NCBI GenBank assembly: GCA_964426675.1
Contig: CAYRRM010000014.1
Coordinates: forward strand, 922-64,921
Length of the DNA stretch: 64,000 nucleotides
Source: an uncultured Lentisphaera sp.
GTDB lineage: Bacteria > Verrucomicrobiota > Lentisphaeria > Victivallales > GWF2-50-93
Direction of reading: 5' to 3'
The position numbers and the translations under genes are program-made. Below, piece by piece: positions 1 to 64,000 of this stretch (position 1 is its first letter; each line of letters begins with the position of its first letter). The notes under the pieces are model-generated. The model ran no database searches. It was given only the letters and a program-made list of their open reading frames with translations, and was not told the origin of the DNA.

Positions 1-1348
1 TTTCGAGAGCTATTCTCTCAGACAACCTTTTTGATGCACCCATTATACTGGTGGGGCAGATCGCTTTATCAGTAGAAATTATAACTACCCTCTTCACATT
101 GTATTTTTCAGCGACATTAAAGACATTTGCTGAACCAATGACATTTGTTTCCATTGCCATGAAAGGATTTTCTTCCATTATAGGAACATGCTTATACGCT
201 GCAGCATGGTAAATAATATCTACCTGATGTTCGGCTAAAACATTACTTAAATGTCTTTCTACTCGAATATCACCTATTACAGCTTTAAACTCTATATCAG
301 GATAATCTGCTTTTATTTTTTTTGATATTTCATATATATTAAATTCCGAGATATCGAAAGCAATTAATTTAGCGGGGGTATAAGAAGCTATTTGTCTGCA
401 TAATTCAGCTCCAATGCTACCACCAGCTCCAGTTACAAAAACATTTTTGCCTTTTATAAATTTTGCAACTTCGGAATTGTCCAGTTTTATTGGTTTTCGG
501 CCAAGAAGGTCTTCTATTTCAACATTTTTTATAGTTGAAACATCTATTACACCTGAGGCAATATCAGTATAAGTTGGCAACATTCTAAGCTTACATTTTA
601 GATTTTTGCTTTCAAGTTTATCAAGCACATCCTTAATCGCTGCAGGGCTTGAATAAGGAGGCAAGAGCAGAATCTCATCTATTAAATATTTTTCAGCAAA
701 ATTCGCTATTGACTCAAATTTACCCAATACTTTTACTCCACGAATATGTGAATTAGGTTTGATTTCATCACTTACAATCCCAAAAAATTCTCTTCTATCA
801 CGGTATGCCGAAAATGAATGAATGAGAGTATTTGCAGAAGAAGCAGAGCCCACTATTATTGTCTTAATAGCTCCGCCACCTTTTTCAATTGATGCCTGTT
901 CACGAATTACTCTTACCAAAACTCTTTTTCCAGACATAGCAAGAAAACAGAGGATAAAATCAAGGATAATCACTGACCTGGAAAAACCAGCAAAATACGT
1001 CGTATGCCAGGTCTCCACAATCAAGAACAAAATTAGACTTGCCAGTAAGTTAGCGAGAAAAATCTGGATCATATCGTAAATACTTACATATCTCCATAAC
1101 CCACTGTAAATTCTAAATAAGAGAAATACCAAAAGTTTTACTATAATAAATATCGGTATAGCTCGCTCTAAGGAACTAATCTCCTTAACAGGAAACTGAA
1201 ATTCAAAACGCAAATAAAAAGCAAGTAATAATGACAACGTAACTGTCATGGCAGTAGTAATAAAAGCAAAAAAGCTTTTCATCGGAAAAAAAGCTTCTAC
1301 TATTTTTTCAACATTCTTATTTAATCTGGAAACTAAATTGAAATTCAT
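1..1348 (-). CDS. CapD/PglF/WbpM-type polysaccharide biosynthesis protein (membrane-anchored NDP-sugar 4,6-dehydratase); 3' end lies beyond the window
   Basis: Absent from the ORF track because it is open at the window edge. My translation of the minus strand from ATG 1348-1346 is stop-free to position 1: MNFNLVSRLNKN..., hydrophobic N-terminal segments, Rossmann motif GKNVFVTGAGGSIGAELCRQI (approx 405-460) and STDKAICPTSIMGASKRL (within 1-80). The start overlaps the upstream gene stop as ATGA (1345-1348). Confidence 0.8.
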   Translation of the reverse strand, partial: MNFNLVSRLNKNVEKIVEAFFPMKSFFAFITTAMTVTLSLLLAFYLRFEFQFPVKEISSLERAIPIFIIVKLLVFLLFRIYSGLWRYVSIYDMIQIFLANLLASLILFLIVETWHTTYFAGFSRSVIILDFILCFLAMSGKRVLVRVIREQASIEKGGGAIKTIIVGSASSANTLIHSFSAYRDRREFFGIVSDEIKPNSHIRGVKVLGKFESIANFAEKYLIDEILLLPPYSSPAAIKDVLDKLESKNLKCKLRMLPTYTDIASGVIDVSTIKNVEIEDLLGRKPIKLDNSEVAKFIKGKNVFVTGAGGSIGAELCRQIASYTPAKLIAFDISEFNIYEISKKIKADYPDIEFKAVIGDIRVERHLSNVLAEHQVDIIYHAAAYKHVPIMEENPFMAMETNVIGSANVFNVAEKYNVKRVVIISTDKAICPTSIMGASKRLSERIALE

Positions 1349-2562
1349 CCTCTTAAAACTCTCTTTATTGTTTTAACTATATAATCGAGATCTGTTTTTC
1401 TTAAATCCGGATAGATTGGCAAGGAGACACATTCTCTTGATAATTTTTCTGAAACAGGAAAATCCCCATCAGAAAAAAAATATTTTTCCTTGTAGTATTT
1501 ATGCATATGCAAAGGAATATAGTGAACGCTTGTTATAATGCCATTTTTTTTGAGTTTTTCGATAAAAGAGTCTCTGTTAACTTTATTTTTTCCTTCTCTT
1601 ATTCGAATCGGATATAAATGCCAGGAACTAATTATTCCTTCTCTTTCATATGGCAACGTTATAATATCGGAAAGATCTGAAAGCATCAAATTATATAACT
1701 TTGCGATTTTCGCACGCTTTTCCATGAAAACATCAGCTTTTTTGAGTTGATGAATCCCGATTGCAGCCATTATATCAGGCATATTATATTTATAACCTGG
1801 AGCAATAATTTCATATCGCCATGACCCACTCGCTGTAAAACGTTTCCAGGCATCTTTGCTTATCCCGTGGAGCGACATTATCCTTATACGCTCATCATAT
1901 TCAGGATTATTGCACACGGCCATTCCACCTTCACCAGTAGTTATGGTCTTATTGGCGTAAAAAGAGTAACACGCTATATCTGCTTCAGTTCCAGCCTTTA
2001 CAAATTTTCCAACAGCATTTTTGTAAAATGCAGGGCATGCGTGCGCGCAATCTTCGATTAATTTTGCATTTATTGTTTTTGCGATTTTCGCAATTTCAGG
2101 GATATTTGCTGGCGCCCCTCCAAAATGAACCGGTATTATTGCTCTTATATCACCGTGTTTATCTGGCACCCCTTTTAATTTTTTTCCCATGATGATTTTC
2201 TCAACAGTCTCTTTAAGAGAATCTACACTCATACAAAAGTCATCTTCATTGCAGTCAACAAAGACTGGTATTGCATTAAAATACCTTACCACTTCGGCAG
2301 TAGCAGCAAAAGTCATTGAAGGAACAATAACAATCTCATTTTCCTTCAGTCCTATTGCTTCAAGAGCAAGGTGTAGAGCCGCAGTGCATGAATTCAGTGC
2401 AATTGCAAATTTTGCCCCAATATATGATGCAAAATCAGTTTCAAATTTCCTGACCCGAGCCCCAGTTGTAAGCCAACCTGATTTAAGACAATCTACTACT
2501 TCTTTTATTTCATCTTTTCCCAATGATGCTTTATGAAAACTAATTTGCCTGATTTCTGACAT
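1345..2562 (-). CDS. DegT/DnrJ/EryC1/StrS-family PLP-dependent sugar aminotransferase
   Basis: 405-aa ORF with a family-typical N-terminus (GKDEIKEVVDCLKSGWLTTG) and PLP-lysine context SFYANKTITTGEGG. It is translationally coupled to the CapD-like dehydratase gene, the usual amino-sugar pair. Confidence 0.9.
   Translation of the reverse strand: MSEIRQISFHKASLGKDEIKEVVDCLKSGWLTTGARVRKFETDFASYIGAKFAIALNSCTAALHLALEAIGLKENEIVIVPSMTFAATAEVVRYFNAIPVFVDCNEDDFCMSVDSLKETVEKIIMGKKLKGVPDKHGDIRAIIPVHFGGAPANIPEIAKIAKTINAKLIEDCAHACPAFYKNAVGKFVKAGTEADIACYSFYANKTITTGEGGMAVCNNPEYDERIRIMSLHGISKDAWKRFTASGSWRYEIIAPGYKYNMPDIMAAIGIHQLKKADVFMEKRAKIAKLYNLMLSDLSDIITLPYEREGIISSWHLYPIRIREGKNKVNRDSFIEKLKKNGIITSVHYIPLHMHKYYKEKYFFSDGDFPVSEKLSRECVSLPIYPDLRKTDLDYIVKTIKRVLRG
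1702..1714. repeat. Iterated palindrome TGCGA-N3-TCGCA copy
   Basis: TGCGATTTTCGCA in the aminotransferase gene (-). Gene strand reads GCG AAA ATC GCA = AKIA. Confidence 0.95.
2080..2092. repeat. Iterated palindrome TGCGA-N3-TCGCA copy
   Basis: TGCGATTTTCGCA in the aminotransferase gene (-). AKIA. Confidence 0.95.
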
Positions 2563-2680
2563 TAAAATCCTCTTTTTTAGGTTATTAATTATGCCACAAG
2601 ATTCAACGACTTCAAATTTACAAAAAGGTATTTCTTAAAAGACTTTGCTTTTTATTGCTGTTATCTTATATTTATAACAT

Positions 2681-3190
2681 ATGAAATTTCCAGAAAAAAA
2701 TGAGAAATACATATCTCGTGATGAATATTTGTCTATGAGTGACAGTGAACTCTTGAAAAATTGTGAAATTTCTATGCTTCGGCGAACAGGAAAGGGCGGA
2801 CAAAAAGTAAATAAATGTTCTTCCTCTGTCAGATTGAAACACATCCCCACAAAGATAACCGTAATAAGTTCTGAAAGTAGGTATCAAGCAGAAAATCGTT
2901 CAATAGCTCTAAAAAAGTTAAGACGCCAGATAGCATTTCAATTAAGGGCCCCGACAGGTGATTTTAAAATAAATTTTCCTATCCCTTCCCTCAAAAATCC
3001 CAATTACCCACAATGGATTGCAAAAATCCTTGATGTTTTAGAGGAAAATTCTTATTCCGTATCGGATGCGGCTGCGAAACTCGCAATTTCGACAGGACAA
3101 TTAATAAAATTATTATCAAGAGACCCCGAATTATGCCAAAAAGTAAATATAGAAAGAAAAAAATTCTTTATGAAACCTCTGAATTTTTAG
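2681..3190 (+). CDS. Release-factor (RF-1) GGQ-domain protein, ArfB/peptidyl-tRNA-hydrolase-like
   Basis: 169 aa. RRTGKGGQKVNKCSSSVRLKHIPTKITVISSESRYQAENR parallels the class-I release factor domain 3 (GGQ loop followed by the R.THIPTG...ERSQ..N pattern). Too short to be prfA/prfB. Confidence 0.6.
   Translation: MKFPEKNEKYISRDEYLSMSDSELLKNCEISMLRRTGKGGQKVNKCSSSVRLKHIPTKITVISSESRYQAENRSIALKKLRRQIAFQLRAPTGDFKINFPIPSLKNPNYPQWIAKILDVLEENSYSVSDAAAKLAISTGQLIKLLSRDPELCQKVNIERKKFFMKPLNF
3073..3085. repeat. Iterated palindrome TGCGA-N3-TCGCA copy
   Basis: TGCGAAACTCGCA in the GGQ-domain gene (+). AKLA. Confidence 0.95.
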
Positions 3191-3221
3191 AATAGAAAAT
3201 TAAATAATAAAGGAGAATTTT

Positions 3222-6200
3222 ATGAAAAAATTATATCTGTGCAAAATAATTTTGTTTTTTGCGATTTTCGCAAGTGGATGCTTCACAATTTTTGCTGAGA
3301 ATATTAACGAGCTCAGAGAAAAGGCAAATAGGCTCTTTAAAGAAGGGAATTACAATGATGCTCTCGAAATTTATAAAGAACTCTTATCGGGAAAAATTGA
3401 GAATTCATCTCCTGAAATAGATTTTACGAACGCTATGCCTTGTTTTTATAAATTAAGAAAAAACAGCGAGATAGATGAATTTAGAGAAAATGTAATCGAT
3501 AATTTCAAAGGAAATTGGAAGCTACTCTGGGTAGCTGGAAAAAGTTTTCTTGAACAATATCATATTGGACTCCTCATTGATGGCAAATTTGTTAGAGGCA
3601 TAGGAGGCATTGGAAAAAGAGTAAGTGCATATCGGCGTGATAGAGTAATGGGACTCCAGCTTTTCAATCAAGCATATGAAATTGTGAGTAAAACTAAAAA
3701 AGAGATACCAGAAGAAGAATTTTATAATTTTCTTATATCATTCGCAAACGCTATCAATTATTATGATAGTATATATCATCTTCAAGACCTCACAGATATC
3801 TCAACTTTACCCGATTATGATGAAGTTGACATTTATGGGATGAGAAGCTCTTTCGATAATATTTATATTGGAGCACCTGTAAACAAGGAGGGTAATCCAA
3901 TCTATTACTCAATACCTGCGAATTTCGCAACTGCAAAATCTGATGGAGAAAGATGGCGCTTTTTATTGCATCAGGCATCTCTTATCGCTCCTAAATACAA
4001 GGCTCAGGTTGATATGATATATGCAAAATTTTTATTCAGAAATTTTGGAGTGCAAACCATCATAACTAATTCATTTTATAGAAATTCAGGAAATAATGAA
4101 ATTCTATATGTAGTCCATACATTATCCGAAGAAGAAACAATTGCAAGATTTGCAACAGGAATAAAAAGATTCAAAATGCCCGATGAACATAATTATATAA
4201 AGATTATGAGAGAAGTTTCAAAAACAGACTATTTACCAGCTCAAGATGCATTAAATACCCTCGCAGAAATATTTAAAAATCGAAGGCAATACACTAAAGC
4301 CGTTGAATGTCTCCAGGAAGCTATTCAGAGATTTGCCGATAAATTAAACTTTCAGAATCAACTTATGGATATTGTTGGTGATTGGGGAGTCTTTCTCTCT
4401 GAAAAACCTTTTCCTGCCGGGAAAAATCCCATTTTAAGGCTTAGATACAGAAATGCGAAAATCGCAAATTTTGAAGCTTATCAGTTAAAAGTAGAAGAGC
4501 TCCTAAATGATATAAAAGAATATTTAAAGTCGAATCCTCCACAAGTAGAATGGGAAAAACTTGATCTTAATGACATTGGCAGTAGAGTTGTCTTGAAAAA
4601 TGAAAATAAATATATTGGTGAAAAAGTCGCAGAATGGAAAGTAGATTTAAATCCTAAAAAAGGATATTATGATAAAATTGACAATATTGAAGTTCCGATA
4701 TCAAAAGCAGGAGCATATCTGGTAACAGCCAAAATAGGTAATGGGAATATTGCGCGTATTACTTTGTTGTTAAATGATGTAGCAATCGTTCAGAAGTCAA
4801 ACAAAAATTCTTACATAAATTTTATTGCAGATGCACTGACTGGGAAACCTATATCCAATATTGATATTGAACTTTTCGTTTTTGAGAGACAAGAAATTGA
4901 TGAAAAATTATGGACTCCAGGTGGTAGACGTTATAATCTGGTAACAAAAAGCGTAAGAGGTAAAACTAATTCAGATGGTATTATCATTTTTAATAAAAAA
5001 GAATTGCTCAATTATTCAGAGAGTTTGCTAATCCTCAAGAGTCCTTCTGGTTTAATCTCATATCTTGACACAAAAAATATACTTTCTTTTTTTGAAATAG
5101 ATGATAGTTATGATTCAAAGCCAAAGGGATATATTATTACTGATAGGCCAGTTTATCGTCCTGGACAGCAAGTAAATTTCAAAATATGGTTAGGAGAGGC
5201 TAATTATGAAAAGTTAACCGGAGAATTCTCTGAATCTGAATTTGCCGGAAGAAAAATAACAATAGTAATCAGTGATTCATTTGATAACAAGGTTTATGAA
5301 GAGACTCTAACGGCTGATAATTTTGGAGGACTTAGCGGAAATTTCAAACTAAAAGAAGGCTGTCATCTTGGAACATATCGTATTTCTTCAAGTCATTCAG
5401 ATTTACACAATATAGGATTTTTTAGAGTTGAAGAATATAAAAAGCCAGAGTTTGAAGTAAGTATAGAAAGTCCAGAAGAACCTGTTGTTCTGGGAGAAAA
5501 GATAAAAGCAAAGATAAAAGCAAAGTATTATTTTGGGGAACCAGTCACAAACGCAACTGTAAGATATAAAGTTGAGCGGTATCAACACGATGCTTATTTT
5601 TTCGTTCCGCATCCGTGGGATTGGCTGTATGGAAAAGGTTATTGGTGGCAGGGGGAAAATTATGAATGGTATAGAGGATGGTTTAATTGGGGATGTCCGC
5701 CGCGCCCAAGACCCTTGTGGAAAACTTATGAACCACTTCCCCCTGAATTGATAGCGCAAAATGAAGTTCCACTCGATAAAAATGGAACAGCAGAAATTAT
5801 AATAGATACCTCGCTTGCAAAAGATATTTATGGAGAAAAAGATCAGAAGTATGAAATAACTGCTGAAGTTGTAGATTCCTCGAGAAGAACAATTTACACA
5901 AAAGGGTCATGCATAGCTGCAACAAAACCATTCAGAATTATTGCCTGGGTTGACGAAGGTTGGCAACGGCCTGGAGAAACTATATCTGCGAATTTCGCAG
6001 CCCAAACTCCAAATGGGCGACCGGTTAAAGGAGAAGGAAAATTATCAATGTTCAAAATAAAATATAACGAAGATGGTGTGCCGTCAGAAAAACTAATTCA
6101 ATCGTGGAATTTGGAAACAAATGAAGATGGGCGTGCATCAATTAAGATAAAAGCTCCTTCCGCAGGACAATACCGTTTATCCTATGTGATGGAGCAAAAG

Positions 6201-9200
6201 GGAAAAAAGGAAGAAGGCGGATGTATTTTTAACATATTTGGAAAGGAGCTGAATGAGAGCGAATATCGCTTCAATGATATCGAAATTATAAGCTCAAAAA
6301 GCGAATATAATGAAAATGAGAGAGCCTTGTTCAGAATAAACACAAAGAGAAAAAATTCTTTTGTCTTATTATTTGTAAGGCCTGAAAATACAGTATATCC
6401 TGAACCAATTTTGTTGTATCTAAAAGATGGAACTATTGAGTATGAAATAGCTGTTTCAAAAAAGGATATGCCTAATTTCTTCCTTGAAGCAATTACTGTG
6501 GCCGAAGGAAGAATTTATAAAACGGTAAAAGAGGTCTTTGTCCCCCCAGAAAAATACTCTCTTAATGTGGAAATCCTACCTAGCAAAGAAAAGTATAAAC
6601 CAGGAGAAGATGCTAACGCAACTATAAAGGTTATGGATGCAAATGGGCATTCAATTGCGAATTCTTCAGTGGTAGTTTCTATTTACGATAAATCAATTGA
6701 ATATATAAGCGGAGCTTCCAATGTGCCAGATATAAAGGAATTTTTCTGGAAATGGCGTAGACAATTTTACTCAATTACCAGGACAAATACAAATTACTAT
6801 CTTACAAACATAGTTAAACCTGATGAAAAAGCTTTCCCTATCATAGGTATTTTTAGAAACATAGATTTAACTGCTGAAAGTTTCGAGGACGAACTAGATG
6901 GATTGCCTGTGAAAAGATATGGAGGGTCCCCATTTAAAAGAACTTTTTTAAGAAGCGAAGCGGCGGGATGGGCAACGATGGAAGCAAAAAATAGCATTAC
7001 TCAGGGATCAGTTTTAGAAGAAATAGATGAGATAATGTTCAGTAATCCAGAGATGAAAGACGTAGCAGTCCGTAAAAATTTCCTCGACACAGCGTTATGG
7101 GTGGCTAACCTCACTACAGATGAAAACGGTGAAGCGTCTATAAAACTGAAAATGCCAGAAAATCTGACAACCTGGAAGGTAAAAGTCTGGACGCTCGCTT
7201 CCGGCACGCGTGTTGGACAGGGAGAAACAGAAGTTATTACCAACAAGGACTTTATCATCAGACCACAAGCTCCAAGATTTTTTATCCAGAACGATAAAGT
7301 AACCCTATCAGCAATTATACATAACTATCATAAATCAAGCAAAAAAGCAAAGGCAATAATCAAACTGAATTCCAATTGTCTCGTTATAACTGATAAGAAT
7401 AAGTATCCCGAAAAGCAAGAGCTCGAAATAGGATCGGGAGAAGAAAAAAGAATAGATTGGAACGTATGTGCATTGTCTGATGGAGAAGCGGTAATTACAA
7501 TGGAAACAGTTACAGATAATGACTCTGATGCCGTAGAAACAAAAATCCCTGTATATGTTCATGGAATGTTGAAGACAGAATCTTTCAGTTCATCTTTAGG
7601 AAATGACGATAATTATGGCGTAATAGAAATGCAAATTCCAGAGGACTGTCGTGAAGAGGAAAGTGTTTTGGAAATACATTATTCACCAAGTCTTGCGCTT
7701 GCAATTCTCGACCCAATACCATATCTATGTAACTATCCTCATGGTTGCACTGAACAGACATTAAATAAATTTCTTCCTCTTGTAATTACAAGAAAAACAC
7801 TTTTAGATATGGGACTAAAGTTAGATGATATAACAAATAAACCGGTAAGTTTAGATGCACAACAAATAACGGAAGGAAACAAAAATTATGAATATTTTAA
7901 TAAGGAAAAATTTGAAGATATATTTTCTGTTGAACTTAGAAGAATTCAAAATATGCAACTTTCTGATGGTGGGTGGGGGTGGTTTTCTGGCTATGGAGAA
8001 TATTCTACTCCACATACCACAGCAATTGTAATGCATGGACTAATTCTTGCGAGAAATATTGGGATAGATGTTAGTAAAATAGTATTAGAAAATGGCTTGA
8101 AATGGTTGGAAAATTATCAAAAAAATCAAATTGAAAAACTTTGTAAACACGATTTCAAGGAAGGAGAAGAATGCAAAGAAGCACATCCATCCAATTATAA
8201 GATTTCGGCTGATAATATAGATGCACTCGTATACTACGTCCTTGCTGAGGGAAAAATATTAGATAAGGAAATGACGCGAATTTTATATAGAGATAGAAAT
8301 AAACTGAGTGTATATGGCAAGACATTACTTGCTTTAGGCCTCTATCTTAATGGAGAAGAGGAAAAACTTGCAATGCTCAAGAAAAATATTTCTCAATATC
8401 TTGTGCTTGATAATGAAAATCAAACTGCATATTTAAATCTGAATAATGGGTGGTATTGGTGGTATTGGTATGGTGATGAAGTAGAAGCAAATGCTTTCTA
8501 TCTAAAACTTCTTTCTCTAACAGAACCAAACTCAGAACTAAGTCCCAAAATCGTAAAATACCTCATTAATAATAGAAAGAATGGAAGATACTGGAAATCA
8601 ACAAGGGATACATCGTATTGTATCGAGGCAATTTCAGATTTTATAAGATCTTCGAAAGAAAAACAACCAGATATTGAAGTTGAAGTAATCCTTGATGGAA
8701 AAATGCTCAAGAAAGAAAAAATTACCGCAGAAAATTTATTTTCATTCAATAATTCAATTACGCTTAAAGCAAAAGAACTCAGCCCCGGTAAACATAAACT
8801 TGAATTCAAAAAAACAGGAAAAAATCCGTTATATTACAGTTCATACTTAACATATTATACTACAGAGGAATTTATCACGAAAACTGGACTCGAAATAAAA
8901 GTAACGCGAAACTATTACAAACTTATAAAAAAAGAAGAAGAAAATAACGCACCCGATAAAAATGGCCAGATAGTCCAGCAGAAGGTAGAAAAATATATGC
9001 GGATTCCAATCAAAAATTATGATGTCCTTAAAACTGGAGACATGATAGAAGTAGAATTAGTTATAGAAAGCAAAAATGATTATGAATATTTAGTTTTTGA
9101 AGATATGAAAGCTGCAGGATTAGAACCTTGCGAAATTCGCAGCGGATATAATGAAAATGAAATTGGAGCTTTCATCGAATTTAGAGATGAAAAAGTATTA

Positions 9201-9362
9201 TTTTTTGTAAGGGGGCTTCCACGTGGTAGGCATAATGTATCATATAGGATGAGAGCAGAAATACCAGGAACATTTAGTGTTTTACCTGCAACTGGCTCAG
9301 CAATGTATTCCCCCGAACTTAAGGCAAATTCAGATGAAATAAAAATAAAAATAGAAGATTAA
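3222..9362 (+). CDS. Bacterial alpha-2-macroglobulin family lipoprotein with intact thioester (CTEQ)
   Basis: 2046-aa ORF. AGGAG at 3211-3215 precedes the ATG. Signal peptide with lipobox-like FASGC. Thioester context PYLCNYPHGCTEQTLNKF (Cys-Thr-Glu-Gln codons 7746-7757). The long MG-domain-like beta-rich body and C-terminal receptor-binding-like end are typical of YfhM-type A2M. The N-terminal ~300 aa look TPR/helical. Confidence 0.85.
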   Translation: MKKLYLCKIILFFAIFASGCFTIFAENINELREKANRLFKEGNYNDALEIYKELLSGKIENSSPEIDFTNAMPCFYKLRKNSEIDEFRENVIDNFKGNWKLLWVAGKSFLEQYHIGLLIDGKFVRGIGGIGKRVSAYRRDRVMGLQLFNQAYEIVSKTKKEIPEEEFYNFLISFANAINYYDSIYHLQDLTDISTLPDYDEVDIYGMRSSFDNIYIGAPVNKEGNPIYYSIPANFATAKSDGERWRFLLHQASLIAPKYKAQVDMIYAKFLFRNFGVQTIITNSFYRNSGNNEILYVVHTLSEEETIARFATGIKRFKMPDEHNYIKIMREVSKTDYLPAQDALNTLAEIFKNRRQYTKAVECLQEAIQRFADKLNFQNQLMDIVGDWGVFLSEKPFPAGKNPILRLRYRNAKIANFEAYQLKVEELLNDIKEYLKSNPPQVEWEKLDLNDIGSRVVLKNENKYIGEKVAEWKVDLNPKKGYYDKIDNIEVPISKAGAYLVTAKIGNGNIARITLLLNDVAIVQKSNKNSYINFIADALTGKPISNIDIELFVFERQEIDEKLWTPGGRRYNLVTKSVRGKTNSDGIIIFNKKELLNYSESLLILKSPSGLISYLDTKNILSFFEIDDSYDSKPKGYIITDRPVYRPGQQVNFKIWLGEANYEKLTGEFSESEFAGRKITIVISDSFDNKVYEETLTADNFGGLSGNFKLKEGCHLGTYRISSSHSDLHNIGFFRVEEYKKPEFEVSIESPEEPVVLGEKIKAKIKAKYYFGEPVTNATVRYKVERYQHDAYFFVPHPWDWLYGKGYWWQGENYEWYRGWFNWGCPPRPRPLWKTYEPLPPELIAQNEVPLDKNGTAEIIIDTSLAKDIYGEKDQKYEITAEVVDSSRRTIYTKGSCIAATKPFRIIAWVDEGWQRPGETISANFAAQTPNGRPVKGEGKLSMFKIKYNEDGVPSEKLIQSWNLETNEDGRASIKIKAPSAGQYRLSYVMEQKGKKEEGGCIFNIFGKELNESEYRFNDIEIISSKSEYNENERALFRINTKRKNSFVLLFVRPENTVYPEPILLYLKDGTIEYEIAVSKKDMPNFFLEAITVAEGRIYKTVKEVFVPPEKYSLNVEILPSKEKYKPGEDANATIKVMDANGHSIANSSVVVSIYDKSIEYISGASNVPDIKEFFWKWRRQFYSITRTNTNYYLTNIVKPDEKAFPIIGIFRNIDLTAESFEDELDGLPVKRYGGSPFKRTFLRSEAAGWATMEAKNSITQGSVLEEIDEIMFSNPEMKDVAVRKNFLDTALWVANLTTDENGEASIKLKMPENLTTWKVKVWTLASGTRVGQGETEVITNKDFIIRPQAPRFFIQNDKVTLSAIIHNYHKSSKKAKAIIKLNSNCLVITDKNKYPEKQELEIGSGEEKRIDWNVCALSDGEAVITMETVTDNDSDAVETKIPVYVHGMLKTESFSSSLGNDDNYGVIEMQIPEDCREEESVLEIHYSPSLALAILDPIPYLCNYPHGCTEQTLNKFLPLVITRKTLLDMGLKLDDITNKPVSLDAQQITEGNKNYEYFNKEKFEDIFSVELRRIQNMQLSDGGWGWFSGYGEYSTPHTTAIVMHGLILARNIGIDVSKIVLENGLKWLENYQKNQIEKLCKHDFKEGEECKEAHPSNYKISADNIDALVYYVLAEGKILDKEMTRILYRDRNKLSVYGKTLLALGLYLNGEEEKLAMLKKNISQYLVLDNENQTAYLNLNNGWYWWYWYGDEVEANAFYLKLLSLTEPNSELSPKIVKYLINNRKNGRYWKSTRDTSYCIEAISDFIRSSKEKQPDIEVEVILDGKMLKKEKITAENLFSFNNSITLKAKELSPGKHKLEFKKTGKNPLYYSSYLTYYTTEEFITKTGLEIKVTRNYYKLIKKEEENNAPDKNGQIVQQKVEKYMRIPIKNYDVLKTGDMIEVELVIESKNDYEYLVFEDMKAAGLEPCEIRSGYNENEIGAFIEFRDEKVLFFVRGLPRGRHNVSYRMRAEIPGTFSVLPATGSAMYSPELKANSDEIKIKIED
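3260..3272. repeat. Iterated palindrome TGCGA-N3-TCGCA copy
   Basis: TGCGATTTTCGCA in the A2M signal peptide (+). AIFA. Confidence 0.95.
3917..3929. repeat. Iterated palindrome TGCGA-N3-TCGCA copy
   Basis: TGCGAATTTCGCA in A2M (+). ANFA. Confidence 0.95.
4454..4466. repeat. Iterated palindrome TGCGA-N3-TCGCA copy
   Basis: TGCGAAAATCGCA in A2M (+). AKIA. Confidence 0.95.
5987..5999. repeat. Iterated palindrome TGCGA-N3-TCGCA copy
   Basis: TGCGAATTTCGCA in A2M (+). ANFA. Confidence 0.95.
9129..9141. repeat. Iterated palindrome TGCGA-N3-TCGCA copy
   Basis: TGCGAAATTCGCA in A2M (+), in a different frame: TGC GAA ATT CGC = CEIR. Confidence 0.95.
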
Positions 9363-9475
9363 AATCATAATTTATTTGCAGTAATCTTTGTTTCATTTTA
9401 TTTTTATATTTATGTTTGAATTATTTGTCTATTAAGCTAAATTTTTTAAAATCTAAAATTTTTCGGTTTTTTAAT

Positions 9476-10846
9476 ATGTCTAAAGTTCTTATTGTAGATG
9501 ATGAAACAACTATAATTGAAGTTCTCAGAAGTCTCCTTGTTCGGAATGGACACATAGTTGAAACTGCAGTTGATGGAGAAGAGGCTTTGCGTAAATTGAA
9601 AGAAGGTGTGTTTGACCTGATGATAACAGACGTAAGGCTTCCTGGTGCTATTGATGGTTTCGAATTATTGCGCCAGGGAAAAGAACTGCAATCGCATATG
9701 GCAGTGATTGTAATTACCGCTTACGCTGATGTTGACAGTGCTGTCGAGGCTATCAAGAGGGGCGCTTTTCACTATATTGCAAAGCCATTTAAATTTGATG
9801 AACTCCTTTTAACTATAGATAAGGCTTTGAATTATGAGCTTACTCTTGCGGAAAATGAGATTTTACGTAAAACTATATCTACGAAGTATCATTTTGGATT
9901 TATTGTAGGGGATAGTCGGCCGATGCTCGAAATATACAGGTTGATTGAAAAAGTAGCGAAAACAAATAGCACTGTCCTAATTCTCGGAGAAAGCGGAACA
10001 GGAAAAGAGCTTGTTGCAAGAGCCATACATAAGGCAAGTCCTCGTTACCAAAAACAGTTTGTATCTATAAATTGCGCCGCAATACCAGCTAATTTACTTG
10101 AATCTGAATTATATGGACATGTAAGAGGGGCTTTTACAGGAGCACATGCCAATAAACAGGGATTATTTGAAACAGCCAGTGGAGGAACACTGTTGCTTGA
10201 TGAAATAAGTTCAATGCCACTTGATATGCAGGCAAAACTCTTACGTACTTTGCAGGAAAAAGAAATACGTAGGGTAGGAGGGAATGAAAATATTCCAGTT
10301 GATATAAGAGTTGTGGCAGCTTCAAATTACGACCTTGAAAAAGCTGTAAAAGAAGGCAAATTTAGAGAAGATCTTTATTATAGATTGAGTGTTATACCGA
10401 TAAAAATCCCCCCATTGAGAGAGCGTAAAGAGGATATTCCGGCTCTTGTTTCGCATTTTCTGAACCTTTTTGAAGAGGAAAATAAAAAGAAAATTAAGAT
10501 AGAGGATGATGCTGTAGAGTGTTTAAAAACTTATGATTGGCCAGGTAATGTTAGAGAACTTGAAAACCTTATAAAGAGAGTTGCTACTTTATGTGAAAAT
10601 AATACTATTTCTGTTGATGATTTACCCTCACAGATTCCCAGAGTAAGGACTAAAGTAAAGGAAGAAAAAAAAGTTATCCCCCTTGACAAATTTATAGAAA
10701 AACAAACTCTTGCGTATATGAAAGAAATTTTAAGACAATGTAACAATGATTATGACAAAGCAGCATCTATTATAGGAATAAACCCAAAAGAGTTAAAGAA
10801 AAAAATAAAAATCACTCTAAAAAAGAAAAAGGAGAAAAAGAAATGA
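9476..10846 (+). CDS. Sigma-54-dependent Fis-family response regulator (NtrC-like)
   Basis: Receiver domain (MSKVLIVDDE..., DLMITDVRLPG, KPF), AAA+ sigma-54 interaction domain (GESGTGKE, GAFTGA, ESELYGH, RVVAASN, REDLYYRL) and a C-terminal HTH region. I prefer ATG 9476 over the track's TTG 9416, which adds a non-conserved leader. Confidence 0.9.
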   Translation: MSKVLIVDDETTIIEVLRSLLVRNGHIVETAVDGEEALRKLKEGVFDLMITDVRLPGAIDGFELLRQGKELQSHMAVIVITAYADVDSAVEAIKRGAFHYIAKPFKFDELLLTIDKALNYELTLAENEILRKTISTKYHFGFIVGDSRPMLEIYRLIEKVAKTNSTVLILGESGTGKELVARAIHKASPRYQKQFVSINCAAIPANLLESELYGHVRGAFTGAHANKQGLFETASGGTLLLDEISSMPLDMQAKLLRTLQEKEIRRVGGNENIPVDIRVVAASNYDLEKAVKEGKFREDLYYRLSVIPIKIPPLRERKEDIPALVSHFLNLFEEENKKKIKIEDDAVECLKTYDWPGNVRELENLIKRVATLCENNTISVDDLPSQIPRVRTKVKEEKKVIPLDKFIEKQTLAYMKEILRQCNNDYDKAASIIGINPKELKKKIKITLKKKKEKKK

Positions 10847-11370
10847 AATTAGTAAAATTATTTCTGTTAATCATTAGTTCTCTGATGTTTTTTGCAGCCT
10901 GTGAACTGATGAAACCAAAACCAGAGAAACCTGATTATCTTATTTCGATAAATGAAATTATAAAATACCCAAGGGCGTCTCAGTTAGAAAAAGAAATACC
11001 AACTATTGCAGGAACAACAAAGTGGATTTCAACCTCCCCATATCTATTTTCAAATTGTATAAAAAAAGTGGAAATACTCCCTAATGAAAAAGATAAAAAT
11101 TTTTGTGACCTCAAACTTGAACTTAATTCAAGGGGAAAATTACTATGGAATCAACTAAGTGCCGATATTATATATAAAGAAATGGGTTTTGTAGTAAATG
11201 ATGTTCTTTATAGAAAATTGACATCAGATATGATAGAAAAAGACAAGGAAAGAGATGATATTATAATTTTAAAACTTAAACTTGATCCTGTTACGGCAAA
11301 GTCAATCGCTGAATTTTCTGAAACAAATTATATCTATTATAATCCTGACGAAAAAAAATCTGCGTTTTAA
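10843..11370 (+). CDS. Hypothetical lipoprotein
   Basis: 175 aa with a signal peptide and lipobox-like FFAAC. The start overlaps the regulator stop as ATGA. No family recognised. Confidence 0.5.
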   Translation: MKLVKLFLLIISSLMFFAACELMKPKPEKPDYLISINEIIKYPRASQLEKEIPTIAGTTKWISTSPYLFSNCIKKVEILPNEKDKNFCDLKLELNSRGKLLWNQLSADIIYKEMGFVVNDVLYRKLTSDMIEKDKERDDIIILKLKLDPVTAKSIAEFSETNYIYYNPDEKKSAF

Positions 11371-11371
11371 G

Positions 11372-13498
11372 ATGTTAGAAGGTGCAAATTCAGATATATT
11401 AGAAATTATTTGTACAGCTTCAGAAGCTCCAAATTCTAAGATACTCGAAGAACTTTTACTTAGACTATCTTCTTTTGATAAATCTCATTTGTCATCTTTA
11501 AAAAATGAGTTGGATTTGATTTTTGATACCTGGGGAAATAGCCTGGAAAAAGATCAGTTAAAAGCTAATTTTACTTTAAAATTAGCCGCTTTTAATAATC
11601 CTGATACATCTTCCATTAGAAATGCGCTTGTGCTCTCCGCAAGGTGCCTCGCCCCTGATTTCCTGACAAAATCTGAAGCAGTAAAGCTGTCAAAAGCCAG
11701 AGAACCAATACCATTGAATGAAATAGCAGAGCGAATAAAAAAGATTTCATTCCTGAATAAAAAAGATTTTTGTATTTATCTGCTCAACAACAATGAATGG
11801 GTTAAAATTGTAGATTTTGACTCAATCCTTCATACAATAGAGCTTATTGGTATTTTCACTTCAGTTAAGAGGAAAATTTCTATAGATGTATTAATAGAAG
11901 ATTCACTTTTTTTCGCTTTTGATGAAAATGAGTTGAAAAAATATCTAAATGAAATTTCAGAAATATCATTTAATGAATGGAGTAATTTTCTATCTTCAGG
12001 ACTATCTGTCCTCTCGGACGAACAAATCAGGGTTATATCGCTTAATACTTTTGTTCCACAAAAAATGACTGCTGGAGAATTTACTTCGTGGGCTAACTCC
12101 GTAAATGCAAAAGAAATAAAATCGCAAAAACTTAAGCATCCTTCTGAAGCCAGAGGATTTATTGAGCTTAAAACATTGGTTGAAGATTTTGCAAAAGCTA
12201 AAAATAAAATTCATTTCTCTCCAGCTGAGGCATCAAATATAAGAGAAATAATTTTTAGGGGGAATCTTTCAGATAATGAATATATTTTTAGTGTTTTTGA
12301 GCTTTTCTCTATTATTTTTGAAATTGCATCAGACGAAGAGTCGCTTAAAAACCTCATCAGTTCTTTCAAAGACTTTATAGACAATGTCCCTATAGAAGAT
12401 GAAAAAGTTAAATATGAGCTTTTTATATCATTTGATAAATTTTCTTTATCGCGGTTAAAAAATATTTTTCTCTCGTTAAAAAAATGTAAAGGAGTTGATT
12501 TCCTTGCAAATTTAGCTCTCGAAATGCCGATAAAACTACTTTCAGCACTAACTGGAATTATAGATGAAAAAATTATTTTGGAAATTTACAACAAACGAAA
12601 TGCAAAAGCCAATGCAGATTTAATATTATGGGCGTGGCGAAATAAAAATAATACCATGATAAAAGATGCGCTAATAACGCCAGATTCTGTTTTTACGGCT
12701 CTTTCTGATAAACTCGAAAAGAAGTATCGACAAAATTCCATCAAAGACCTCAAAAAGAAATTGCTCTCCGATGATAAATTTATTTCTGAGTTGGTTTTTC
12801 ATTCAATAAATGATAATTCTCCAGAACATTTTTTGCATCTAATTGATGAAGACCACGTCCTTCTACCATCTGAAAAACAAAGTCTGATAGTAAAACTTGC
12901 AAGAGCTAATGATAAATTCAAGAAAATTATTGAGTCTGTTCACAATGCTGGCGGAATAAAGCTTTCAAAACTACTCTCGGATAAAAGCAAAGATATTAAC
13001 CAAATTGTAACTTCAATAAAATCTCATAAAGCAAAAATACTTGAATTAGAAGATATCGTTCAGAAACAAATGCCTGAAAACTCTGCCGCCATAGCTCATG
13101 CGAGATCCTATGGCGACTTGAGGGAAAACGCAGAATTCTCTGCTGCAAAAGAAAGACAAAAATTTCTCAGACGACGCAAATTCGAAATAGAAAGGGAATT
13201 AAACACAGTATCAGCAATAAGATTTACAAAAAATGATGGGGAGGAACATATTATAAAACCAGGCAGAGAAATAGTCTTGAAAAACCTTTCGAATAATGAA
13301 GTTAACAAATACTTTCTTCTCGGTGCATGGGATGGTGATCCTGAAAGAGCCTGTATCTCTTCGGAAGCAAAACTGGGAAAAACTTTAATAGGAAAGAGTC
13401 AGGGAGATATCATCAATTTTGATAATATAGACTTTGAAATAATAAAGGTCTCTTATCTCCCGGACGAACTTTTGAAAGAATTAAATAATGAAAATTAA
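11372..13498 (+). CDS. greA: GreA/GreB-family transcription elongation factor with ~555-aa N-terminal extension
   Basis: The C-terminal ~150 aa carry the GreA coiled-coil signature (ARSYGDLRENAEFSAAKERQ) and a globular domain (ISSEAKLGKTLIGKSQGD). ATG 11372 lies 2 nt after the preceding stop. The track's upstream start 11282 overlaps the lipoprotein gene. Confidence 0.75.
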   Translation: MLEGANSDILEIICTASEAPNSKILEELLLRLSSFDKSHLSSLKNELDLIFDTWGNSLEKDQLKANFTLKLAAFNNPDTSSIRNALVLSARCLAPDFLTKSEAVKLSKAREPIPLNEIAERIKKISFLNKKDFCIYLLNNNEWVKIVDFDSILHTIELIGIFTSVKRKISIDVLIEDSLFFAFDENELKKYLNEISEISFNEWSNFLSSGLSVLSDEQIRVISLNTFVPQKMTAGEFTSWANSVNAKEIKSQKLKHPSEARGFIELKTLVEDFAKAKNKIHFSPAEASNIREIIFRGNLSDNEYIFSVFELFSIIFEIASDEESLKNLISSFKDFIDNVPIEDEKVKYELFISFDKFSLSRLKNIFLSLKKCKGVDFLANLALEMPIKLLSALTGIIDEKIILEIYNKRNAKANADLILWAWRNKNNTMIKDALITPDSVFTALSDKLEKKYRQNSIKDLKKKLLSDDKFISELVFHSINDNSPEHFLHLIDEDHVLLPSEKQSLIVKLARANDKFKKIIESVHNAGGIKLSKLLSDKSKDINQIVTSIKSHKAKILELEDIVQKQMPENSAAIAHARSYGDLRENAEFSAAKERQKFLRRRKFEIERELNTVSAIRFTKNDGEEHIIKPGREIVLKNLSNNEVNKYFLLGAWDGDPERACISSEAKLGKTLIGKSQGDIINFDNIDFEIIKVSYLPDELLKELNNEN

Positions 13499-14264
13499 TA
13501 CCTTTCAATGGGAAAATTTGATACAATTTTCTAAAAGAAAAATTTCACTCAAAACCCCCGAATTAGAAGTTGTAAGTTATAAAATTCAAACACTAAAAAG
13601 AAACAGTAACCTTCATATTGTTTTCATTTCTGATACTCATTTTGGAAAATATTCACCTCCTGCAAATAAAATTATAACTTTAATAAATGATTTAAATCCA
13701 GATTACATTATATTTGGAGGAGATATTGCGTCTGAATCTTCTGGCCTTCAAGATGCATTTGAGTTCTTATCTTCTATTAAGGCAAAATATGCTAAAATTT
13801 CAGTATTAGGCAATTGGGAATTGAAAAGATCAAGATTCAAAAATTTATCTTATTGGAGAACTAATTATTTAAATGCTGGTTTTGAACTACTGCATAATAG
13901 ATTCATTGAAACAGAAGATTGTATAATATATGGTATATCTCCAAAACGACGTTTTCATAAAGGCAGTACAAATATTCCAAAAACAGAGAAAGCAATTCTT
14001 TTTTGCGCTCATTCACCTGATGATATTGTTTCTGAAGATTCTTATTTTGATCTTGCACTTTCAGGACACACTCATGCAGGACAAATAAGAATCCCACTCT
14101 TTGGAGCATTAAAAACCTCAAGTATTTACTGGAAAAAATTTGAATATGGACTTTTCAAAAGAAACGATGGCGCTAAATTGATAGTTAGCTCAGGAATCGG
14201 AACAAGTTGTTTGCCTATTAGAATATTTTGTCCACCTGAAATCGTTTCTATAAATTTATGTTGA
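13488..14264 (+). CDS. Calcineurin-like metallophosphoesterase
   Basis: Motifs HIVFISDTHFG, GGD, GNWE and GHTHAGQ in canonical order. Overlaps the greA-like stop by 11 nt. Confidence 0.85.
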   Translation: MKINTFQWENLIQFSKRKISLKTPELEVVSYKIQTLKRNSNLHIVFISDTHFGKYSPPANKIITLINDLNPDYIIFGGDIASESSGLQDAFEFLSSIKAKYAKISVLGNWELKRSRFKNLSYWRTNYLNAGFELLHNRFIETEDCIIYGISPKRRFHKGSTNIPKTEKAILFCAHSPDDIVSEDSYFDLALSGHTHAGQIRIPLFGALKTSSIYWKKFEYGLFKRNDGAKLIVSSGIGTSCLPIRIFCPPEIVSINLC

Positions 14265-14321
14265 ACACCTGAAAAAAAATAGTCATAAAAGAATTGAACA
14301 GATAACTAAACGAGGAGAACT

Positions 14322-15440
14322 ATGAAATACTTCGGGTACAATTTAATATATCCTCAAATATTTTTTTCATGTGCTTCGATTCAAAAAGCAAAAGAGTTTT
14401 TTAAAGATAAGTCCACTGTGATTCTAATTACCGGAAAGAGCGCATTAAAAAATGGCCTTCAAGAAAAATTAGAAAAAATTCTATCTGACCTGCAATACTT
14501 CTCTTTATGTGGAATTGTTGGCGAAGAAGCTCCTCTTGAATCAGTTGATGCTATTGTTGATTTTGCTAAGAAAAAAAATGCTGATGCGATTTTCGCAGTA
14601 GGGGGAGGCTCAATAATTGATGCGGCAAAAGCTGCCTCTGTGGTGATTACGAATGGGGGAAAATGTTCAGACTTTTTTTTCTCAAAAAGAAAAATCACTA
14701 AAAAAGGATTATTTCTTATTGCTGTTCCAACTACAGCTGGAACAGGCGCTGAAATCACAGAAAATTCAGTCCTGATAGAGAAAGCAACTATGATAAAAAA
14801 ATCAATCCGGGGCAAAGAACTTATTCCTGATATAGCAATAATTGATCCAGAATTGACATTTTCCTGCCCATCACATATATCAGCACAAAGTGGAATGGAT
14901 GCCCTTGTCCAGGCTATTGAATCATTTACATCCCCCGAATCAAATACCGTAAGTTCTCTTTTAGCTATGAAGGCTACAAAAATTTTGATTGAAAACTTAC
15001 CTGATGCCGTTCTGGGGAAAGAAGATGCAAAAATTTCGACAGCAGAAGGAAGTTTACTTTCTGGAATGGCTTTTTCACATACAGGTCTTGGTGCTGTGCA
15101 TGGTTTAGCTCATCCAATTGGGGCAAAGTGCTCTTTACCGCATGGAAGAGTATGTGGAATTTTGATGAGAACTATTTTTAGAGAAAATTTGAAGAAAATT
15201 AATGGGCTCTACGATGAATTAGCGAGGTTTTGCAATTGTAGTGATTCAGAGGAATTTTTAAATTTGCTCGATAAAATATCTGAAAGAATAGGAATTCCTG
15301 CGAAATTCGCAGATTCTAACTTGAAAGATGAAGATTTTAATTTTATTATAAAAAACTGTCGTAGTAGAAGCATGGAAAGGAATCCATATCAATATTCCGA
15401 TGATGAAATAAATGAAATTTTAAAGAAATTATTCACTTAA
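14322..15440 (+). CDS. Iron-containing (group III) alcohol dehydrogenase family protein
   Basis: GGGSIIDAAKA nucleotide-binding motif, PTTAGTGAE, and His-rich metal site (GLGAVHGLAHPIG). GAGGAG precedes the ATG. Confidence 0.85.
   Translation: MKYFGYNLIYPQIFFSCASIQKAKEFFKDKSTVILITGKSALKNGLQEKLEKILSDLQYFSLCGIVGEEAPLESVDAIVDFAKKKNADAIFAVGGGSIIDAAKAASVVITNGGKCSDFFFSKRKITKKGLFLIAVPTTAGTGAEITENSVLIEKATMIKKSIRGKELIPDIAIIDPELTFSCPSHISAQSGMDALVQAIESFTSPESNTVSSLLAMKATKILIENLPDAVLGKEDAKISTAEGSLLSGMAFSHTGLGAVHGLAHPIGAKCSLPHGRVCGILMRTIFRENLKKINGLYDELARFCNCSDSEEFLNLLDKISERIGIPAKFADSNLKDEDFNFIIKNCRSRSMERNPYQYSDDEINEILKKLFT
14585..14597. repeat. Iterated palindrome TGCGA-N3-TCGCA copy
   Basis: TGCGATTTTCGCA in Fe-ADH (+). 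AIFA. Confidence 0.95.
15299..15311. repeat. Iterated palindrome TGCGA-N3-TCGCA copy
   Basis: TGCGAAATTCGCA in Fe-ADH (+). AKFA. Confidence 0.95.
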
Positions 15441-15628
15441 AAAAAATTAATTTTTTTGAAAAGTTAAAGGAAGTACTTAAAAAATATGCATCATAATGCA
15501 TAATGAAATTGTGATATTTCCAAATACATATAAGTCACAATAGCGAGGTATATTGCTATAAGACAAAAATCAAATAGCTTTGAAAAATATCTTAAGTCAG
15601 ATTGAAGAAGAAAAAGTAAAAAATAAAA

Positions 15629-15721
15629 GGAGAGATGGCTGAGTGGTTGAAGGCGGCGGTCTCGAAAACCGTTATACTGTGTTTTACAGTATCGAGGGTT
15701 CGAATCCCTCTCTCTCCGCCA
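15629..15721 (+). tRNA. tRNA-Ser (anticodon CGA), CCA encoded
   Basis: GGAGAGA acceptor stem pairs with TCTCTCC. Anticodon stem-loop GCGGT-CTCGAAA-ACCGT. Long variable arm (TATACTGTGTTTTACAGTATC) typical of class II tRNA-Ser. T-arm GAGGGTTCGAATCCCTC, then GCCA. Confidence 0.9.
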
Positions 15722-16152
15722 GTTATGAAGAGAATGATTGATTTTTTTATATTGAATTCATATTAAACCTATATTTTGTGTTTATTCCAATATAATTCAG
15801 GTGCGAGGATGGCGATGGCGTATTAGCTACTCCGACCTGATGGTGACGAGCAGATATGCCGTAATGACCAAGCCCCTGTGGATTCAACTAATATGGCGCA
15901 AAATGGATAATTTCCTGAACTGCAAATACAATTCAAATCATTTTTTGAGAATATTATACTACATAAATACTTACTTATCAAATATTTATATAATATTTTT
16001 GAATTTTTCAGTAAAGTCTACTTGGCAGAATGGGCATCAGACTACCGAACAAAGCAAAAAACATAAAAATGCAGTGGAGAAAAATGGACTTTTTCAGATA
16101 CCCCTTCGTAGGGAAAGGGCTTCTCAAAACCTCCGTAGCTGCGCAACTTGGG

Positions 16153-16965
16153 TTAATTTTCTTTGAGGTTTGAGAGAAGGAATTTCTTGGGATCATTTTC
16201 CAGTCGCATTTTTGCAGGAGTGATTTTAAATTTTCTATTGAATGCTCTATAAAAGGTTTCAATATTTGTAAAACCACATAATTGAGAGATTTCCTTTATT
16301 GGTGTTTTAGTTTTTAGTAGTATTTTTCTCGCTTCAGAAAGTCGTCTATCAAGTAAGATTTCGTGAGGTGTTTTTCCAAAATATTTTTTACATATTACGT
16401 GAAGATGGGCTGGACTTACCTCTGCTATACTTGCGAGTTTCGCAATAGAAATATTTTGTGGGAATTGCTGTTTTATGAAGTTCCATAGATTTTGCATATT
16501 ATCTGGTATATTCAGACTTAATTTTCTTTTTTCAAAAAGTTGTGCTTCCCACGTTAACTTTGCGAGAATATAATTCTGAATTTCTATCTTGCTCATCAGA
16601 TTTGAATGGAAAGCATGATGAATAGTATCTGAGAAATAGATTGCTTCATCGGGGTTTCTCCATAGTGAGACATGGGGATAATTTCTTTTTTTATTTTTGT
16701 GAGAGTTGAATGTTATGCATAGACATTCATATGGTTCTTCTTTGTCGGCTTTGTAAACAGTATAGTCACCATGAATATGCCAGAACATTGTTCCGCAGCC
16801 AAATTTAATTTCTGTTTTGTATCCCTGTGGTTGGAAATAGACATATCCTCCAGTTATTAACTCAATGTATTCTATAGCTTCTGGTATTACTCTTGGATTG
16901 ATTTTTGCATTTCTTGGAGCTTTGTAATATCCTATATTTAGCAGATTATATTTTTGTTTTTTCAT
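16153..16965 (-). CDS. AraC-family transcriptional regulator
   Basis: 270 aa with a cupin-like N-terminal half. The C-terminal double HTH (IAKLASIAEVSPAHLHVICKKYFGKTPHEILLDRRLSEARKILL...ISQLCGFTNIETFYRAFNRKFKITP) is classic AraC/XylS. Confidence 0.85.
   Translation of the reverse strand: MKKQKYNLLNIGYYKAPRNAKINPRVIPEAIEYIELITGGYVYFQPQGYKTEIKFGCGTMFWHIHGDYTVYKADKEEPYECLCITFNSHKNKKRNYPHVSLWRNPDEAIYFSDTIHHAFHSNLMSKIEIQNYILAKLTWEAQLFEKRKLSLNIPDNMQNLWNFIKQQFPQNISIAKLASIAEVSPAHLHVICKKYFGKTPHEILLDRRLSEARKILLKTKTPIKEISQLCGFTNIETFYRAFNRKFKITPAKMRLENDPKKFLLSNLKEN
16432..16444. repeat. Iterated palindrome TGCGA-N3-TCGCA copy
   Basis: TGCGAGTTTCGCA in the AraC gene (-). Gene strand reads AKLA. Confidence 0.95.
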
Positions 16966-16986
16966 TCTTACTCGAATAGAACTATC

Positions 16987-19458
16987 TTATATAAATAGTG
17001 TTGCTGAAGAGCTATTTGATTCACTCAGAAAAGTTGCAACGCCACCAATGCTTATTCCGTCTATTAATTCATCTTTGTTTAGTCCCATTACATCCATTGA
17101 CATTGAACATGCTATAATTTCTACACCTCCCTTTATAGCATTATCTATAAGGGTTTGAAGATCTGAAACGTTTTTATTTTTCATTACATTTTTCATCATT
17201 GCAGTACCAATACCAAGCATATTCATTTTTGACAATTTAAGATTTTGTGGGCCTTTTGGCATCATCTCTCCAAATATAAAATCTATTAATGGTTTGCCTG
17301 TTTTCTGGGGAGCGTTTTTTCTTAATGCATTTAACCCCCAGAAAGTGAAAAACATAGACACTTTTTTCCCCATTGCTATTGCTCCATTTGCGATTACAAA
17401 TGCCGCAAGAACTTTATCAAGGTCGCCAGAAAAAACAATCATTGTTATGGAATTTCTATTGTGATGAAGTGCGTTATCTATTTTTATCTTTTTTTTTAAT
17501 GTGACCTTGATATTTGAAGCTTTTTCTTCAATGGACAATAATTCACATGAATTTGTTTCTGCCCAAGCTTTTATATCGCAGGAGAAGCCCGGATCGCTTG
17601 ATACGGCTTCTATGATTGTGCCGTCTTTTGCATTGGAAATAGCTTCTTTTATTTTTGTAATTGGTCCTGGGCATTGTAATCCTCTGAGGTCCAGGGAAAT
17701 TTTTGTTAAATGTTCTAAATTTTCAGGTATGAACTTTTCATTATTTTCTTCTATTTTTGAATATGGTTCATATGTAACTTTTCTCATGTGAGAACAAATT
17801 TTATGTCCATGAAAGCAACAAAAAGTCATTATTCCGCCGGAAAGTGTTTTGAGTTTTACTCCATTTTCTCCAAAATTATTTTGTTTTAATATTCTGTAGG
17901 CAAGGTAACTTGTAAAACCAACCCTGCAATATAGGAAAATATTTTTATCTTTTGGAATTTCAGACAGCCTTGAACGTAATTCAGAAATAGGTATATTTTG
18001 AGCATTTGGTATATGCCATAAATTAAACATTTCAGCAGGTCGGACATCAATTATTATGCCGTTTTCAGTTTTAAGCGGATAATCTTCTGGATACCAATAA
18101 TCTACATCACCTCTCAAGTAGTTAGCAGCTACGAAGCCGGCCATATTTATTGCGTCTTTCGCTGAACCATAAGGTGGGGCATATGAAAGTTCAAGTTCTT
18201 CGAGGTCAAAAACGGTCATTTCTGCTTTCATTGCAGTTGCAAGCACATCTATTCTCTTGTCTACTCCATTGAAACCAACGGCCTGGGCCCCTAAAATTTT
18301 GGCATCATTTTTGGAGAATATTAGTTTTAAATGGATTGGAGTTGCTCCTGGATAATATCCTGCATGATTTGATGGATGAAGATAGACTTTATGGTATTCT
18401 ATGTTTAGTTTTTTTGCTTTTTTTTCAGATAGTCCAACGCATCCTGCAGACATTTCGAATATTTTTAGTATTGCAGTGCCAAAAGTACCTTTATAGAAGC
18501 TGTTTAAATTACAAATATTATCTGCTGCAATTCTTCCCTGTCTATTTGCTGGACCAGCGAGTGGAATTTGAGAGGGAGTCTTTGAGACTGGATCTATTAC
18601 CTCTATTGCATCTCCTACGGCATAAATGTCAGGGTCATTTGTTTGCATTTGAGGAGATACGATTATTGCTCCAAGCTGATTTGTCTTTATTCCTGCGGAT
18701 ATTGCTAAGGTTGTTTCTGGTTTCACGCCGGTTGCGACGATGACTATATCTGTTTTTATGAATTCAGTATTTTGAAGTTCCACTATGAGTTCGTTGTTAT
18801 TTTCGCGAATTGCTGAAACGGCAACCCCAAGATGTAATTTTACACCGTTTGCTTCAAGATGATTTTGTATATCACGAGCCATTTCTTTATCAAAAGGTGG
18901 AAGTATCTGGTCGAGTAACTCTACTACGTGGACGTTTAAAGAACGCTTTCTTAGATTTTCAGCCATTTCTATGCCGATATATCCGGCTCCTATGATGAGG
19001 GCATTATTCGGACTTTCTTCATCAATTGCTTTTTTTATCCTATCCATGTCTTCTATATTTCGAAGGAACATTACTTTTTTATGATCTATTCCTGGAATGG
19101 GAGGTTTTATAGGGCTGGCTCCAGGAGATAGGACTAGTTTATCATAGGTTTCGGAATACTCTTTCCCAGTATTAAGATCTTTTATCTTTATAATTTTATT
19201 ATTTCTGTCGATTTCTACTGCTTCTGAATGTATCCTTACCTCAATGTTAAGGAGTTCAGAAAGTGATGAGGGTGTTTGTAGTAATAGAGAATCGCGAGAG
19301 GGTATTTCTCCCCCTATATGATATGGAAGACCGCAATTAGCAAAAGACACATAACCACTTTTTTCTATTACGACTATTTTTGCTTTTTCATCAAGTCTCC
19401 TTAAACGAGCTGCACATGACATGCCCCCAGCTACACCTCCAACAATAACAACTTTCAT
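16987..19458 (-). CDS. CoA-disulfide/persulfide reductase-type flavoprotein fused to rhodanese, TusA-like and DsrE-like domains
   Basis: 823 aa. FAD motif VVIVGGVAGGMS and redox Cys SFANCGLPY (CoADR/NADH-oxidase family). Second Rossmann motif IIGAGYIGIEMAE. Rhodanese segment (IIDVRPAEMF...LYCRVGFTS). TusA motif LDLRGLQCPGP. C-terminal DsrE/F-like segment (ITMIVFSGDLDKVLAAFVIANGA). Confidence 0.85.
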   Translation of the reverse strand: MKVVIVGGVAGGMSCAARLRRLDEKAKIVVIEKSGYVSFANCGLPYHIGGEIPSRDSLLLQTPSSLSELLNIEVRIHSEAVEIDRNNKIIKIKDLNTGKEYSETYDKLVLSPGASPIKPPIPGIDHKKVMFLRNIEDMDRIKKAIDEESPNNALIIGAGYIGIEMAENLRKRSLNVHVVELLDQILPPFDKEMARDIQNHLEANGVKLHLGVAVSAIRENNNELIVELQNTEFIKTDIVIVATGVKPETTLAISAGIKTNQLGAIIVSPQMQTNDPDIYAVGDAIEVIDPVSKTPSQIPLAGPANRQGRIAADNICNLNSFYKGTFGTAILKIFEMSAGCVGLSEKKAKKLNIEYHKVYLHPSNHAGYYPGATPIHLKLIFSKNDAKILGAQAVGFNGVDKRIDVLATAMKAEMTVFDLEELELSYAPPYGSAKDAINMAGFVAANYLRGDVDYWYPEDYPLKTENGIIIDVRPAEMFNLWHIPNAQNIPISELRSRLSEIPKDKNIFLYCRVGFTSYLAYRILKQNNFGENGVKLKTLSGGIMTFCCFHGHKICSHMRKVTYEPYSKIEENNEKFIPENLEHLTKISLDLRGLQCPGPITKIKEAISNAKDGTIIEAVSSDPGFSCDIKAWAETNSCELLSIEEKASNIKVTLKKKIKIDNALHHNRNSITMIVFSGDLDKVLAAFVIANGAIAMGKKVSMFFTFWGLNALRKNAPQKTGKPLIDFIFGEMMPKGPQNLKLSKMNMLGIGTAMMKNVMKNKNVSDLQTLIDNAIKGGVEIIACSMSMDVMGLNKDELIDGISIGGVATFLSESNSSSATLFI

Positions 19459-19545
19459 ATTTTTTCTCCTGTTTTTGGTGTTAGCTTATCACAATAATAT
19501 AATATTTCAAATATATAATAAAAAATTTATATATTTTTTTATCAA

Positions 19546-21090
19546 TTATTCCCATTCTATAGTGCCTGGAGGTTTTGAGGTAATGTCATATACTACTCTA
19601 TTTACGCCGTCTACTTCGTTGATTATTCTATTTGCGATTTTCGCAAGGAGTTCATATGGAAGTCTTACCCAATCTGCGGTCATTCCATCTATACTGTCTA
19701 CTGCGCGTAATGCTACTACATTGTCATAAGTTCTTTCATCACCCATTACGCCTACTGTTTTTATTGGTAGGAGTACGGCAAAAGTTTGCCATGTTTTATA
19801 GTAGAGGTCTGCTTTTTTCATTTCTTCTACTACTATACTATCGGCATTTTTAAGTATTTCGAGGTATTCTTTTTTTATTTCACCGATAATTCTCACTCCA
19901 AGTCCTGGTCCAGGGAAAGGCTGGCGTAATATTATTTCATCTGGAAGTCCAAGTTGTTTGCCTACTTCTCTTACTTCATCTTTGAAAAGTTTCGCTAGAG
20001 GCTCAAGGAGTTTTAACTTCATTTTTTTTGGTAATCCTCCAACGTTGTGATGGCTTTTTATCATTGCGCTTGGATTACCTGCTATTGGAATGCTTTCAAT
20101 TACATCTGGGTATGTAGTTCCCTGGGCAAGGAAGCCAGCATTTTTTATTTTTTTTGCTTCTTTATTGAATATATTTACAAATTCTCTGCCAATAATTTTT
20201 CTTTTTTTCTCCGGAGATGAGACGCCTTTTAATTTTTTGAGGAATAAATTTGTGGCGTTTACGTACCTGAGGGGCATTTGCATATTTTTTGAGAATAATT
20301 CAATAACTCTTTTTTCTTCGTTTTTTCTCAGGAGTCCGTTATTAACAAAAATTGGCTTAAGTTGATTTCCTATTGCCTTATGTATTAAAACGGCTGCAAC
20401 GGAGGAATCAACTCCACCACTAAGTCCAAGAATTACATTTTTATCTTCAACTTTTTCTTTTATTTCTTTTAACGATTTTTCTATAAATGAAGTCATTGTC
20501 CAGTTAGCCGAGGCTGCACAGATTTTGATACAAAAATTTCTGAGCATATCTATTCCATTTGGTGTATGTACGACTTCAGGGTGAAACTGGATGCCAATAA
20601 TTTTTAAGTTGGAATTTTCGGCGGCCGCGAATTCCGTATTATTTGTAGTTGCAATAGATTTAAAATTTTGGGGGAGAGAGAGAACCTTATCACCGTGACT
20701 CATCCATACAATATTTTTTGTTGGTAGGCCATGAAAAAACAAATTATTTGTATCAGCCGTTAATTCAGTTCTGCCGTATTCTCTGGATTTTGAACGCTCT
20801 ACTTTTCCTCCGAGTAAATGAACGATTAATTGAAATCCATAACAAATTCCAAGAATTGGGATTCCCAGTTTAAATATATTTTTATCACAACATGGAGCAT
20901 TTTTGGAATATACACTGGCTGGACCTCCGCTAAGGATTATACCTATTGGAGATAGTCTCTTTATTTCTTCCGCTGTTGTATTGTAGTGAAGTAGCTGGCT
21001 AAAGACCCCGCATTCACGTATTCTTCTTGCTATTAGCTGGCTGTATTGTGAACCGAAATCAAGAATTGTTATAAGTTCTTTTTCTTTCAT
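19546..21090 (-). CDS. guaA: GMP synthase (glutamine-hydrolysing)
   Basis: 514 aa. GATase-1 ([13 protein letters not shown]), ATP-PPase SGGVDSSV, and the conserved C-terminus PPGTIEWE. Confidence 0.97.
19633..19645. repeat. Iterated palindrome TGCGA-N3-TCGCA copy
   Basis: TGCGATTTTCGCA in guaA (-). AKIA. Confidence 0.95.
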
Positions 21091-21100
21091 ATTTTTTCCT

Positions 21101-21349
21101 TTATTTTCTTTTTATGACACAGATATCATTACATCGTGGGCAATTTGCAAGTTTTTCTCCTGCTTTTACAAGGAATCCCCTATGACATTTACTACAGATG
21201 CAAATGGAAGGAGAGGAAATATACCATTGATATGATTTAAGCCTAATCAATTCTCTTATCCAGAGCAAAAGAATAGATAATAGACAGAAAACTATATAAA
21301 GAATAAAAAAATCTTGTGCAGATATCTGAATCATATTTATTCTCCCCAA
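21101..21349 (-). CDS. Small membrane protein with C-terminal zinc-ribbon (CxxC...CxxC)
   Basis: 82 aa with one TM segment, then CSKCHRGF...CPRCNDIC. Overlaps the upstream ORF by 13 nt. Function unknown. Confidence 0.4.
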
Positions 21350-22080
21350 TTTACTATAATTGTTGTTTCTATTTTTGGAAAGTTTTTCATTTTTAGAAAG
21401 ATAGCTTGAGACAGTATTAAGGCTACTTTAAAATCAAGTTCTTGATTTGAAGAACTTGTAACTATTTCAAAAATAGGTAAGGCATTTGGGCTTCTTTTTT
21501 TTAATAAAATTTTGGTAGGATGCATTTTTTTTTCATGAGGTTTTAGTTCTTTTATAAGCTCTGATAAGTCATCATACTTGTTTCCGTAGCCGTCAAATAC
21601 TATAGGATATTTAATTGATTCGGAATTTATTTCTGCAGGGATATCTGAATTCCGAAATTCAGTCATAAATGCAAGAGATGACAAGAATTGGTTGGCTGTA
21701 AGTTTTGCGAGGCATTCCTTTTGAGAAGATGGATTATTTTGCTTTCTTATATTTTCTTCCTGGAGGAGATTCTCATTTTGATGAAATTGGAAACGTTTTT
21801 GAGGGGCAAATGCAAATGCTGAAAAGCCATTTTTTATGTCTGGAGTCAGAATATAAGATGAACTTTTATACTTTATTGTTGATGTTAGAGAAGCTGTTTT
21901 TGTTAATGTTATTGGTGAAATTATGTAATTATTTGATTTAGATTTAGGTTGTTCTTGTACTAATGGATTTCTCCGGGAGAAAAATAGTAAAAAAGAGTGT
22001 AAGACTATAGTAACTATCAGACTGAGAATGAATCTGAACTTAGAAGTATCGTAATATTTAATTTTTATTTGTTGTATCAT
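21337..22080 (-). CDS. Membrane-anchored protein, weak TonB-like C-terminus
   Basis: 247 aa with an N-terminal TM and its position after exbB-exbD. The C-terminal SSSNQELDFKVALILSQAIF loosely resembles the TonB_C SSG..LD.AA..A pattern. No Pro-rich linker seen. Confidence 0.4.
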   Translation of the reverse strand: MIQQIKIKYYDTSKFRFILSLIVTIVLHSFLLFFSRRNPLVQEQPKSKSNNYIISPITLTKTASLTSTIKYKSSSYILTPDIKNGFSAFAFAPQKRFQFHQNENLLQEENIRKQNNPSSQKECLAKLTANQFLSSLAFMTEFRNSDIPAEINSESIKYPIVFDGYGNKYDDLSELIKELKPHEKKMHPTKILLKKRSPNALPIFEIVTSSSNQELDFKVALILSQAIFLKMKNFPKIETTIIVNWGE

Positions 22081-22489
22081 CTGGTATTTTCTCCGGGCTA
22101 ACAGCGGCTATTACATCTAATTTTAAATGTTGAGCTAATGACATAAGTTTAATAATTTCCCCATATTCTATGCTTTTATCAGCAATTATTATCACTGTTT
22201 TTACCTGCCATTTTGCTGTATAATTTCCTAATTGTATTTTTATTTGATCCCAGTTATATCTTTCATCATTAAACAGATACGATCCATTCTTTTCTATGGT
22301 AATTACAATTTTTTCTGCTTTTGTTTCTTCTGGACTGACGGCTTCTGGTAGTTTGATTTCGATGCCAGTTATCTGAACAAATGAGCTTGAAAGCATGAAG
22401 AAAAGAAGAAGTAAAAATACAACATCTATCATTGGTGTGAGATCGGGTTTTCCTTTTATTATGGATAATTTTGTTCTGAATGAATTCAT
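22058..22489 (-). CDS. exbD: ExbD/TolR biopolymer transport protein
   Basis: 143 aa. N-terminal DLTPMIDVVFLLLLFFM TM motif typical of ExbD/TolR. 4-nt overlap with exbB. Confidence 0.85.
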   Translation of the reverse strand: MNSFRTKLSIIKGKPDLTPMIDVVFLLLLFFMLSSSFVQITGIEIKLPEAVSPEETKAEKIVITIEKNGSYLFNDERYNWDQIKIQLGNYTAKWQVKTVIIIADKSIEYGEIIKLMSLAQHLKLDVIAAVSPEKIPDDTTNKN

Positions 22490-23133
22490 TGATTATTTAA
22501 CTTTATTGACTTTTTATTTTCTCTTAGAAAAGATATCATTTCTGATGCGGCTTTTTCCATTTCAATAGTAATATTTTCGATTCTTGATACCAGGTAGTTA
22601 TAGGCTACGTAGCAGGGTATTGCAACACAGAGTCCGCCGGCTGTTGTATATAGAGCTTCACCAATATTTTTTGCGAGATCTTTTGCATTGACGAAGGCAC
22701 CGAGGTTATTAATTGTATTAAACACACCAATCATTCCCAGGACGGTTCCTAGGAGACCTAACAGTGGTGTTATATAAGCTATTGTCGCGAGAATATTCAT
22801 TCTTGCTTCAAGGCGTGGAATTTCTTCCAAGGCTGCATCTTGAACAGTCTGAGAAATATCAGTATCTTCATTTTCAATGCTCAAGATAGCTGTTTTTAAT
22901 ATATGAGCTATTGGGCCTGGCGTGTCCTCACAAATGCTTATAGCCTCAACTATATTGCCTTTTTTTATTACGTTTATAAGACCCTTGATTAGTTCTCCTG
23001 CATTGATTTGAATTCTATGAAGATAAAAAAGTTTTTCGATAAAGACGAAAACAGCTATAACACTACAAAATGCAATTATCCACATAATTGGGCCGCCTAT
23101 GAAAATAATATCTTTGATAATCATATTTTTCAA
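22486..23133 (-). CDS. exbB: MotA/TolQ/ExbB proton-channel protein
   Basis: 215 aa with three TM segments and the conserved C-terminal channel region (LGLLGTVLGMI...ALYTTAGGL). Confidence 0.9.
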   Translation of the reverse strand: MKNMIIKDIIFIGGPIMWIIAFCSVIAVFVFIEKLFYLHRIQINAGELIKGLINVIKKGNIVEAISICEDTPGPIAHILKTAILSIENEDTDISQTVQDAALEEIPRLEARMNILATIAYITPLLGLLGTVLGMIGVFNTINNLGAFVNAKDLAKNIGEALYTTAGGLCVAIPCYVAYNYLVSRIENITIEMEKAASEMISFLRENKKSIKLNNQ

Positions 23134-25653
23134 TTACTCCTTTTTTTTGAGTTTTTCTTTTGCTGCATTTATATTTGCTTTCATTTGTTGTATTTGTTCT
23201 GGTGCCAGGTTATAATATTCATTATAAAGCTTTTCTGCCTCAAGAATCGAGTAAAAGTCATTTTTCTCAAGGTAGATTTTTATGGCGTTAACAGCAGCTT
23301 TTACAGCCCATAAGGGGGCTCTTTTGATACCTCTCTTTTGATCCACATAAAACAGAGTTAAAACTTCTCTATAATTTTTTACTGCAGCGCCCAGGTCTCC
23401 CATTTTTTCTTCACATTTACCGAGTTTAAATAAAGCCTGTTCTATTGTTGTGATTGGAGCTTTTTTATTTTCCACTATTTTTTCATAGAATTCACATGCT
23501 TTTATGAGATTCTGATTATCTTTATTACTGAGAGCAAAATACATATCGCCTAATCTGCCATAAGAAGATATAGCCAGGAGAGAATCAGGTTTTTTCATGA
23601 TTATTTTCATAAAGAATGGTATTGCTTTCTCATATTCGCCAATTTCACTGAGCTTATCACCTCTTAGAAAGTATCCTTCAAAACAGGCATCTGTATCAGG
23701 GTATTTTTCAGAGAGTTCATCAAGCATAAAGAATGCTCTTTGTGTATCGGAGACAGATAGTGCGATTTTCGCAGCTTCAAACATTGCATCTGAGGCTATT
23801 TCAGGGAAAGCGGAGAAATCATCTTTTATTTTTAGATATACTTTTTCTGCTTTATCTTTTTCATTATTAGCTGATTTAAAGTCTGCGAGCCATAAAAGAG
23901 CAAATCCGGCTTCTTTAGAACTTTTATATTTTTCATAAAATTCAAGAATATTTTTTTCCGCTTCAATGAATTTTCCTTGTAATATTTGAGAATATATTCC
24001 TTTATAATTAGCAGAAAGAGAGAGGTGGTTGTCCGGGTATTTTTTTGAGAGAGTAAGATAAAAGTTTTCTGCGGATGAATAATCTTGTTTTTTGAAAAAA
24101 ATATCTGCAAGTTCCATTATAGAATTAGGCGTAAATGGACTATTAGGGTATTTTTCTATAAAATCTTTAAAGGCTGTTTCTGCTTTTTCATATTTTTCTT
24201 CATTTTTTAATGATAGTGCCTGATAAAATAATATTTCCTGAAGGTTTTTCGAATTAGCTATTTCTTTATTAAATCTATCTATTGAAGAATTTAGTTCGGT
24301 ATAATTCCCGGCATTATAAAGTGCTTTTATTTGCCACAGTAGAGCATCATCGAAATATTTTCCTTTTTTCTGGAGTATTTCTCCGAATAATTTTGCAGAT
24401 TCTTCATATTTTTTTTTGGCGAAGAGGAGTTTTGCATGTAAGAATGTAGCTGTTTCAGTGGCAAGAGGAGATTTATTTTCAGATATTAGGGAAATAATAA
24501 AATCTACAGGTTCAAAGTCACCAGCATTTATGAAAGACATTGCGATTTCAGCTGATAATATGATACGATTGTTATCATCAAAAGAAATGATTTTTCTTTT
24601 ATATTCTTCAAAGGCTATTTTGTTTTTTCCAGTTTCAATGAGTCCAGTAATATATTTTAATATAAGCTCTTTAGAAATGGGCAAGTTGTAATACTTTTCA
24701 ATAAGTTCTTTATATGTCTTTATTGCCTCATCTTTTTTTCCAATGTTATATTCTATATCAGCTTTTATAATATCAAAGTTAAGTTTGAGTGCACCTTTTC
24801 TTATATACTTATCAGCATCGTTAATAAACATTGATGCAGAGTTGATATCCTTATCATGAAGGGCATGAATACATAAAGCCCATACTTGGTATTCAAATGA
24901 TTTTTTTCTGCATTCTTTCTGAATATCAATTTTTTTGTAGGACTCTAATGCTTTTTCCTTTTGGCCTGATGAGAAAAAATGTATGATATTAGAAAAACTA
25001 TCTTGTTCTTTATCCAGGTAGGGTATTTGTTGGATTTTTTTTCCAGACAATTCAGAGACAACGAAAATTAGTGCTTCAGCGATTTCATTCCATTCTTGAT
25101 CTGTCTTCTCTGTTTCAATTCTTTTTATATATTTTTCTGCCTCATTCCAATTTTCAGTAGATATATAACTCAGAGAGAGAGAAAGTAAAATTCTGCAACT
25201 GAGTTCCTTATTGGACAATGATGTTGAATCTGCGATATTTTTTAATTCTTCGATTGTATTGGTGATATTTCCTTCTGATAATTCCACTATTGACTTGAGA
25301 TAGATAAAGTTAGCTTTTGTATCGAGATCAGCAAAAATTTGAGCTTTAAATTCTCCTTCAAAAGTCTTCAGTTCATCTTTTGCCTCATCTATTGAATCGT
25401 TATCAATAAGAAGAGATATTAATATTAACCAGGCTTTTATTTTTTCAGAGGGGTCTTTATAAAGTTTAAGCAGTTCCCTTTGATACTTAATTGCCGTATC
25501 TAACTGCATATCTTTGATAGCTTTAGCAGCAAGTAATTTTATTCTTTCTATATCATTATCTTGAGGTTCTACCTGAGAAAAAACATGAGGAATTATAAGA
25601 ACCTGAAAGAGACAAAATAGAAATAGTTTAGTGATATTTTTGAGAAGATGCAT
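23134..25653 (-). CDS. Secreted tetratricopeptide-repeat (TPR) protein
   Basis: 839 aa with a signal peptide. Many A/Y/F-spaced 34-residue repeats (e.g. YKEALEL-type helices, YbgF-like C-terminal repeats). Its stop abuts the exbB start codon (23134/23133). Confidence 0.8.
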   Translation of the reverse strand: MHLLKNITKLFLFCLFQVLIIPHVFSQVEPQDNDIERIKLLAAKAIKDMQLDTAIKYQRELLKLYKDPSEKIKAWLILISLLIDNDSIDEAKDELKTFEGEFKAQIFADLDTKANFIYLKSIVELSEGNITNTIEELKNIADSTSLSNKELSCRILLSLSLSYISTENWNEAEKYIKRIETEKTDQEWNEIAEALIFVVSELSGKKIQQIPYLDKEQDSFSNIIHFFSSGQKEKALESYKKIDIQKECRKKSFEYQVWALCIHALHDKDINSASMFINDADKYIRKGALKLNFDIIKADIEYNIGKKDEAIKTYKELIEKYYNLPISKELILKYITGLIETGKNKIAFEEYKRKIISFDDNNRIILSAEIAMSFINAGDFEPVDFIISLISENKSPLATETATFLHAKLLFAKKKYEESAKLFGEILQKKGKYFDDALLWQIKALYNAGNYTELNSSIDRFNKEIANSKNLQEILFYQALSLKNEEKYEKAETAFKDFIEKYPNSPFTPNSIMELADIFFKKQDYSSAENFYLTLSKKYPDNHLSLSANYKGIYSQILQGKFIEAEKNILEFYEKYKSSKEAGFALLWLADFKSANNEKDKAEKVYLKIKDDFSAFPEIASDAMFEAAKIALSVSDTQRAFFMLDELSEKYPDTDACFEGYFLRGDKLSEIGEYEKAIPFFMKIIMKKPDSLLAISSYGRLGDMYFALSNKDNQNLIKACEFYEKIVENKKAPITTIEQALFKLGKCEEKMGDLGAAVKNYREVLTLFYVDQKRGIKRAPLWAVKAAVNAIKIYLEKNDFYSILEAEKLYNEYYNLAPEQIQQMKANINAAKEKLKKKE
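23761..23773. repeat. Iterated palindrome TGCGA-N3-TCGCA copy
   Basis: TGCGATTTTCGCA in the TPR gene (-). AKIA. Confidence 0.95.
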
Positions 25654-25782
25654 TTTTAAGTTATAGTATTTTAAAATTTTATAAATATTTTTGCTACTAA
25701 TTAATGGTTAGTAAAAATAAAATTATCAATTAAGTTAAATAATAATTATATATCCTGAAAACGATTTTTCCAAAGAATATAA

Positions 25783-27117
25783 ATGAAAAAGGGCATAGAA
25801 AGAAATCTTTTATATAAGGTTGCAGCGGGGATTGTAGCCGAACTTACGAAAAACGGATTTAAGGCATATTTTGCAGGAGGGTTTACAAGGGATTGGTTAC
25901 TTGGTAGGCCAATAAAAGATATAGATATAGCAACAGATGCCAGGCCGGATGAAGTAAAAGAAATATTCCCGACAGTCTTTGAAACTGGTAAAGCATTTGG
26001 TGTGCTAAATCTAAAAAGAGATGATTTTATATTTGAAATTGCAACATTTAGAGAAGAGAAGGGATATTCTGATGGAAGACATCCTGATTTTGTTGCATAT
26101 ACAAAAGATGCAAAAATAGACTCCATGAGGAGGGATTTTACCATTAATTCCATGTTTTTCTCTCCTGATAGCCGTGAAATAATTGATTATCAGAGGGGAT
26201 TGGAAGACTTATCAAAGGGGGTGATAAGAACAGTAGGAGATCCTGATAAGAGGTTTTCAGAAGATTATTTGAGAATACTCCGGGCGATTCGTTTTTCCTC
26301 AGAATATGGTTTTGAAATAGAAAAAAATACCGAAGCGGCAATGATAAAAAATTCAGAAAATTTAAGAAAAATATCTGCTGAAAGAATCCGTGACGAACTC
26401 CTAAAAATGCTCCTGGGATTTAATCCATCAGATGCCTTTAGAAAAATGGAAAAAACAAAAGTATTAAATGTTATAATTTCACAATTATCTGAAATGAGAA
26501 ATACGGAACAGGATGAAATCTTTCACCCAGAGGGAGACGTTATGGAACATACTTTGTTAATGTTATCTCATATGGTATCACCTTCTGTTGAATTAGCCCT
26601 TTCTGTTTTGTTTCACGATTGCGGAAAACCTATGACATATTTAAAAGGAGATGATGGAAGGACTCACTTTTACGGACATGAAGATGAGGGAGCAAAACTT
26701 GCGGAGAAAATAATGAAAGATTTGAGAATACCTTTAAATACTATAAAAACAGTTTCTAAAATTGTTGCTGGACATATGCGTATTTCTGCAGTTTCAGATA
26801 TGCGTAAGGCAAAATTATCCCGGTTTCTTTGTGATAAAGATTTTTTTTATCACCTTGAGTTGAATAGGATTGATTGTATATCAAGTCATAAGAAAATGCA
26901 ATCATTTGTTTTTCTTCTTGACAAATTCGCTGAATTTTGTGTGCAACCGGAGATGCCCAGGCCCCTCATAAATGGTGATGATCTTATTCAACTTGGCTTG
27001 AAACCGGGGCCTGATTTTAAAAAAATTCTTAGAGAATTGTATGATAAACAACTTGAGGATCCTGATTTAACTAAAGAAGAACTTCTGAACAAAGTAAAGG
27101 AAGATGTCTTGTGGTAA
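25783..27117 (+). CDS. cca: CCA-adding tRNA nucleotidyltransferase with HD domain
   Basis: GGFTRDWLLGRPIKDIDIAT head motif, RRDFTINSM, ED.LRILRAIRF, and a later HD-domain segment (LFHDCGKP). Confidence 0.85.
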   Translation: MKKGIERNLLYKVAAGIVAELTKNGFKAYFAGGFTRDWLLGRPIKDIDIATDARPDEVKEIFPTVFETGKAFGVLNLKRDDFIFEIATFREEKGYSDGRHPDFVAYTKDAKIDSMRRDFTINSMFFSPDSREIIDYQRGLEDLSKGVIRTVGDPDKRFSEDYLRILRAIRFSSEYGFEIEKNTEAAMIKNSENLRKISAERIRDELLKMLLGFNPSDAFRKMEKTKVLNVIISQLSEMRNTEQDEIFHPEGDVMEHTLLMLSHMVSPSVELALSVLFHDCGKPMTYLKGDDGRTHFYGHEDEGAKLAEKIMKDLRIPLNTIKTVSKIVAGHMRISAVSDMRKAKLSRFLCDKDFFYHLELNRIDCISSHKKMQSFVFLLDKFAEFCVQPEMPRPLINGDDLIQLGLKPGPDFKKILRELYDKQLEDPDLTKEELLNKVKEDVLW

Positions 27118-27131
27118 TTACTGGAATTATT

Positions 27132-27668
27132 ATGATTGGGCTTGCTCTCTCTATGGATGCATTTGCTGTTTCTATCGCAACTGGTGCATCTCTTAAGAAA
27201 GATAGATTTTTTGAGGCTCTTAGAATTGCTACTGCTTTTGGTTTTTTTCAGGCAATCATGCCTATTATCGGTGCTGGGATTGGAATTAAGTTTAAAAATT
27301 TAATATCAGATTGGGATCATTGGGTAGCTTTTCTAATTCTTTTGATAATAGGGCTTAAAATGATATATGAAGCGCATTTTATTGAAAAAGAGGAAAAGAA
27401 AGAAGGTGGAGTATTATCCTATAAAACGCTTATTATACTTTCCATTGGAACCAGTATAGATGCTATGGCAACAGGTTTTTCAATTTCTTTAATTGGAGAC
27501 AATATAATATTTTCTGCTATGATAATTGGGATTGTTACATTTTTAGTTTGTTTTTGTGGCGTTTTTTTAGGAGAAAAGATCGGCCATTTTTTGGAAGGAA
27601 AGATAGAGACAGCAGGTGGGATAATACTTATATTAGTAGGCTTGAAAATACTTCTTTCTCATCTGTAA
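27132..27668 (+). CDS. mntP: Manganese efflux pump MntP
   Basis: Two repeats of the DUF204 motif (LALSMDAFAVSIA and GTSIDAMATGFS) and six predicted TMs. ATG 27132 is preferred to the track's GTG 27111, which overlaps the cca stop. Confidence 0.8.
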   Translation: MIGLALSMDAFAVSIATGASLKKDRFFEALRIATAFGFFQAIMPIIGAGIGIKFKNLISDWDHWVAFLILLIIGLKMIYEAHFIEKEEKKEGGVLSYKTLIILSIGTSIDAMATGFSISLIGDNIIFSAMIIGIVTFLVCFCGVFLGEKIGHFLEGKIETAGGIILILVGLKILLSHL

Positions 27669-27696
27669 GATACTTTGGGATTGTTACTACCATTAA

Positions 27697-28044
27697 TCAC
27701 TTGTTATGAACATATTTTATAATAGAAATATTTTCTAAAGTTATGAGCCCACCACATTTAGCCTCTTCAAATAAACTGTCCAGAATCGGGAGAAATGAAT
27801 TTATCTTGCTCTCTTCATCGGAAATTTCTATAATGATTGGAAGATCATTTGAGAGATCGAGAATTTTTGATGTTCTTATACGACTATTTGCTCCAAAACC
27901 AATTATTCCTTTCCACGCTGTTGCACCTGCAAGACAGTGCTTTCGTGCTTCGCAAACAATTACTTCATAAAGAGCTTTGTGTCTTATTTTATCCGATTCT
28001 CCTATAAAGATTCTTAAAAGTTTTGCATTTGAATTTATTTGCAT
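27697..28044 (-). CDS. DUF190 (UPF0166) protein, CrcB-associated
   Basis: 115 aa. LLRIFIGESDK...ALYEVIV...AGATAWKGIIGFG matches the DUF190 pattern. The position immediately downstream of crcB is the common arrangement. Confidence 0.7.
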   Translation of the reverse strand: MQINSNAKLLRIFIGESDKIRHKALYEVIVCEARKHCLAGATAWKGIIGFGANSRIRTSKILDLSNDLPIIIEISDEESKINSFLPILDSLFEEAKCGGLITLENISIIKYVHNK

Positions 28045-28051
28045 GTACTAC

Positions 28052-28456
28052 CTATACTTCTATTGGTTTAAATATTAGTTTTACTATTATGAAACCTAAT
28101 ATGAATGCGAAAAAAGATAAAGTTATTGTTAATGAGAAATAAAGAGACGCATAAAAAAGTTCTCCATCTCTTAAAAACTGTGTAGTTTCATATATCATAG
28201 AAGACATTGTCGTAAAACCACCACAAAACCCCGTAGCAAGGATAATGCGCATTTCAGGAGAAAGTATTTCTCCCTGTTCTGCAATTGCAGAAATAAATCC
28301 TATAATGAAACAACCTGCTATATTTGCAAATAACGTTCCTATAGGTAACGTAAGAGAATATTTTTGATATGCCAGGCTCAAACCATAACGAAAAAGAGTT
28401 CCTACAAAACCTGCAAGACCTATCGCTATCGGGATAAGAAAAGAATTGTAATTCAT
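28052..28456 (-). CDS. crcB: Fluoride ion channel CrcB/FluC
   Basis: 134 aa with four TMs and the signature GFCGGFTTMSS. Confidence 0.85.
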   Translation of the reverse strand: MNYNSFLIPIAIGLAGFVGTLFRYGLSLAYQKYSLTLPIGTLFANIAGCFIIGFISAIAEQGEILSPEMRIILATGFCGGFTTMSSMIYETTQFLRDGELFYASLYFSLTITLSFFAFILGFIIVKLIFKPIEV

Positions 28457-28735
28457 TTATTTCCTGCTTTTAAGAGAGAATTAATCTTAACTTAGCACAA
28501 TAACATAATAAAATAATATAAAAAAACAAATATAAAAAGATGAGGAAATCTAAAATAGATGAAATCCTATATTATGCTCATATGTTCTGCTTTATATCAT
28601 TGCCATTCGAATAGAGCTTGTCTTGAAAACTATAAATTTAGCATATATTGTTAAGGAGTTTCCCATTCATTTTTTAAAAGGGAACAGTTCTTTATTCAGT
28701 CATTTGTTAAATAAAACAATGCAATTGTCTTAGTA

Positions 28736-31069
28736 ATGAGAGTATTAGAAAAAATATCGTTTTTCATTCTTTTTGTTCTTTTATTTTTTTTAGAAATTTA
28801 TTCTTTTCTTGTGTTTTCCGAAGAATTTCCATTTTACGATATTCAGTTAGAGCAATTTTTGGAATTGAAAGAAGATTGGCTGTTTAAATGGGATAAAAAT
28901 GATGAAGGGTTAAATTCTGAATGGTGGAAAGATAATTACCCTCGAAATGGCTGGGAAAAGGTCACTCTTCCACGCGTATGGAATATGGATTCCATTAATT
29001 TTTCACCCAAAACTCCTATAGGTGTAGGGTGGTTTTATAAGAAGGTTCAAATACCAGATAAATGGAGTGGTGAAATCTCTCTTCTATTTCTTTCTGTGAT
29101 GTATTCTACTGATATTTGGATCAATGGGAAATTTATGCTCAGTCATAATGGTGGTTTTACCCCATTTTTCGTTAAAATACCTTCTGATATAACGGATACC
29201 TCGAAAACATTTGAAATTGTCCTTAGAGTTGACAATAGACTTTCTAATCAAACAATTCCATCCTTAAAGCATGGTTGGAATACTTACGGAGGAATTTGTA
29301 GAGAAGTTTTTTTAATCTCACAACCTGAATCAAGGATTGAAGACCTTAAAGTACAAACGTTTTTAGAAGATAAAAATCGGGCGATTTTGAAAATAAAGGG
29401 TAAATTAAAAAAATTTGAACAAAAAAATAAAAATGCGATTTTCGCAAGTATTAGCTTAGAGGAGAAAGTAATTGTTTCAAAAGAGTTAACGCTTGTTTCC
29501 ATAAATGATGAAGATGCAGAATTTAATGAAGAATTATCAGTGGATTCTCCTCATTTATGGTCCCCAGAAGATCCTTTTATGTATAAGCTCAATTTTCATT
29601 CGAAAGAGAAGATACTTATCTCAATGCCATTGGGAATTCGCGAAATTCGCATAAATGGGGAAAAATTCTTTCTCAACGGTAAGGAGTATTGGCTACAAGG
29701 ATTTGGTTTGCACGAGGATATTAAAAGTAGTGGTCCTATTATTCCTCCTGATTTTCTGGAAAATGAAATCCGTAAAATAAAGGAATTTGGTGCAAATCAT
29801 ATCAGAACAGGGCATTATCCTCATCATCCGAGAACCTATTTATTGTGTGATAAAATTGGTTTATTGGCTTTTGTCGAGTTACCTGCTTGGCAGCTCGACC
29901 GTACGTGGGCTGGGAGCCAAACTTGTTGGGAGGAATGGGGAAGACCACAATTAGTTGAGATGCTTAAATTTTATGGGAACTTTACCTCTATTATCTCCTG
30001 GTCAGCGTCTAATGAAATGGGAGGAGCTCATGAATTCAATAAACGCGCTATTGCTTTTCTTGTGGAAACGGATTCTTCAAGAATAGCAACGGCGGTAGTA
30101 GATTCAAATTATCATCCTGAAATTTACGCATATTTGCCTTTTGCTGGCAGAAATCTGCACTATGGTCTGTATCACTCAAAAAGAATTTATGATGGTTTGA
30201 GGCGAGGACTTACTGAAAACCTGAAATATTCTGAGAAGGCAAATATCCCACTATGGATATCAGAGCTCGGAGGAAAGGCATGGCGCGGAAGGTTCAATTC
30301 AAATTATAAGACTGACCAAAGGGATAATGAATTTTACGCAGATAAAAATCTTCGATTTGGATTTCAATATTGTGCTGTATCTTCGGAAGTAGTTTGTGGT
30401 ATTTCAATATGGACATGGACCGACTTTTATCAAAGTGGAGGTTCAATATGCAATCATGGAATTTTTGATATAGAGCGTCGGCCAAAACTTGTTGCTTATA
30501 CTACTAAAAATCTAATGACAGGAAATATAAGACTTTTTATTTGTGAAGATGATTCGTCATGTGAATCTGGTGGAACATTTTCTGCTAAGCTCTACATATT
30601 TAATCCAAATAAGGTGCAAATTCCTTCGGGACTAAAGGTGAGATGGATAATACTTAAAAATCAACAAATTTTATCAGAAGGTGCAATTCCTGTTAATTCT
30701 TTTCTTTCTCGTTCAGAGGAGGTTGGTAAGGTAAATTGGGATATCCCTGAAGATGCGAGAGGATTTTTCTCGTTATGGGCAGAACTTATAGATCAGAATA
30801 ATAATCAGATTTATTGTAATTCAGTTCATTTTGGTACAACTGAAGACGAGTCTCCTGGAGTTCTGTTTCTGAATCCGAATACTTCGGAGAAAAATGATAT
30901 ATGTGCCTATGCTGTTTTTGACTGGATGAAAATACCTATTTATAACAATCCAGGTCTAATTATACCTCTCTCAGAAGGAAATTATAAATTTAAAATCCTT
31001 TCTAAAGGAAAAGAAACTATGCTGAGCGCTAATATACAAAGTGCCAATATTACAACAATCAATTTTTAA
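28736..31069 (+). CDS. Glycoside hydrolase family 2 protein
   Basis: 777 aa with an N-terminal signal/anchor. GH2 sugar-binding region, LWSPEDPFMY, TIM-barrel motif GANHIRTGHYPHHP, acid/base SWSASNE and candidate nucleophile WISELGG. Confidence 0.8.
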   Translation: MRVLEKISFFILFVLLFFLEIYSFLVFSEEFPFYDIQLEQFLELKEDWLFKWDKNDEGLNSEWWKDNYPRNGWEKVTLPRVWNMDSINFSPKTPIGVGWFYKKVQIPDKWSGEISLLFLSVMYSTDIWINGKFMLSHNGGFTPFFVKIPSDITDTSKTFEIVLRVDNRLSNQTIPSLKHGWNTYGGICREVFLISQPESRIEDLKVQTFLEDKNRAILKIKGKLKKFEQKNKNAIFASISLEEKVIVSKELTLVSINDEDAEFNEELSVDSPHLWSPEDPFMYKLNFHSKEKILISMPLGIREIRINGEKFFLNGKEYWLQGFGLHEDIKSSGPIIPPDFLENEIRKIKEFGANHIRTGHYPHHPRTYLLCDKIGLLAFVELPAWQLDRTWAGSQTCWEEWGRPQLVEMLKFYGNFTSIISWSASNEMGGAHEFNKRAIAFLVETDSSRIATAVVDSNYHPEIYAYLPFAGRNLHYGLYHSKRIYDGLRRGLTENLKYSEKANIPLWISELGGKAWRGRFNSNYKTDQRDNEFYADKNLRFGFQYCAVSSEVVCGISIWTWTDFYQSGGSICNHGIFDIERRPKLVAYTTKNLMTGNIRLFICEDDSSCESGGTFSAKLYIFNPNKVQIPSGLKVRWIILKNQQILSEGAIPVNSFLSRSEEVGKVNWDIPEDARGFFSLWAELIDQNNNQIYCNSVHFGTTEDESPGVLFLNPNTSEKNDICAYAVFDWMKIPIYNNPGLIIPLSEGNYKFKILSKGKETMLSANIQSANITTINF
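29434..29446. repeat. Iterated palindrome TGCGA-N3-TCGCA copy
   Basis: TGCGATTTTCGCA in GH2 (+). AIFA. Confidence 0.95.
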
Positions 31070-31070
31070 G

Positions 31071-32708
31071 ATGAATTATCCTCAAAATCCAATTATACAA
31101 AAGAGAAAGACAAAGCAATTAAAAAAAGTAAAAAGATTGAAACTTTTAATTATTTCTCTATCACTTTTAACGTTTTCTTTTTGGATATATTCGGTCTTAT
31201 TTCATTCTTTTGATGATGATGAATTTCAGCATTTACAGGCAGTATTTGCGATGCATAATGGGAAAATTCCTTATCTTGACTTCTTCGAGCATCATTTTAT
31301 GCTTTATCATTTTATTGCTTCTTTCTTTTGTTTTTTGCAAAGATGGCAAATGATTTTTTTCTTTCGTTTTATCTGTTTTTTTCTCGCCCTCGCTTCTATT
31401 GTTATAATTTATTGGGGGATAAAAAAAATTACAGGAATCGTCCCAGCTTTATCTTCTGTGATATTGCTCGTTCTCTGTCCTTTTTTTGTTATTAAAATGA
31501 CAGAATTTCGTCCGGAAACAGCTGCAATTTTTACACTTTCAATGGCATTTTATCTCTTATTAAGGTACATTTCAAAAACGAATAAAAATAATGATTCTTT
31601 ACTTTTTGGGATCTTGATTTCTCTTACAACTCTATTTAGTCAGAAATATGTAATAATTTCGCTTTTTTTTATTGGAGCGTATTTTTTTCTCTGTGGTTTT
31701 CGTAAAGGCATTATAGTTCTTTTTCTTTTTATTCTTTCAATAATAATTTACTTTTTTGTCTTTTTTTTACTCGGAGGTCTGAAGGAGGCTTTTGAACTGG
31801 TGATACTCATGAATCTAAATTGGAAATATAAATTCTCATCTTCCGGATACTTTAGGGAATTATTTATCTCTTCTCCGATATTGGTTGTAAGTGGAATTTT
31901 TGCTACATTTGCGAATCTCACAGTGGAAAGATACCGGAGAATTGCTCTGCTTCTTTTCTTTCTTCTTTTAGGTGGCGTTTTACAAGTTTTACTTATTCCG
32001 GTACCATACCGACAATCGTTTTTGCCCCTAATAATTATTTTATCTGTTGCATCGAGTTTCTTTTTTTCAAATCTCATATTTCTTGCCAGGAAAATAAAAT
32101 TTGGCAAAATTTTATTTTTACCATTTCTACTCTTCGGAGCTTCTGTTTATTCTCTCTCAGAGAATTTAAAAGAAAATAATGCTGATGACATACGATTTTA
32201 TAAAAAGATTGATAATACACCGTCGACGTTGAGTTTTTTTGATGGGCGAGGCATAGTCTTCTTCCGTCCGCAAATTTCATATTATGGTTGGATGCATTCT
32301 GAACTTTTGCTTATGTTGGACCATGAAAAATATTCAGATCAAATAATTGATTCATTGGAATCACATTTCTATCCTCCAATAATTTATGATTATAGGATAG
32401 CTATAATGCCTGAACGGATTAAGGCGTTCATAAGTAATAACTACATAAAAAGCGATATTGATAAATTGTATATTTTTGGCAGAGTTATTAAACGTTTACG
32501 TCCAGGGACAGAGCATACTCTGGAGTTACCCTATTCAGGATATTTTACAATTGAGTGGAATGGGGAAGGTAAAGTGACCCTTGATTCACAAGAAATTTCA
32601 AATCCTGAAATTATTTATCTTAAAAAAGGATCGCATAGCATATTATCGAAGTCCTTTGTATGGGATTGTGAAATCAAGTCGCATATTTTTAAAAAAAGTG
32701 GATTCTAA
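31071..32708 (+). CDS. Polytopic membrane protein, GT-C-fold glycosyltransferase-like (ArnT/PMT family resemblance)
   Basis: 545 aa from ATG 31071 (1 nt after the GH2 stop). About 10 or more hydrophobic segments, an acidic first loop (SFDDDEFQH) as in GT39/GT83 enzymes, and a soluble C-terminal domain. Confidence 0.55.
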   Translation: MNYPQNPIIQKRKTKQLKKVKRLKLLIISLSLLTFSFWIYSVLFHSFDDDEFQHLQAVFAMHNGKIPYLDFFEHHFMLYHFIASFFCFLQRWQMIFFFRFICFFLALASIVIIYWGIKKITGIVPALSSVILLVLCPFFVIKMTEFRPETAAIFTLSMAFYLLLRYISKTNKNNDSLLFGILISLTTLFSQKYVIISLFFIGAYFFLCGFRKGIIVLFLFILSIIIYFFVFFLLGGLKEAFELVILMNLNWKYKFSSSGYFRELFISSPILVVSGIFATFANLTVERYRRIALLLFFLLLGGVLQVLLIPVPYRQSFLPLIIILSVASSFFFSNLIFLARKIKFGKILFLPFLLFGASVYSLSENLKENNADDIRFYKKIDNTPSTLSFFDGRGIVFFRPQISYYGWMHSELLLMLDHEKYSDQIIDSLESHFYPPIIYDYRIAIMPERIKAFISNNYIKSDIDKLYIFGRVIKRLRPGTEHTLELPYSGYFTIEWNGEGKVTLDSQEISNPEIIYLKKGSHSILSKSFVWDCEIKSHIFKKSGF

Positions 32709-32870
32709 AATCAACATTAATAATATGCTCAGACTTAAAACGTTCCTTAATCAAAATAAATGCAGATGACTAATAAAACCGTTCCAAAAATTTAAATAAC
32801 TTCTCTATTTGATATAAGGACTTTTCACTGTAAAATTACTTAATAATTAGTAAAAAAAGGGGGGAGCTTT

Positions 32871-35800
32871 ATGAGGAAAAATAAATTTCTACTGAATCTT
32901 TTTTTCGTAAAGATTGTAATCTTTTCACTTTCATATTCTCTGAATGTTTTCTCGGCAAATTACATATGGATAGAAGGTGAAGATTTCAAAGCCATCTATT
33001 CTTTGAAGAAAGAGGGAGGTGTTGAAAATCTGCCTGGAGGTTCCAATGGATATAAAATAGAAGGATGGGGAAATGCTTCAGTTATGAGCGCAGGAAAGGT
33101 GCTTCACATTAACTTAAGTTCTGCAGATGTAGAAAAATATCTTTCTGAGAAAGGGTTACTCTTCTCAAAAGAGTTTGAAATAGAAGAGGATGGAGAATAT
33201 GAAATATGGATCAGAATAGGATATGAGTTTGTGCGCAGTAAATTTTATTGGCAAATTGATAGTAATGAATGGATTCTTGTATCTCCTGACGAGGCAACAA
33301 TAAATATACAACCTATCCAGACATGGAATGAACTTGCTTGGCTGAAGGTTTCTCTGTGCAATTTTAAAAGAGGGAAACATACAATATCTTTTCTACACAA
33401 GGCCGAACAAAAGAACGAGAATGGAAAGTTAAAAACTGAAAGAATTCTTCATATGCTTGATTGCGTTTGTATCTCAAAAAAAGGGGGGTTCATTCCATTT
33501 GGAAAATTTAAACCGGATGAGGATTATAAAAATGAAAAAGATATTAGCGCAGAAAAAAATGTATTTAGAGTTAATCTAAATTGTGCTGAAGATGGAAGAG
33601 CTTGGACCGAACTTAATGGATTTTGGCTTTATACTCCATATGAAGAAACAGAATTTCCTATAAAAGAAGAAGAACGCCTGAAACCTATGCTAAAACTACC
33701 TGACCTCACAAAATTCCGTTGGCTTGCGTATAAATCTCCTTTATCACGAGAGGAACAAATGCCGGAACAGATTTTTGCTCATCGCTATTTGTTAAAATGT
33801 ATCCTTGACTTTCCTGATGGAATAGAAGAGAAGGGGGTATTTCTTGATGTTCAAAGGTCAAACTTCATTATCTCCGTTTTTTTAAATGGGAAATTCGTGG
33901 GCTGGACAGATACATTTCATACAGCGTGGCAAATGGATTTAACAAAATTCGTAAAAAGCGGTAGAAATGAATTAATATTTTGTGTAAAAGACGCGTACTA
34001 TTCATTGAATCCAAAAGATGATGATTCTGCCAGAATCCTGGGGAATAGAAGGTATTGGAATTTACCTTTAGAATTTCTTGAAAGTAATCAGGGAATTGCG
34101 GCAAAACATGATTATCCTCTTGCATCAGATTGTAGGAGTGGGTTACTTGAACCAGTAAGTATCGTAGTCTGTGGAAAGCCATATATTTCTGATGTATTCA
34201 TAAAACCATTAGAAGGCAAACTTTCCATTGATATAACGATTTTTAACCCCACAGATGAAGATCAAAAAATTTCTTTACTTAATGAGGTAATACCATACAA
34301 AGATTCAAAAAATTCTTCCCCCGAACTTTCGTTTAAAAAGGTAGATGTAGATCTGAAAGCAGGTGAAAATAAAACGTTTACTATAGAAGAAAATTGGACT
34401 AATCCTAAACGGTGGTGGCCTGATAACCCTTTCCTCTATTTTTTACAGTCAAAACTTATGAAAAACGATAAAGTAGTAGATACAAAAAATACCAGATTTG
34501 GATTTCGTACCATAGATTGGAGCGGGGAACAATTTAAAATTAATGGAGTAAAATGGCAAATGTGGGCTGATTGCAATATTGGCGACTCTCCACAAGATTT
34601 TATTGAGCTCTCGAAAAAAAGCAATATGAATCAGTTCAGATATTGGAGGAAAGGTGGATGGGGTAACCTCACAAGAAGGCAGGTTTTAAACCTTTTTGAT
34701 GAAAAAGGAATTCTTGTTCGTTCATCAGGAACTTTTGATGGACAACTTGCTAATTATGGAGGAGGGTTGAGAGAAAAAGACCCTTCCGGCAACTTAGTAG
34801 CAAAAAAAAGACTCTGGGATGCGTGGAGAAAACAAATGACGGCCTGGATTAAAGAGGAAAGAAATCACCCTTCCGTATATATATGGTCTGTTGAAAATGA
34901 AATAACATATATCAATGTTAATAATTTAGGTCAATGGAGAGAATGTGAACCTGAGGTTGCCGAAGGTGTAAGACATGTTATGAGATTAGACCCGACACGG
35001 CCAGCAATGATTGATGGAGGTAATTGCCTGCGAGATGAATCCTTGCCTATAAATGGAGCACATTACATCGAATTTATGAATGCCTCATGGAGAGATTTTC
35101 CTGATGCAGCATATACAAAAGAGCATTTGTATGATAAATCAAGACCACAAAGAGGGGCATGGCCAATCGTCAGAGGAAGGCCTATTATGGCTGGTGAAAT
35201 CTATTTTGCTGAAGGATATACAAATGCAGATTTTGCAACTATCGGCGGTGAAAAGTGCTTTATTGGAATCGGCGAAACAATGGATGCACGAGGGCTTTGG
35301 GCTAAAATGCTTTCAGAAGGTTATCGTTGGTGCGAATATGGCAGTTTTCACTTCTGGCTCGGTAACAGCAGTCGAACTTACTGGAAAAGTTGGAGCCCTA
35401 TAGCTCTGTTTTGCAAACAGTGGAATTGGACTTTCGGTTCAGGGCAAAAAGTTTCGAGGACATTGAAGCTTTTTAATAACACGAGCGATAAAACGCCAAT
35501 TGATGCTGAATATTCATTACAAATTGCAGGGAAGGAGATAGAAACAAAAAGAAATACATTTAATCTTCAACCGGGAGAGTCTGTAGAATTTAATATAGAT
35601 TTCAAAATCCCACTTCTTGATCTACCATCTGAAGGGAAATTTTATTTAAAAGCTTACAGAAACGGAAAAGAGGTTTTCTCTGATGAGAAAAAAATTAGAA
35701 TTTTATGCCCAGAAAAGATTCCCACTCAGAGTTTAGAAAAAGTGGCAATATCGATTTATGATCCTAACGGCCAGATAATTGATTTTCTAAAATCTAAAAA

Positions 35801-38036
35801 AATTCCTTGTGAACCCCTTAAAAACCTCAATGCAATACCAGAAAAAGCTAATATTATTCTTATAGGAGGAAATGCTATTACGCCAGAAATGAAAGATAGT
35901 AAGATTTTTACAGAGCTCGCAGCATCGTCTAAGAAAGTTATAATTCTCGATCAGGAAATCCCTATATCTCCTCAAGCACTCGGATCTGATATGGAATCAA
36001 CTAATTTTTGTGGGAGAATAGGTTTCTCGGAAGATATTAGTCATCCAATATTTAATGGATTAACTCAAGATGACTTTTTTACGTGGGGAAATAATCATAT
36101 TCTCTATAAAAATGCATATAAAAAAGGGACAAAAGGTGGGAAAAGCCTCTTGCAATGCGATACAGGTTTATCGTGTACCGCGCTTTTTGAATCACAGATT
36201 AATGATGGCTTATTGATAGTCTCTCAACTTGATATTTCTGCAAAAATTGCGTCTGAAGCAGTTGCTCAACAAATCTTTCTAAATTTACTAAATTATGCTG
36301 CAACATATACACCCATTCGTCTTAAAACATTAGTTTTATTACCAGAAAATGACAATAGATTAAAAGTACTCGAAAAAATTGGACTTGAATTTGAATATAT
36401 TAACTCGTTGTCGGATAGTTTAATTGACAAACCAGCAATAATCATCGCAGATGCCAATAATAAAAATATATCAGACTTCCTCTCAAGAAAAAATAAATTA
36501 GATTCATTCTGTAAAAATGGTGGATGGTTAGTCCTATGGGGGATAACACCTGAATCTCTACCAGGCTTTAATAAATTGATTGGACATCAGCATCTAATCA
36601 GAAAGTTCCTGCAGGAAAGAGTCATTCTGAATTATCCTACAGATAAATTGGCTTCTGGACTTACGTTGCGTGATGTAGTGATGGATACAGGAAAACAAAT
36701 GTATGGATGGATGGCATTAAAAGAGCCTGCAGGTGATATTTTCACTTACGTGGTAGATCATACGGATATTGCTCCATTCTGCAAATTCCCCGATGGCATT
36801 GAAATGGGAAAATCAGAGCCTCACCCCGGAAAAGATCATGAACCATTGAATATGGTCAATGGTTTTACAAGCGATGATAATTGGGTTTTCACTTATACTA
36901 CCATTATTGATAAAGGACATAAAACGAAATTTACCCTCCACTTACCAAAAGAAGAAGAAATTATCGCATTTCGTATACGTCCTTCAAAATTGTATCACCC
37001 AATAACAAAGATAAAACTTTATTTCGATGATGATCCAGAACCCTTTACGGCTGTAATACCAATCAGAGAACAACCAATAACTGAAGATATTCAGATAACA
37101 CCGACTAAAAAAGCAAAGAAAATTACTATTGAAATTGCTGAATGGGCTAAACGTGGGGAGCATAACATTGTTGTAATAGATAATTTATGGCTAATAGTAA
37201 AAAGACCTGAAGAATACCTTAAAAAAACATCTTCAATATTAAATATTGGAGGATTAATGGTTTATCACAACGAAAAAGGCGGGATATTTTTGAATCAATT
37301 ATATATTCCTGATTCAGAGCAAAATCCTGAAAATGCCGATAAAAAAGCTAACATTGTGAAGACAATCCTTAGTAACATGGGAGCCGTATTTAAAAAAGAT
37401 GATATTTCTACGTCATCGTCTCTCGAATTCTCACCAATCATTATACCAGATTCATTCTTTAACACCTACAGAGATCAGAAAGGTAAACCCTCATGGTTTA
37501 AGGGTGGAGATATAGCTTCTATTCCTTCGGGGAATATCAAAGTTCGTAATGTAAATTTCCATATTAGCAACCTTTCCACTTCTCCTGTCCCATCAGTATT
37601 TACTCTTGCAGGGGAGGGCTCTCATGTAAAAGATAAAGAAATAAAGGGAATACCATTAAATACTACAGCGAAAGTATTGGCTTTTCTTCACACCTATAAT
37701 GAGGGAAGTGAATTAAAAAAGATGCGTAATTCTAAGCAAAATAAATCAATCCATATTTTCTCATATTTTATTAATTATGAAGATGGAACAAAAAATGAAG
37801 TAAAAGTTTATTTTCCCGACCAGATAGGAATATGGGATGAAAAATCTCCAAAAGATTCAAAATCGGCATTTCTTGCCTGGAGCGGAAAACAGAATAATTC
37901 TCAGAAAGCCAGTTTATGGATAATGTACTGGAAAAATCTATTTCCTGATAAGAAAATTAAATCAATTGATTTTGTGGCGGTAGCAGATGATAAATTAGGC
38001 GCTCCAGCTCTTATTGCAATATCTGCAGGCAATTGA
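32871..38036 (+). CDS. Giant secreted multidomain glycoside hydrolase with GH2-like catalytic core
   Basis: 1721 aa. GGGGGGAG Shine-Dalgarno and a signal peptide. GH2 hallmarks RWWPDNPFLY and acid/base NHPSVYIWSVENE. About 900 aa of additional C-terminal beta-rich modules, including a discoidin/F5-8-like stretch around 36800-37200. Confidence 0.7.
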   Translation: MRKNKFLLNLFFVKIVIFSLSYSLNVFSANYIWIEGEDFKAIYSLKKEGGVENLPGGSNGYKIEGWGNASVMSAGKVLHINLSSADVEKYLSEKGLLFSKEFEIEEDGEYEIWIRIGYEFVRSKFYWQIDSNEWILVSPDEATINIQPIQTWNELAWLKVSLCNFKRGKHTISFLHKAEQKNENGKLKTERILHMLDCVCISKKGGFIPFGKFKPDEDYKNEKDISAEKNVFRVNLNCAEDGRAWTELNGFWLYTPYEETEFPIKEEERLKPMLKLPDLTKFRWLAYKSPLSREEQMPEQIFAHRYLLKCILDFPDGIEEKGVFLDVQRSNFIISVFLNGKFVGWTDTFHTAWQMDLTKFVKSGRNELIFCVKDAYYSLNPKDDDSARILGNRRYWNLPLEFLESNQGIAAKHDYPLASDCRSGLLEPVSIVVCGKPYISDVFIKPLEGKLSIDITIFNPTDEDQKISLLNEVIPYKDSKNSSPELSFKKVDVDLKAGENKTFTIEENWTNPKRWWPDNPFLYFLQSKLMKNDKVVDTKNTRFGFRTIDWSGEQFKINGVKWQMWADCNIGDSPQDFIELSKKSNMNQFRYWRKGGWGNLTRRQVLNLFDEKGILVRSSGTFDGQLANYGGGLREKDPSGNLVAKKRLWDAWRKQMTAWIKEERNHPSVYIWSVENEITYINVNNLGQWRECEPEVAEGVRHVMRLDPTRPAMIDGGNCLRDESLPINGAHYIEFMNASWRDFPDAAYTKEHLYDKSRPQRGAWPIVRGRPIMAGEIYFAEGYTNADFATIGGEKCFIGIGETMDARGLWAKMLSEGYRWCEYGSFHFWLGNSSRTYWKSWSPIALFCKQWNWTFGSGQKVSRTLKLFNNTSDKTPIDAEYSLQIAGKEIETKRNTFNLQPGESVEFNIDFKIPLLDLPSEGKFYLKAYRNGKEVFSDEKKIRILCPEKIPTQSLEKVAISIYDPNGQIIDFLKSKKIPCEPLKNLNAIPEKANIILIGGNAITPEMKDSKIFTELAASSKKVIILDQEIPISPQALGSDMESTNFCGRIGFSEDISHPIFNGLTQDDFFTWGNNHILYKNAYKKGTKGGKSLLQCDTGLSCTALFESQINDGLLIVSQLDISAKIASEAVAQQIFLNLLNYAATYTPIRLKTLVLLPENDNRLKVLEKIGLEFEYINSLSDSLIDKPAIIIADANNKNISDFLSRKNKLDSFCKNGGWLVLWGITPESLPGFNKLIGHQHLIRKFLQERVILNYPTDKLASGLTLRDVVMDTGKQMYGWMALKEPAGDIFTYVVDHTDIAPFCKFPDGIEMGKSEPHPGKDHEPLNMVNGFTSDDNWVFTYTTIIDKGHKTKFTLHLPKEEEIIAFRIRPSKLYHPITKIKLYFDDDPEPFTAVIPIREQPITEDIQITPTKKAKKITIEIAEWAKRGEHNIVVIDNLWLIVKRPEEYLKKTSSILNIGGLMVYHNEKGGIFLNQLYIPDSEQNPENADKKANIVKTILSNMGAVFKKDDISTSSSLEFSPIIIPDSFFNTYRDQKGKPSWFKGGDIASIPSGNIKVRNVNFHISNLSTSPVPSVFTLAGEGSHVKDKEIKGIPLNTTAKVLAFLHTYNEGSELKKMRNSKQNKSIHIFSYFINYEDGTKNEVKVYFPDQIGIWDEKSPKDSKSAFLAWSGKQNNSQKASLWIMYWKNLFPDKKIKSIDFVAVADDKLGAPALIAISAGN

Positions 38037-38109
38037 AATTAATCTTGTTTAATTTTGAAATGAATGTATTTTACCTACCCTGTTTTAATAGATAAAAAAA
38101 GGTATTATA

Positions 38110-39039
38110 ATGAAATTTGCTTTTGTTTTTTCTGGACAAGGTGCCCAAAACGTAGGAATGGGAAAGGACATTTATGATTCCTATGAAACTGCAAAAAAAA
38201 TTTTTAAAACAGCTGATGAAATTTTGAATTGGAGAGTAAGTGAACTATGTTTCAATGGCCCAGAAGAAAAACTCACACAGAGTGTATATTGCCAACCATC
38301 AATTTTCACGGTTAGTTGTGCATGCTTAGAAACCTTTAAATCACTTTTCCCATCTGTTTTGCCGGTTGGAGTAGCCGGACTTAGTCTCGGCGAATTTGCC
38401 GCACTTTACAGCGCAGAAGTATTTTCTTTTGAAGATGGACTAAAACTCGTAGCCAGAAGAGGGGAATTAATGGATCAGGCTTGTATTGAAAATAAAGGTT
38501 CTATGGCAAGTGTTCTCGGGGCTGATGCCGAATTAGTCGCAAAAGCGTGTTCTGAAACTGATGTTGATATGGCAAATCTGAATTGCCCGGGACAAATCGT
38601 AATCAGCGGTGATTCCGCAAAAATTGCAATTGCCATAGAAAAACTAAAAACAATGGGGGTAAAAAAAATTATCCCACTGAAAGTTGCAGGCGCTTATCAT
38701 TCTCGTTTGATGCAATCTGCGGCTGCGAAATTCGCAAATGTTCTCGAGGCTACTTCATTCAACGCACCAAAAATTCCTGTGGCGCAGAACGTGGTCGGCA
38801 AATTCGTCCAGTCTGCCGATGAAATAAGAGAAAATCTATCAAAACAAGTCTCGGGAACTGTTCTCTGGGAAAAATGTGTTCTCGAATTGTGTCAGACAGG
38901 AGCGGACACAATCATCGAGTTTGGTCCTGGAAATGTATTAACCGGTCTTGCAAAAAGAATCAAACCGAATTTAAAAACTTTCAATATAAATTCCAGTAAA
39001 AGCCTGGAAGATTTTAAAGTGTTTTTAGAACAAAATTAA
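38110..39039 (+). CDS. fabD: Malonyl-CoA:ACP transacylase
   Basis: FVFSGQGAQ, active-site GLSLGE, and AGAYHS. Confidence 0.92.
   Translation: MKFAFVFSGQGAQNVGMGKDIYDSYETAKKIFKTADEILNWRVSELCFNGPEEKLTQSVYCQPSIFTVSCACLETFKSLFPSVLPVGVAGLSLGEFAALYSAEVFSFEDGLKLVARRGELMDQACIENKGSMASVLGADAELVAKACSETDVDMANLNCPGQIVISGDSAKIAIAIEKLKTMGVKKIIPLKVAGAYHSRLMQSAAAKFANVLEATSFNAPKIPVAQNVVGKFVQSADEIRENLSKQVSGTVLWEKCVLELCQTGADTIIEFGPGNVLTGLAKRIKPNLKTFNINSSKSLEDFKVFLEQN
38724..38736. repeat. Iterated palindrome TGCGA-N3-TCGCA copy
   Basis: TGCGAAATTCGCA in fabD (+). AKFA. Confidence 0.95.
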
Positions 39040-39058
39040 ATTAAAGGAGAATATAAAC

Positions 39059-39805
39059 ATGGAAAAAAGGCTACAGGGGAAAGTTGCTCTTGTAACGGGC
39101 GGAGCAAGGGGAATAGGAAAAGCAATATCTGAGAGATTAGCGTCTGAAGGCGCGAAAATCGCAATTGTTGATGTACTCCTCGAGGTCGCTCAAGCAACAG
39201 CAGATGAAATAAAACAACTCGGTTCCGAGGCAATAGCAATAGCAGCAAATGTAGTTAATTATGAGGATGCTGAAAAAGCCGTCAAAGAAACCGTAGAAAA
39301 ATTCGGTTCTCTTGATATCCTGATTAATAATGCAGGCATTACTCGCGACACTCTAATTATGAGAATGAGCGATGAAGATTGGGACAAGGTAATTGCCGTT
39401 AACCTGAAAGGTACTTTTAACTTTATCAAAGCTGCATGTCGTCAAATGATGAAGGCAAGAAGCGGCAAGATAGTAAACATTTCTTCAGTTGTGGGTAGAA
39501 TGGGAAATCCAGGACAGGCAAATTATTCCGCTTCAAAAGCAGGGGTTATAGGCTTAACAAAAACAGCTGCAAAAGAATTAGCATCAAGAAATATATGTGT
39601 TAATGCAGTCGCACCAGGATATATACTTACAGATATGACTAAGAATCTCTCTGAACAAGCTACTGATGCCTTTATGAAAGTAACTCCAATGCAAAGAGCA
39701 GGTACACCAAAAGATGTAGCATCTGTGGTTTATTTTCTTTGTTCTTCAGATTCAGATTATGTGACAGGGCAGGTAATAAATGTTGATGGCGGATTACTGA
39801 TGTAA
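39059..39805 (+). CDS. fabG: 3-oxoacyl-ACP reductase
   Basis: TGGARGIGKAI, NNAG, YSASKAG and the PGYILTDM pattern. AAAGGAG precedes the ATG. Immediately follows fabD. Confidence 0.9.
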   Translation: MEKRLQGKVALVTGGARGIGKAISERLASEGAKIAIVDVLLEVAQATADEIKQLGSEAIAIAANVVNYEDAEKAVKETVEKFGSLDILINNAGITRDTLIMRMSDEDWDKVIAVNLKGTFNFIKAACRQMMKARSGKIVNISSVVGRMGNPGQANYSASKAGVIGLTKTAAKELASRNICVNAVAPGYILTDMTKNLSEQATDAFMKVTPMQRAGTPKDVASVVYFLCSSDSDYVTGQVINVDGGLLM

Positions 39806-39884
39806 TTTTTCCCCTTCAGCAGGCAATTACTATCTGATGATTTTTTATTTTATTCAGTTTGATTACTTAAAAAAAGGAAAAATT

Positions 39885-41237
39885 ATGAGAAATAAAAATT
39901 TTAGCCCTTTTTCTTTTATACTTTATTTCTTTTGTTTTGCGATTTTCGCAGGGGCACAAAGTCCAGATTTCATATTCTTGTTTATAGGAGATGGGATGGG
40001 AGAAATGCAGATTATTGCCGCTGAAGAAGTGAAAAAAATAAATGGCGAAGGACTTATCTTTACTAAATTTCCAGTAAAAGGTTGGCAAAAAACTTCATCC
40101 GCAAATCAAACAATAACTGATTCTGCAGCAGCAGCTACAGCTATGGCCTGTGGCAGAAAAACAAATAATGGAATCTTAGGCATAACGCCTGATGGAAAAG
40201 AATTATTGTCAATTGCGCAGATTGCTCACAGAAATTCGTGGAAAATCGGAATTTTAACAAGTGTAAGTTTAGATCACGCAACACCGGCAGGTTTTTACGC
40301 TAAAAGCAAGGGACGCAATGAGTATCCTGAAATAGCAAGGCAACTCTCTTTATCCGAATTTGAATTTTTTGGTGGTGGAGGTTTGCAAGGACAAAAGGCA
40401 AAAGAAGGAGAAAAAGACAGGCTTCAACTTGCTATTGAGAAAGGATATAAAATCGTAAGAACAAGAGAACTCCTTGATAAAATACAGTCAAATGAAAAAG
40501 TTTTTGCTTTTAATCATAGGCTTAGGTCAGGGGCTTCTCTCCCATGGGCTTTAGACTACGAAGAAGATGATATAAAACTCTCAGAATTTACTCGTGCGGC
40601 AATTAAAAATTTAGAGGATAAAAAATTCTTTATTATGGTTGAAGGAGGAAAAATTGATTGGGCATGCCATTCAAATGATTTATCATCTGCAGCAGCTGAG
40701 ATACTACATTTTGATGATGCGGTAAGAGAAGCTTATTCTTTCTATAAAAAATACCCGGAAAGGACATTGATAGTTGTTACTGCGGATCACGAAACAGGTG
40801 GATTGAAAAAAAGCAATCAACAAAATCCTATTTTCATAATTTCTAAAAAGATTTCATCAGAAAAACTCAGCTCAACGCTGAAGGATTTCCAGAGAGAAAG
40901 TAAGAAATTTGAAGATATTTTGGAATACCTTAAAAGTCAGATTTCATTTGAATTAACCCAAGATGAAATTAATAAACTGAAAAAAGCATGGGAAGATTTT
41001 CTTAGTGGAAAAGAAAATAAAAGCCTTTATGGGAAAGAAAATCCTGTAGCTTCAACATTGAATAAAATAATCGCATTACGATCGGGATTTGAGTTTTCAA
41101 GTCCAAATCATACCGCTTCTGATGTTCCGGTTTTTGCGATAGGGATTGGAGCTAATGAATTTTCAGGTTCCTACGAAAATACTGATATATTTTCTAAATT
41201 ATTGTCTCTTATGAAACTTAAGCTTGAATCTGAATGA
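39885..41237 (+). CDS. Alkaline phosphatase (PhoA family), secreted
   Basis: Signal peptide, metal/active-site motifs FIGDGMG, TDSAAAATA (nucleophilic Ser), DHATPAG and TADHETGG. ATG 39885 with an upstream AAAGGAAAA is preferred to the track's 39837. Confidence 0.85.
   Translation: MRNKNFSPFSFILYFFCFAIFAGAQSPDFIFLFIGDGMGEMQIIAAEEVKKINGEGLIFTKFPVKGWQKTSSANQTITDSAAAATAMACGRKTNNGILGITPDGKELLSIAQIAHRNSWKIGILTSVSLDHATPAGFYAKSKGRNEYPEIARQLSLSEFEFFGGGGLQGQKAKEGEKDRLQLAIEKGYKIVRTRELLDKIQSNEKVFAFNHRLRSGASLPWALDYEEDDIKLSEFTRAAIKNLEDKKFFIMVEGGKIDWACHSNDLSSAAAEILHFDDAVREAYSFYKKYPERTLIVVTADHETGGLKKSNQQNPIFIISKKISSEKLSSTLKDFQRESKKFEDILEYLKSQISFELTQDEINKLKKAWEDFLSGKENKSLYGKENPVASTLNKIIALRSGFEFSSPNHTASDVPVFAIGIGANEFSGSYENTDIFSKLLSLMKLKLESE
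39938..39950. repeat. Iterated palindrome TGCGA-N3-TCGCA copy
   Basis: TGCGATTTTCGCA in the alkaline phosphatase signal peptide (+). AIFA. Confidence 0.95.
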
Positions 41238-44038
41238 ATCATCATAATATTTATTACAATCAAAAATTCATCTGGAAAAAAAATTTTAAAATAAAACGTA
41301 TTTCCCACGTATTTTTTAGAAAAAAGATATCAATTCCAACAAAGATAAAATCTGCAATACTGAATATTACCGCATCTACCCGTTATCACCTATTCATAAA
41401 TGAAAAATTTATAGGGGCAGGACCAGCAAGAGCATACCCGGAATTTCTCGAATATGATACATATGATATTTCTGAATACCTGAAAGAGGGCAAAAATATT
41501 ATTGCTGTAGACGTTTGCCATTTTGGCGAAAATACCTTTCATTATATAAAAGCTGAACCGTCATTTTCCGCATGGGGAAATATTGAGCTCTGTAATAACA
41601 ACACAATTTTTATATCTCCTGATTCCGAATGGTTATGTATGGAATCAAAATCTTGCGATAATGATGCGCCATCTTTTTCTTTCGCAATAGGCCCTATTCA
41701 AATTGAAGATAAAAGGAAAAGTTCAGGAAACTGGAAATCTCACACATTTAACGATGAAAATTGGGAAAAAGCAGTAGTTTTGCGAAAATCGCAATTTAAA
41801 AAACTATATCCACGGCAAATACCACCACTTTCCTGTGAGTTAATAAAACCTAAAAAGATTATTTCCTTTTGTAAAGCTACTACGGCAGATAAAATTCTTT
41901 CTTTCAGATTGTCTCAGGAGATGAGAAATTCCAGACAGATTAAATATTCGGATGCGGTCTCATTTGCAAGAACTTATATATTTTCTCCTTTACGGCAAGA
42001 TATAAAAGTTGGGGTATGGTGGGGAGAAGTTTATTTAAATTCAAATTTTCTTCCAAAAAATAAAATAAACGATGAACGCATGTTAATGGAGCAACAAATC
42101 TTCCACCTTGAAAAAGGCTGGAATGAACTTTTCCTCTCGTATAGAATGACTGTAGGTTTCTGGGAATTTCATTTATCCTATCCATCTAATAGTAAAATTA
42201 CTTTTTCTTCAGAAAAAATAAGAAATAAATTAAAAACTTTTGAAATCGCAGGGCCTTTCAGAAAAAATATCGCAGATAAAATATTAAATCAAAAGCCGTG
42301 GTTGTCTTTCGGAAAATTAAAGTTTCTAAATAAGCACTGGAAAACTATTTTAGCATCTGAAATCGCAGTGTCTCCAGTGCGAAATCTTGCATGGTTTAAA
42401 GAAGAAAAAAAAATCCAGATTCCAGAAAAAATAGATGAAATTAAAATACCTGCCAAAGGAAAATATTCAGTAATTTTTGACTTTGGGAAAATTAATCTTG
42501 GAAGAATTAGTTTTACTTACAAAGCACCGCGAGGTACAATTTTTGATTTTGGCTATGCCGAAGAATTAAAAGGGAAAAAACCTAATTATGAAAAGAATTT
42601 TTTAGTAAATGCCGGAGAAAGAGAAATAGCATCCGGGAAAAGTAACACCTGTGAGACTTTTTTCCCTCGTGGATTAAGATATTTTGAGATACTTGTTCAA
42701 AACAATAAAAAAGAGGTAAAAATAAAGGATCTCTCTTTGATAGAGGAACTCTATCCTTTAAAAGGGGATGCCCAATTCAAATGCTCAGATAAAAAATTAA
42801 ATAAACTCTGGGAATATGGTTGTAATACACTTAAATTATGTGCGGAAGAAGTATTTACAGATTGCCCATGGAGAGAAAGAACACTATATGCGGGTGATCT
42901 TCTTGTAGAAAGCGCGACAAATTTTATTTATTCCAGTGATTACCGTCTTGTTAAACGTAGTCTTGAAGTACTCTTGCAGTCCCAGGGTAATAAAGGGTGG
43001 CTTCAATCGAGGGCTCCTAATCCGCGAAGTTCTCCAACACTATACGACTATCCAATGATCTCCTTAATAAATGCAAATTGGTATTGCAAAATCTCTGGCG
43101 ATGTGATTTTCGCAAAACGCAGTTATCCCATCTTTAAGAAATTGATATCAAACTTACTTTCTCACAAAGACTCTGACGGAATTCTCAGTTCAGCTTATCC
43201 AGTATTTATAGAACACGGTTATCGCATTAATTCAGGTAAACTTTGCGTTCTTAATGCATTGGCTGTAGGAACTCTCCACTCATGGGCAGATATGCTTAGA
43301 ATTCTCAATAAAAATTATGAAGCTGAAATTGCAGAAAAGGAGGCTGATGAACTTGAAAAAAGGATAATTGAAAATTTTTGGGACGAAGAGCAAAATTGTT
43401 TTGTTGATCAACCTTGCAAAGGAAGGCAGAAACAGGAGAGTTTTAATGCTGCTGCAAATTCATGGACGCTATTGTTTTGTAAAAAAATCCAGAAAGAAAG
43501 AATTTGTGGAGCCCTGGACAAAATTATACGCATAGTTGATAATTTTTCTATTGATAACGAAAGCAGAACAGTTTCACCATATGGTGCATTTTACCTGTTT
43601 GCAACGCTTTATAAATATGGTTTGGAAGCTAAAGCGGAAGAATACATTAAAACTATTTATAAGGAGATGCTCGAAAAACCCACCGGCACTATATGGGAAC
43701 ATGCAAATCCATCTAAATCATTAACTCATGCATGGAGTACAACGCCTAATTTTTATCTGGCTACGAGGGCGCTTGGGGTTAGAGTCGGCTTCCCTGAAGA
43801 TGAGGGAATAAATGAAATTATAATTTCTCCTCAATCCGATATTCTCTCATGGGCTGAAGGTGCCATTCCTCATCCCCTTGGAAAAATCAAAGTTCGATGG
43901 GAAATAAAAAATAACCAACTTCATCTGAATTATCACATACCTGAAAAACTTTCAGTAAAAATCATTCCCTCTGGAAAATTAAAAAAATTGCAGCTAATAA
44001 CCTCTTCGGATGAAAATAAATTTTACCACATAACATAA
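41234..44038 (+). CDS. Alpha-L-rhamnosidase-family (GH78-like) six-hairpin glycosidase
   Basis: 934 aa. FTDCPWRERTLYAGD parallels the GH78 motif TDCPQRDERLGWTGD seen in the 50860 gene. The C-terminal WEH...SLTHAWS pattern also matches. The start overlaps the phosphatase stop as ATGA. Confidence 0.6.
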   Translation: MNHHNIYYNQKFIWKKNFKIKRISHVFFRKKISIPTKIKSAILNITASTRYHLFINEKFIGAGPARAYPEFLEYDTYDISEYLKEGKNIIAVDVCHFGENTFHYIKAEPSFSAWGNIELCNNNTIFISPDSEWLCMESKSCDNDAPSFSFAIGPIQIEDKRKSSGNWKSHTFNDENWEKAVVLRKSQFKKLYPRQIPPLSCELIKPKKIISFCKATTADKILSFRLSQEMRNSRQIKYSDAVSFARTYIFSPLRQDIKVGVWWGEVYLNSNFLPKNKINDERMLMEQQIFHLEKGWNELFLSYRMTVGFWEFHLSYPSNSKITFSSEKIRNKLKTFEIAGPFRKNIADKILNQKPWLSFGKLKFLNKHWKTILASEIAVSPVRNLAWFKEEKKIQIPEKIDEIKIPAKGKYSVIFDFGKINLGRISFTYKAPRGTIFDFGYAEELKGKKPNYEKNFLVNAGEREIASGKSNTCETFFPRGLRYFEILVQNNKKEVKIKDLSLIEELYPLKGDAQFKCSDKKLNKLWEYGCNTLKLCAEEVFTDCPWRERTLYAGDLLVESATNFIYSSDYRLVKRSLEVLLQSQGNKGWLQSRAPNPRSSPTLYDYPMISLINANWYCKISGDVIFAKRSYPIFKKLISNLLSHKDSDGILSSAYPVFIEHGYRINSGKLCVLNALAVGTLHSWADMLRILNKNYEAEIAEKEADELEKRIIENFWDEEQNCFVDQPCKGRQKQESFNAAANSWTLLFCKKIQKERICGALDKIIRIVDNFSIDNESRTVSPYGAFYLFATLYKYGLEAKAEEYIKTIYKEMLEKPTGTIWEHANPSKSLTHAWSTTPNFYLATRALGVRVGFPEDEGINEIIISPQSDILSWAEGAIPHPLGKIKVRWEIKNNQLHLNYHIPEKLSVKIIPSGKLKKLQLITSSDENKFYHIT
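41781..41793. repeat. Iterated palindrome TGCGA-N3-TCGCA copy
   Basis: TGCGAAAATCGCA in the GH78-like gene (+), third frame: TTG CGA AAA TCG CAA = LRKSQ. Confidence 0.95.
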
Positions 44039-44110
44039 AAAAACTTTTGCAAAAATTTAAAATTAGTATAAATTGTTTAGCTATTCAAAAAATACAGATT
44101 AAATCTTGAA

Positions 44111-44187
44111 GGCGGCTTAGCTCAGCTGGTTAGAGCGTCGGAATCATAATCCGCAGGTCCTCGGTTCGAATCCGAGAGCCGCCACCA
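44111..44187 (+). tRNA. tRNA with CAT anticodon (elongator Met or lysidine-modified Ile2), CCA encoded
   Basis: GGCGGCT/AGCCGCC acceptor stem, D-arm GCTCAGCTGGTTAGAGC, anticodon loop ATCATAA, T-arm CTCGGTTCGAATCCGAG. It lacks the initiator features (no 1:72 mismatch, no GGG/CCC anticodon stem). Confidence 0.9.
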
Positions 44188-44210
44188 GATAGTATAACTC
44201 TATTCTTCAA

Positions 44211-44969
44211 TCATACGTATATCATCTTCTTTGTCATACCACCATCACAGATAAAATTTTGCCCCGTAATAAAAGTGGCTTCATCACTTGACAAAAAGTA
44301 TGTAAGATTTGCAATGTCATCCGGTGTTCCAATTCTCCCCGCAGGGTGTTGTTTATGATCTGCTTCAGAATAATTGATGATTCTATTTTCGCTTTTCTTC
44401 CTCCAACCGTCAGTTTGAATCCAACCAGGCGATATGCAATTAACCCTGATTTTAGGGCCTAAACTTATCGCAAGGGCATGGGTTAAAGAAATTATTCCTC
44501 CCTTTGCCGCAGAATATGCTTCTGTATTTTTTTCCGACTGAAACGCTCTGGTCGAGGAAATGTTAATTATTGAAGAACCTTCTCTCATAATTGGAATAGA
44601 ATATTTTGAAAATAAAAATGCTGAAGTTAAATTGAGATTTATAATATCATTCCATTCATTCAAACTCAGATCAACAATTTGTTTCCCAAAATTAGCCCCT
44701 CCTGCATTGTTTACAAGAATATCGAGATAAGCAATTTTCGTTTTTATTGAAGAGATCGTATTTATCACATCTTCCTCCTTTCTAACATCACAATGAATGA
44801 AAAATAAATCCTCTCTTTCTTCAAGTTCCTTTCCTGCATCGTTGTCTATATCAGCTATAAAAACTTTAATTTTTTTAGAAAGAAATTTTTCTGCTATTCC
44901 TCTACCTATCCCCTGAGCCCCACCAGTTATCAAAGCAACACGCTCTGTATTTTTATTCTTTTTAATCAT
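44211..44969 (-). CDS. Short-chain dehydrogenase/reductase (SDR)
   Basis: TGGAQGIGRG, NNAG and YSAAKGG motifs. ATG at 44969 is preferred over the track's TTG at 44999. Confidence 0.85.
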   Translation of the reverse strand: MIKKNKNTERVALITGGAQGIGRGIAEKFLSKKIKVFIADIDNDAGKELEEREDLFFIHCDVRKEEDVINTISSIKTKIAYLDILVNNAGGANFGKQIVDLSLNEWNDIINLNLTSAFLFSKYSIPIMREGSSIINISSTRAFQSEKNTEAYSAAKGGIISLTHALAISLGPKIRVNCISPGWIQTDGWRKKSENRIINYSEADHKQHPAGRIGTPDDIANLTYFLSSDEATFITGQNFICDGGMTKKMIYV

Positions 44970-45341
44970 AAAAAAACTCCTAATTAAATTAAAAATCAAG
45001 AATTTTAACTTTCTTTAATATAATTAACTTTTTGCTGGTTGAACCACAAAATTTAGCTTAATATTGACAATACTATCGCATGAAAATTTTTCAAAGTTAA
45101 AAAATAATAATGACGATAATATTTGAATAAATTCATATCTCAAAATTCAAAAAATGACTGTTATGTTATATGAATATGATTTATATAAATCAAAATAAGA
45201 ATAATCAAATTTAATTGATCTAATATTACAGTTTAAATATTGTTAATAAAAAAAATCATTTTTTTTATTTTTTTACTTGAAATTTAAATTTGATATATTA
45301 TACTTATATTATGATTTTAATTTAATAAAAATAAAAATCTT

Positions 45342-46499
45342 ATGATTTTAGCAAGAAAAAAACAGAATGAGACCTTACAAGAGCAAGTATTATTTACGAT
45401 TGAAAAATGGATTGATGAAGGGGTTTTTCCAAATGGTTCTCGTTTTCCTTCGGAGAGGGAATTAAGTAAAAGACTTAATGTTAGTCAGTGTACGTTACAA
45501 CGGGCGATTACTGTCCTTGAAAGGCGGAAAAAGATTATTCGCCTTGGACCGCGACGAAGGATTGTTATATCTGAAAAAGGGGGGAGGATTTCATCTATGA
45601 TAAAAGATACAGTTGTTTTTATCACGAGAGAGATAAAGACCGAATTACTTAATAAGAAGATGGGATGGTTATATCATACTACAGTAGCTGCTCAAGATTA
45701 TATTAGAAATAAAGGTAACCATATCTTGATTTTTCATCCTGAACAGATAGATACGAGTATTCAACAGTTGTTAGATGAAAAGCCGCTTGGTTTTATTTTT
45801 CCTGAAGTTCACGGATATTCTCCTACGGAAGATCTAATTAATAAGATTTTATCCTTTGAAATTCCTATTGTCGCTTATGGCGATGAACCAGTATTTGGGA
45901 AAATTGATCGTGTTGTTTCAGATCACGAAAAGGGTACTTATGAGTTGACTAAATTTTTAATATCCCTTGGGAGAAAAAGGATTATAATGTTAGTTGATGA
46001 TAGAGAAAATAAATACTACTGGCAGAAGGCTAAGCGGAGTGGTTACATAAAAGCTATGCAGGAAGCTGGTTTAGACGTTTTGCCTGAAATCTATGAAAGT
46101 TTGATGGTGAAAATATCTGAAAAGTCAGACTTGAAGAAGATTTTTGATCTAAAAACTTCAATATATACTGGATTTATTGCGGAAGCAGTTTTATCTGCAA
46201 ATCCTCCTGATGCCATAATTGTTCAAGCTGATGAACTCATTTTTGCAGTTGCCGCTGCATGTAGGCGTCTTGGGAAAGACCCTTATAAAGATATTTTAAT
46301 AGTTGGTTATGATAATTATTGGGAAGAACATCCTGATAGACTCTTTGAGGACTATCAACCTGTTGCTACAGTTGATAAATTGAACTGGGAAATTGGAGAA
46401 AAAATGGCTGAACTACTTTACGATAGAATTACTGGAAAATTACCAGCAGAGCCCCAGGTAGTAAAGATTCCTTCAAAACTCATTATAACAAGAAAATAA
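45342..46499 (+). CDS. Transcriptional regulator: GntR-type winged HTH fused to a LacI/PBP1-type sugar-binding domain
   Basis: N-terminal FPSERELSKRLNVSQCTLQRAI (GntR HTH). The remainder has a periplasmic-binding-protein-like fold pattern (IGYDN-type motif LIVGYDNY). Confidence 0.75.
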   Translation: MILARKKQNETLQEQVLFTIEKWIDEGVFPNGSRFPSERELSKRLNVSQCTLQRAITVLERRKKIIRLGPRRRIVISEKGGRISSMIKDTVVFITREIKTELLNKKMGWLYHTTVAAQDYIRNKGNHILIFHPEQIDTSIQQLLDEKPLGFIFPEVHGYSPTEDLINKILSFEIPIVAYGDEPVFGKIDRVVSDHEKGTYELTKFLISLGRKRIIMLVDDRENKYYWQKAKRSGYIKAMQEAGLDVLPEIYESLMVKISEKSDLKKIFDLKTSIYTGFIAEAVLSANPPDAIIVQADELIFAVAAACRRLGKDPYKDILIVGYDNYWEEHPDRLFEDYQPVATVDKLNWEIGEKMAELLYDRITGKLPAEPQVVKIPSKLIITRK

Positions 46500-46521
46500 A
46501 TAGGAGGTAAAATAGGAAAAA

Positions 46522-47301
46522 ATGAGCTTACTAATTTTTAGCAAAAGAACTTGTTTTTTTGGTCTTCATGTCAAAAGAAAGGACAAAGCACAACAATTTA
46601 CCCTTATTGAACTATTAGTTGTTATTGCGATTATTGCAATTTTAGCTTCTTTACTCCTGCCGGCCCTAAAACAAGCAAAAGAAATGGCAAAAAAGATAAG
46701 CTGTATGAATAATCTAAAACAAATTTCAGCCGCTCAAACTACTTATGCAACAGAAAATAATGGGTGGATTTGGTGTGTAGGATATGTACCTATGTCTGGT
46801 TATGATACTTGGTCACAATGTATTTCTGGGGGGTATAATCATGTACAGGAAGAATATATTTCAAATAAAAATATGTTTGTGTGTCCTTCATCTACCTTAA
46901 AAGGGATTTTTAGTAGCACCTTTACTACATATGGAATGTATAAGTCTATATTTGATACGGAATATAGTGCCAAAAATTATAAGTTTTCGTATCATCCCAA
47001 TTCAGGTTTTATTTTTTATGCTATAGATAAGATTCCAAAGCCATCAAATTTTGTTATGGTAGCAGATACTATTTGTGTGGGGCATCCTACTTCTCCATTT
47101 TATACAGGGAAACCCCATTGGCAACTATCACCAAGTATATTTGTTGAAGAAGCGGGAATATTTATTCAACATAATAGTGTTGCCAATGGAAGTTTTGTAG
47201 ATGGCCATGTAGAAGGACTTACCCCCGGAAGAATGGCAGAGACTGAAGACAGGTTTAAAGTGTATATTGACAGATTATGGCAAAAGAGATCTTTGCCATA
47301 A
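46522..47301 (+). CDS. Prepilin-type N-terminal methylation-domain protein, DUF1559 / H-X9-DG family
   Basis: [24 protein letters not shown] pseudopilin N-terminus. The C-terminal [12 protein letters not shown] fits H-X9-DG exactly. AGGAGG at 46502-46507. Confidence 0.85.
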
Positions 47302-47368
47302 AAAAAGAATTTGGAATCGATTAATATAATTAATTAGGAAATAATAAAAAAAGTAGGGAGGATACAAA

Positions 47369-49369
47369 ATGAAGAACAGAAAATCTAAAAGTTTTATTCA
47401 TCCACTATTGGGGTGGGCTATTTTTCTTCTTCCTGTGTGGATTTTTGCCCAGGAAAATGAAAATACAACTTCAAATTCATTTATCATTGGTGCCTGTACA
47501 CATATTAGATTAGCGAAAGGTCCCTCCTTAAATGAATATCTTTCATTATTAAAACAGGCTGGAATTATGGCTCTTCGTGATGAAATTTCATGGTCACGGT
47601 GTGAAAAAAGCAAGGGACAGCTCTCTCTTCCCGAAAATGCTGGTGATTTCGTAATTGCCGCTCATAATATGGGAATAAGTCCATTACTAATTTTAGATTA
47701 TGCTAATCAATTTTATGATGATGGTGATTATCCGCGTTCTCCTGAAGCTATAGAAGGTTTTGTACGTTACAGTGAGTTGATAGTAGAGTCATTTAAGGGA
47801 AAATGTAAATTTTATCAGGTATGGAATGAATGGGATGGAGGTTGTGGAATGCCTCCTAAGAGTAAGGGAAAAGGAGACCCAGAAAGTTATATTAACCTTT
47901 TGAAAGCTGTTTACCCTCGTATAAAAGCAATAGACCCCTCAGCGGTTGTTATTAGTAATTCTGTTTGTACAGGAGACAATTATCTGAGAAAATTATTAGA
48001 ACTCGATATGTTGAAGTATTGTGATATTGTAGCAATACACACTTATAATTATGGTAATGCCGGAGCAAATAGGTTGCCTGAAAAATGGTATGAAAGGATG
48101 CTTGGGGTAGATAAAATGCTTCGTGAATTTAGCGGAGGCAAAGAAGTCCCATTGTTTATTACTGAAATGGGATGGCCAACCCATATAGAAGGTTCTGGTA
48201 GTACACAAACAGATTCTGCTGATTTTTTGGCTCGTCTTTTTATTTTAGCAAAAACTCTTCCTTTCTTGAAAGGAATATGGTGGTATGATTTTCGAGATGA
48301 TGGGTGGGATTTTAAATATAACGAAAATAATTTTGGCATGGTTCGACCGGATTTAACCCCCAAAAAATCATATTACGTATTAAAAGACCTCGCTCCATTG
48401 ATAAAAGATACAACTTTTTCTGAAAGGATTGATGCTGGCGATCCCAATATATGGATATTAAAATTTAAAAGCCCTGAGAAAAAAGATATAATTGCTGTAT
48501 GGAGCGCTTATACCGATAATGACTGGGCAATTACCCTTAAGGCTGATACCGAGATTAAATCTGAGTTCTCAATGCTGTGTCCAGGAGAAGGGGATATAAA
48601 AAGACTATTTATGCAAAAAAAAGGAAACGATATAGACAAAAAATCATTTTCTTTTATTGTCAGAACCAGACCATATTTGTTAAATGGAGATTTATCTGGA
48701 ATTAATTCTGCCTCTGTTAAAAAGATAGATTTTCCTGAAACAATGCGTCCTAAAAATAGGGTGGTTGTAGTACCTGAAAAAATTGGTAGAGCAACTCCTT
48801 TGTCGGAAAAAACTTCACAGATATATAATTTTGGAGATGATAAATATTATCGTGTTATTTCTGAAAATAGAAAAGGAAAGGATGACCTTGATGCGAGTTT
48901 TTCAATAAAATGGGAACCCTCTTTTATCCACGTTTTTGTGACGGTTAGAGATGATATCTTTTCTCAAACTTTTTCTGGTGAAGATACGTGGAAAGGAGAT
49001 GGAATACAATTGGCATTCCAACCATTTAGAGATGGTTTAGCTAATCCTGACGAGCACTCAGATTTCGATATTGCCCTTACAGAAAATGGCCCTATAGTGT
49101 ATGGCCGTTTAGCGTCTCGAATGTCTGACATAACAAATGAAGTCGAAATAAATATTGATAAAGAAAATAAGGAGACTTCTTATCATATAAAATTTCCGAT
49201 TGAGATTATTGGGCTTTCATCACCTTTAAAGAGTGATACAATATTGGGTTTCTCATTGCTTGTAAATGATAACGATGGAAAAGGTAGAAAGGGCTATTTA
49301 CATTGGGGAGATGGAATAGGGCATGGAAAAGATCCTTCACTTTATAATTGGATAACATTGGAGAAATAA
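47369..49369 (+). CDS. Secreted clan GH-A TIM-barrel glycoside hydrolase with C-terminal CBM9-like module
   Basis: GGGAGG Shine-Dalgarno and a signal peptide. Acid/base YQVWNEWDG and nucleophile LFITEMGWP. The C-terminal ~200 aa (DASFSIKWEP..., GDGIQLAF, LLVNDNDG) resemble CBM9/DOMON-type sugar-binding modules. The exact GH family is not assignable by eye. Confidence 0.7.
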   Translation: MKNRKSKSFIHPLLGWAIFLLPVWIFAQENENTTSNSFIIGACTHIRLAKGPSLNEYLSLLKQAGIMALRDEISWSRCEKSKGQLSLPENAGDFVIAAHNMGISPLLILDYANQFYDDGDYPRSPEAIEGFVRYSELIVESFKGKCKFYQVWNEWDGGCGMPPKSKGKGDPESYINLLKAVYPRIKAIDPSAVVISNSVCTGDNYLRKLLELDMLKYCDIVAIHTYNYGNAGANRLPEKWYERMLGVDKMLREFSGGKEVPLFITEMGWPTHIEGSGSTQTDSADFLARLFILAKTLPFLKGIWWYDFRDDGWDFKYNENNFGMVRPDLTPKKSYYVLKDLAPLIKDTTFSERIDAGDPNIWILKFKSPEKKDIIAVWSAYTDNDWAITLKADTEIKSEFSMLCPGEGDIKRLFMQKKGNDIDKKSFSFIVRTRPYLLNGDLSGINSASVKKIDFPETMRPKNRVVVVPEKIGRATPLSEKTSQIYNFGDDKYYRVISENRKGKDDLDASFSIKWEPSFIHVFVTVRDDIFSQTFSGEDTWKGDGIQLAFQPFRDGLANPDEHSDFDIALTENGPIVYGRLASRMSDITNEVEINIDKENKETSYHIKFPIEIIGLSSPLKSDTILGFSLLVNDNDGKGRKGYLHWGDGIGHGKDPSLYNWITLEK

Positions 49370-49371
49370 AT

Positions 49372-49956
49372 ATGACAACAAAAAAAACAATCGTATTGTT
49401 GGGAGTTCTGATTGCAGGACTCGTAATTAACTCTGAGGAAATGAATAAAGTGAAAGTTGGAGAATTCCTACTTAGTACCGAGGGTTGGGAATTAAATCTT
49501 GGAAAAGAATTTCCTGGCGCTGAAGGTAATTTATGGTGGGAAGAAGAAGAAGGATGTGCCGCTAAGGGCGCAGCTAGTCTTGAAGGAAATTTTGCATCAG
49601 GTGGAAATTATGTGTCAATGGTAAGATTTTTCCCTGAAAAATACAATATAAAAGGACTCTCTTTTCAGATAAGAACTAAAGATCTGACAAGTGTAATATT
49701 GCGTTTAGTTGACTCTACTAATCAAACCTTTCAAGTAAAAATTCCATTAAAAGATACTACAGAATGGCAGAACGTAAACTTTGACATTAGTAATTTAGTT
49801 CCAGGTAAATTTATGGTTGCATGGGGCGGGGCAGGGGATGGCCAGTGGCATGGACCTGCAAAAGGAATGTCTATTCTGATTGATAAGGGGTGTTTTAAAT
49901 TTAAGGATAATAAAAAAGGATTGATATTAATCGATGATGTTGAATTGATAAGATAG
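49372..49956 (+). CDS. Small secreted beta-sandwich (CBM-like) protein
   Basis: 194 aa from ATG 49372 (2 nt after the preceding stop) with a signal peptide. Ends in LILIDDVELI, like jelly-roll binding modules. Pattern resemblance to the N-terminal module of the 61555 gene. Confidence 0.45.
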   Translation: MTTKKTIVLLGVLIAGLVINSEEMNKVKVGEFLLSTEGWELNLGKEFPGAEGNLWWEEEEGCAAKGAASLEGNFASGGNYVSMVRFFPEKYNIKGLSFQIRTKDLTSVILRLVDSTNQTFQVKIPLKDTTEWQNVNFDISNLVPGKFMVAWGGAGDGQWHGPAKGMSILIDKGCFKFKDNKKGLILIDDVELIR

Positions 49957-50859
49957 TGAATTTTTATAAAGTTCAGCTTTTTCTAATAAACTATTTAGTA
50001 TTTATATTATATAATATATTGTTAAAAATTATTAAACTTAAAAGATATTGAATTATTTCTATTTTTTTATGTATTATTTTCCAGAAAATGATTCTTAAAA
50101 TTCAAAATACAAAATATATTTTTATCTAAGAAGTCTTGTGCCGCGATGGATTGTAGAAGTAAAGGTTAGATTAAGTATTAAAGATGTAGCGTTTCGGTTA
50201 GTGCAGTGTAATGTGAACTGTTCTATGAGTTTATTTGAAGAAAATAGTTATAAGTTGATAAAGACTGTTTTCCCTCTTGAATAGCATTATTGCATAACTC
50301 TAAATCTGCTTTTTAACCTGGATCTAAAACATCTTTAGATATTCATCTAAAAAAATTGGGCATCAGTTTCTTACAAAGTTAAACTGTTCTTTACGTTTGA
50401 CTTGGCGATAAGCTTTTAGCCACAAAATTTGAATACAAAGTGGGCTTTATTTAGAAAATTCCCAATAAGATCATGAAAATAAGTATAAGGACAGATAATT
50501 TCCACAGATTTTCCTCCTGTTCTCAGTAAAGCCCATTGTTCTTATCTTAATCCACTTGAATACCTTATTGAGAAAAATTATTATGGTATTGAAGTTGCAC
50601 TTTTTTATATTATCGTTTTATTTTAAATTTTTTGTCAGTTTTATGCTAAATTTTGTCGGTTTTGTATAAGATTTTCATTTTAAATATATTAGAATTATTA
50701 ATTATGGCAAAATAATGTAAAATTAAAAAAAAACAAGGAGTAATCAAATGCATATTAATGAGAAGGAATTTCATGATTTAGATTTGATTTTATTTTATCA
50801 GGATATAGCCTTTTAAACTACTAGAAATTAAAGTTTCTATAACAAAAGGAGGTATTGAA

Positions 50860-53448
50860 ATGTCAAAGACATGTATTCCTGTTGACCTTTGTTGTGAATT
50901 CAAAAAAAATCCTATCGGAATTGATGAAGTAAAACCACGACTTTCATGGAAATTGGCGGATACTCGGCAAGGTGCAATGCAGACAGCCTATCGGATTCTC
51001 GCTGCTTCAACCAGGGATGCTCTTGATAAAAAGGTAGATCTCTGGGATACAGGACGCGTGCGAACATCACAATCATTGGATATCGAATATGCTGGCAAAA
51101 AAATCACATCACGATCAAAAGTTTGGTGGAAAGTAAAAATATGGGATATGGAAGGAAAAGAAAGTCTCTGGAGTAAACCAGCTTTTTTTGAACTTGGTCT
51201 TTTGAAAAAAAACGATTGGCAGGCAAAGTGGATTGGCCGCCCCAGTCTCAAGAACCGAGAAGGAGAACCCTGTCCATTTCTCCGAAAAAAATTTTTAATC
51301 AGTGAACAGATTGCTTCAGCGAGAGTATATGTTTCTGCGCGGGGATTGTTTGAACTTCATATCAATGGAAGACGAGTTGGTAAGGACTATTTTACCCCAG
51401 GATGGACTGATTACAACAAGCGCATCCAGTATCTTACTTATGATGTTACCGATCTTCTTGTTAAAGGAGATAATGCTGTTGGTGCAATACTTGGTGAAGG
51501 TTGGTTTGCCGGTAACCTTGGTTGGGAAAAAAAGCGTTGGAATTATGGTGATCAGCTTTCTTTTTTATTGCAACTCGAAATTAAATATAGTAATGGAAAA
51601 ATCGAAACAATATGCAGCGATTCTGATTGGAAAACGAATATAGGTCCAATCACAGTTTCTGACATATATAATGGTGAAACTTATGATGCTAACAGAGAGC
51701 TTATTGGTTGGGATACTGCTACGTATGATGATAGTTCATGGGATGAAGCAATAGTTTATCCTTCTCCTAAGGCGAAACTTGTTGCAAAACGTAATCCTCC
51801 CGTGCGTATGCAGGAGGAGTTGAAACCTCAAACAGTAAATGAAATTCAACCCGGAATTTTTATATTTGATCTTGGGCAAAACATGGTTGGTTGGGCTCGG
51901 GTTCGTCTCAAAGGACAAATGGGAGACAAGGTTAAAATCCGTTTTGCTGAAATGTTGAATGATGATGGGACCATGTATACTGCTAATCTGCGTAGTGCAA
52001 AAAGCACAGATTACTACATTTTTGGAAGTAAAAATGAGGTCATATGGGAACCTCATTTTACTTTTCATGGGTTCAGATATGTTGAACTATCAGGGATAAA
52101 TTATAAACCAACGAAAGATGATCTCATAGGTGTTGTTTTGCATTCAGAAATCCCACAGATTGGAAAATTTGAATGTTCTGATAAACTTATTAATCGCCTC
52201 CAGAAAAATATTCAATGGGGACAGAAAGGAAATTTTCTCGAAGTACCAACAGATTGCCCTCAACGCGATGAAAGACTTGGTTGGACGGGCGATGCTCAGG
52301 TGTTTGTGCGTACTGCAGCATTCAATAGAGACGTTGCATCCTTTTTCGAAAAATGGTGCGAGGATATTACTGATTCGCAGTTCCCTGATGGTGGGGTTCC
52401 ACATGTTGTGCCAAATGTCCTTGGTAAAGGGCATGGGTATTGTGCAGCCTGGGCCGATGCGGTAATCATATGTCCATGGATAATTTATCTTTGCTATGGC
52501 AATAAACGCATTCTCGAAAGACAGTATAAATCAATGTGCAAATGGGTTCAGTGGCGTATTAATAACTCCAGGAATTTAATCAATGATAGTGCATGTTTTG
52601 GAGATTGGTTAGCCATAGACATCGCCGAAGGAAATCCAGGAAAATCACCAACCCCACGTGATCTGATTTCAACAGCCTACTTTGCTTATACAACAGGGAT
52701 AGTTGCGAAAATCGCAAAAATACTTGGTCTGAAAGCTGATTCAAAAAAGTATACCAAACTTTACAACCAGATCAAAAAGGCATTCAATCGTGAATTTGTA
52801 AGTCAAACTGGACGTCTTGTAGGTGATACTCAGACGGCTTATGCTCTTGCCTTAGGATTTGATTTGCTTCCTTCTTCAAAGGTGGACTACGCAGGAAAAA
52901 GATTGGTAAAAGATATAGAGTCCAGAGGATTTCATTTATCTACAGGATTTGTTGGTACTCCTCTATTAGCACCAGTTCTTTCTAAAATTGGGCGTACGGA
53001 TGTTGCATATAAACTTGTGCTTCAGAAAACCTATCCAGGCTGGATATACTCTATCCTTCAGGGCGCGACAACTATGTGGGAACGATGGAACAGTTATACA
53101 AAAGACAAAGGATTTGGGGATGTTGGTATGAATTCATTTAATCACTATGCTTACGGTTCTATCGGTGAGTGGCTTTACAATACTGTAGCAGGTATAGACC
53201 TTGATCCAGAATGCCCCGGATACAAACATATTATCTTTAAACCACAACCTGGTGAGGGTATTAACTGGGCTAAAGCCGAACTTCAGACACGGTATGGTCT
53301 GCTTGCATGTAAATGGAAAATTTCCGGAAAAAAAATGCAAATAAAGATTACTGTACCGCCAAATACTCATGCAACTCTTATTTTGCCTGGACAAAAACCG
53401 AAGAGAATTCAGGCAGGGATATATGAGTATGAATTTCCTTGCATTTAA
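50860..53448 (+). CDS. Alpha-L-rhamnosidase, glycoside hydrolase family 78
   Basis: 862 aa. AGGAGG Shine-Dalgarno. NPIGID...PRLSWKL N-terminal domain, catalytic (alpha/alpha)6 motif PTDCPQRDERLGWTGDAQ, and MNSFNHYAYGS near the C-terminus. No signal peptide. Confidence 0.9.
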   Translation: MSKTCIPVDLCCEFKKNPIGIDEVKPRLSWKLADTRQGAMQTAYRILAASTRDALDKKVDLWDTGRVRTSQSLDIEYAGKKITSRSKVWWKVKIWDMEGKESLWSKPAFFELGLLKKNDWQAKWIGRPSLKNREGEPCPFLRKKFLISEQIASARVYVSARGLFELHINGRRVGKDYFTPGWTDYNKRIQYLTYDVTDLLVKGDNAVGAILGEGWFAGNLGWEKKRWNYGDQLSFLLQLEIKYSNGKIETICSDSDWKTNIGPITVSDIYNGETYDANRELIGWDTATYDDSSWDEAIVYPSPKAKLVAKRNPPVRMQEELKPQTVNEIQPGIFIFDLGQNMVGWARVRLKGQMGDKVKIRFAEMLNDDGTMYTANLRSAKSTDYYIFGSKNEVIWEPHFTFHGFRYVELSGINYKPTKDDLIGVVLHSEIPQIGKFECSDKLINRLQKNIQWGQKGNFLEVPTDCPQRDERLGWTGDAQVFVRTAAFNRDVASFFEKWCEDITDSQFPDGGVPHVVPNVLGKGHGYCAAWADAVIICPWIIYLCYGNKRILERQYKSMCKWVQWRINNSRNLINDSACFGDWLAIDIAEGNPGKSPTPRDLISTAYFAYTTGIVAKIAKILGLKADSKKYTKLYNQIKKAFNREFVSQTGRLVGDTQTAYALALGFDLLPSSKVDYAGKRLVKDIESRGFHLSTGFVGTPLLAPVLSKIGRTDVAYKLVLQKTYPGWIYSILQGATTMWERWNSYTKDKGFGDVGMNSFNHYAYGSIGEWLYNTVAGIDLDPECPGYKHIIFKPQPGEGINWAKAELQTRYGLLACKWKISGKKMQIKITVPPNTHATLILPGQKPKRIQAGIYEYEFPCI
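52704..52716. repeat. Iterated palindrome TGCGA-N3-TCGCA copy
   Basis: TGCGAAAATCGCA in GH78 rhamnosidase (+). AKIA. Confidence 0.95.
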
Positions 53449-53615
53449 AATATCCTTGAAGAAGAGGATAATTTTAATATCTTACTTAAATTTGTAATTT
53501 TAAATGCGTATTTTTCTCTTATCTATAAACAAAAAACTAATCAAAATATATCAAATTAAATTTAATAAAATCTAGAGAATTAAGATTATTTAATAAGGTA
53601 ATTTTAAAAGAACTA

Positions 53616-55274
53616 ATGAGTAAAATATTTAAATATCGGGTGGGATTTCTTGGATGTCCATCAAAACCTGACGTAAGGTGGACAGAACGGAATGTATTAA
53701 AGTTAAAAAAACTCGGTTTTAATACATTGCAACTCAATATTGCATGGGGATCACGTCCGGGAGATGAACCACTAAATCTTGAAGATGTTGTTGATATGTC
53801 AGAAATAAAGGAATTTATACAAAAACTTCCACTAAGATCTAGTCGTGAGGTAAAAAAAATCAAGACTCGTAAGGAAAACCTTATGGCTCGAATAAAACTA
53901 TGCAAAAACTTGGGTATGCGAAGTATTTTTCATTTTGGCGCCCCATACAATATGCATTGTAGATTCGGGGATAATCCGCCAAATTGCCTAAATGATCCTG
54001 TCATTCAGAATTTCTATTCAGCTCTTTTGATCGCATTTGATAGACAATTTCCGGGAGTAGATGATCTTCTCCTTTATACCTATGATCAGGATGCATGGCT
54101 CTGCAATGAATTTGGAACATGCCCTAAATGTGTCGGTATTCCACTCCATTATCGCGTTAGCAAGTTCGTTAATTCCATTGCTAATACATGGAAAAAGATA
54201 AATCCAAATGGGAAATTATGGTGGGAACCATGGGAATTATCTGCCGGGCAAGTTTAGACTATTCCTCTTCTCGATAAAAATGCTGTGGGACTTTCTCTTC
54301 ATTCCAATATTGCAGAGGTACAGGCGACAATGCCTGTTGATCATTGGCTTGAAAATACTATCAGGATGGCCAGACAGGAAAAACTACCAGTAATTGTAGA
54401 GTATTTTCTCGGCGCTCCAACCGAGGAAGTTGAGCCCTTTCTTCATCTTAGTTGGCCTCTTGTAGTCCTGAGAGGATTAAAAAAAATAGCCTCTCTTAAT
54501 CCAGATGGAATCAAAGAATATTATGGTATTATTCCAGAGGATTATGATGCAAATCTTCACACTACTTCTCTTTTCCTTTCAGATCCTGAAATTACCGATG
54601 CCAAATTATTAGAAAAACTTTCAAGAAACTATGGTAAGGCTATGAGTGATATACAGAAATTCTGGTTTTTGACAAGTGAGGCAATGGATTTCTTCCCATG
54701 GTACACATCATGGTATATCCGAGAAATAGGAAAGTGCAGACCAGACCATGCCATGACTGCCGCATTTATACGCGGACAACAGGCACATACGCCTTCGTGG
54801 GAGTCAACACGACGCGCAATTTTCATGAAGACTGATAACATTCAACCTGATCCCTGGATGCTTGAAGACGTCCAGTTGCAATGCGAACTCTCAGCTGAAA
54901 AACTTACTGAAGCAATTAAACTTGGGAAAAAAATTGCAAAGAAAATTCCTGAGCGTTTCAAATTCAAACTGGTTCTATCAGATTTCATCGAATTCAGGCG
55001 TCGTGCCCTATCATATGCTTATCATATTCGTGAAACGAACCTTACGTTTATTATCAGACAACACTTGAAAGAAAGAAAAAAAATTCCCACACGCATCATA
55101 GATGAATTAAAAGCTATTCTAAAAGCCGATATGAAAAATCAGAAAAGTAAAGAACCGTGTTTTTCCGCACTTAAGCTTCTTGATGTAGATCCTGCGAAAT
55201 TCGCAGGAAAATATTTCGTTGTTATATCGGATGACAAGAGGGAAAAAGGTGGGTTTAGTGTGACGTCGCGTTGA
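53616..55274 (+). pseudogene. TIM-barrel-like glycosidase-related gene interrupted by one in-frame TAG (54255-54257)
   Basis: Track ORFs 53616..54257 and 54285..55274 are in the same frame ((54285-53616) is divisible by 3). The only interruption is ...SAGQV-TAG-TIPLLDKNAVGLSLHS... Read through, it gives about 551 aa. Could be a nonsense pseudogene, a sequencing error or readthrough. Confidence 0.6.
55193..55205. repeat. Iterated palindrome TGCGA-N3-TCGCA copy
   Basis: TGCGAAATTCGCA in the TAG-interrupted gene (+). AKFA. Confidence 0.95.
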
Positions 55275-55842
55275 ATAGATCGTGGAATTGTATCCTGATT
55301 CAATTAGCTTAATGCTTAAATCAAAATCAATCAGTTGAAGTGCATAAAATATGTAAAACAATACATTGTTTCCATAGAAAATTTAGCAGATTTAATATAG
55401 TTCTCCTAGTTCTCCCGTCCCACTTTTCTCTATATAGCAATAGGATAGCATATCGCCAAATATATTTAGTTTCTTGTCATTATTAAGTGTAAATTAAGGA
55501 GCATATTCTGTAATGAAAATTTTTTTTACGTATATAGGAGAGTCCAAATATAATAAATTAATGGATTTGTTTTTTATGGCGAATTGAAATTGCATTTCTG
55601 ACTTTTTTTCATTAAAAAAAAATTTATTTTTCTATATCCAGAATTGAAAAAAATTTGATTTTTCTTTACTTTTTTCCTTTTTGCGTTGTTAATGTAATAA
55701 AAAGTTATTGATAATAAGAATGTTGTGAATAATCGTAATCGCTCACGCTTGAAAAATAAGAAAACACAAATAGATTAATTAAAAAAGCAATATTTTATGC
55801 ATTTTTGCATAATTTTTTCTATTAATCGATCACGAGGAGAAA

Positions 55843-58197
55843 ATGATGATTCTAAGAACAATATTGTGGATAGGAGGATTTATGATTTGTAGCTATTCCG
55901 TAGGTCTTTTAGCAGGCGAAGGTTTTGTTTTTAATTCGGGAGATGTATTTCCTGAATTAAATCTTATTCAAGAAATAGATTGTTCTTTAGATAATTCCGA
56001 TCTTGAATTCAAGGAATTTCCACTTTCCGCAACGGAAATCCAAGAAATATCCGGAATAAAATGTCGTGTTCTGAAAAAATCTGATAGTTGTAGTTATTTT
56101 GCTTATCGTATTGGTAGAGGTAAAGGGTTGAAAGCAGGTGCTCCATATGTCTTAAATATAGAATTTCCAGACGACCTTCCAAGAGCTTATTTTATTTGTA
56201 ATTGGGGTTTTGAAACTGTTGCAGGTTTTCATACAGGGGCAACTGTTGGTGATGCATTAAATGGGAGGTATACAAATAGTTCTCCGGAGTCATTACAAAT
56301 TCCGCAAAGCGGTAAATTTCTTCAATGGAAACAGTATTTTCACTTATATGACAGATTTCCTGACATCAAGCGAGCGAGAGGGCTTGCAGAACGGCCTTTT
56401 ACTCCAGAAGATGGCTTCTGGGTTATAGTAGCCCAGCTACAAAATTTTAATGATCCTCTTTCCAATGGTGCAGCTGTGTCAAAAATACGTCTTTATGAGG
56501 TTGCGAATCCGGAAAAGATACGTTTAAAAATAAATTATCCTCCAGAGCCTCTACCTAAAAGATACATATTTTTTAGAGAGGAAATGGCCGATGGCGTCAT
56601 CGCATACGGTCATAAGCCAGAGGAAAAAAAAGAAGAATTAAGAGGACTAAAAGATAGAGTGAAATTCTATGAGTATAAAATTAATCAAATGAAAATGTTG
56701 GGAATTAATACATTTTGTAAAGATCTGCTTGAATTTGGACATAATCAAGGTTGGGATAGCTCAAAATATGGAGGTAGTGCATGGTATAATCAGTCAAGTG
56801 ATCCTTCTTTTTGGGAACGTATAATAAACATGATATCTTTAACACATAAAGATTTGTTTATATTACCTTATTATGAATATGCAGGTAGTATCGGACAGGA
56901 CGAAAAATTGGCAATAGGTAGGCAACGCAGATGCAAAAACCTCCAGGGAGAAAATGATTATACCCATATAAAATGGGTACATAAAACTAATGCTGATATA
57001 TGTGACCCAGATTTTATAGAAGATGCTTCAAAAGTTCTTGAACTAACCATGACACAATATAAAGATAAAGTTAATTTTATCGGAGCATGGTTCAGACCAA
57101 GACCAGAAGCCAACCCAATAAGTTTTAATGAAAAAGACTTGGAACTTTTTTCAAAAGAAACAAAAGGTGGAAAAAAAGTTTCAAGAACAGATTTACAAGG
57201 GAATAAGAAATTACTTGAGGATTACTATACATGGTGGTACAGGAAAAGGCGCAACTTCAATATTGCCATCAGGGATTACCTGCGGAAAAATGTATCCCCC
57301 GATGCTATATTACTTTATACTTGTGATGCTAGTGAAAGCGGTTATTGCCTGCAATTCGAGAAAAAAGAAATTAAAAATATTTTGTGGAAATGGAACAGAG
57401 TAGTGGTTACAGATAATACTGAAAACTGGGAAAACATTCTTGCAGATTTGGATAGAAAAAAATTCTCAGGATTTGGAGCTATTTCATATGACTTTGTAAT
57501 AAAAAATAATCTCTACCTCGATGCATTACTTCAACCCCATCTAACATGGGGAAAATACGAATGGCAACATGCATGTCCAACAAATGATCAACAGAATTAT
57601 AAGAATGTCGATGGTGTTATGCTTACATATACCTTTAATAAACTTTTTACAGTATCATCTGAAAAACCTTTTAATGAATTCAAAACAAAAAGTGGGCTTG
57701 CTATCGTTCGTCATTATTTCCTTAATGAAAACGAAATGGTGAATGATGGCGAAGACATTTTGGGGTATTTTGTGGCTGATGTTGAAAGAGCAGGGCCTTA
57801 TTCAATGTTAGCTGAAGCACGGGCATTTGCAAATGGTGATCCACGTTATATTGGCTATCTTTATGGTAATAGTTTTTCAAGAGGTTTTCCTGAATATGTT
57901 AGGGAATTTAATGCAGCATTTCTTTCCTTACCTGCCCTCCCAAGTAAAAAAATAAATGGAGCCTGTAATGATAACGAGATCGTTGTTAGAGCTATAAATG
58001 CAAATGAACACGGAATGTATCTGGGAATAGTCAATACGTCTCTAAATTATAAACAAAATATCGAGATTAATTTGTATCAGAAAAAAAACTTTAAAGCTTT
58101 TAATACAGTAACAGGTAAGGAAATTGAAACAAATGATGGGAAGTTATTCTTTAAAAATATGTATCCAGGTCAACTAATATCAATAAATATAAAATAA
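55843..58197 (+). CDS. Secreted protein of unknown function (candidate carbohydrate-active enzyme by context)
   Basis: 784 aa. GAGGAG Shine-Dalgarno and a signal peptide. No family motif recognised. Followed 8 nt later by the GH94-like gene. Confidence 0.5.
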   Translation: MMILRTILWIGGFMICSYSVGLLAGEGFVFNSGDVFPELNLIQEIDCSLDNSDLEFKEFPLSATEIQEISGIKCRVLKKSDSCSYFAYRIGRGKGLKAGAPYVLNIEFPDDLPRAYFICNWGFETVAGFHTGATVGDALNGRYTNSSPESLQIPQSGKFLQWKQYFHLYDRFPDIKRARGLAERPFTPEDGFWVIVAQLQNFNDPLSNGAAVSKIRLYEVANPEKIRLKINYPPEPLPKRYIFFREEMADGVIAYGHKPEEKKEELRGLKDRVKFYEYKINQMKMLGINTFCKDLLEFGHNQGWDSSKYGGSAWYNQSSDPSFWERIINMISLTHKDLFILPYYEYAGSIGQDEKLAIGRQRRCKNLQGENDYTHIKWVHKTNADICDPDFIEDASKVLELTMTQYKDKVNFIGAWFRPRPEANPISFNEKDLELFSKETKGGKKVSRTDLQGNKKLLEDYYTWWYRKRRNFNIAIRDYLRKNVSPDAILLYTCDASESGYCLQFEKKEIKNILWKWNRVVVTDNTENWENILADLDRKKFSGFGAISYDFVIKNNLYLDALLQPHLTWGKYEWQHACPTNDQQNYKNVDGVMLTYTFNKLFTVSSEKPFNEFKTKSGLAIVRHYFLNENEMVNDGEDILGYFVADVERAGPYSMLAEARAFANGDPRYIGYLYGNSFSRGFPEYVREFNAAFLSLPALPSKKINGACNDNEIVVRAINANEHGMYLGIVNTSLNYKQNIEINLYQKKNFKAFNTVTGKEIETNDGKLFFKNMYPGQLISINIK

Positions 58198-58205
58198 AAA
58201 ATAGT

Positions 58206-60527
58206 ATGGCAAAATTTTTAAAAACAAGTTTTGGCGGTTTTCAGTTAGATGGCCGTGAGTTCGTGATAACAGAAAAAGAAACACCACGAGCATTGGTAAA
58301 CTACATGTGGAATGAAAAATTTATTTCCTCTGTAAGCCAACACGGAGCAGGAGAGGGAGCGTATAAGGAAAGAGCTGCCCAGTATATAGACCGTAGAGGT
58401 AGAAATATACTTATAAAGAATGGTAGAAGATATTTTTATATCAAAGACTCTTTATCAGGTGATTATTGGTCTCCCGGTTGGCACCCAGCCCAAAAAAAAG
58501 TCTCAAAGTTTAGATGTGTAAATGGACCGGGATATTCAATAATATCATCCGAGAGAAAAAAGATTTTCACGCAAATGAGAGTTTTTGTTCCACCAGATTT
58601 TCCTTGTGAAATATGGACTATTACCTTGCGAAATTCGCAAAATCATGAAACCGAATTAAAATTCTACTCTTATGTGGAATTTGCACTTGATGGTTATCAA
58701 CGTTATTGTGACTACTTTGGAATGTTACATGGGGAATATTATCCTGATATTAATGCTGCTCAAGGGTGTAATCGTGCAATAGAAAGAACACATGAATTTT
58801 TTGACGGATTTATTGCTTCGAATATAAAACCAAGCGGTTTCGAAACCTCGCGCGATGCCTTCGTAGGATATTGGGGACATTATGATTATCCACTTGCTCT
58901 GAAAAGAGGTTTCCTTACAAATAGCCTTGCCTCATGCGAATATCTTGCCGGTGCTCTTGAACACAGCATTAAACTTCTTCCAGGAGAAGAAAAATCATTT
59001 AACGTATTTATTGGGGCATCAAGTGGTTATGAGATGACACGTGATATTGTTACTTCACTTTCAAAGGATCTCGCTGTGGATGAACAATATGCGAAACTCG
59101 CAAAATTAAAAGATGAAGCTATCAGAAAAATTACTATAAAAACACCAGATAAAAGAGTAGATTATCTCATAAATGTGTGGATAAAACAACAGATGCAGGT
59201 TTATGCGGATGTTGGCAGTGATAATGGCAGAGGTTTTCGCGATGCAATGCAAATGCTATGGGCAACTGCTTCATACGATCTACAATACACAAAAAGAATG
59301 ATAATAGAATGCCTTGAGCACCAGTTCGCAGATGGTCACACTTTGAGAGGTTGGTTACCAATAGACGATCACCATTACTGTGATGGGCCTGTTTGGATTG
59401 CCCCTGTAATTGATGCCTATTTGAAAGAAAGCGGAGATATTGAATTTCTTAATCATAAAGTTAAATACTTTGATAAAGGCATTGGAACTATATGGGAACA
59501 TCTTGAAAGAGGAACCTTGCATCTGACTGAAGATATTGGAGAGCATGGACTTACAAAATGCCATTTCGGAGATTGGAATGATTCGCTTACAGGTGTTGGT
59601 ATTAACGGCAAGGGAGAATCCGTATGGGCCTCAATTGCCGCGGTTTTTAGTTTGAAAATTGCCGCAGATATTTCAAATCGCGTTTTAAATGATAGTATTA
59701 AAACACAGAATTTTTTAGAAAAAGCTGAAAAAATGACTCAGGCAATCAATACCCATGCTTGGGACGGAGAGTGGTATTTAAGAGCAATAAATGATTATGG
59801 AGAAAAAATAGGAACAAAAAATGAAAAAGAAGGTAAAATTTATCTTTTGCCACAAGTTTGGGCTATTATGGCTGGAGTTGCAGATGAAGAAAGAAAGAAA
59901 ATAATTTTAAAAGCCGTAGATGAATATCTTGAAACAGATTGTGGAAGTCGCGTCCAGTTCCCTCCATATACAAAACCCAATTTAAGAATAGGTAGAATAA
60001 CATTACTTGTTCCAGGAATATGGGAAAATGGCACAGCTTATTGCCATGCAAACTCATTTAAAGTAGTGGCAGATTGTTACGCAGGAAGGGGAGATATAGC
60101 CTATAGGTCTTTTAAAAAAGCAATGCCTGATAGCCAGTGGAATCCATCAACTCATTCAGGTTGCGAACCGTATGTTATGACAAACCAATTCCTCGGACCC
60201 GAAAATAGACGCGCAGGGAAAAGTCTCTGGGCATGGATGACCGGTTCCGCTAGTTGGTATTTTCGTGCAATGACTCAGTGGATATTAGGTGTTCGGCCAG
60301 ATTTTGATGGGCTCTTGATCGATCCTTGTTTGCCATCAGCATGGAAAAATTGTAGACTTGAGCGGGATTTCAGAGGCGCAAGATATGTTATCGAAATTAA
60401 AAATCCACATGCTTTGCAAAAGGGTAGATTACGTATTATAGTGGATGGACATGAAATTGCTGGGAATAAAATTGTGATTTTCGCAGATGGTAAAATACAC
60501 AATGTAAAAGCTGTTCTATCTTCTTAA
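58206..60527 (+). CDS. GH94-like glycoside phosphorylase (cellobiose/chitobiose phosphorylase family)
   Basis: 773 aa, cytoplasmic. GRGFRDAMQ and CHFGDWNDSL correspond to the GH94 R-D and D-W-N-D catalytic-centre motifs. Six-hairpin region with C-terminal beta domain. Confidence 0.7.
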   Translation: MAKFLKTSFGGFQLDGREFVITEKETPRALVNYMWNEKFISSVSQHGAGEGAYKERAAQYIDRRGRNILIKNGRRYFYIKDSLSGDYWSPGWHPAQKKVSKFRCVNGPGYSIISSERKKIFTQMRVFVPPDFPCEIWTITLRNSQNHETELKFYSYVEFALDGYQRYCDYFGMLHGEYYPDINAAQGCNRAIERTHEFFDGFIASNIKPSGFETSRDAFVGYWGHYDYPLALKRGFLTNSLASCEYLAGALEHSIKLLPGEEKSFNVFIGASSGYEMTRDIVTSLSKDLAVDEQYAKLAKLKDEAIRKITIKTPDKRVDYLINVWIKQQMQVYADVGSDNGRGFRDAMQMLWATASYDLQYTKRMIIECLEHQFADGHTLRGWLPIDDHHYCDGPVWIAPVIDAYLKESGDIEFLNHKVKYFDKGIGTIWEHLERGTLHLTEDIGEHGLTKCHFGDWNDSLTGVGINGKGESVWASIAAVFSLKIAADISNRVLNDSIKTQNFLEKAEKMTQAINTHAWDGEWYLRAINDYGEKIGTKNEKEGKIYLLPQVWAIMAGVADEERKKIILKAVDEYLETDCGSRVQFPPYTKPNLRIGRITLLVPGIWENGTAYCHANSFKVVADCYAGRGDIAYRSFKKAMPDSQWNPSTHSGCEPYVMTNQFLGPENRRAGKSLWAWMTGSASWYFRAMTQWILGVRPDFDGLLIDPCLPSAWKNCRLERDFRGARYVIEIKNPHALQKGRLRIIVDGHEIAGNKIVIFADGKIHNVKAVLSS
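58627..58639. repeat. Iterated palindrome TGCGA-N3-TCGCA copy
   Basis: TGCGAAATTCGCA in the GH94-like gene (+), third frame: TTG CGA AAT TCG CAA = LRNSQ. Confidence 0.95.
59090..59102. repeat. Iterated palindrome TGCGA-N3-TCGCA copy
   Basis: TGCGAAACTCGCA in the GH94-like gene (+). AKLA. Confidence 0.95.
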
Positions 60528-60529
60528 AA

Positions 60530-61528
60530 ATGAATACATTAACCGAAAATAAAATTCATCTACATAAAAAGTTTTGGCAAAAAAAACTTGATAAGGCAAT
60601 GAAAGGGATTTTTTCAAATTATACAGAACCATATCAATTTCCTGCTATTGACATTGAATTAAGTTCAGAGGATATTTTCAGGAAAAATCTTTTCCGAATT
60701 GCCAATTTTTCTGAAGAAGATGATAGAATCGCATCTTTTCTTGTAAATTTCGGCCCTTCATTTTTGCCTGCTCTTGCTGGCGCAAAGTTTGAATGGGATA
60801 AAAATACAAGTTGGGCGCATCCAATCGAATTTACAAATATAACAGAGTTAAAAATAGAAAATTTTAATCCAGAAACAAAACTTTGGCAGTTTTATGAGGA
60901 AAAATTTTTAACAATTCAGGAAAGAAATACAGATTGGATGATGTCAATATGCGATATGGTTGGTCCTTTTGATATTCTTGCTGGAATAATAGGAACTGAA
61001 AGATTGTGTATAGAAATGTTTGAAAATCCAGATGAGGTAAAAAGACTTGCTTCAGAGGCTGTAAAATTCTGGCTTCAGGTTTATGAGAAACAATATTCTA
61101 TTTTACAAGAAAAACACGGAACCACTGATGTATTTGGATTGTATATGCCAGGTAAAGGCGCAAGATGGTCGGAAGATTTCATTGCCCTTATTAGTCCTGA
61201 AATGTATGAAGAATTCGTTTTCGAATGTGATATAGAACTTGCAAAATCATTGGATACTTCGTATATTCATGTTCATAGCGCTGCCCTATCAAGCATTGAT
61301 ATAATATCGAAAAATCCGTATTTAAGTGGAATAGAAATATCAAATGACCCCAATGGACCAGAACTTGAAGAACTAATAAAAGTTGGGAAAAAAGTCGTAG
61401 ATTCAGGAAAGAGTTTGATGATGTCAAATTGGCAGAAGGACTTATCAATAAAAGAAATAGAATCTATTTTTAATTCAATACCGAATCATTCATTAATAGT
61501 AACATATGAGATTCCTAAAAAAAATTAA
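60530..61528 (+). CDS. Hypothetical cytoplasmic protein (possibly URO-D/methyltransferase-like TIM barrel)
   Basis: 332 aa, starting 2 nt after the phosphorylase stop. The family assignment is a weak impression only. Confidence 0.35.
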   Translation: MNTLTENKIHLHKKFWQKKLDKAMKGIFSNYTEPYQFPAIDIELSSEDIFRKNLFRIANFSEEDDRIASFLVNFGPSFLPALAGAKFEWDKNTSWAHPIEFTNITELKIENFNPETKLWQFYEEKFLTIQERNTDWMMSICDMVGPFDILAGIIGTERLCIEMFENPDEVKRLASEAVKFWLQVYEKQYSILQEKHGTTDVFGLYMPGKGARWSEDFIALISPEMYEEFVFECDIELAKSLDTSYIHVHSAALSSIDIISKNPYLSGIEISNDPNGPELEELIKVGKKVVDSGKSLMMSNWQKDLSIKEIESIFNSIPNHSLIVTYEIPKKN

Positions 61529-61554
61529 CATATAAAATAAAATGTGAGGAAAAA

Positions 61555-64000
61555 ATGAAAAGGAAATTCCTAAAGGTTATTATGGGACTCTTTTTGAGCG
61601 CAACTACATTGATAATTGCTGCTGATGCTCAGATTGTAACTAAAACTGTTTACGATGGGAATAATCTCTGGAATGTAGGTCCATGGAATAAAGCAAAGGG
61701 AAAAACATTTCTTGTTTCTGATCAGGAGGCTAAAAATGGGAAAGCCCTTAAAATAGAAACTCAATTTTCAGGAAAAGATTTTGAATTTGCTGGATACGAT
61801 CTTTCTCCTGAAATAATTATTCCAGGGAAAACAAAAAAAATATTTGTCAGAGCAAAATCAGATGATCCAGGTTATGCCTTCATCTTAAATGTAAAAGATG
61901 GCTGGGGACGTGGGGGAAAAGAGTTTGAAAAGCCATTGAAATTATCATCACAATACCAAGATCTTGAAATTAACATTCCAGATAATTGGGTACAACCAAT
62001 TACAATTATAGGAATCAGTACTCATAATTGGGGAAAACAAAATCAGCAGAAAAGTGTAAATTTCTGGATTGATGAGATAAGAGTTCAAACAGACATTTCA
62101 GAGGTTGATGCTTCCACAGGAGTTTTAAAATCATGGACTCCTGATCCAAACCCAAAAGAACCCGAAAAAAGCTATAAAGAATGTCCAAAAGTAGCTATGG
62201 TATCCGTTGAGCTTTCTCCTTCTGTTCCATATGGGGTATTTTCTGGAGAGGAACCAGCAATAGTTCTTTCTTTAAAAAATTGGTTGCTTAATCCTCTTAA
62301 AGGAACTCTTATTTTGCAAGTATCTGATTATGAGGGAAAAGTAGCTTCTCCTCCACAGAAAAAAGATGTTTCAACTGATAGCCTTTCAAATATTGTAATA
62401 CCAATTCCAGTGAAAAAATTTGGACTTTACAATATAAAGACTGAACTAAAACTTTCAGATGGAAAAACCATAGTGAAAGAAATGAAAGTCGCAAAATTGC
62501 CCCCTGTGCATAAACTTACCAGAGAACAAAAAATAGCATCTCCTTATGGAATAAATGTTCACAGCGGTGGAAAAATAGTATTAGAACCTTTTATGAAAGC
62601 CGGTATAGTCTGGTTCAGAGAATATGCCTTTGCCTACGATTGGTTACTCAAAGCTAAAGGAGATGATAAAAAATATAATGGCTGGCCATACTTTCCTAAA
62701 ATTGCTCAAGCTTATAGAGATTTAGGCGCAATGGTTTTACCAGTCTTGCAAAAATCAATAAAAGCACCAAAAGTTGAGAATGGAAAAATAGTAGGGGAGC
62801 TTGGTCCAGATGCGACGTGGAAAAAAGAAATAGCAGATATTATTCAGGCTTTTCCTGATTTCCAATTCTGGGAGCTGTCAAATGAATATGATCTCGACGC
62901 TAATAATCGTCGCGCAGAAGAACTTTGCGGATGGAAAAATTATCAGCTTTATCATGAGAGCTTTGCAAATGTTCTCAAAGCTCTTGAGGTTTTAGGAAGC
63001 GGACCATATTATGCGATTGAAAATGGACGGGCAGGTATCTGGCCTGAATTATTGAAAGATTGTATTACAAGTGGTCACTTCGCAAATATTTATGCAGTAA
63101 ACTCTCATCATTATTGCGGTGTTGATGCGCCAGAAAAAAATTTCAGTAATGCAAATATGAATACTGTGGGAGCACGATATTTCTTTGATGAACTCAGAGA
63201 GCAAAAACGTGTTGCCTCCGCCGATGGAAAAAAAAGACAGTCGTGGTTCACTGAATTTGGATGGGATATATTAGCCGGCAGAATCGTAACACCGTATGAA
63301 CAGGCTGTATATTTACCACGCGCATGGATGCTTCAAATGGCTGCTGGGACAGATAAGTGTTTCTGGTTCTATAACTTTGATTCTCCAGAGCCCAAAGTAT
63401 TTTTTGATGGAATGGGCTTACTTGATGCAAAAGGAGAACCTAAAGCAAATTTATGTACACTTGCAGCTTTAACTTATCTTATGCCATTACCAAAATATGT
63501 CGGTAGCATAAATGCCGGAAACGATAATACTCATGGATATGTGTTCGAAGATAATGGAAAATTAATTGCTTCTCTCTATACAATAAAAGGCGATAACGGA
63601 CCAGAAGTCTCATTTAAAGATGGAAAATTGTTTGATTGGTTCGCAAATCCAATAAATGGGATGAAAGTAAAACTAACAATGGCTCCAGTTTATCTAGTAG
63701 GACTTTCAAAAGAAGATCCCTTCTACCTCCAAACAGCTTATGAAGTTGAAACACCTCATTTAATGTCTTTATGCCCGGCTGAAAAGTCAGAAGTGATAGT
63801 AAGAGTAAATAATAATAGAAACGCTCCAATCTCAGGACAAATATCAATCGTAACACCAGCAGGTTGGGAAAGTTCAACAGGGAATTTTGAAAATCTATCC
63901 CCAGGAAAGTCAGAAGATGTAAAATTGTGGATAAAAGTTCCAAATAAGCAAAAACTTGGCGAAACTTCTTTCTCCGTAATTTGTAAAGAAAATGAAAAAC
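61555..64000 (+). CDS. Secreted clan GH-A TIM-barrel glycoside hydrolase with N-terminal CBM-like module; 3' end lies beyond the window
   Basis: Not in the track (open at the window edge). My translation from ATG 61555 (GAGGAAAAA upstream) is stop-free to 64000. Signal peptide MKRKFLKVIMGLFLSATTLIIAA, acid/base FWELSNEYD and nucleophile WFTEFGWD. Confidence 0.7.
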   Translation, partial: MKRKFLKVIMGLFLSATTLIIAADAQIVTKTVYDGNNLWNVGPWNKAKGKTFLVSDQEAKNGKALKIETQFSGKDFEFAGYDLSPEIIIPGKTKKIFVRAKSDDPGYAFILNVKDGWGRGGKEFEKPLKLSSQYQDLEINIPDNWVQPITIIGISTHNWGKQNQQKSVNFWIDEIRVQTDISEVDASTGVLKSWTPDPNPKEPEKSYKECPKVAMVSVELSPSVPYGVFSGEEPAIVLSLKNWLLNPLKGTLILQVSDYEGKVASPPQKKDVSTDSLSNIVIPIPVKKFGLYNIKTELKLSDGKTIVKEMKVAKLPPVHKLTREQKIASPYGINVHSGGKIVLEPFMKAGIVWFREYAFAYDWLLKAKGDDKKYNGWPYFPKIAQAYRDLGAMVLPVLQKSIKAPKVENGKIVGELGPDATWKKEIADIIQAFPDFQFWELSNEYDLDANNRRAEELCGWKNYQLYHESFANVLKALEVLGSGPYYAIENGRAGIWPELLKDCITSGHFANIYAVNSHHYCGVDAPEKNFSNANMNTVGARYFFDELREQKRVASADGKKRQSWFTEFGWDILAGRIVTPYEQAVYLPRAWMLQMAAGTDKCFWFYNFDSPEPKVFFDGMGLLDAKGEPKANLCTLAALTYLMPLPKYVGSINAGNDNTHGYVFEDNGKLIASLYTIKGDNGPEVSFKDGKLFDWFANPINGMKVKLTMAPVYLVGLSKEDPFYLQTAYEVETPHLMSLCPAEKSEVIVRVNNNRNAPISGQISIVTPAGWESSTGNFENLSPGKSEDVKLWIKVPNKQKLGETSFSVICKENEK

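Follow-up and report, generated by a model that had tools for sequence, protein, structure and literature searches.

The question raised by this locus is why one short palindrome, TGCGA-N3-TCGCA, recurs throughout the coding DNA of a 64,000-nt stretch (the window, i.e., the whole of that stretch). An exact pattern search returned 21 matches, at the same 21 coordinates that had been listed by eye in an earlier, sequence-only reading; the hand count was exact. The measured composition (GC 34.2%, G 0.186, C 0.156) is close to the value of about 0.17 each for G and C assumed there. The motif appeared 0.01 times on average (maximum 1) in 100 dinucleotide-preserving shuffles, and 0.22 times (maximum 3) under a codon-preserving null, in which synonymous codons were shuffled per gene and the proteins and codon usage of each gene were left unchanged. 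This amounts to an excess of about 2000-fold relative to composition and of about 100-fold, rather than near one, relative to the codon-preserving null. The over-abundance of the dyad is thus confirmed as real. The exact copies are the following:

1702..1714, TGCGATTTTCGCA, DegT/DnrJ/EryC1 aminotransferase gene (1345-2562, minus strand), Ala-Lys-Ile-Ala
2080..2092, same aminotransferase gene (1345-2562, minus strand), Ala-Lys-Ile-Ala
3073..3085, spacer AAC, RF-1 domain gene (2681-3190, plus strand), Ala-Lys-Leu-Ala
3260..3272, alpha-2-macroglobulin (A2M) gene (3222-9362, plus strand), signal-peptide region, Ala-Ile-Phe-Ala
3917..3929, A2M gene (3222-9362, plus strand), Ala-Asn-Phe-Ala
4454..4466, A2M gene (3222-9362, plus strand), Ala-Lys-Ile-Ala
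5987..5999, A2M gene (3222-9362, plus strand), Ala-Asn-Phe-Ala
9129..9141, A2M gene (3222-9362, plus strand), minority frame 0, Cys-Glu-Ile-Arg
14585..14597, Fe-ADH gene (14322-15440, plus strand), Ala-Ile-Phe-Ala
15299..15311, Fe-ADH gene (14322-15440, plus strand), Ala-Lys-Phe-Ala
16432..16444, AraC-type regulator gene (16153-16965, minus strand), Ala-Lys-Leu-Ala
19633..19645, guaA (19546-21090, minus strand), Ala-Lys-Ile-Ala
23761..23773, TPR protein gene (23134-25653, minus strand), Ala-Lys-Ile-Ala
29434..29446, GH2 gene (28736-31069, plus strand), Ala-Ile-Phe-Ala
38724..38736, acyl-transferase (FabD-like) gene (38110-39039, plus strand), Ala-Lys-Phe-Ala
39938..39950, alkaline phosphatase gene (39837-41237, plus strand), Ala-Ile-Phe-Ala
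41781..41793, rhamnosidase-like gene (41234-44038, plus strand), minority frame 1, Arg-Lys-Ser
52704..52716, GH78 rhamnosidase gene (50860-53448, plus strand), Ala-Lys-Ile-Ala
55193..55205, ORF with no assigned function (54285-55274, plus strand), Ala-Lys-Phe-Ala
58627..58639, GH94 gene (58206-60527, plus strand), minority frame 1, Arg-Asn-Ser
59090..59102, GH94 gene (58206-60527, plus strand), Ala-Lys-Leu-Ala

All 21 copies lie in frame inside long ORFs, and the ORF assignments bear out that the hosts are unrelated genes on both strands, namely housekeeping and CAZyme genes. The claim that every copy is intragenic stands as a count, but the lack of intergenic copies is not by itself statistically compelling (21 sites at 88% coding, P ~0.07). 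Seven further copies were found in the 16.2 kb that flank the window on the same contig, so that the density is unchanged outside it. Window and flanks together hold 28 copies in 80.2 kb, about one per 2-3 kb, with a Poisson-like spacing (CV 0.94) in which neither regularity nor periodicity was detectable over 80 kb. These statistics cover about 80 kb of a 478-kb contig of the source genome; extrapolated, the local density would imply more than 1000 copies per genome. One of the 28 copies is intergenic, lies just outside the window and forms the tip of an intrinsic terminator hairpin (-21.2 kcal/mol). The flanking sequence of the window copies is unique beyond position +/-1, which, with the in-frame location, the unrelated genes and the Poisson-like spacing, upholds the earlier exclusion of a mobile-element end, a terminator family or the operators of one regulon. 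The genes of the window are only housekeeping and carbohydrate-active, and among them neither a reader protein nor a competence gene or methyltransferase was identified; this result and the 1/28 share of intergenic copies speak against a role in uptake.

The informative element spans 15 positions, Y-TGCGA-(3-bp A/T tract)-TCGCA-R. A symmetrised logo placed Y at position -1 and R at position +14 in 87% of copies, in agreement with the flank bias (5' pyrimidine, 3' purine) noticed before. The spacers (TTT 8, AAA 3, AAT 5, ATT 2, AAC 2, GTT 1) match the earlier tally of 11 TTT/AAA, seven AAT/ATT and three AAC/GTT. The description "nearly always A/T" fits these counts and is too simple, as all 18 A/T-only spacers are AnTm tracts that lack TpA. 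Arms separated by three bases were counted 24 times in the window, compared with zero for N0-2 and N4-7. Half-sites outside full dyads were not enriched (34 and 37 observed, 37 and 31 expected), and one-mismatch copies numbered 8 against 21 exact ones. It was thus shown that the dyad counts only when complete and when its arms are exactly 3 bp apart. The variants named in the sequence-only reading are all present:

6258..6270, core-only variant AGCGAATATCGCT, GCGA-N3-TCGC retained, both outer bases different
29639..29651, one-mismatch variant CGCGAAATTCGCA, outer T to C
39151..39163, one-mismatch variant CGCGAAAATCGCA, outer T to C, SDR gene, Gly-Ala-Lys-Ile-Ala
43102..43114, one-mismatch variant TGTGATTTTCGCA, C to T in an arm CpG
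60473..60485, one-mismatch variant TGTGATTTTCGCA, C to T in an arm CpG

Four more one-mismatch sites, at 31910, 35331, 46626 and 51059, were added to these, and five of the eight one-mismatch variants are CpG transitions. None of the other 5-N3-5 palindromes tested in the window was enriched, and therefore there are no compensatory stem variants. Because of the exact symmetry, the fixed spacing, the unenriched half-sites, the A-tract centre and this lack of compensatory variants, the dyad is most likely read sequence-specifically, as double-stranded DNA, by a symmetric dimeric protein.

The reading frame tells of the same pressure on DNA. Eighteen of the 21 copies are in the frame xxT GCG xxx xTC GCA, which encodes Ala-x-x-Ala with rare codons (GCG 10%, ATC 14%, TTC 25%, CTC 13%); nevertheless, all three frames are occupied and the sense strand shows both spacer orientations. 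The dyad is thus shown to be imposed on the DNA regardless of gene, strand or codon preference, and its presence reshapes the encoded proteins. The tetrapeptides AKIA, AKFA, AKLA, AIFA and ANFA are over-represented 10.4-fold in the window, where the exact motif encodes 18 of the 23. The figure is 6.7- to 14.4-fold in the related sequences L091, L092 and L256, compared with 1.1-fold in 80 motif-free relatives. Comparison with orthologues, a check that the earlier reading had named, indicated how copies originate. The conserved AKIA of GuaA and of the TPR protein is written GCG AAA ATC GCA in motif genomes and with synonymous codons in L094. The guaA site (19633) is kept in L091, is kept in L092 with G at the outer base and has no motif in L094; the TPR site (23761) is common to L091, and its core is retained in L092. 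Elsewhere a residue had to be replaced (SRLS to AKIA, VIVA to AILA, GEIL to AKIA, QTLA to AKLA in the alignments); the L091 orthologue of the AraC-type regulator at 16432 is motif-free and has Gln-Thr-Leu-Ala. New copies are thus shown to arise via point substitutions, which are synonymous where Ala-x-x-Ala pre-exists and residue-changing elsewhere. Copies are then retained between diverged relatives: all four sites of L186 were found unchanged in L256, an independently retrieved sequence that is 87% identical at the nucleotide level, a result that rests on those four sites.

Besides the flanks, related genomes carry the motif, which is therefore not confined to the window. At least two lineages of Victivallales (GC 33-57%) have it, and in one of them the outer base is relaxed: nine copies were found in 17.8 kb of L091, eight YGCGA-N3-TCGCR copies in L092 (GC 57%) and seven in 12.5 kb of L256 (GC 48%). 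The proteins of L160, L186, L201, L238 and L245 carry Victivallales or Lentisphaerota names. The dyad is absent from the next relatives, L094, L251 and L252, and 1.33 Mb from 80 GTDB relatives held only two exact copies, none with an A/T spacer. The dyad is lineage-specific. Two phage contigs (L165 and L257, with terminase, portal and protease) carry 7 and 12 GCGA-N3-TCGC copies, compared with 0-4 for each other arm spacing; a pure uptake drive would fit such dyad-dense phage DNA only in a long-resident temperate phage. A scan of IMG/VR for dispersed dyad pairs gave only two contigs, neither of the dispersed intragenic type. The metagenome matches L143, L163, L181, L197, L225 and L150 are CRISPR arrays, tandem repeats or operator clusters, and the CRISPR repeat of L143/L163 comes from the same digester samples. 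Since the same 13-mer is a phage operator and part of some CRISPR repeats elsewhere, the sequence is not unique to this phenomenon. Full-text literature searches with motif strings returned nothing relevant, and the dyad is apparently undescribed, as had been supposed.

Taken together, the dyad is a lineage-specific, hyper-iterated DNA element, and its place in the HIP1/USS/DUS class is secure. As to its function, our speculative best guess, at a probability of roughly 0.4, is that it tags self-DNA and thereby biases uptake and/or recombination in natural transformation. The dyad would mark own-kind DNA for some DNA transaction, the likeliest being favoured uptake and/or recombination. Molecular drive would carry its copies through the population, and selection at the protein level would filter the frames and positions that survive. 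In favour of this role, density, fold-enrichment, dialects, frame bias and peptide imprint agree with those documented for uptake sequences (PMC2817400). Against it, neither natural transformation nor competence is known in Lentisphaerota, and uptake sequences, unlike the dyad, are asymmetric.

A doubtful alternative is an array of binding sites for some abundant, sequence-specific protein that organises the chromosome, such as a nucleoid or segregation factor. Weak purifying selection would then maintain each copy, which is what Xu et al. suggested for HIP1 (GCGATCGC); HIP1 was argued to be under selection and tied to nucleoid structure (PMC5861425). The A-tract centre and the enrichment of complete dyads only are typical of a dimeric protein with shape readout, and the retained sites of L186 and L256 are also in its favour. 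Moreover, the same palindrome is a repressor operator in unrelated prophages and can therefore be read by a dimeric DNA-binding protein. However, matS, parS, NBS and SBS number tens per genome, compared with about one dyad per 3 kb, and the Poisson-like spacing lacks regularity. It is also hard to see how per-site selection could be strong enough to change residues and raise tetrapeptides 10-fold.

Recognition of the dyad by an orphan or R-M DNA methyltransferase, possibly of bipartite type, is unlikely. On this view, the classical one that links HIP1 to methyltransferases, copies would accumulate because methylation biases mismatch repair or because methylated sites are selected for. Palindromy and the fixed N3 resemble bipartite Type II sites, and the arms GCGA and TCGC are the two halves of HIP1; in cyanobacteria, two methyltransferases methylate sequences inside HIP1 (PMC4390886, PMC6105098). 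The CpG transitions among the window variants pointed the same way, but the signal was gone in a larger set. The usual specificity of methyltransferases is below 10 to 15 informative positions with an A-tract spacer, and VSP-type repair biases shift word frequencies modestly, not 100- to 2000-fold. In addition, R-M targets are normally avoided rather than enriched, and the window has no methyltransferase gene.

Improbable, too, is a role as a self-marker protecting DNA against a nuclease or defence system of the host, in the manner of Chi or an anti-restriction tag, with resident phages copying it. The two dyad-dense phage contigs and a density resembling that of E. coli Chi sites favour it. 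Chi sites, however, are asymmetric, orientation-biased and enriched only a few-fold; the phage DNA has no assigned host and may be a long-resident prophage, and the IMG/VR scan added no dispersed intragenic case. An action as RNA (a 5-bp mRNA hairpin) or as peptide is very improbable. Although a small hairpin can form (-4.8 kcal/mol) and most copies encode Ala-x-x-Ala, there are no compensatory stem variants or other enriched palindromes, both spacer orientations and three frames are used, the host proteins are unrelated, and motif-free relatives encode the same peptides with other codons; neither strand-specific conservation, G-U-tolerant variants nor a common structural role of the peptide was seen. 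Finally, it is scarcely credible that composition or codon usage produced the count, or that the copies are members of a repeat family (MITE/REP, CRISPR, tandem repeat) as some metagenome matches are; this was rejected for the window on the shuffle nulls (0.22 copies with codons preserved), the unique flanks of in-frame copies in unrelated genes and the two copies in 1.33 Mb of relatives.

The analogy with HIP1 and uptake sequences drawn in the sequence-only reading, as dispersed, intragenic, highly iterated palindromes, is supported. HIP1 and the dyad are both palindromic, over-represented 15- to 300-fold or more, scattered over unrelated genes, conserved between genomes and found in lineage variants; both are mostly read as Ala-x-Ala-type peptides, the Ala-x-x-Ala frame bias paralleling the Ala-Ile-Ala of HIP1. 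HIP1 lies within a CRISPR repeat in Synechocystis (PMC6604393), as the 13-mer does in L143/L163; according to recent reports it enhances transformation, and a role as an uptake sequence has been proposed for it (bioRxiv 10.1101/2024.09.10.611283; 10.64898/2026.06.24.733823). Unlike HIP1, which occurs zero times in the window, the dyad has its arms split by an obligatory 3-bp A-tract, carries outer T/A and Y/R positions (15 informative positions versus 8), shows no detectable periodicity in 80 kb and belongs to Lentisphaerota rather than cyanobacteria.

The USS of Pasteurellaceae and the DUS of Neisseriaceae share with the dyad a density of about one per 1-3 kb, 100- to 1000-fold enrichment, lineage dialects, reading-frame bias, over-represented peptides and the creation of copies at variable orthologue residues (PMC2817400). 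USS/DUS pairs occur in terminators, as one dyad copy does at a terminator tip. Uptake sequences described so far lack such symmetry and are enriched between genes (PMC2817400), whereas the dyad is perfect and almost wholly intragenic, with a peptide imprint of about 10-fold rather than 2-fold. The uptake bias of USS and DUS was shown by experiment.

The matS site of E. coli (GTGAC-N3-GTCAC) shares the 5-N3-5 layout. Like the dyad, matS, parS, Noc and SlmA sites are 13- to 16-bp palindromes, theirs being bound by dimeric proteins; in contrast to the dyad, they number tens per chromosome, are region-confined and do not distort the proteome. Phage repressor operators (IMG/VR contigs L096-L132) have identical arms and spacing, TGCGA-WWW-TCGCA, but come in pairs, 20-25 bp from one another, on either side of a TTGACA hexamer in the intergenic control regions of GC-rich prophages, usually with a TAA/TTA spacer that contains TpA, and at 2-6 copies per contig rather than scattered genome-wide. 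Ssn-related motifs/NTS, the latter of which modulates transformation (PMC11893778), REP/BIME and other hairpin repeats resemble the dyad in comprising hundreds of palindromic copies, theirs being tied to a cognate protein. They are 20-35 bp long, cluster around genes in intergenic DNA and are recognised in the form of single-stranded hairpins, whereas the dyad is 13-15 bp long, sits in frame within genes and has no extended repeat unit.

The 13-mer TGCGANNNTCGCA was found 21 times in the 64-kb window by exact search, at precisely the positions listed in the sequence-only reading, whose tally of spacers and list of variants were as stated. The window has a GC content of 34.2%, and 100 dinucleotide-preserving shuffles of it gave a mean of 0.01 copies. 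For two stricter nulls, 38 long ORFs (88% of the window) were used: shuffling the order of codons gave a mean of 0.04 copies, and shuffling synonymous codons within genes gave 0.22 on average and never more than three. The latter null keeps all proteins and the codon usage of each gene, including the codons contributed by the motif itself. The observed number thus exceeds the expectation from composition about 2000-fold, and that from the codon-preserving null which the same reading had proposed about 100-fold; the three shuffles rule out chance and codon artefact. No other word in the window was comparable to the dyad in a third-order Markov scan of 8-mers, in which the best-scoring words were sub-words of the dyad. 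The window corresponds to positions 53,076-117,075 of the 478,608-bp JGI metagenome contig Ga0116245_10000005. The copies are not confined to the window, as seven further exact ones lie in the 16.2 kb of the same contig that flank it. Window and flanks together hold 28 copies in 80.2 kb (1 per 2.9 kb), with a Poisson-like distribution (inter-site CV 0.94); spacings within the window range from 187 to 10,923 bp. The longest dyad-free stretches of the window, 29447-38723 (~9.3 kb) and 41794-52703 (~10.9 kb), fit Poisson spacing; they take in a GH2-like gene of 1721 aa and a block coding for a GntR/LacI-type regulator, a prepilin-like protein and a CBM9 protein.

When the spacer of GCGA-Nx-TCGC was varied, 24 copies were counted in the window at x = 3, none at x = 0-2 or 4-7, and one at x = 8. 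Half-sites outside complete dyads stand at expectation (TGCGA 34, expected 37; TCGCA 37, expected 31), and one-mismatch sites number eight against 21 exact, though 30 one-mismatch sequences are possible. A signature of CpG deamination was suggested by five of the eight one-mismatch variants, yet it was not upheld in 262 kb and 233 kb of related loci and was rejected. Other palindromes of the form 5-N3-5 are not enriched in the window, the next commonest being pure A/T words with at most seven copies, so compensatory 'stem' variants are absent. The spacer is not random in any copy: 18 consist of A and T alone and read AAA, AAT, ATT or TTT, each an A-tract lacking a TpA step, and the others are AAC/GTT. 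The symmetrised logo, which was built from unascertained sequence, reads Y-T-G-C-G-A-(A>T)-W-(T>A)-T-C-G-C-A-R, a perfect dyad over 15 positions. The pyrimidine/purine flank bias claimed earlier is seen in it, and beyond positions -1 and +14 the flanks are random.

Every copy in the window (21/21) lies in a long ORF, and the host genes are unrelated.

Host genes of the dyad in the window (both strands)
DegT aminotransferase
RF-1 domain protein
alpha-2-macroglobulin (5 copies)
Fe-ADH
AraC regulator
GuaA
TPR protein
GH2
FabD
alkaline phosphatase
two GH78-like proteins
GH94
one unknown

The frame is xxT GCG xxx xTC GCA in 18 of the 21 copies, which gives AKIA, AKFA, AKLA, AIFA or ANFA (Ala-x-x-Ala). 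The codons used are rare in the genome: GCG accounts for 10% of Ala, ATC for 14% of Ile, TTC for 25% of Phe and CTC for 13% of Leu. The motif exactly encodes 18 of 23 occurrences of the five tetrapeptides, which are about 10-fold over-represented in the window (23-24 observed vs 2.2-2.3 expected). The same tetrapeptides show a 6.7- to 14.4-fold excess in three other motif-bearing loci and a ratio of 1.1 in 80 motif-free relatives (418,000 residues). Since these peptides are encoded by the motif in rare codons, and since their excess is limited to motif genomes, the DNA word was imposed on the proteins and not the reverse. In these genomes the dyad confounds statistics on codons and peptides. 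Also in the window, at 11282-13498, a protein of 708-738 aa carries GreA/GreB domains only in its last ~150 residues, behind an unusually long N-terminal extension without a Pfam match. Rfam and ARAGORN scans of the window returned two tRNAs and nothing beyond them.

tRNA genes of the window (Rfam/ARAGORN)
15629-15721, tRNA-Ser(CGA)
44111-44187, tRNA-Met(CAT)

The sequence-only reading had stated that no copy was intergenic. This holds in the window (0/21) but is not significant (P ~0.07), and one intergenic copy occurs just past the window end (1/28 with flanks). It is the tip of a canonical intrinsic terminator (-21.2 kcal/mol, then a U-run) directly after the gene of a 1130-aa CBM9 protein; the 80.2 kb covered of the source genome yielded no other clean intergenic copy.

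Terminator with the dyad at its tip, in the locus just beyond the window end
L255 14440-14464, ~975 bp beyond the window end, 11-bp stem GGGCGCTGCGA-TTT-TCGCAGCGCC(C)TCTTTTTTT

A search for an autoregulated reader gene by way of intergenic copies gave this terminator as the sole clean case. An apparent intergenic cluster in the comparison locus L146 was discarded, as its copies lie inside an aldose-1-epimerase-like gene. That cluster (26-462), with four exact copies in ~440 bp, is the densest dispersed one seen; Ala-x-x-Ala is the frame of two copies and Cys-x-x-Arg that of the other two, and the gene adjoins an S10-type ribosomal protein operon.

The window organism falls within Lentisphaerota/Victivallales by its GuaA, and the distribution of the dyad was followed in loci from related genomes. 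Claims of density rest on unascertained loci only, namely the window flanks, L091, L092 and L256.

Related loci compared with the window
L091: GuaA 82% identical, GC 37%, 9 exact copies in 17.8 kb
L092 (GCA_964526605.1, contig CAZGJP010000008.1): GuaA 79% identical, GC 57%, 8 GCGA-N3-TCGC copies, 1 exact
L094: GuaA 78% identical, GC 42%, motif content 1
L251 (GWF2_45_14): more distant, GC 46%, motif content 0
L252 (GWF2_52_8): more distant, GC 54%, motif content 1
L256: GC 48%, 7 core copies (6 exact) in 12.5 kb, fetched via a protein cluster and not via the motif

The spacers in L092 are A/T-rich and the outer base is relaxed to Y/R (C/G allowed), a relaxed form that amounts to a motif dialect and recalls those of DUS. 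No enrichment was found in 80 GTDB loci (species representatives chosen via GuaA; 1.33 Mb), which hold two exact copies, neither with an A/T spacer. A short-gap double-motif scan of IMG/VR gave putative prophage operator pairs, and metagenomes were therefore scanned for two dyads 141-201 bp apart. At least 118 loci were obtained (GC 33-67% among the matches listed), a set that is heterogeneous and biased by ascertainment. The matches listed include CRISPR arrays with the 13-mer in the repeat (L143/L163, L197), tandem repeats (L181, L225), a likely prophage operator cluster (L150), and many loci with dispersed in-frame copies and unique flanks. By exact-sequence look-up, the proteins of five loci of the dispersed type are annotated as from Victivallales or Lentisphaerota MAGs.

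GC content of the five dispersed-type loci
L245, 33%
L160, 36%
L238, 48%
L201, 49%
L186, 50%

At least two Victivallales lineages, over a wide range of GC content, bear the dyad as a signature, and it is absent from close relatives. It can be used as a strong binning or taxonomic signature for these Victivallales. Motif-free lineages stand near motif-bearing ones (GuaA 78-82% identical), and because of this closeness the causal gene or genes should be findable by phylogenetic profiling.

Genes shared by the window, L091, L092 and the motif-free L094 were aligned at the codon level. This comparison with orthologues, suggested by the sequence-only reading, showed that copies arise both by a synonymous route and by amino-acid replacement. 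At two conserved AKIA sites (the GuaA C-terminus and TPR column 681), the window and L091 carry GCG AAA ATC GCA and L092 keeps the GCGA-N3-TCGC core, so that the sites are common to all three; L094 has synonymous alternatives, such as GCT AAG ATA GCA and GCA AAA ATG GCA. Lineage-specific copies in L091 need replacements (SRLS to AKIA, VIVA to AILA, GEIL to AKIA), as does one in the window (QTLA to AKLA). Two of seven site positions are common to the window and L091, which indicates that gain or turnover went on after their split. In the pair L186 and L256 (87% nucleotide identity), of a lineage near 'Lentisphaerae bacterium GWF2_49_21/GWF2_50_93', all four sites of L186 persist in L256, where a single spacer differs and the arms are unaltered, and L256 has one site more; the chance of retaining all four is ~0.001, a rough estimate from a small sample.

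The dyad also occurs in phages. Two phage contigs with terminase, portal and head protease genes (GC 58-59%) carry 7 and 12 copies of GCGA-N3-TCGC, of which 4 and 7 are exact. In the second contig (19.2 kb), the 12 copies are all found at or beyond the portal gene, within the downstream 11 kb, and the first 7.9 kb has none. A different arrangement was found in 37 viral or prophage contigs of IMG/VR (L096-L132; mostly GC 53-70%), where two TGCGA-WWW-TCGCA palindromes stand 20-25 bp apart. Most often they read TGCGATAATCGCA or TGCGATTATCGCA, and many of the contigs have a TTGACA/TGTCAA hexamer between the two.

Dyads in phage and prophage contigs
L165 6357-12094, copies in the first phage contig
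L257 7953-17859, copies in the second phage contig
L103 8399-8444, prophage pair
L108 11459-11506, prophage pair
L121 8516-8564, prophage pair

Such pairs look like repressor operator pairs: they adjoin CI/Cro-like genes, and for the region in L103 a weak match was obtained with the CI-like/Cro-like region of Paracoccus phage vB_PbeS_Pben1. If so, CI/Cro-like proteins can read such a dyad. Another IMG/VR contig (L253 7189-10189) repeats the extended 17-mer GTGCGATAATCGCACAG five times at intervals of 0.2-1.2 kb, probably as a family of phage regulatory sites that is separate from the Victivallales phenomenon. The exact 13-mer is further contained in the 36-bp repeat ATTCCACTCTCTGCGAAAATCGCAATTTTGAGGCGG of a CRISPR array (L163 414-7083; L143 1171-1953), which has an ORF of Cas9 size (1371 aa) and a possible anti-repeat upstream of it. 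Array and window organism derive from one series of digester samples (ERZ795045, Ga01161xx), and the 6.8 kb flanking the array hold no dispersed copies (P ~0.1).

The dyad accumulates at the DNA level, as a whole and in particular lineages, and in doing so it overrides codon preference and alters proteins. From the strict symmetry, the fixed spacing, the A-tract centre and the lack of half-site enrichment and covariation, we infer that a symmetric dimeric protein reads it in double-stranded DNA. The unrelated prophages that appear to use the same palindrome as operator pairs beside CI/Cro-like genes support such a reader. By analogy, the dyad may be a self-DNA tag for uptake or recombination, to which we assign a probability of roughly 0.4. 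To our knowledge, uptake bias with recombination, as for USS and DUS, is the only mechanism experimentally known to give such enrichment; this, the likeness to USS/DUS and the transformation reports for HIP1 place the tag first. The symmetry of the dyad, the near absence of intergenic copies and the phage contig with 12 core copies in 19.2 kb count against it, as does the fact that we know of no competence in Lentisphaerota.

A binding array for chromosome architecture is unlikely. Sites of the matS/parS type number few to tens in one chromosomal region; the density of the dyad over the 80 kb examined, which is similar in unrelated loci of related genomes, would argue against its being one of them. 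Rather less credit is given to a methyltransferase- or repair-linked element; HIP1 is methylated by cognate orphan methyltransferases (DmtA/DmtC type), and no methyltransferase, competence or candidate reader gene was found in the window and flanks (80 kb). A defence-related self-marker mimicked by phages, which would fit the copies in phage contigs, is improbable. An RNA or peptide function, set beside the missing stem variants and the direction of the imprint, is very improbable, and an artefact, set beside the shuffles, is negligible. Returning to the self-DNA tag and its reader, we would advance only tentatively that the dyad is the footprint of a new sequence-specific DNA-recognition system in a Victivallales subclade, either the first uptake-type self-recognition in PVC bacteria and the first symmetric dyad read by a dimer, or a self-marking imitated by phages. 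If true, finding the responsible gene or genes would open a separate route to a question now 30 years old, the function of HIP-type elements. The unusually sharp 15-position specificity, the very strong imprint, the dialect and the motif-free sisters make the cause tractable both experimentally and computationally.

Several classes of known element do not accommodate the dyad. The sequence-only reading had excluded mobile-element ends, a terminator family and regulon operators, and the unique flanks, intragenic copies and unrelated genes agree with it. A transcription-factor operator set is rejected, as the copies lie inside ORFs on both strands and not in promoters or intergenic DNA. REP, MITE and Ssn-related hairpin repeats are intergenic and 20-35 bp long (PMC11893778); such a family is rejected by the intragenic position and by a logo that is random outside 15 positions. 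A CRISPR repeat in the window is rejected by irregular spacings and unique flanks, against regular repeats of ~28-37 bp, and a Chi-type hotspot by palindromy and ~100- to 2000-fold enrichment, Chi being asymmetric, orientation-biased and modestly enriched.

The dyad acts like HIP1, USS and DUS but belongs to none of them. Hyper-iterated short words are rare, and these three are the examples known to us. USS and DUS, which lead competent cells to take up DNA bearing them preferentially, occur in hundreds to thousands of copies per genome, ~1 per 1-3 kb, in both orientations. The density over 80.2 kb is alike, as the earlier reading had proposed, and is similar in L091 and L256. Dialects, frame bias and a peptide imprint are likewise shared at the same density (PMC2817400). 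USS/DUS roughly double their tripeptides (PMC2817400), compared with the ~10-fold excess of the five tetrapeptides. They are also asymmetric and enriched in intergenic DNA and terminators, whereas the dyad is perfect and almost always intragenic.

The likeness to HIP1 drawn earlier is borne out by a palindrome dispersed in coding DNA, mostly in an Ala-coding frame, in large excess over both nulls. The HIP1 word GCGATCGC does not occur in the window. Each arm of the dyad is identical to one half of HIP1, with the A-tract set between them, a match that may be coincidence. Its sites are conserved as those of HIP1 are (4/4 in L186/L256; the GuaA and TPR sites), in a small sample, and the 13-mer in the L143/L163 repeat parallels HIP1 inside a Synechocystis CRISPR repeat. 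HIP1 is now reported to enhance transformation and has been proposed as an uptake sequence (bioRxiv 10.1101/2024.09.10.611283; 10.64898/2026.06.24.733823). No description of the dyad turned up in full-text searches for its strings and related terms, in keeping with the view that it was undescribed. HIP1, USS and DUS have each been informative on DNA uptake, recombination or genome organisation, and the function of HIP1 is still debated. The dyad is a second, independent palindromic hyper-iterated word, in a different and uncultured phylum.
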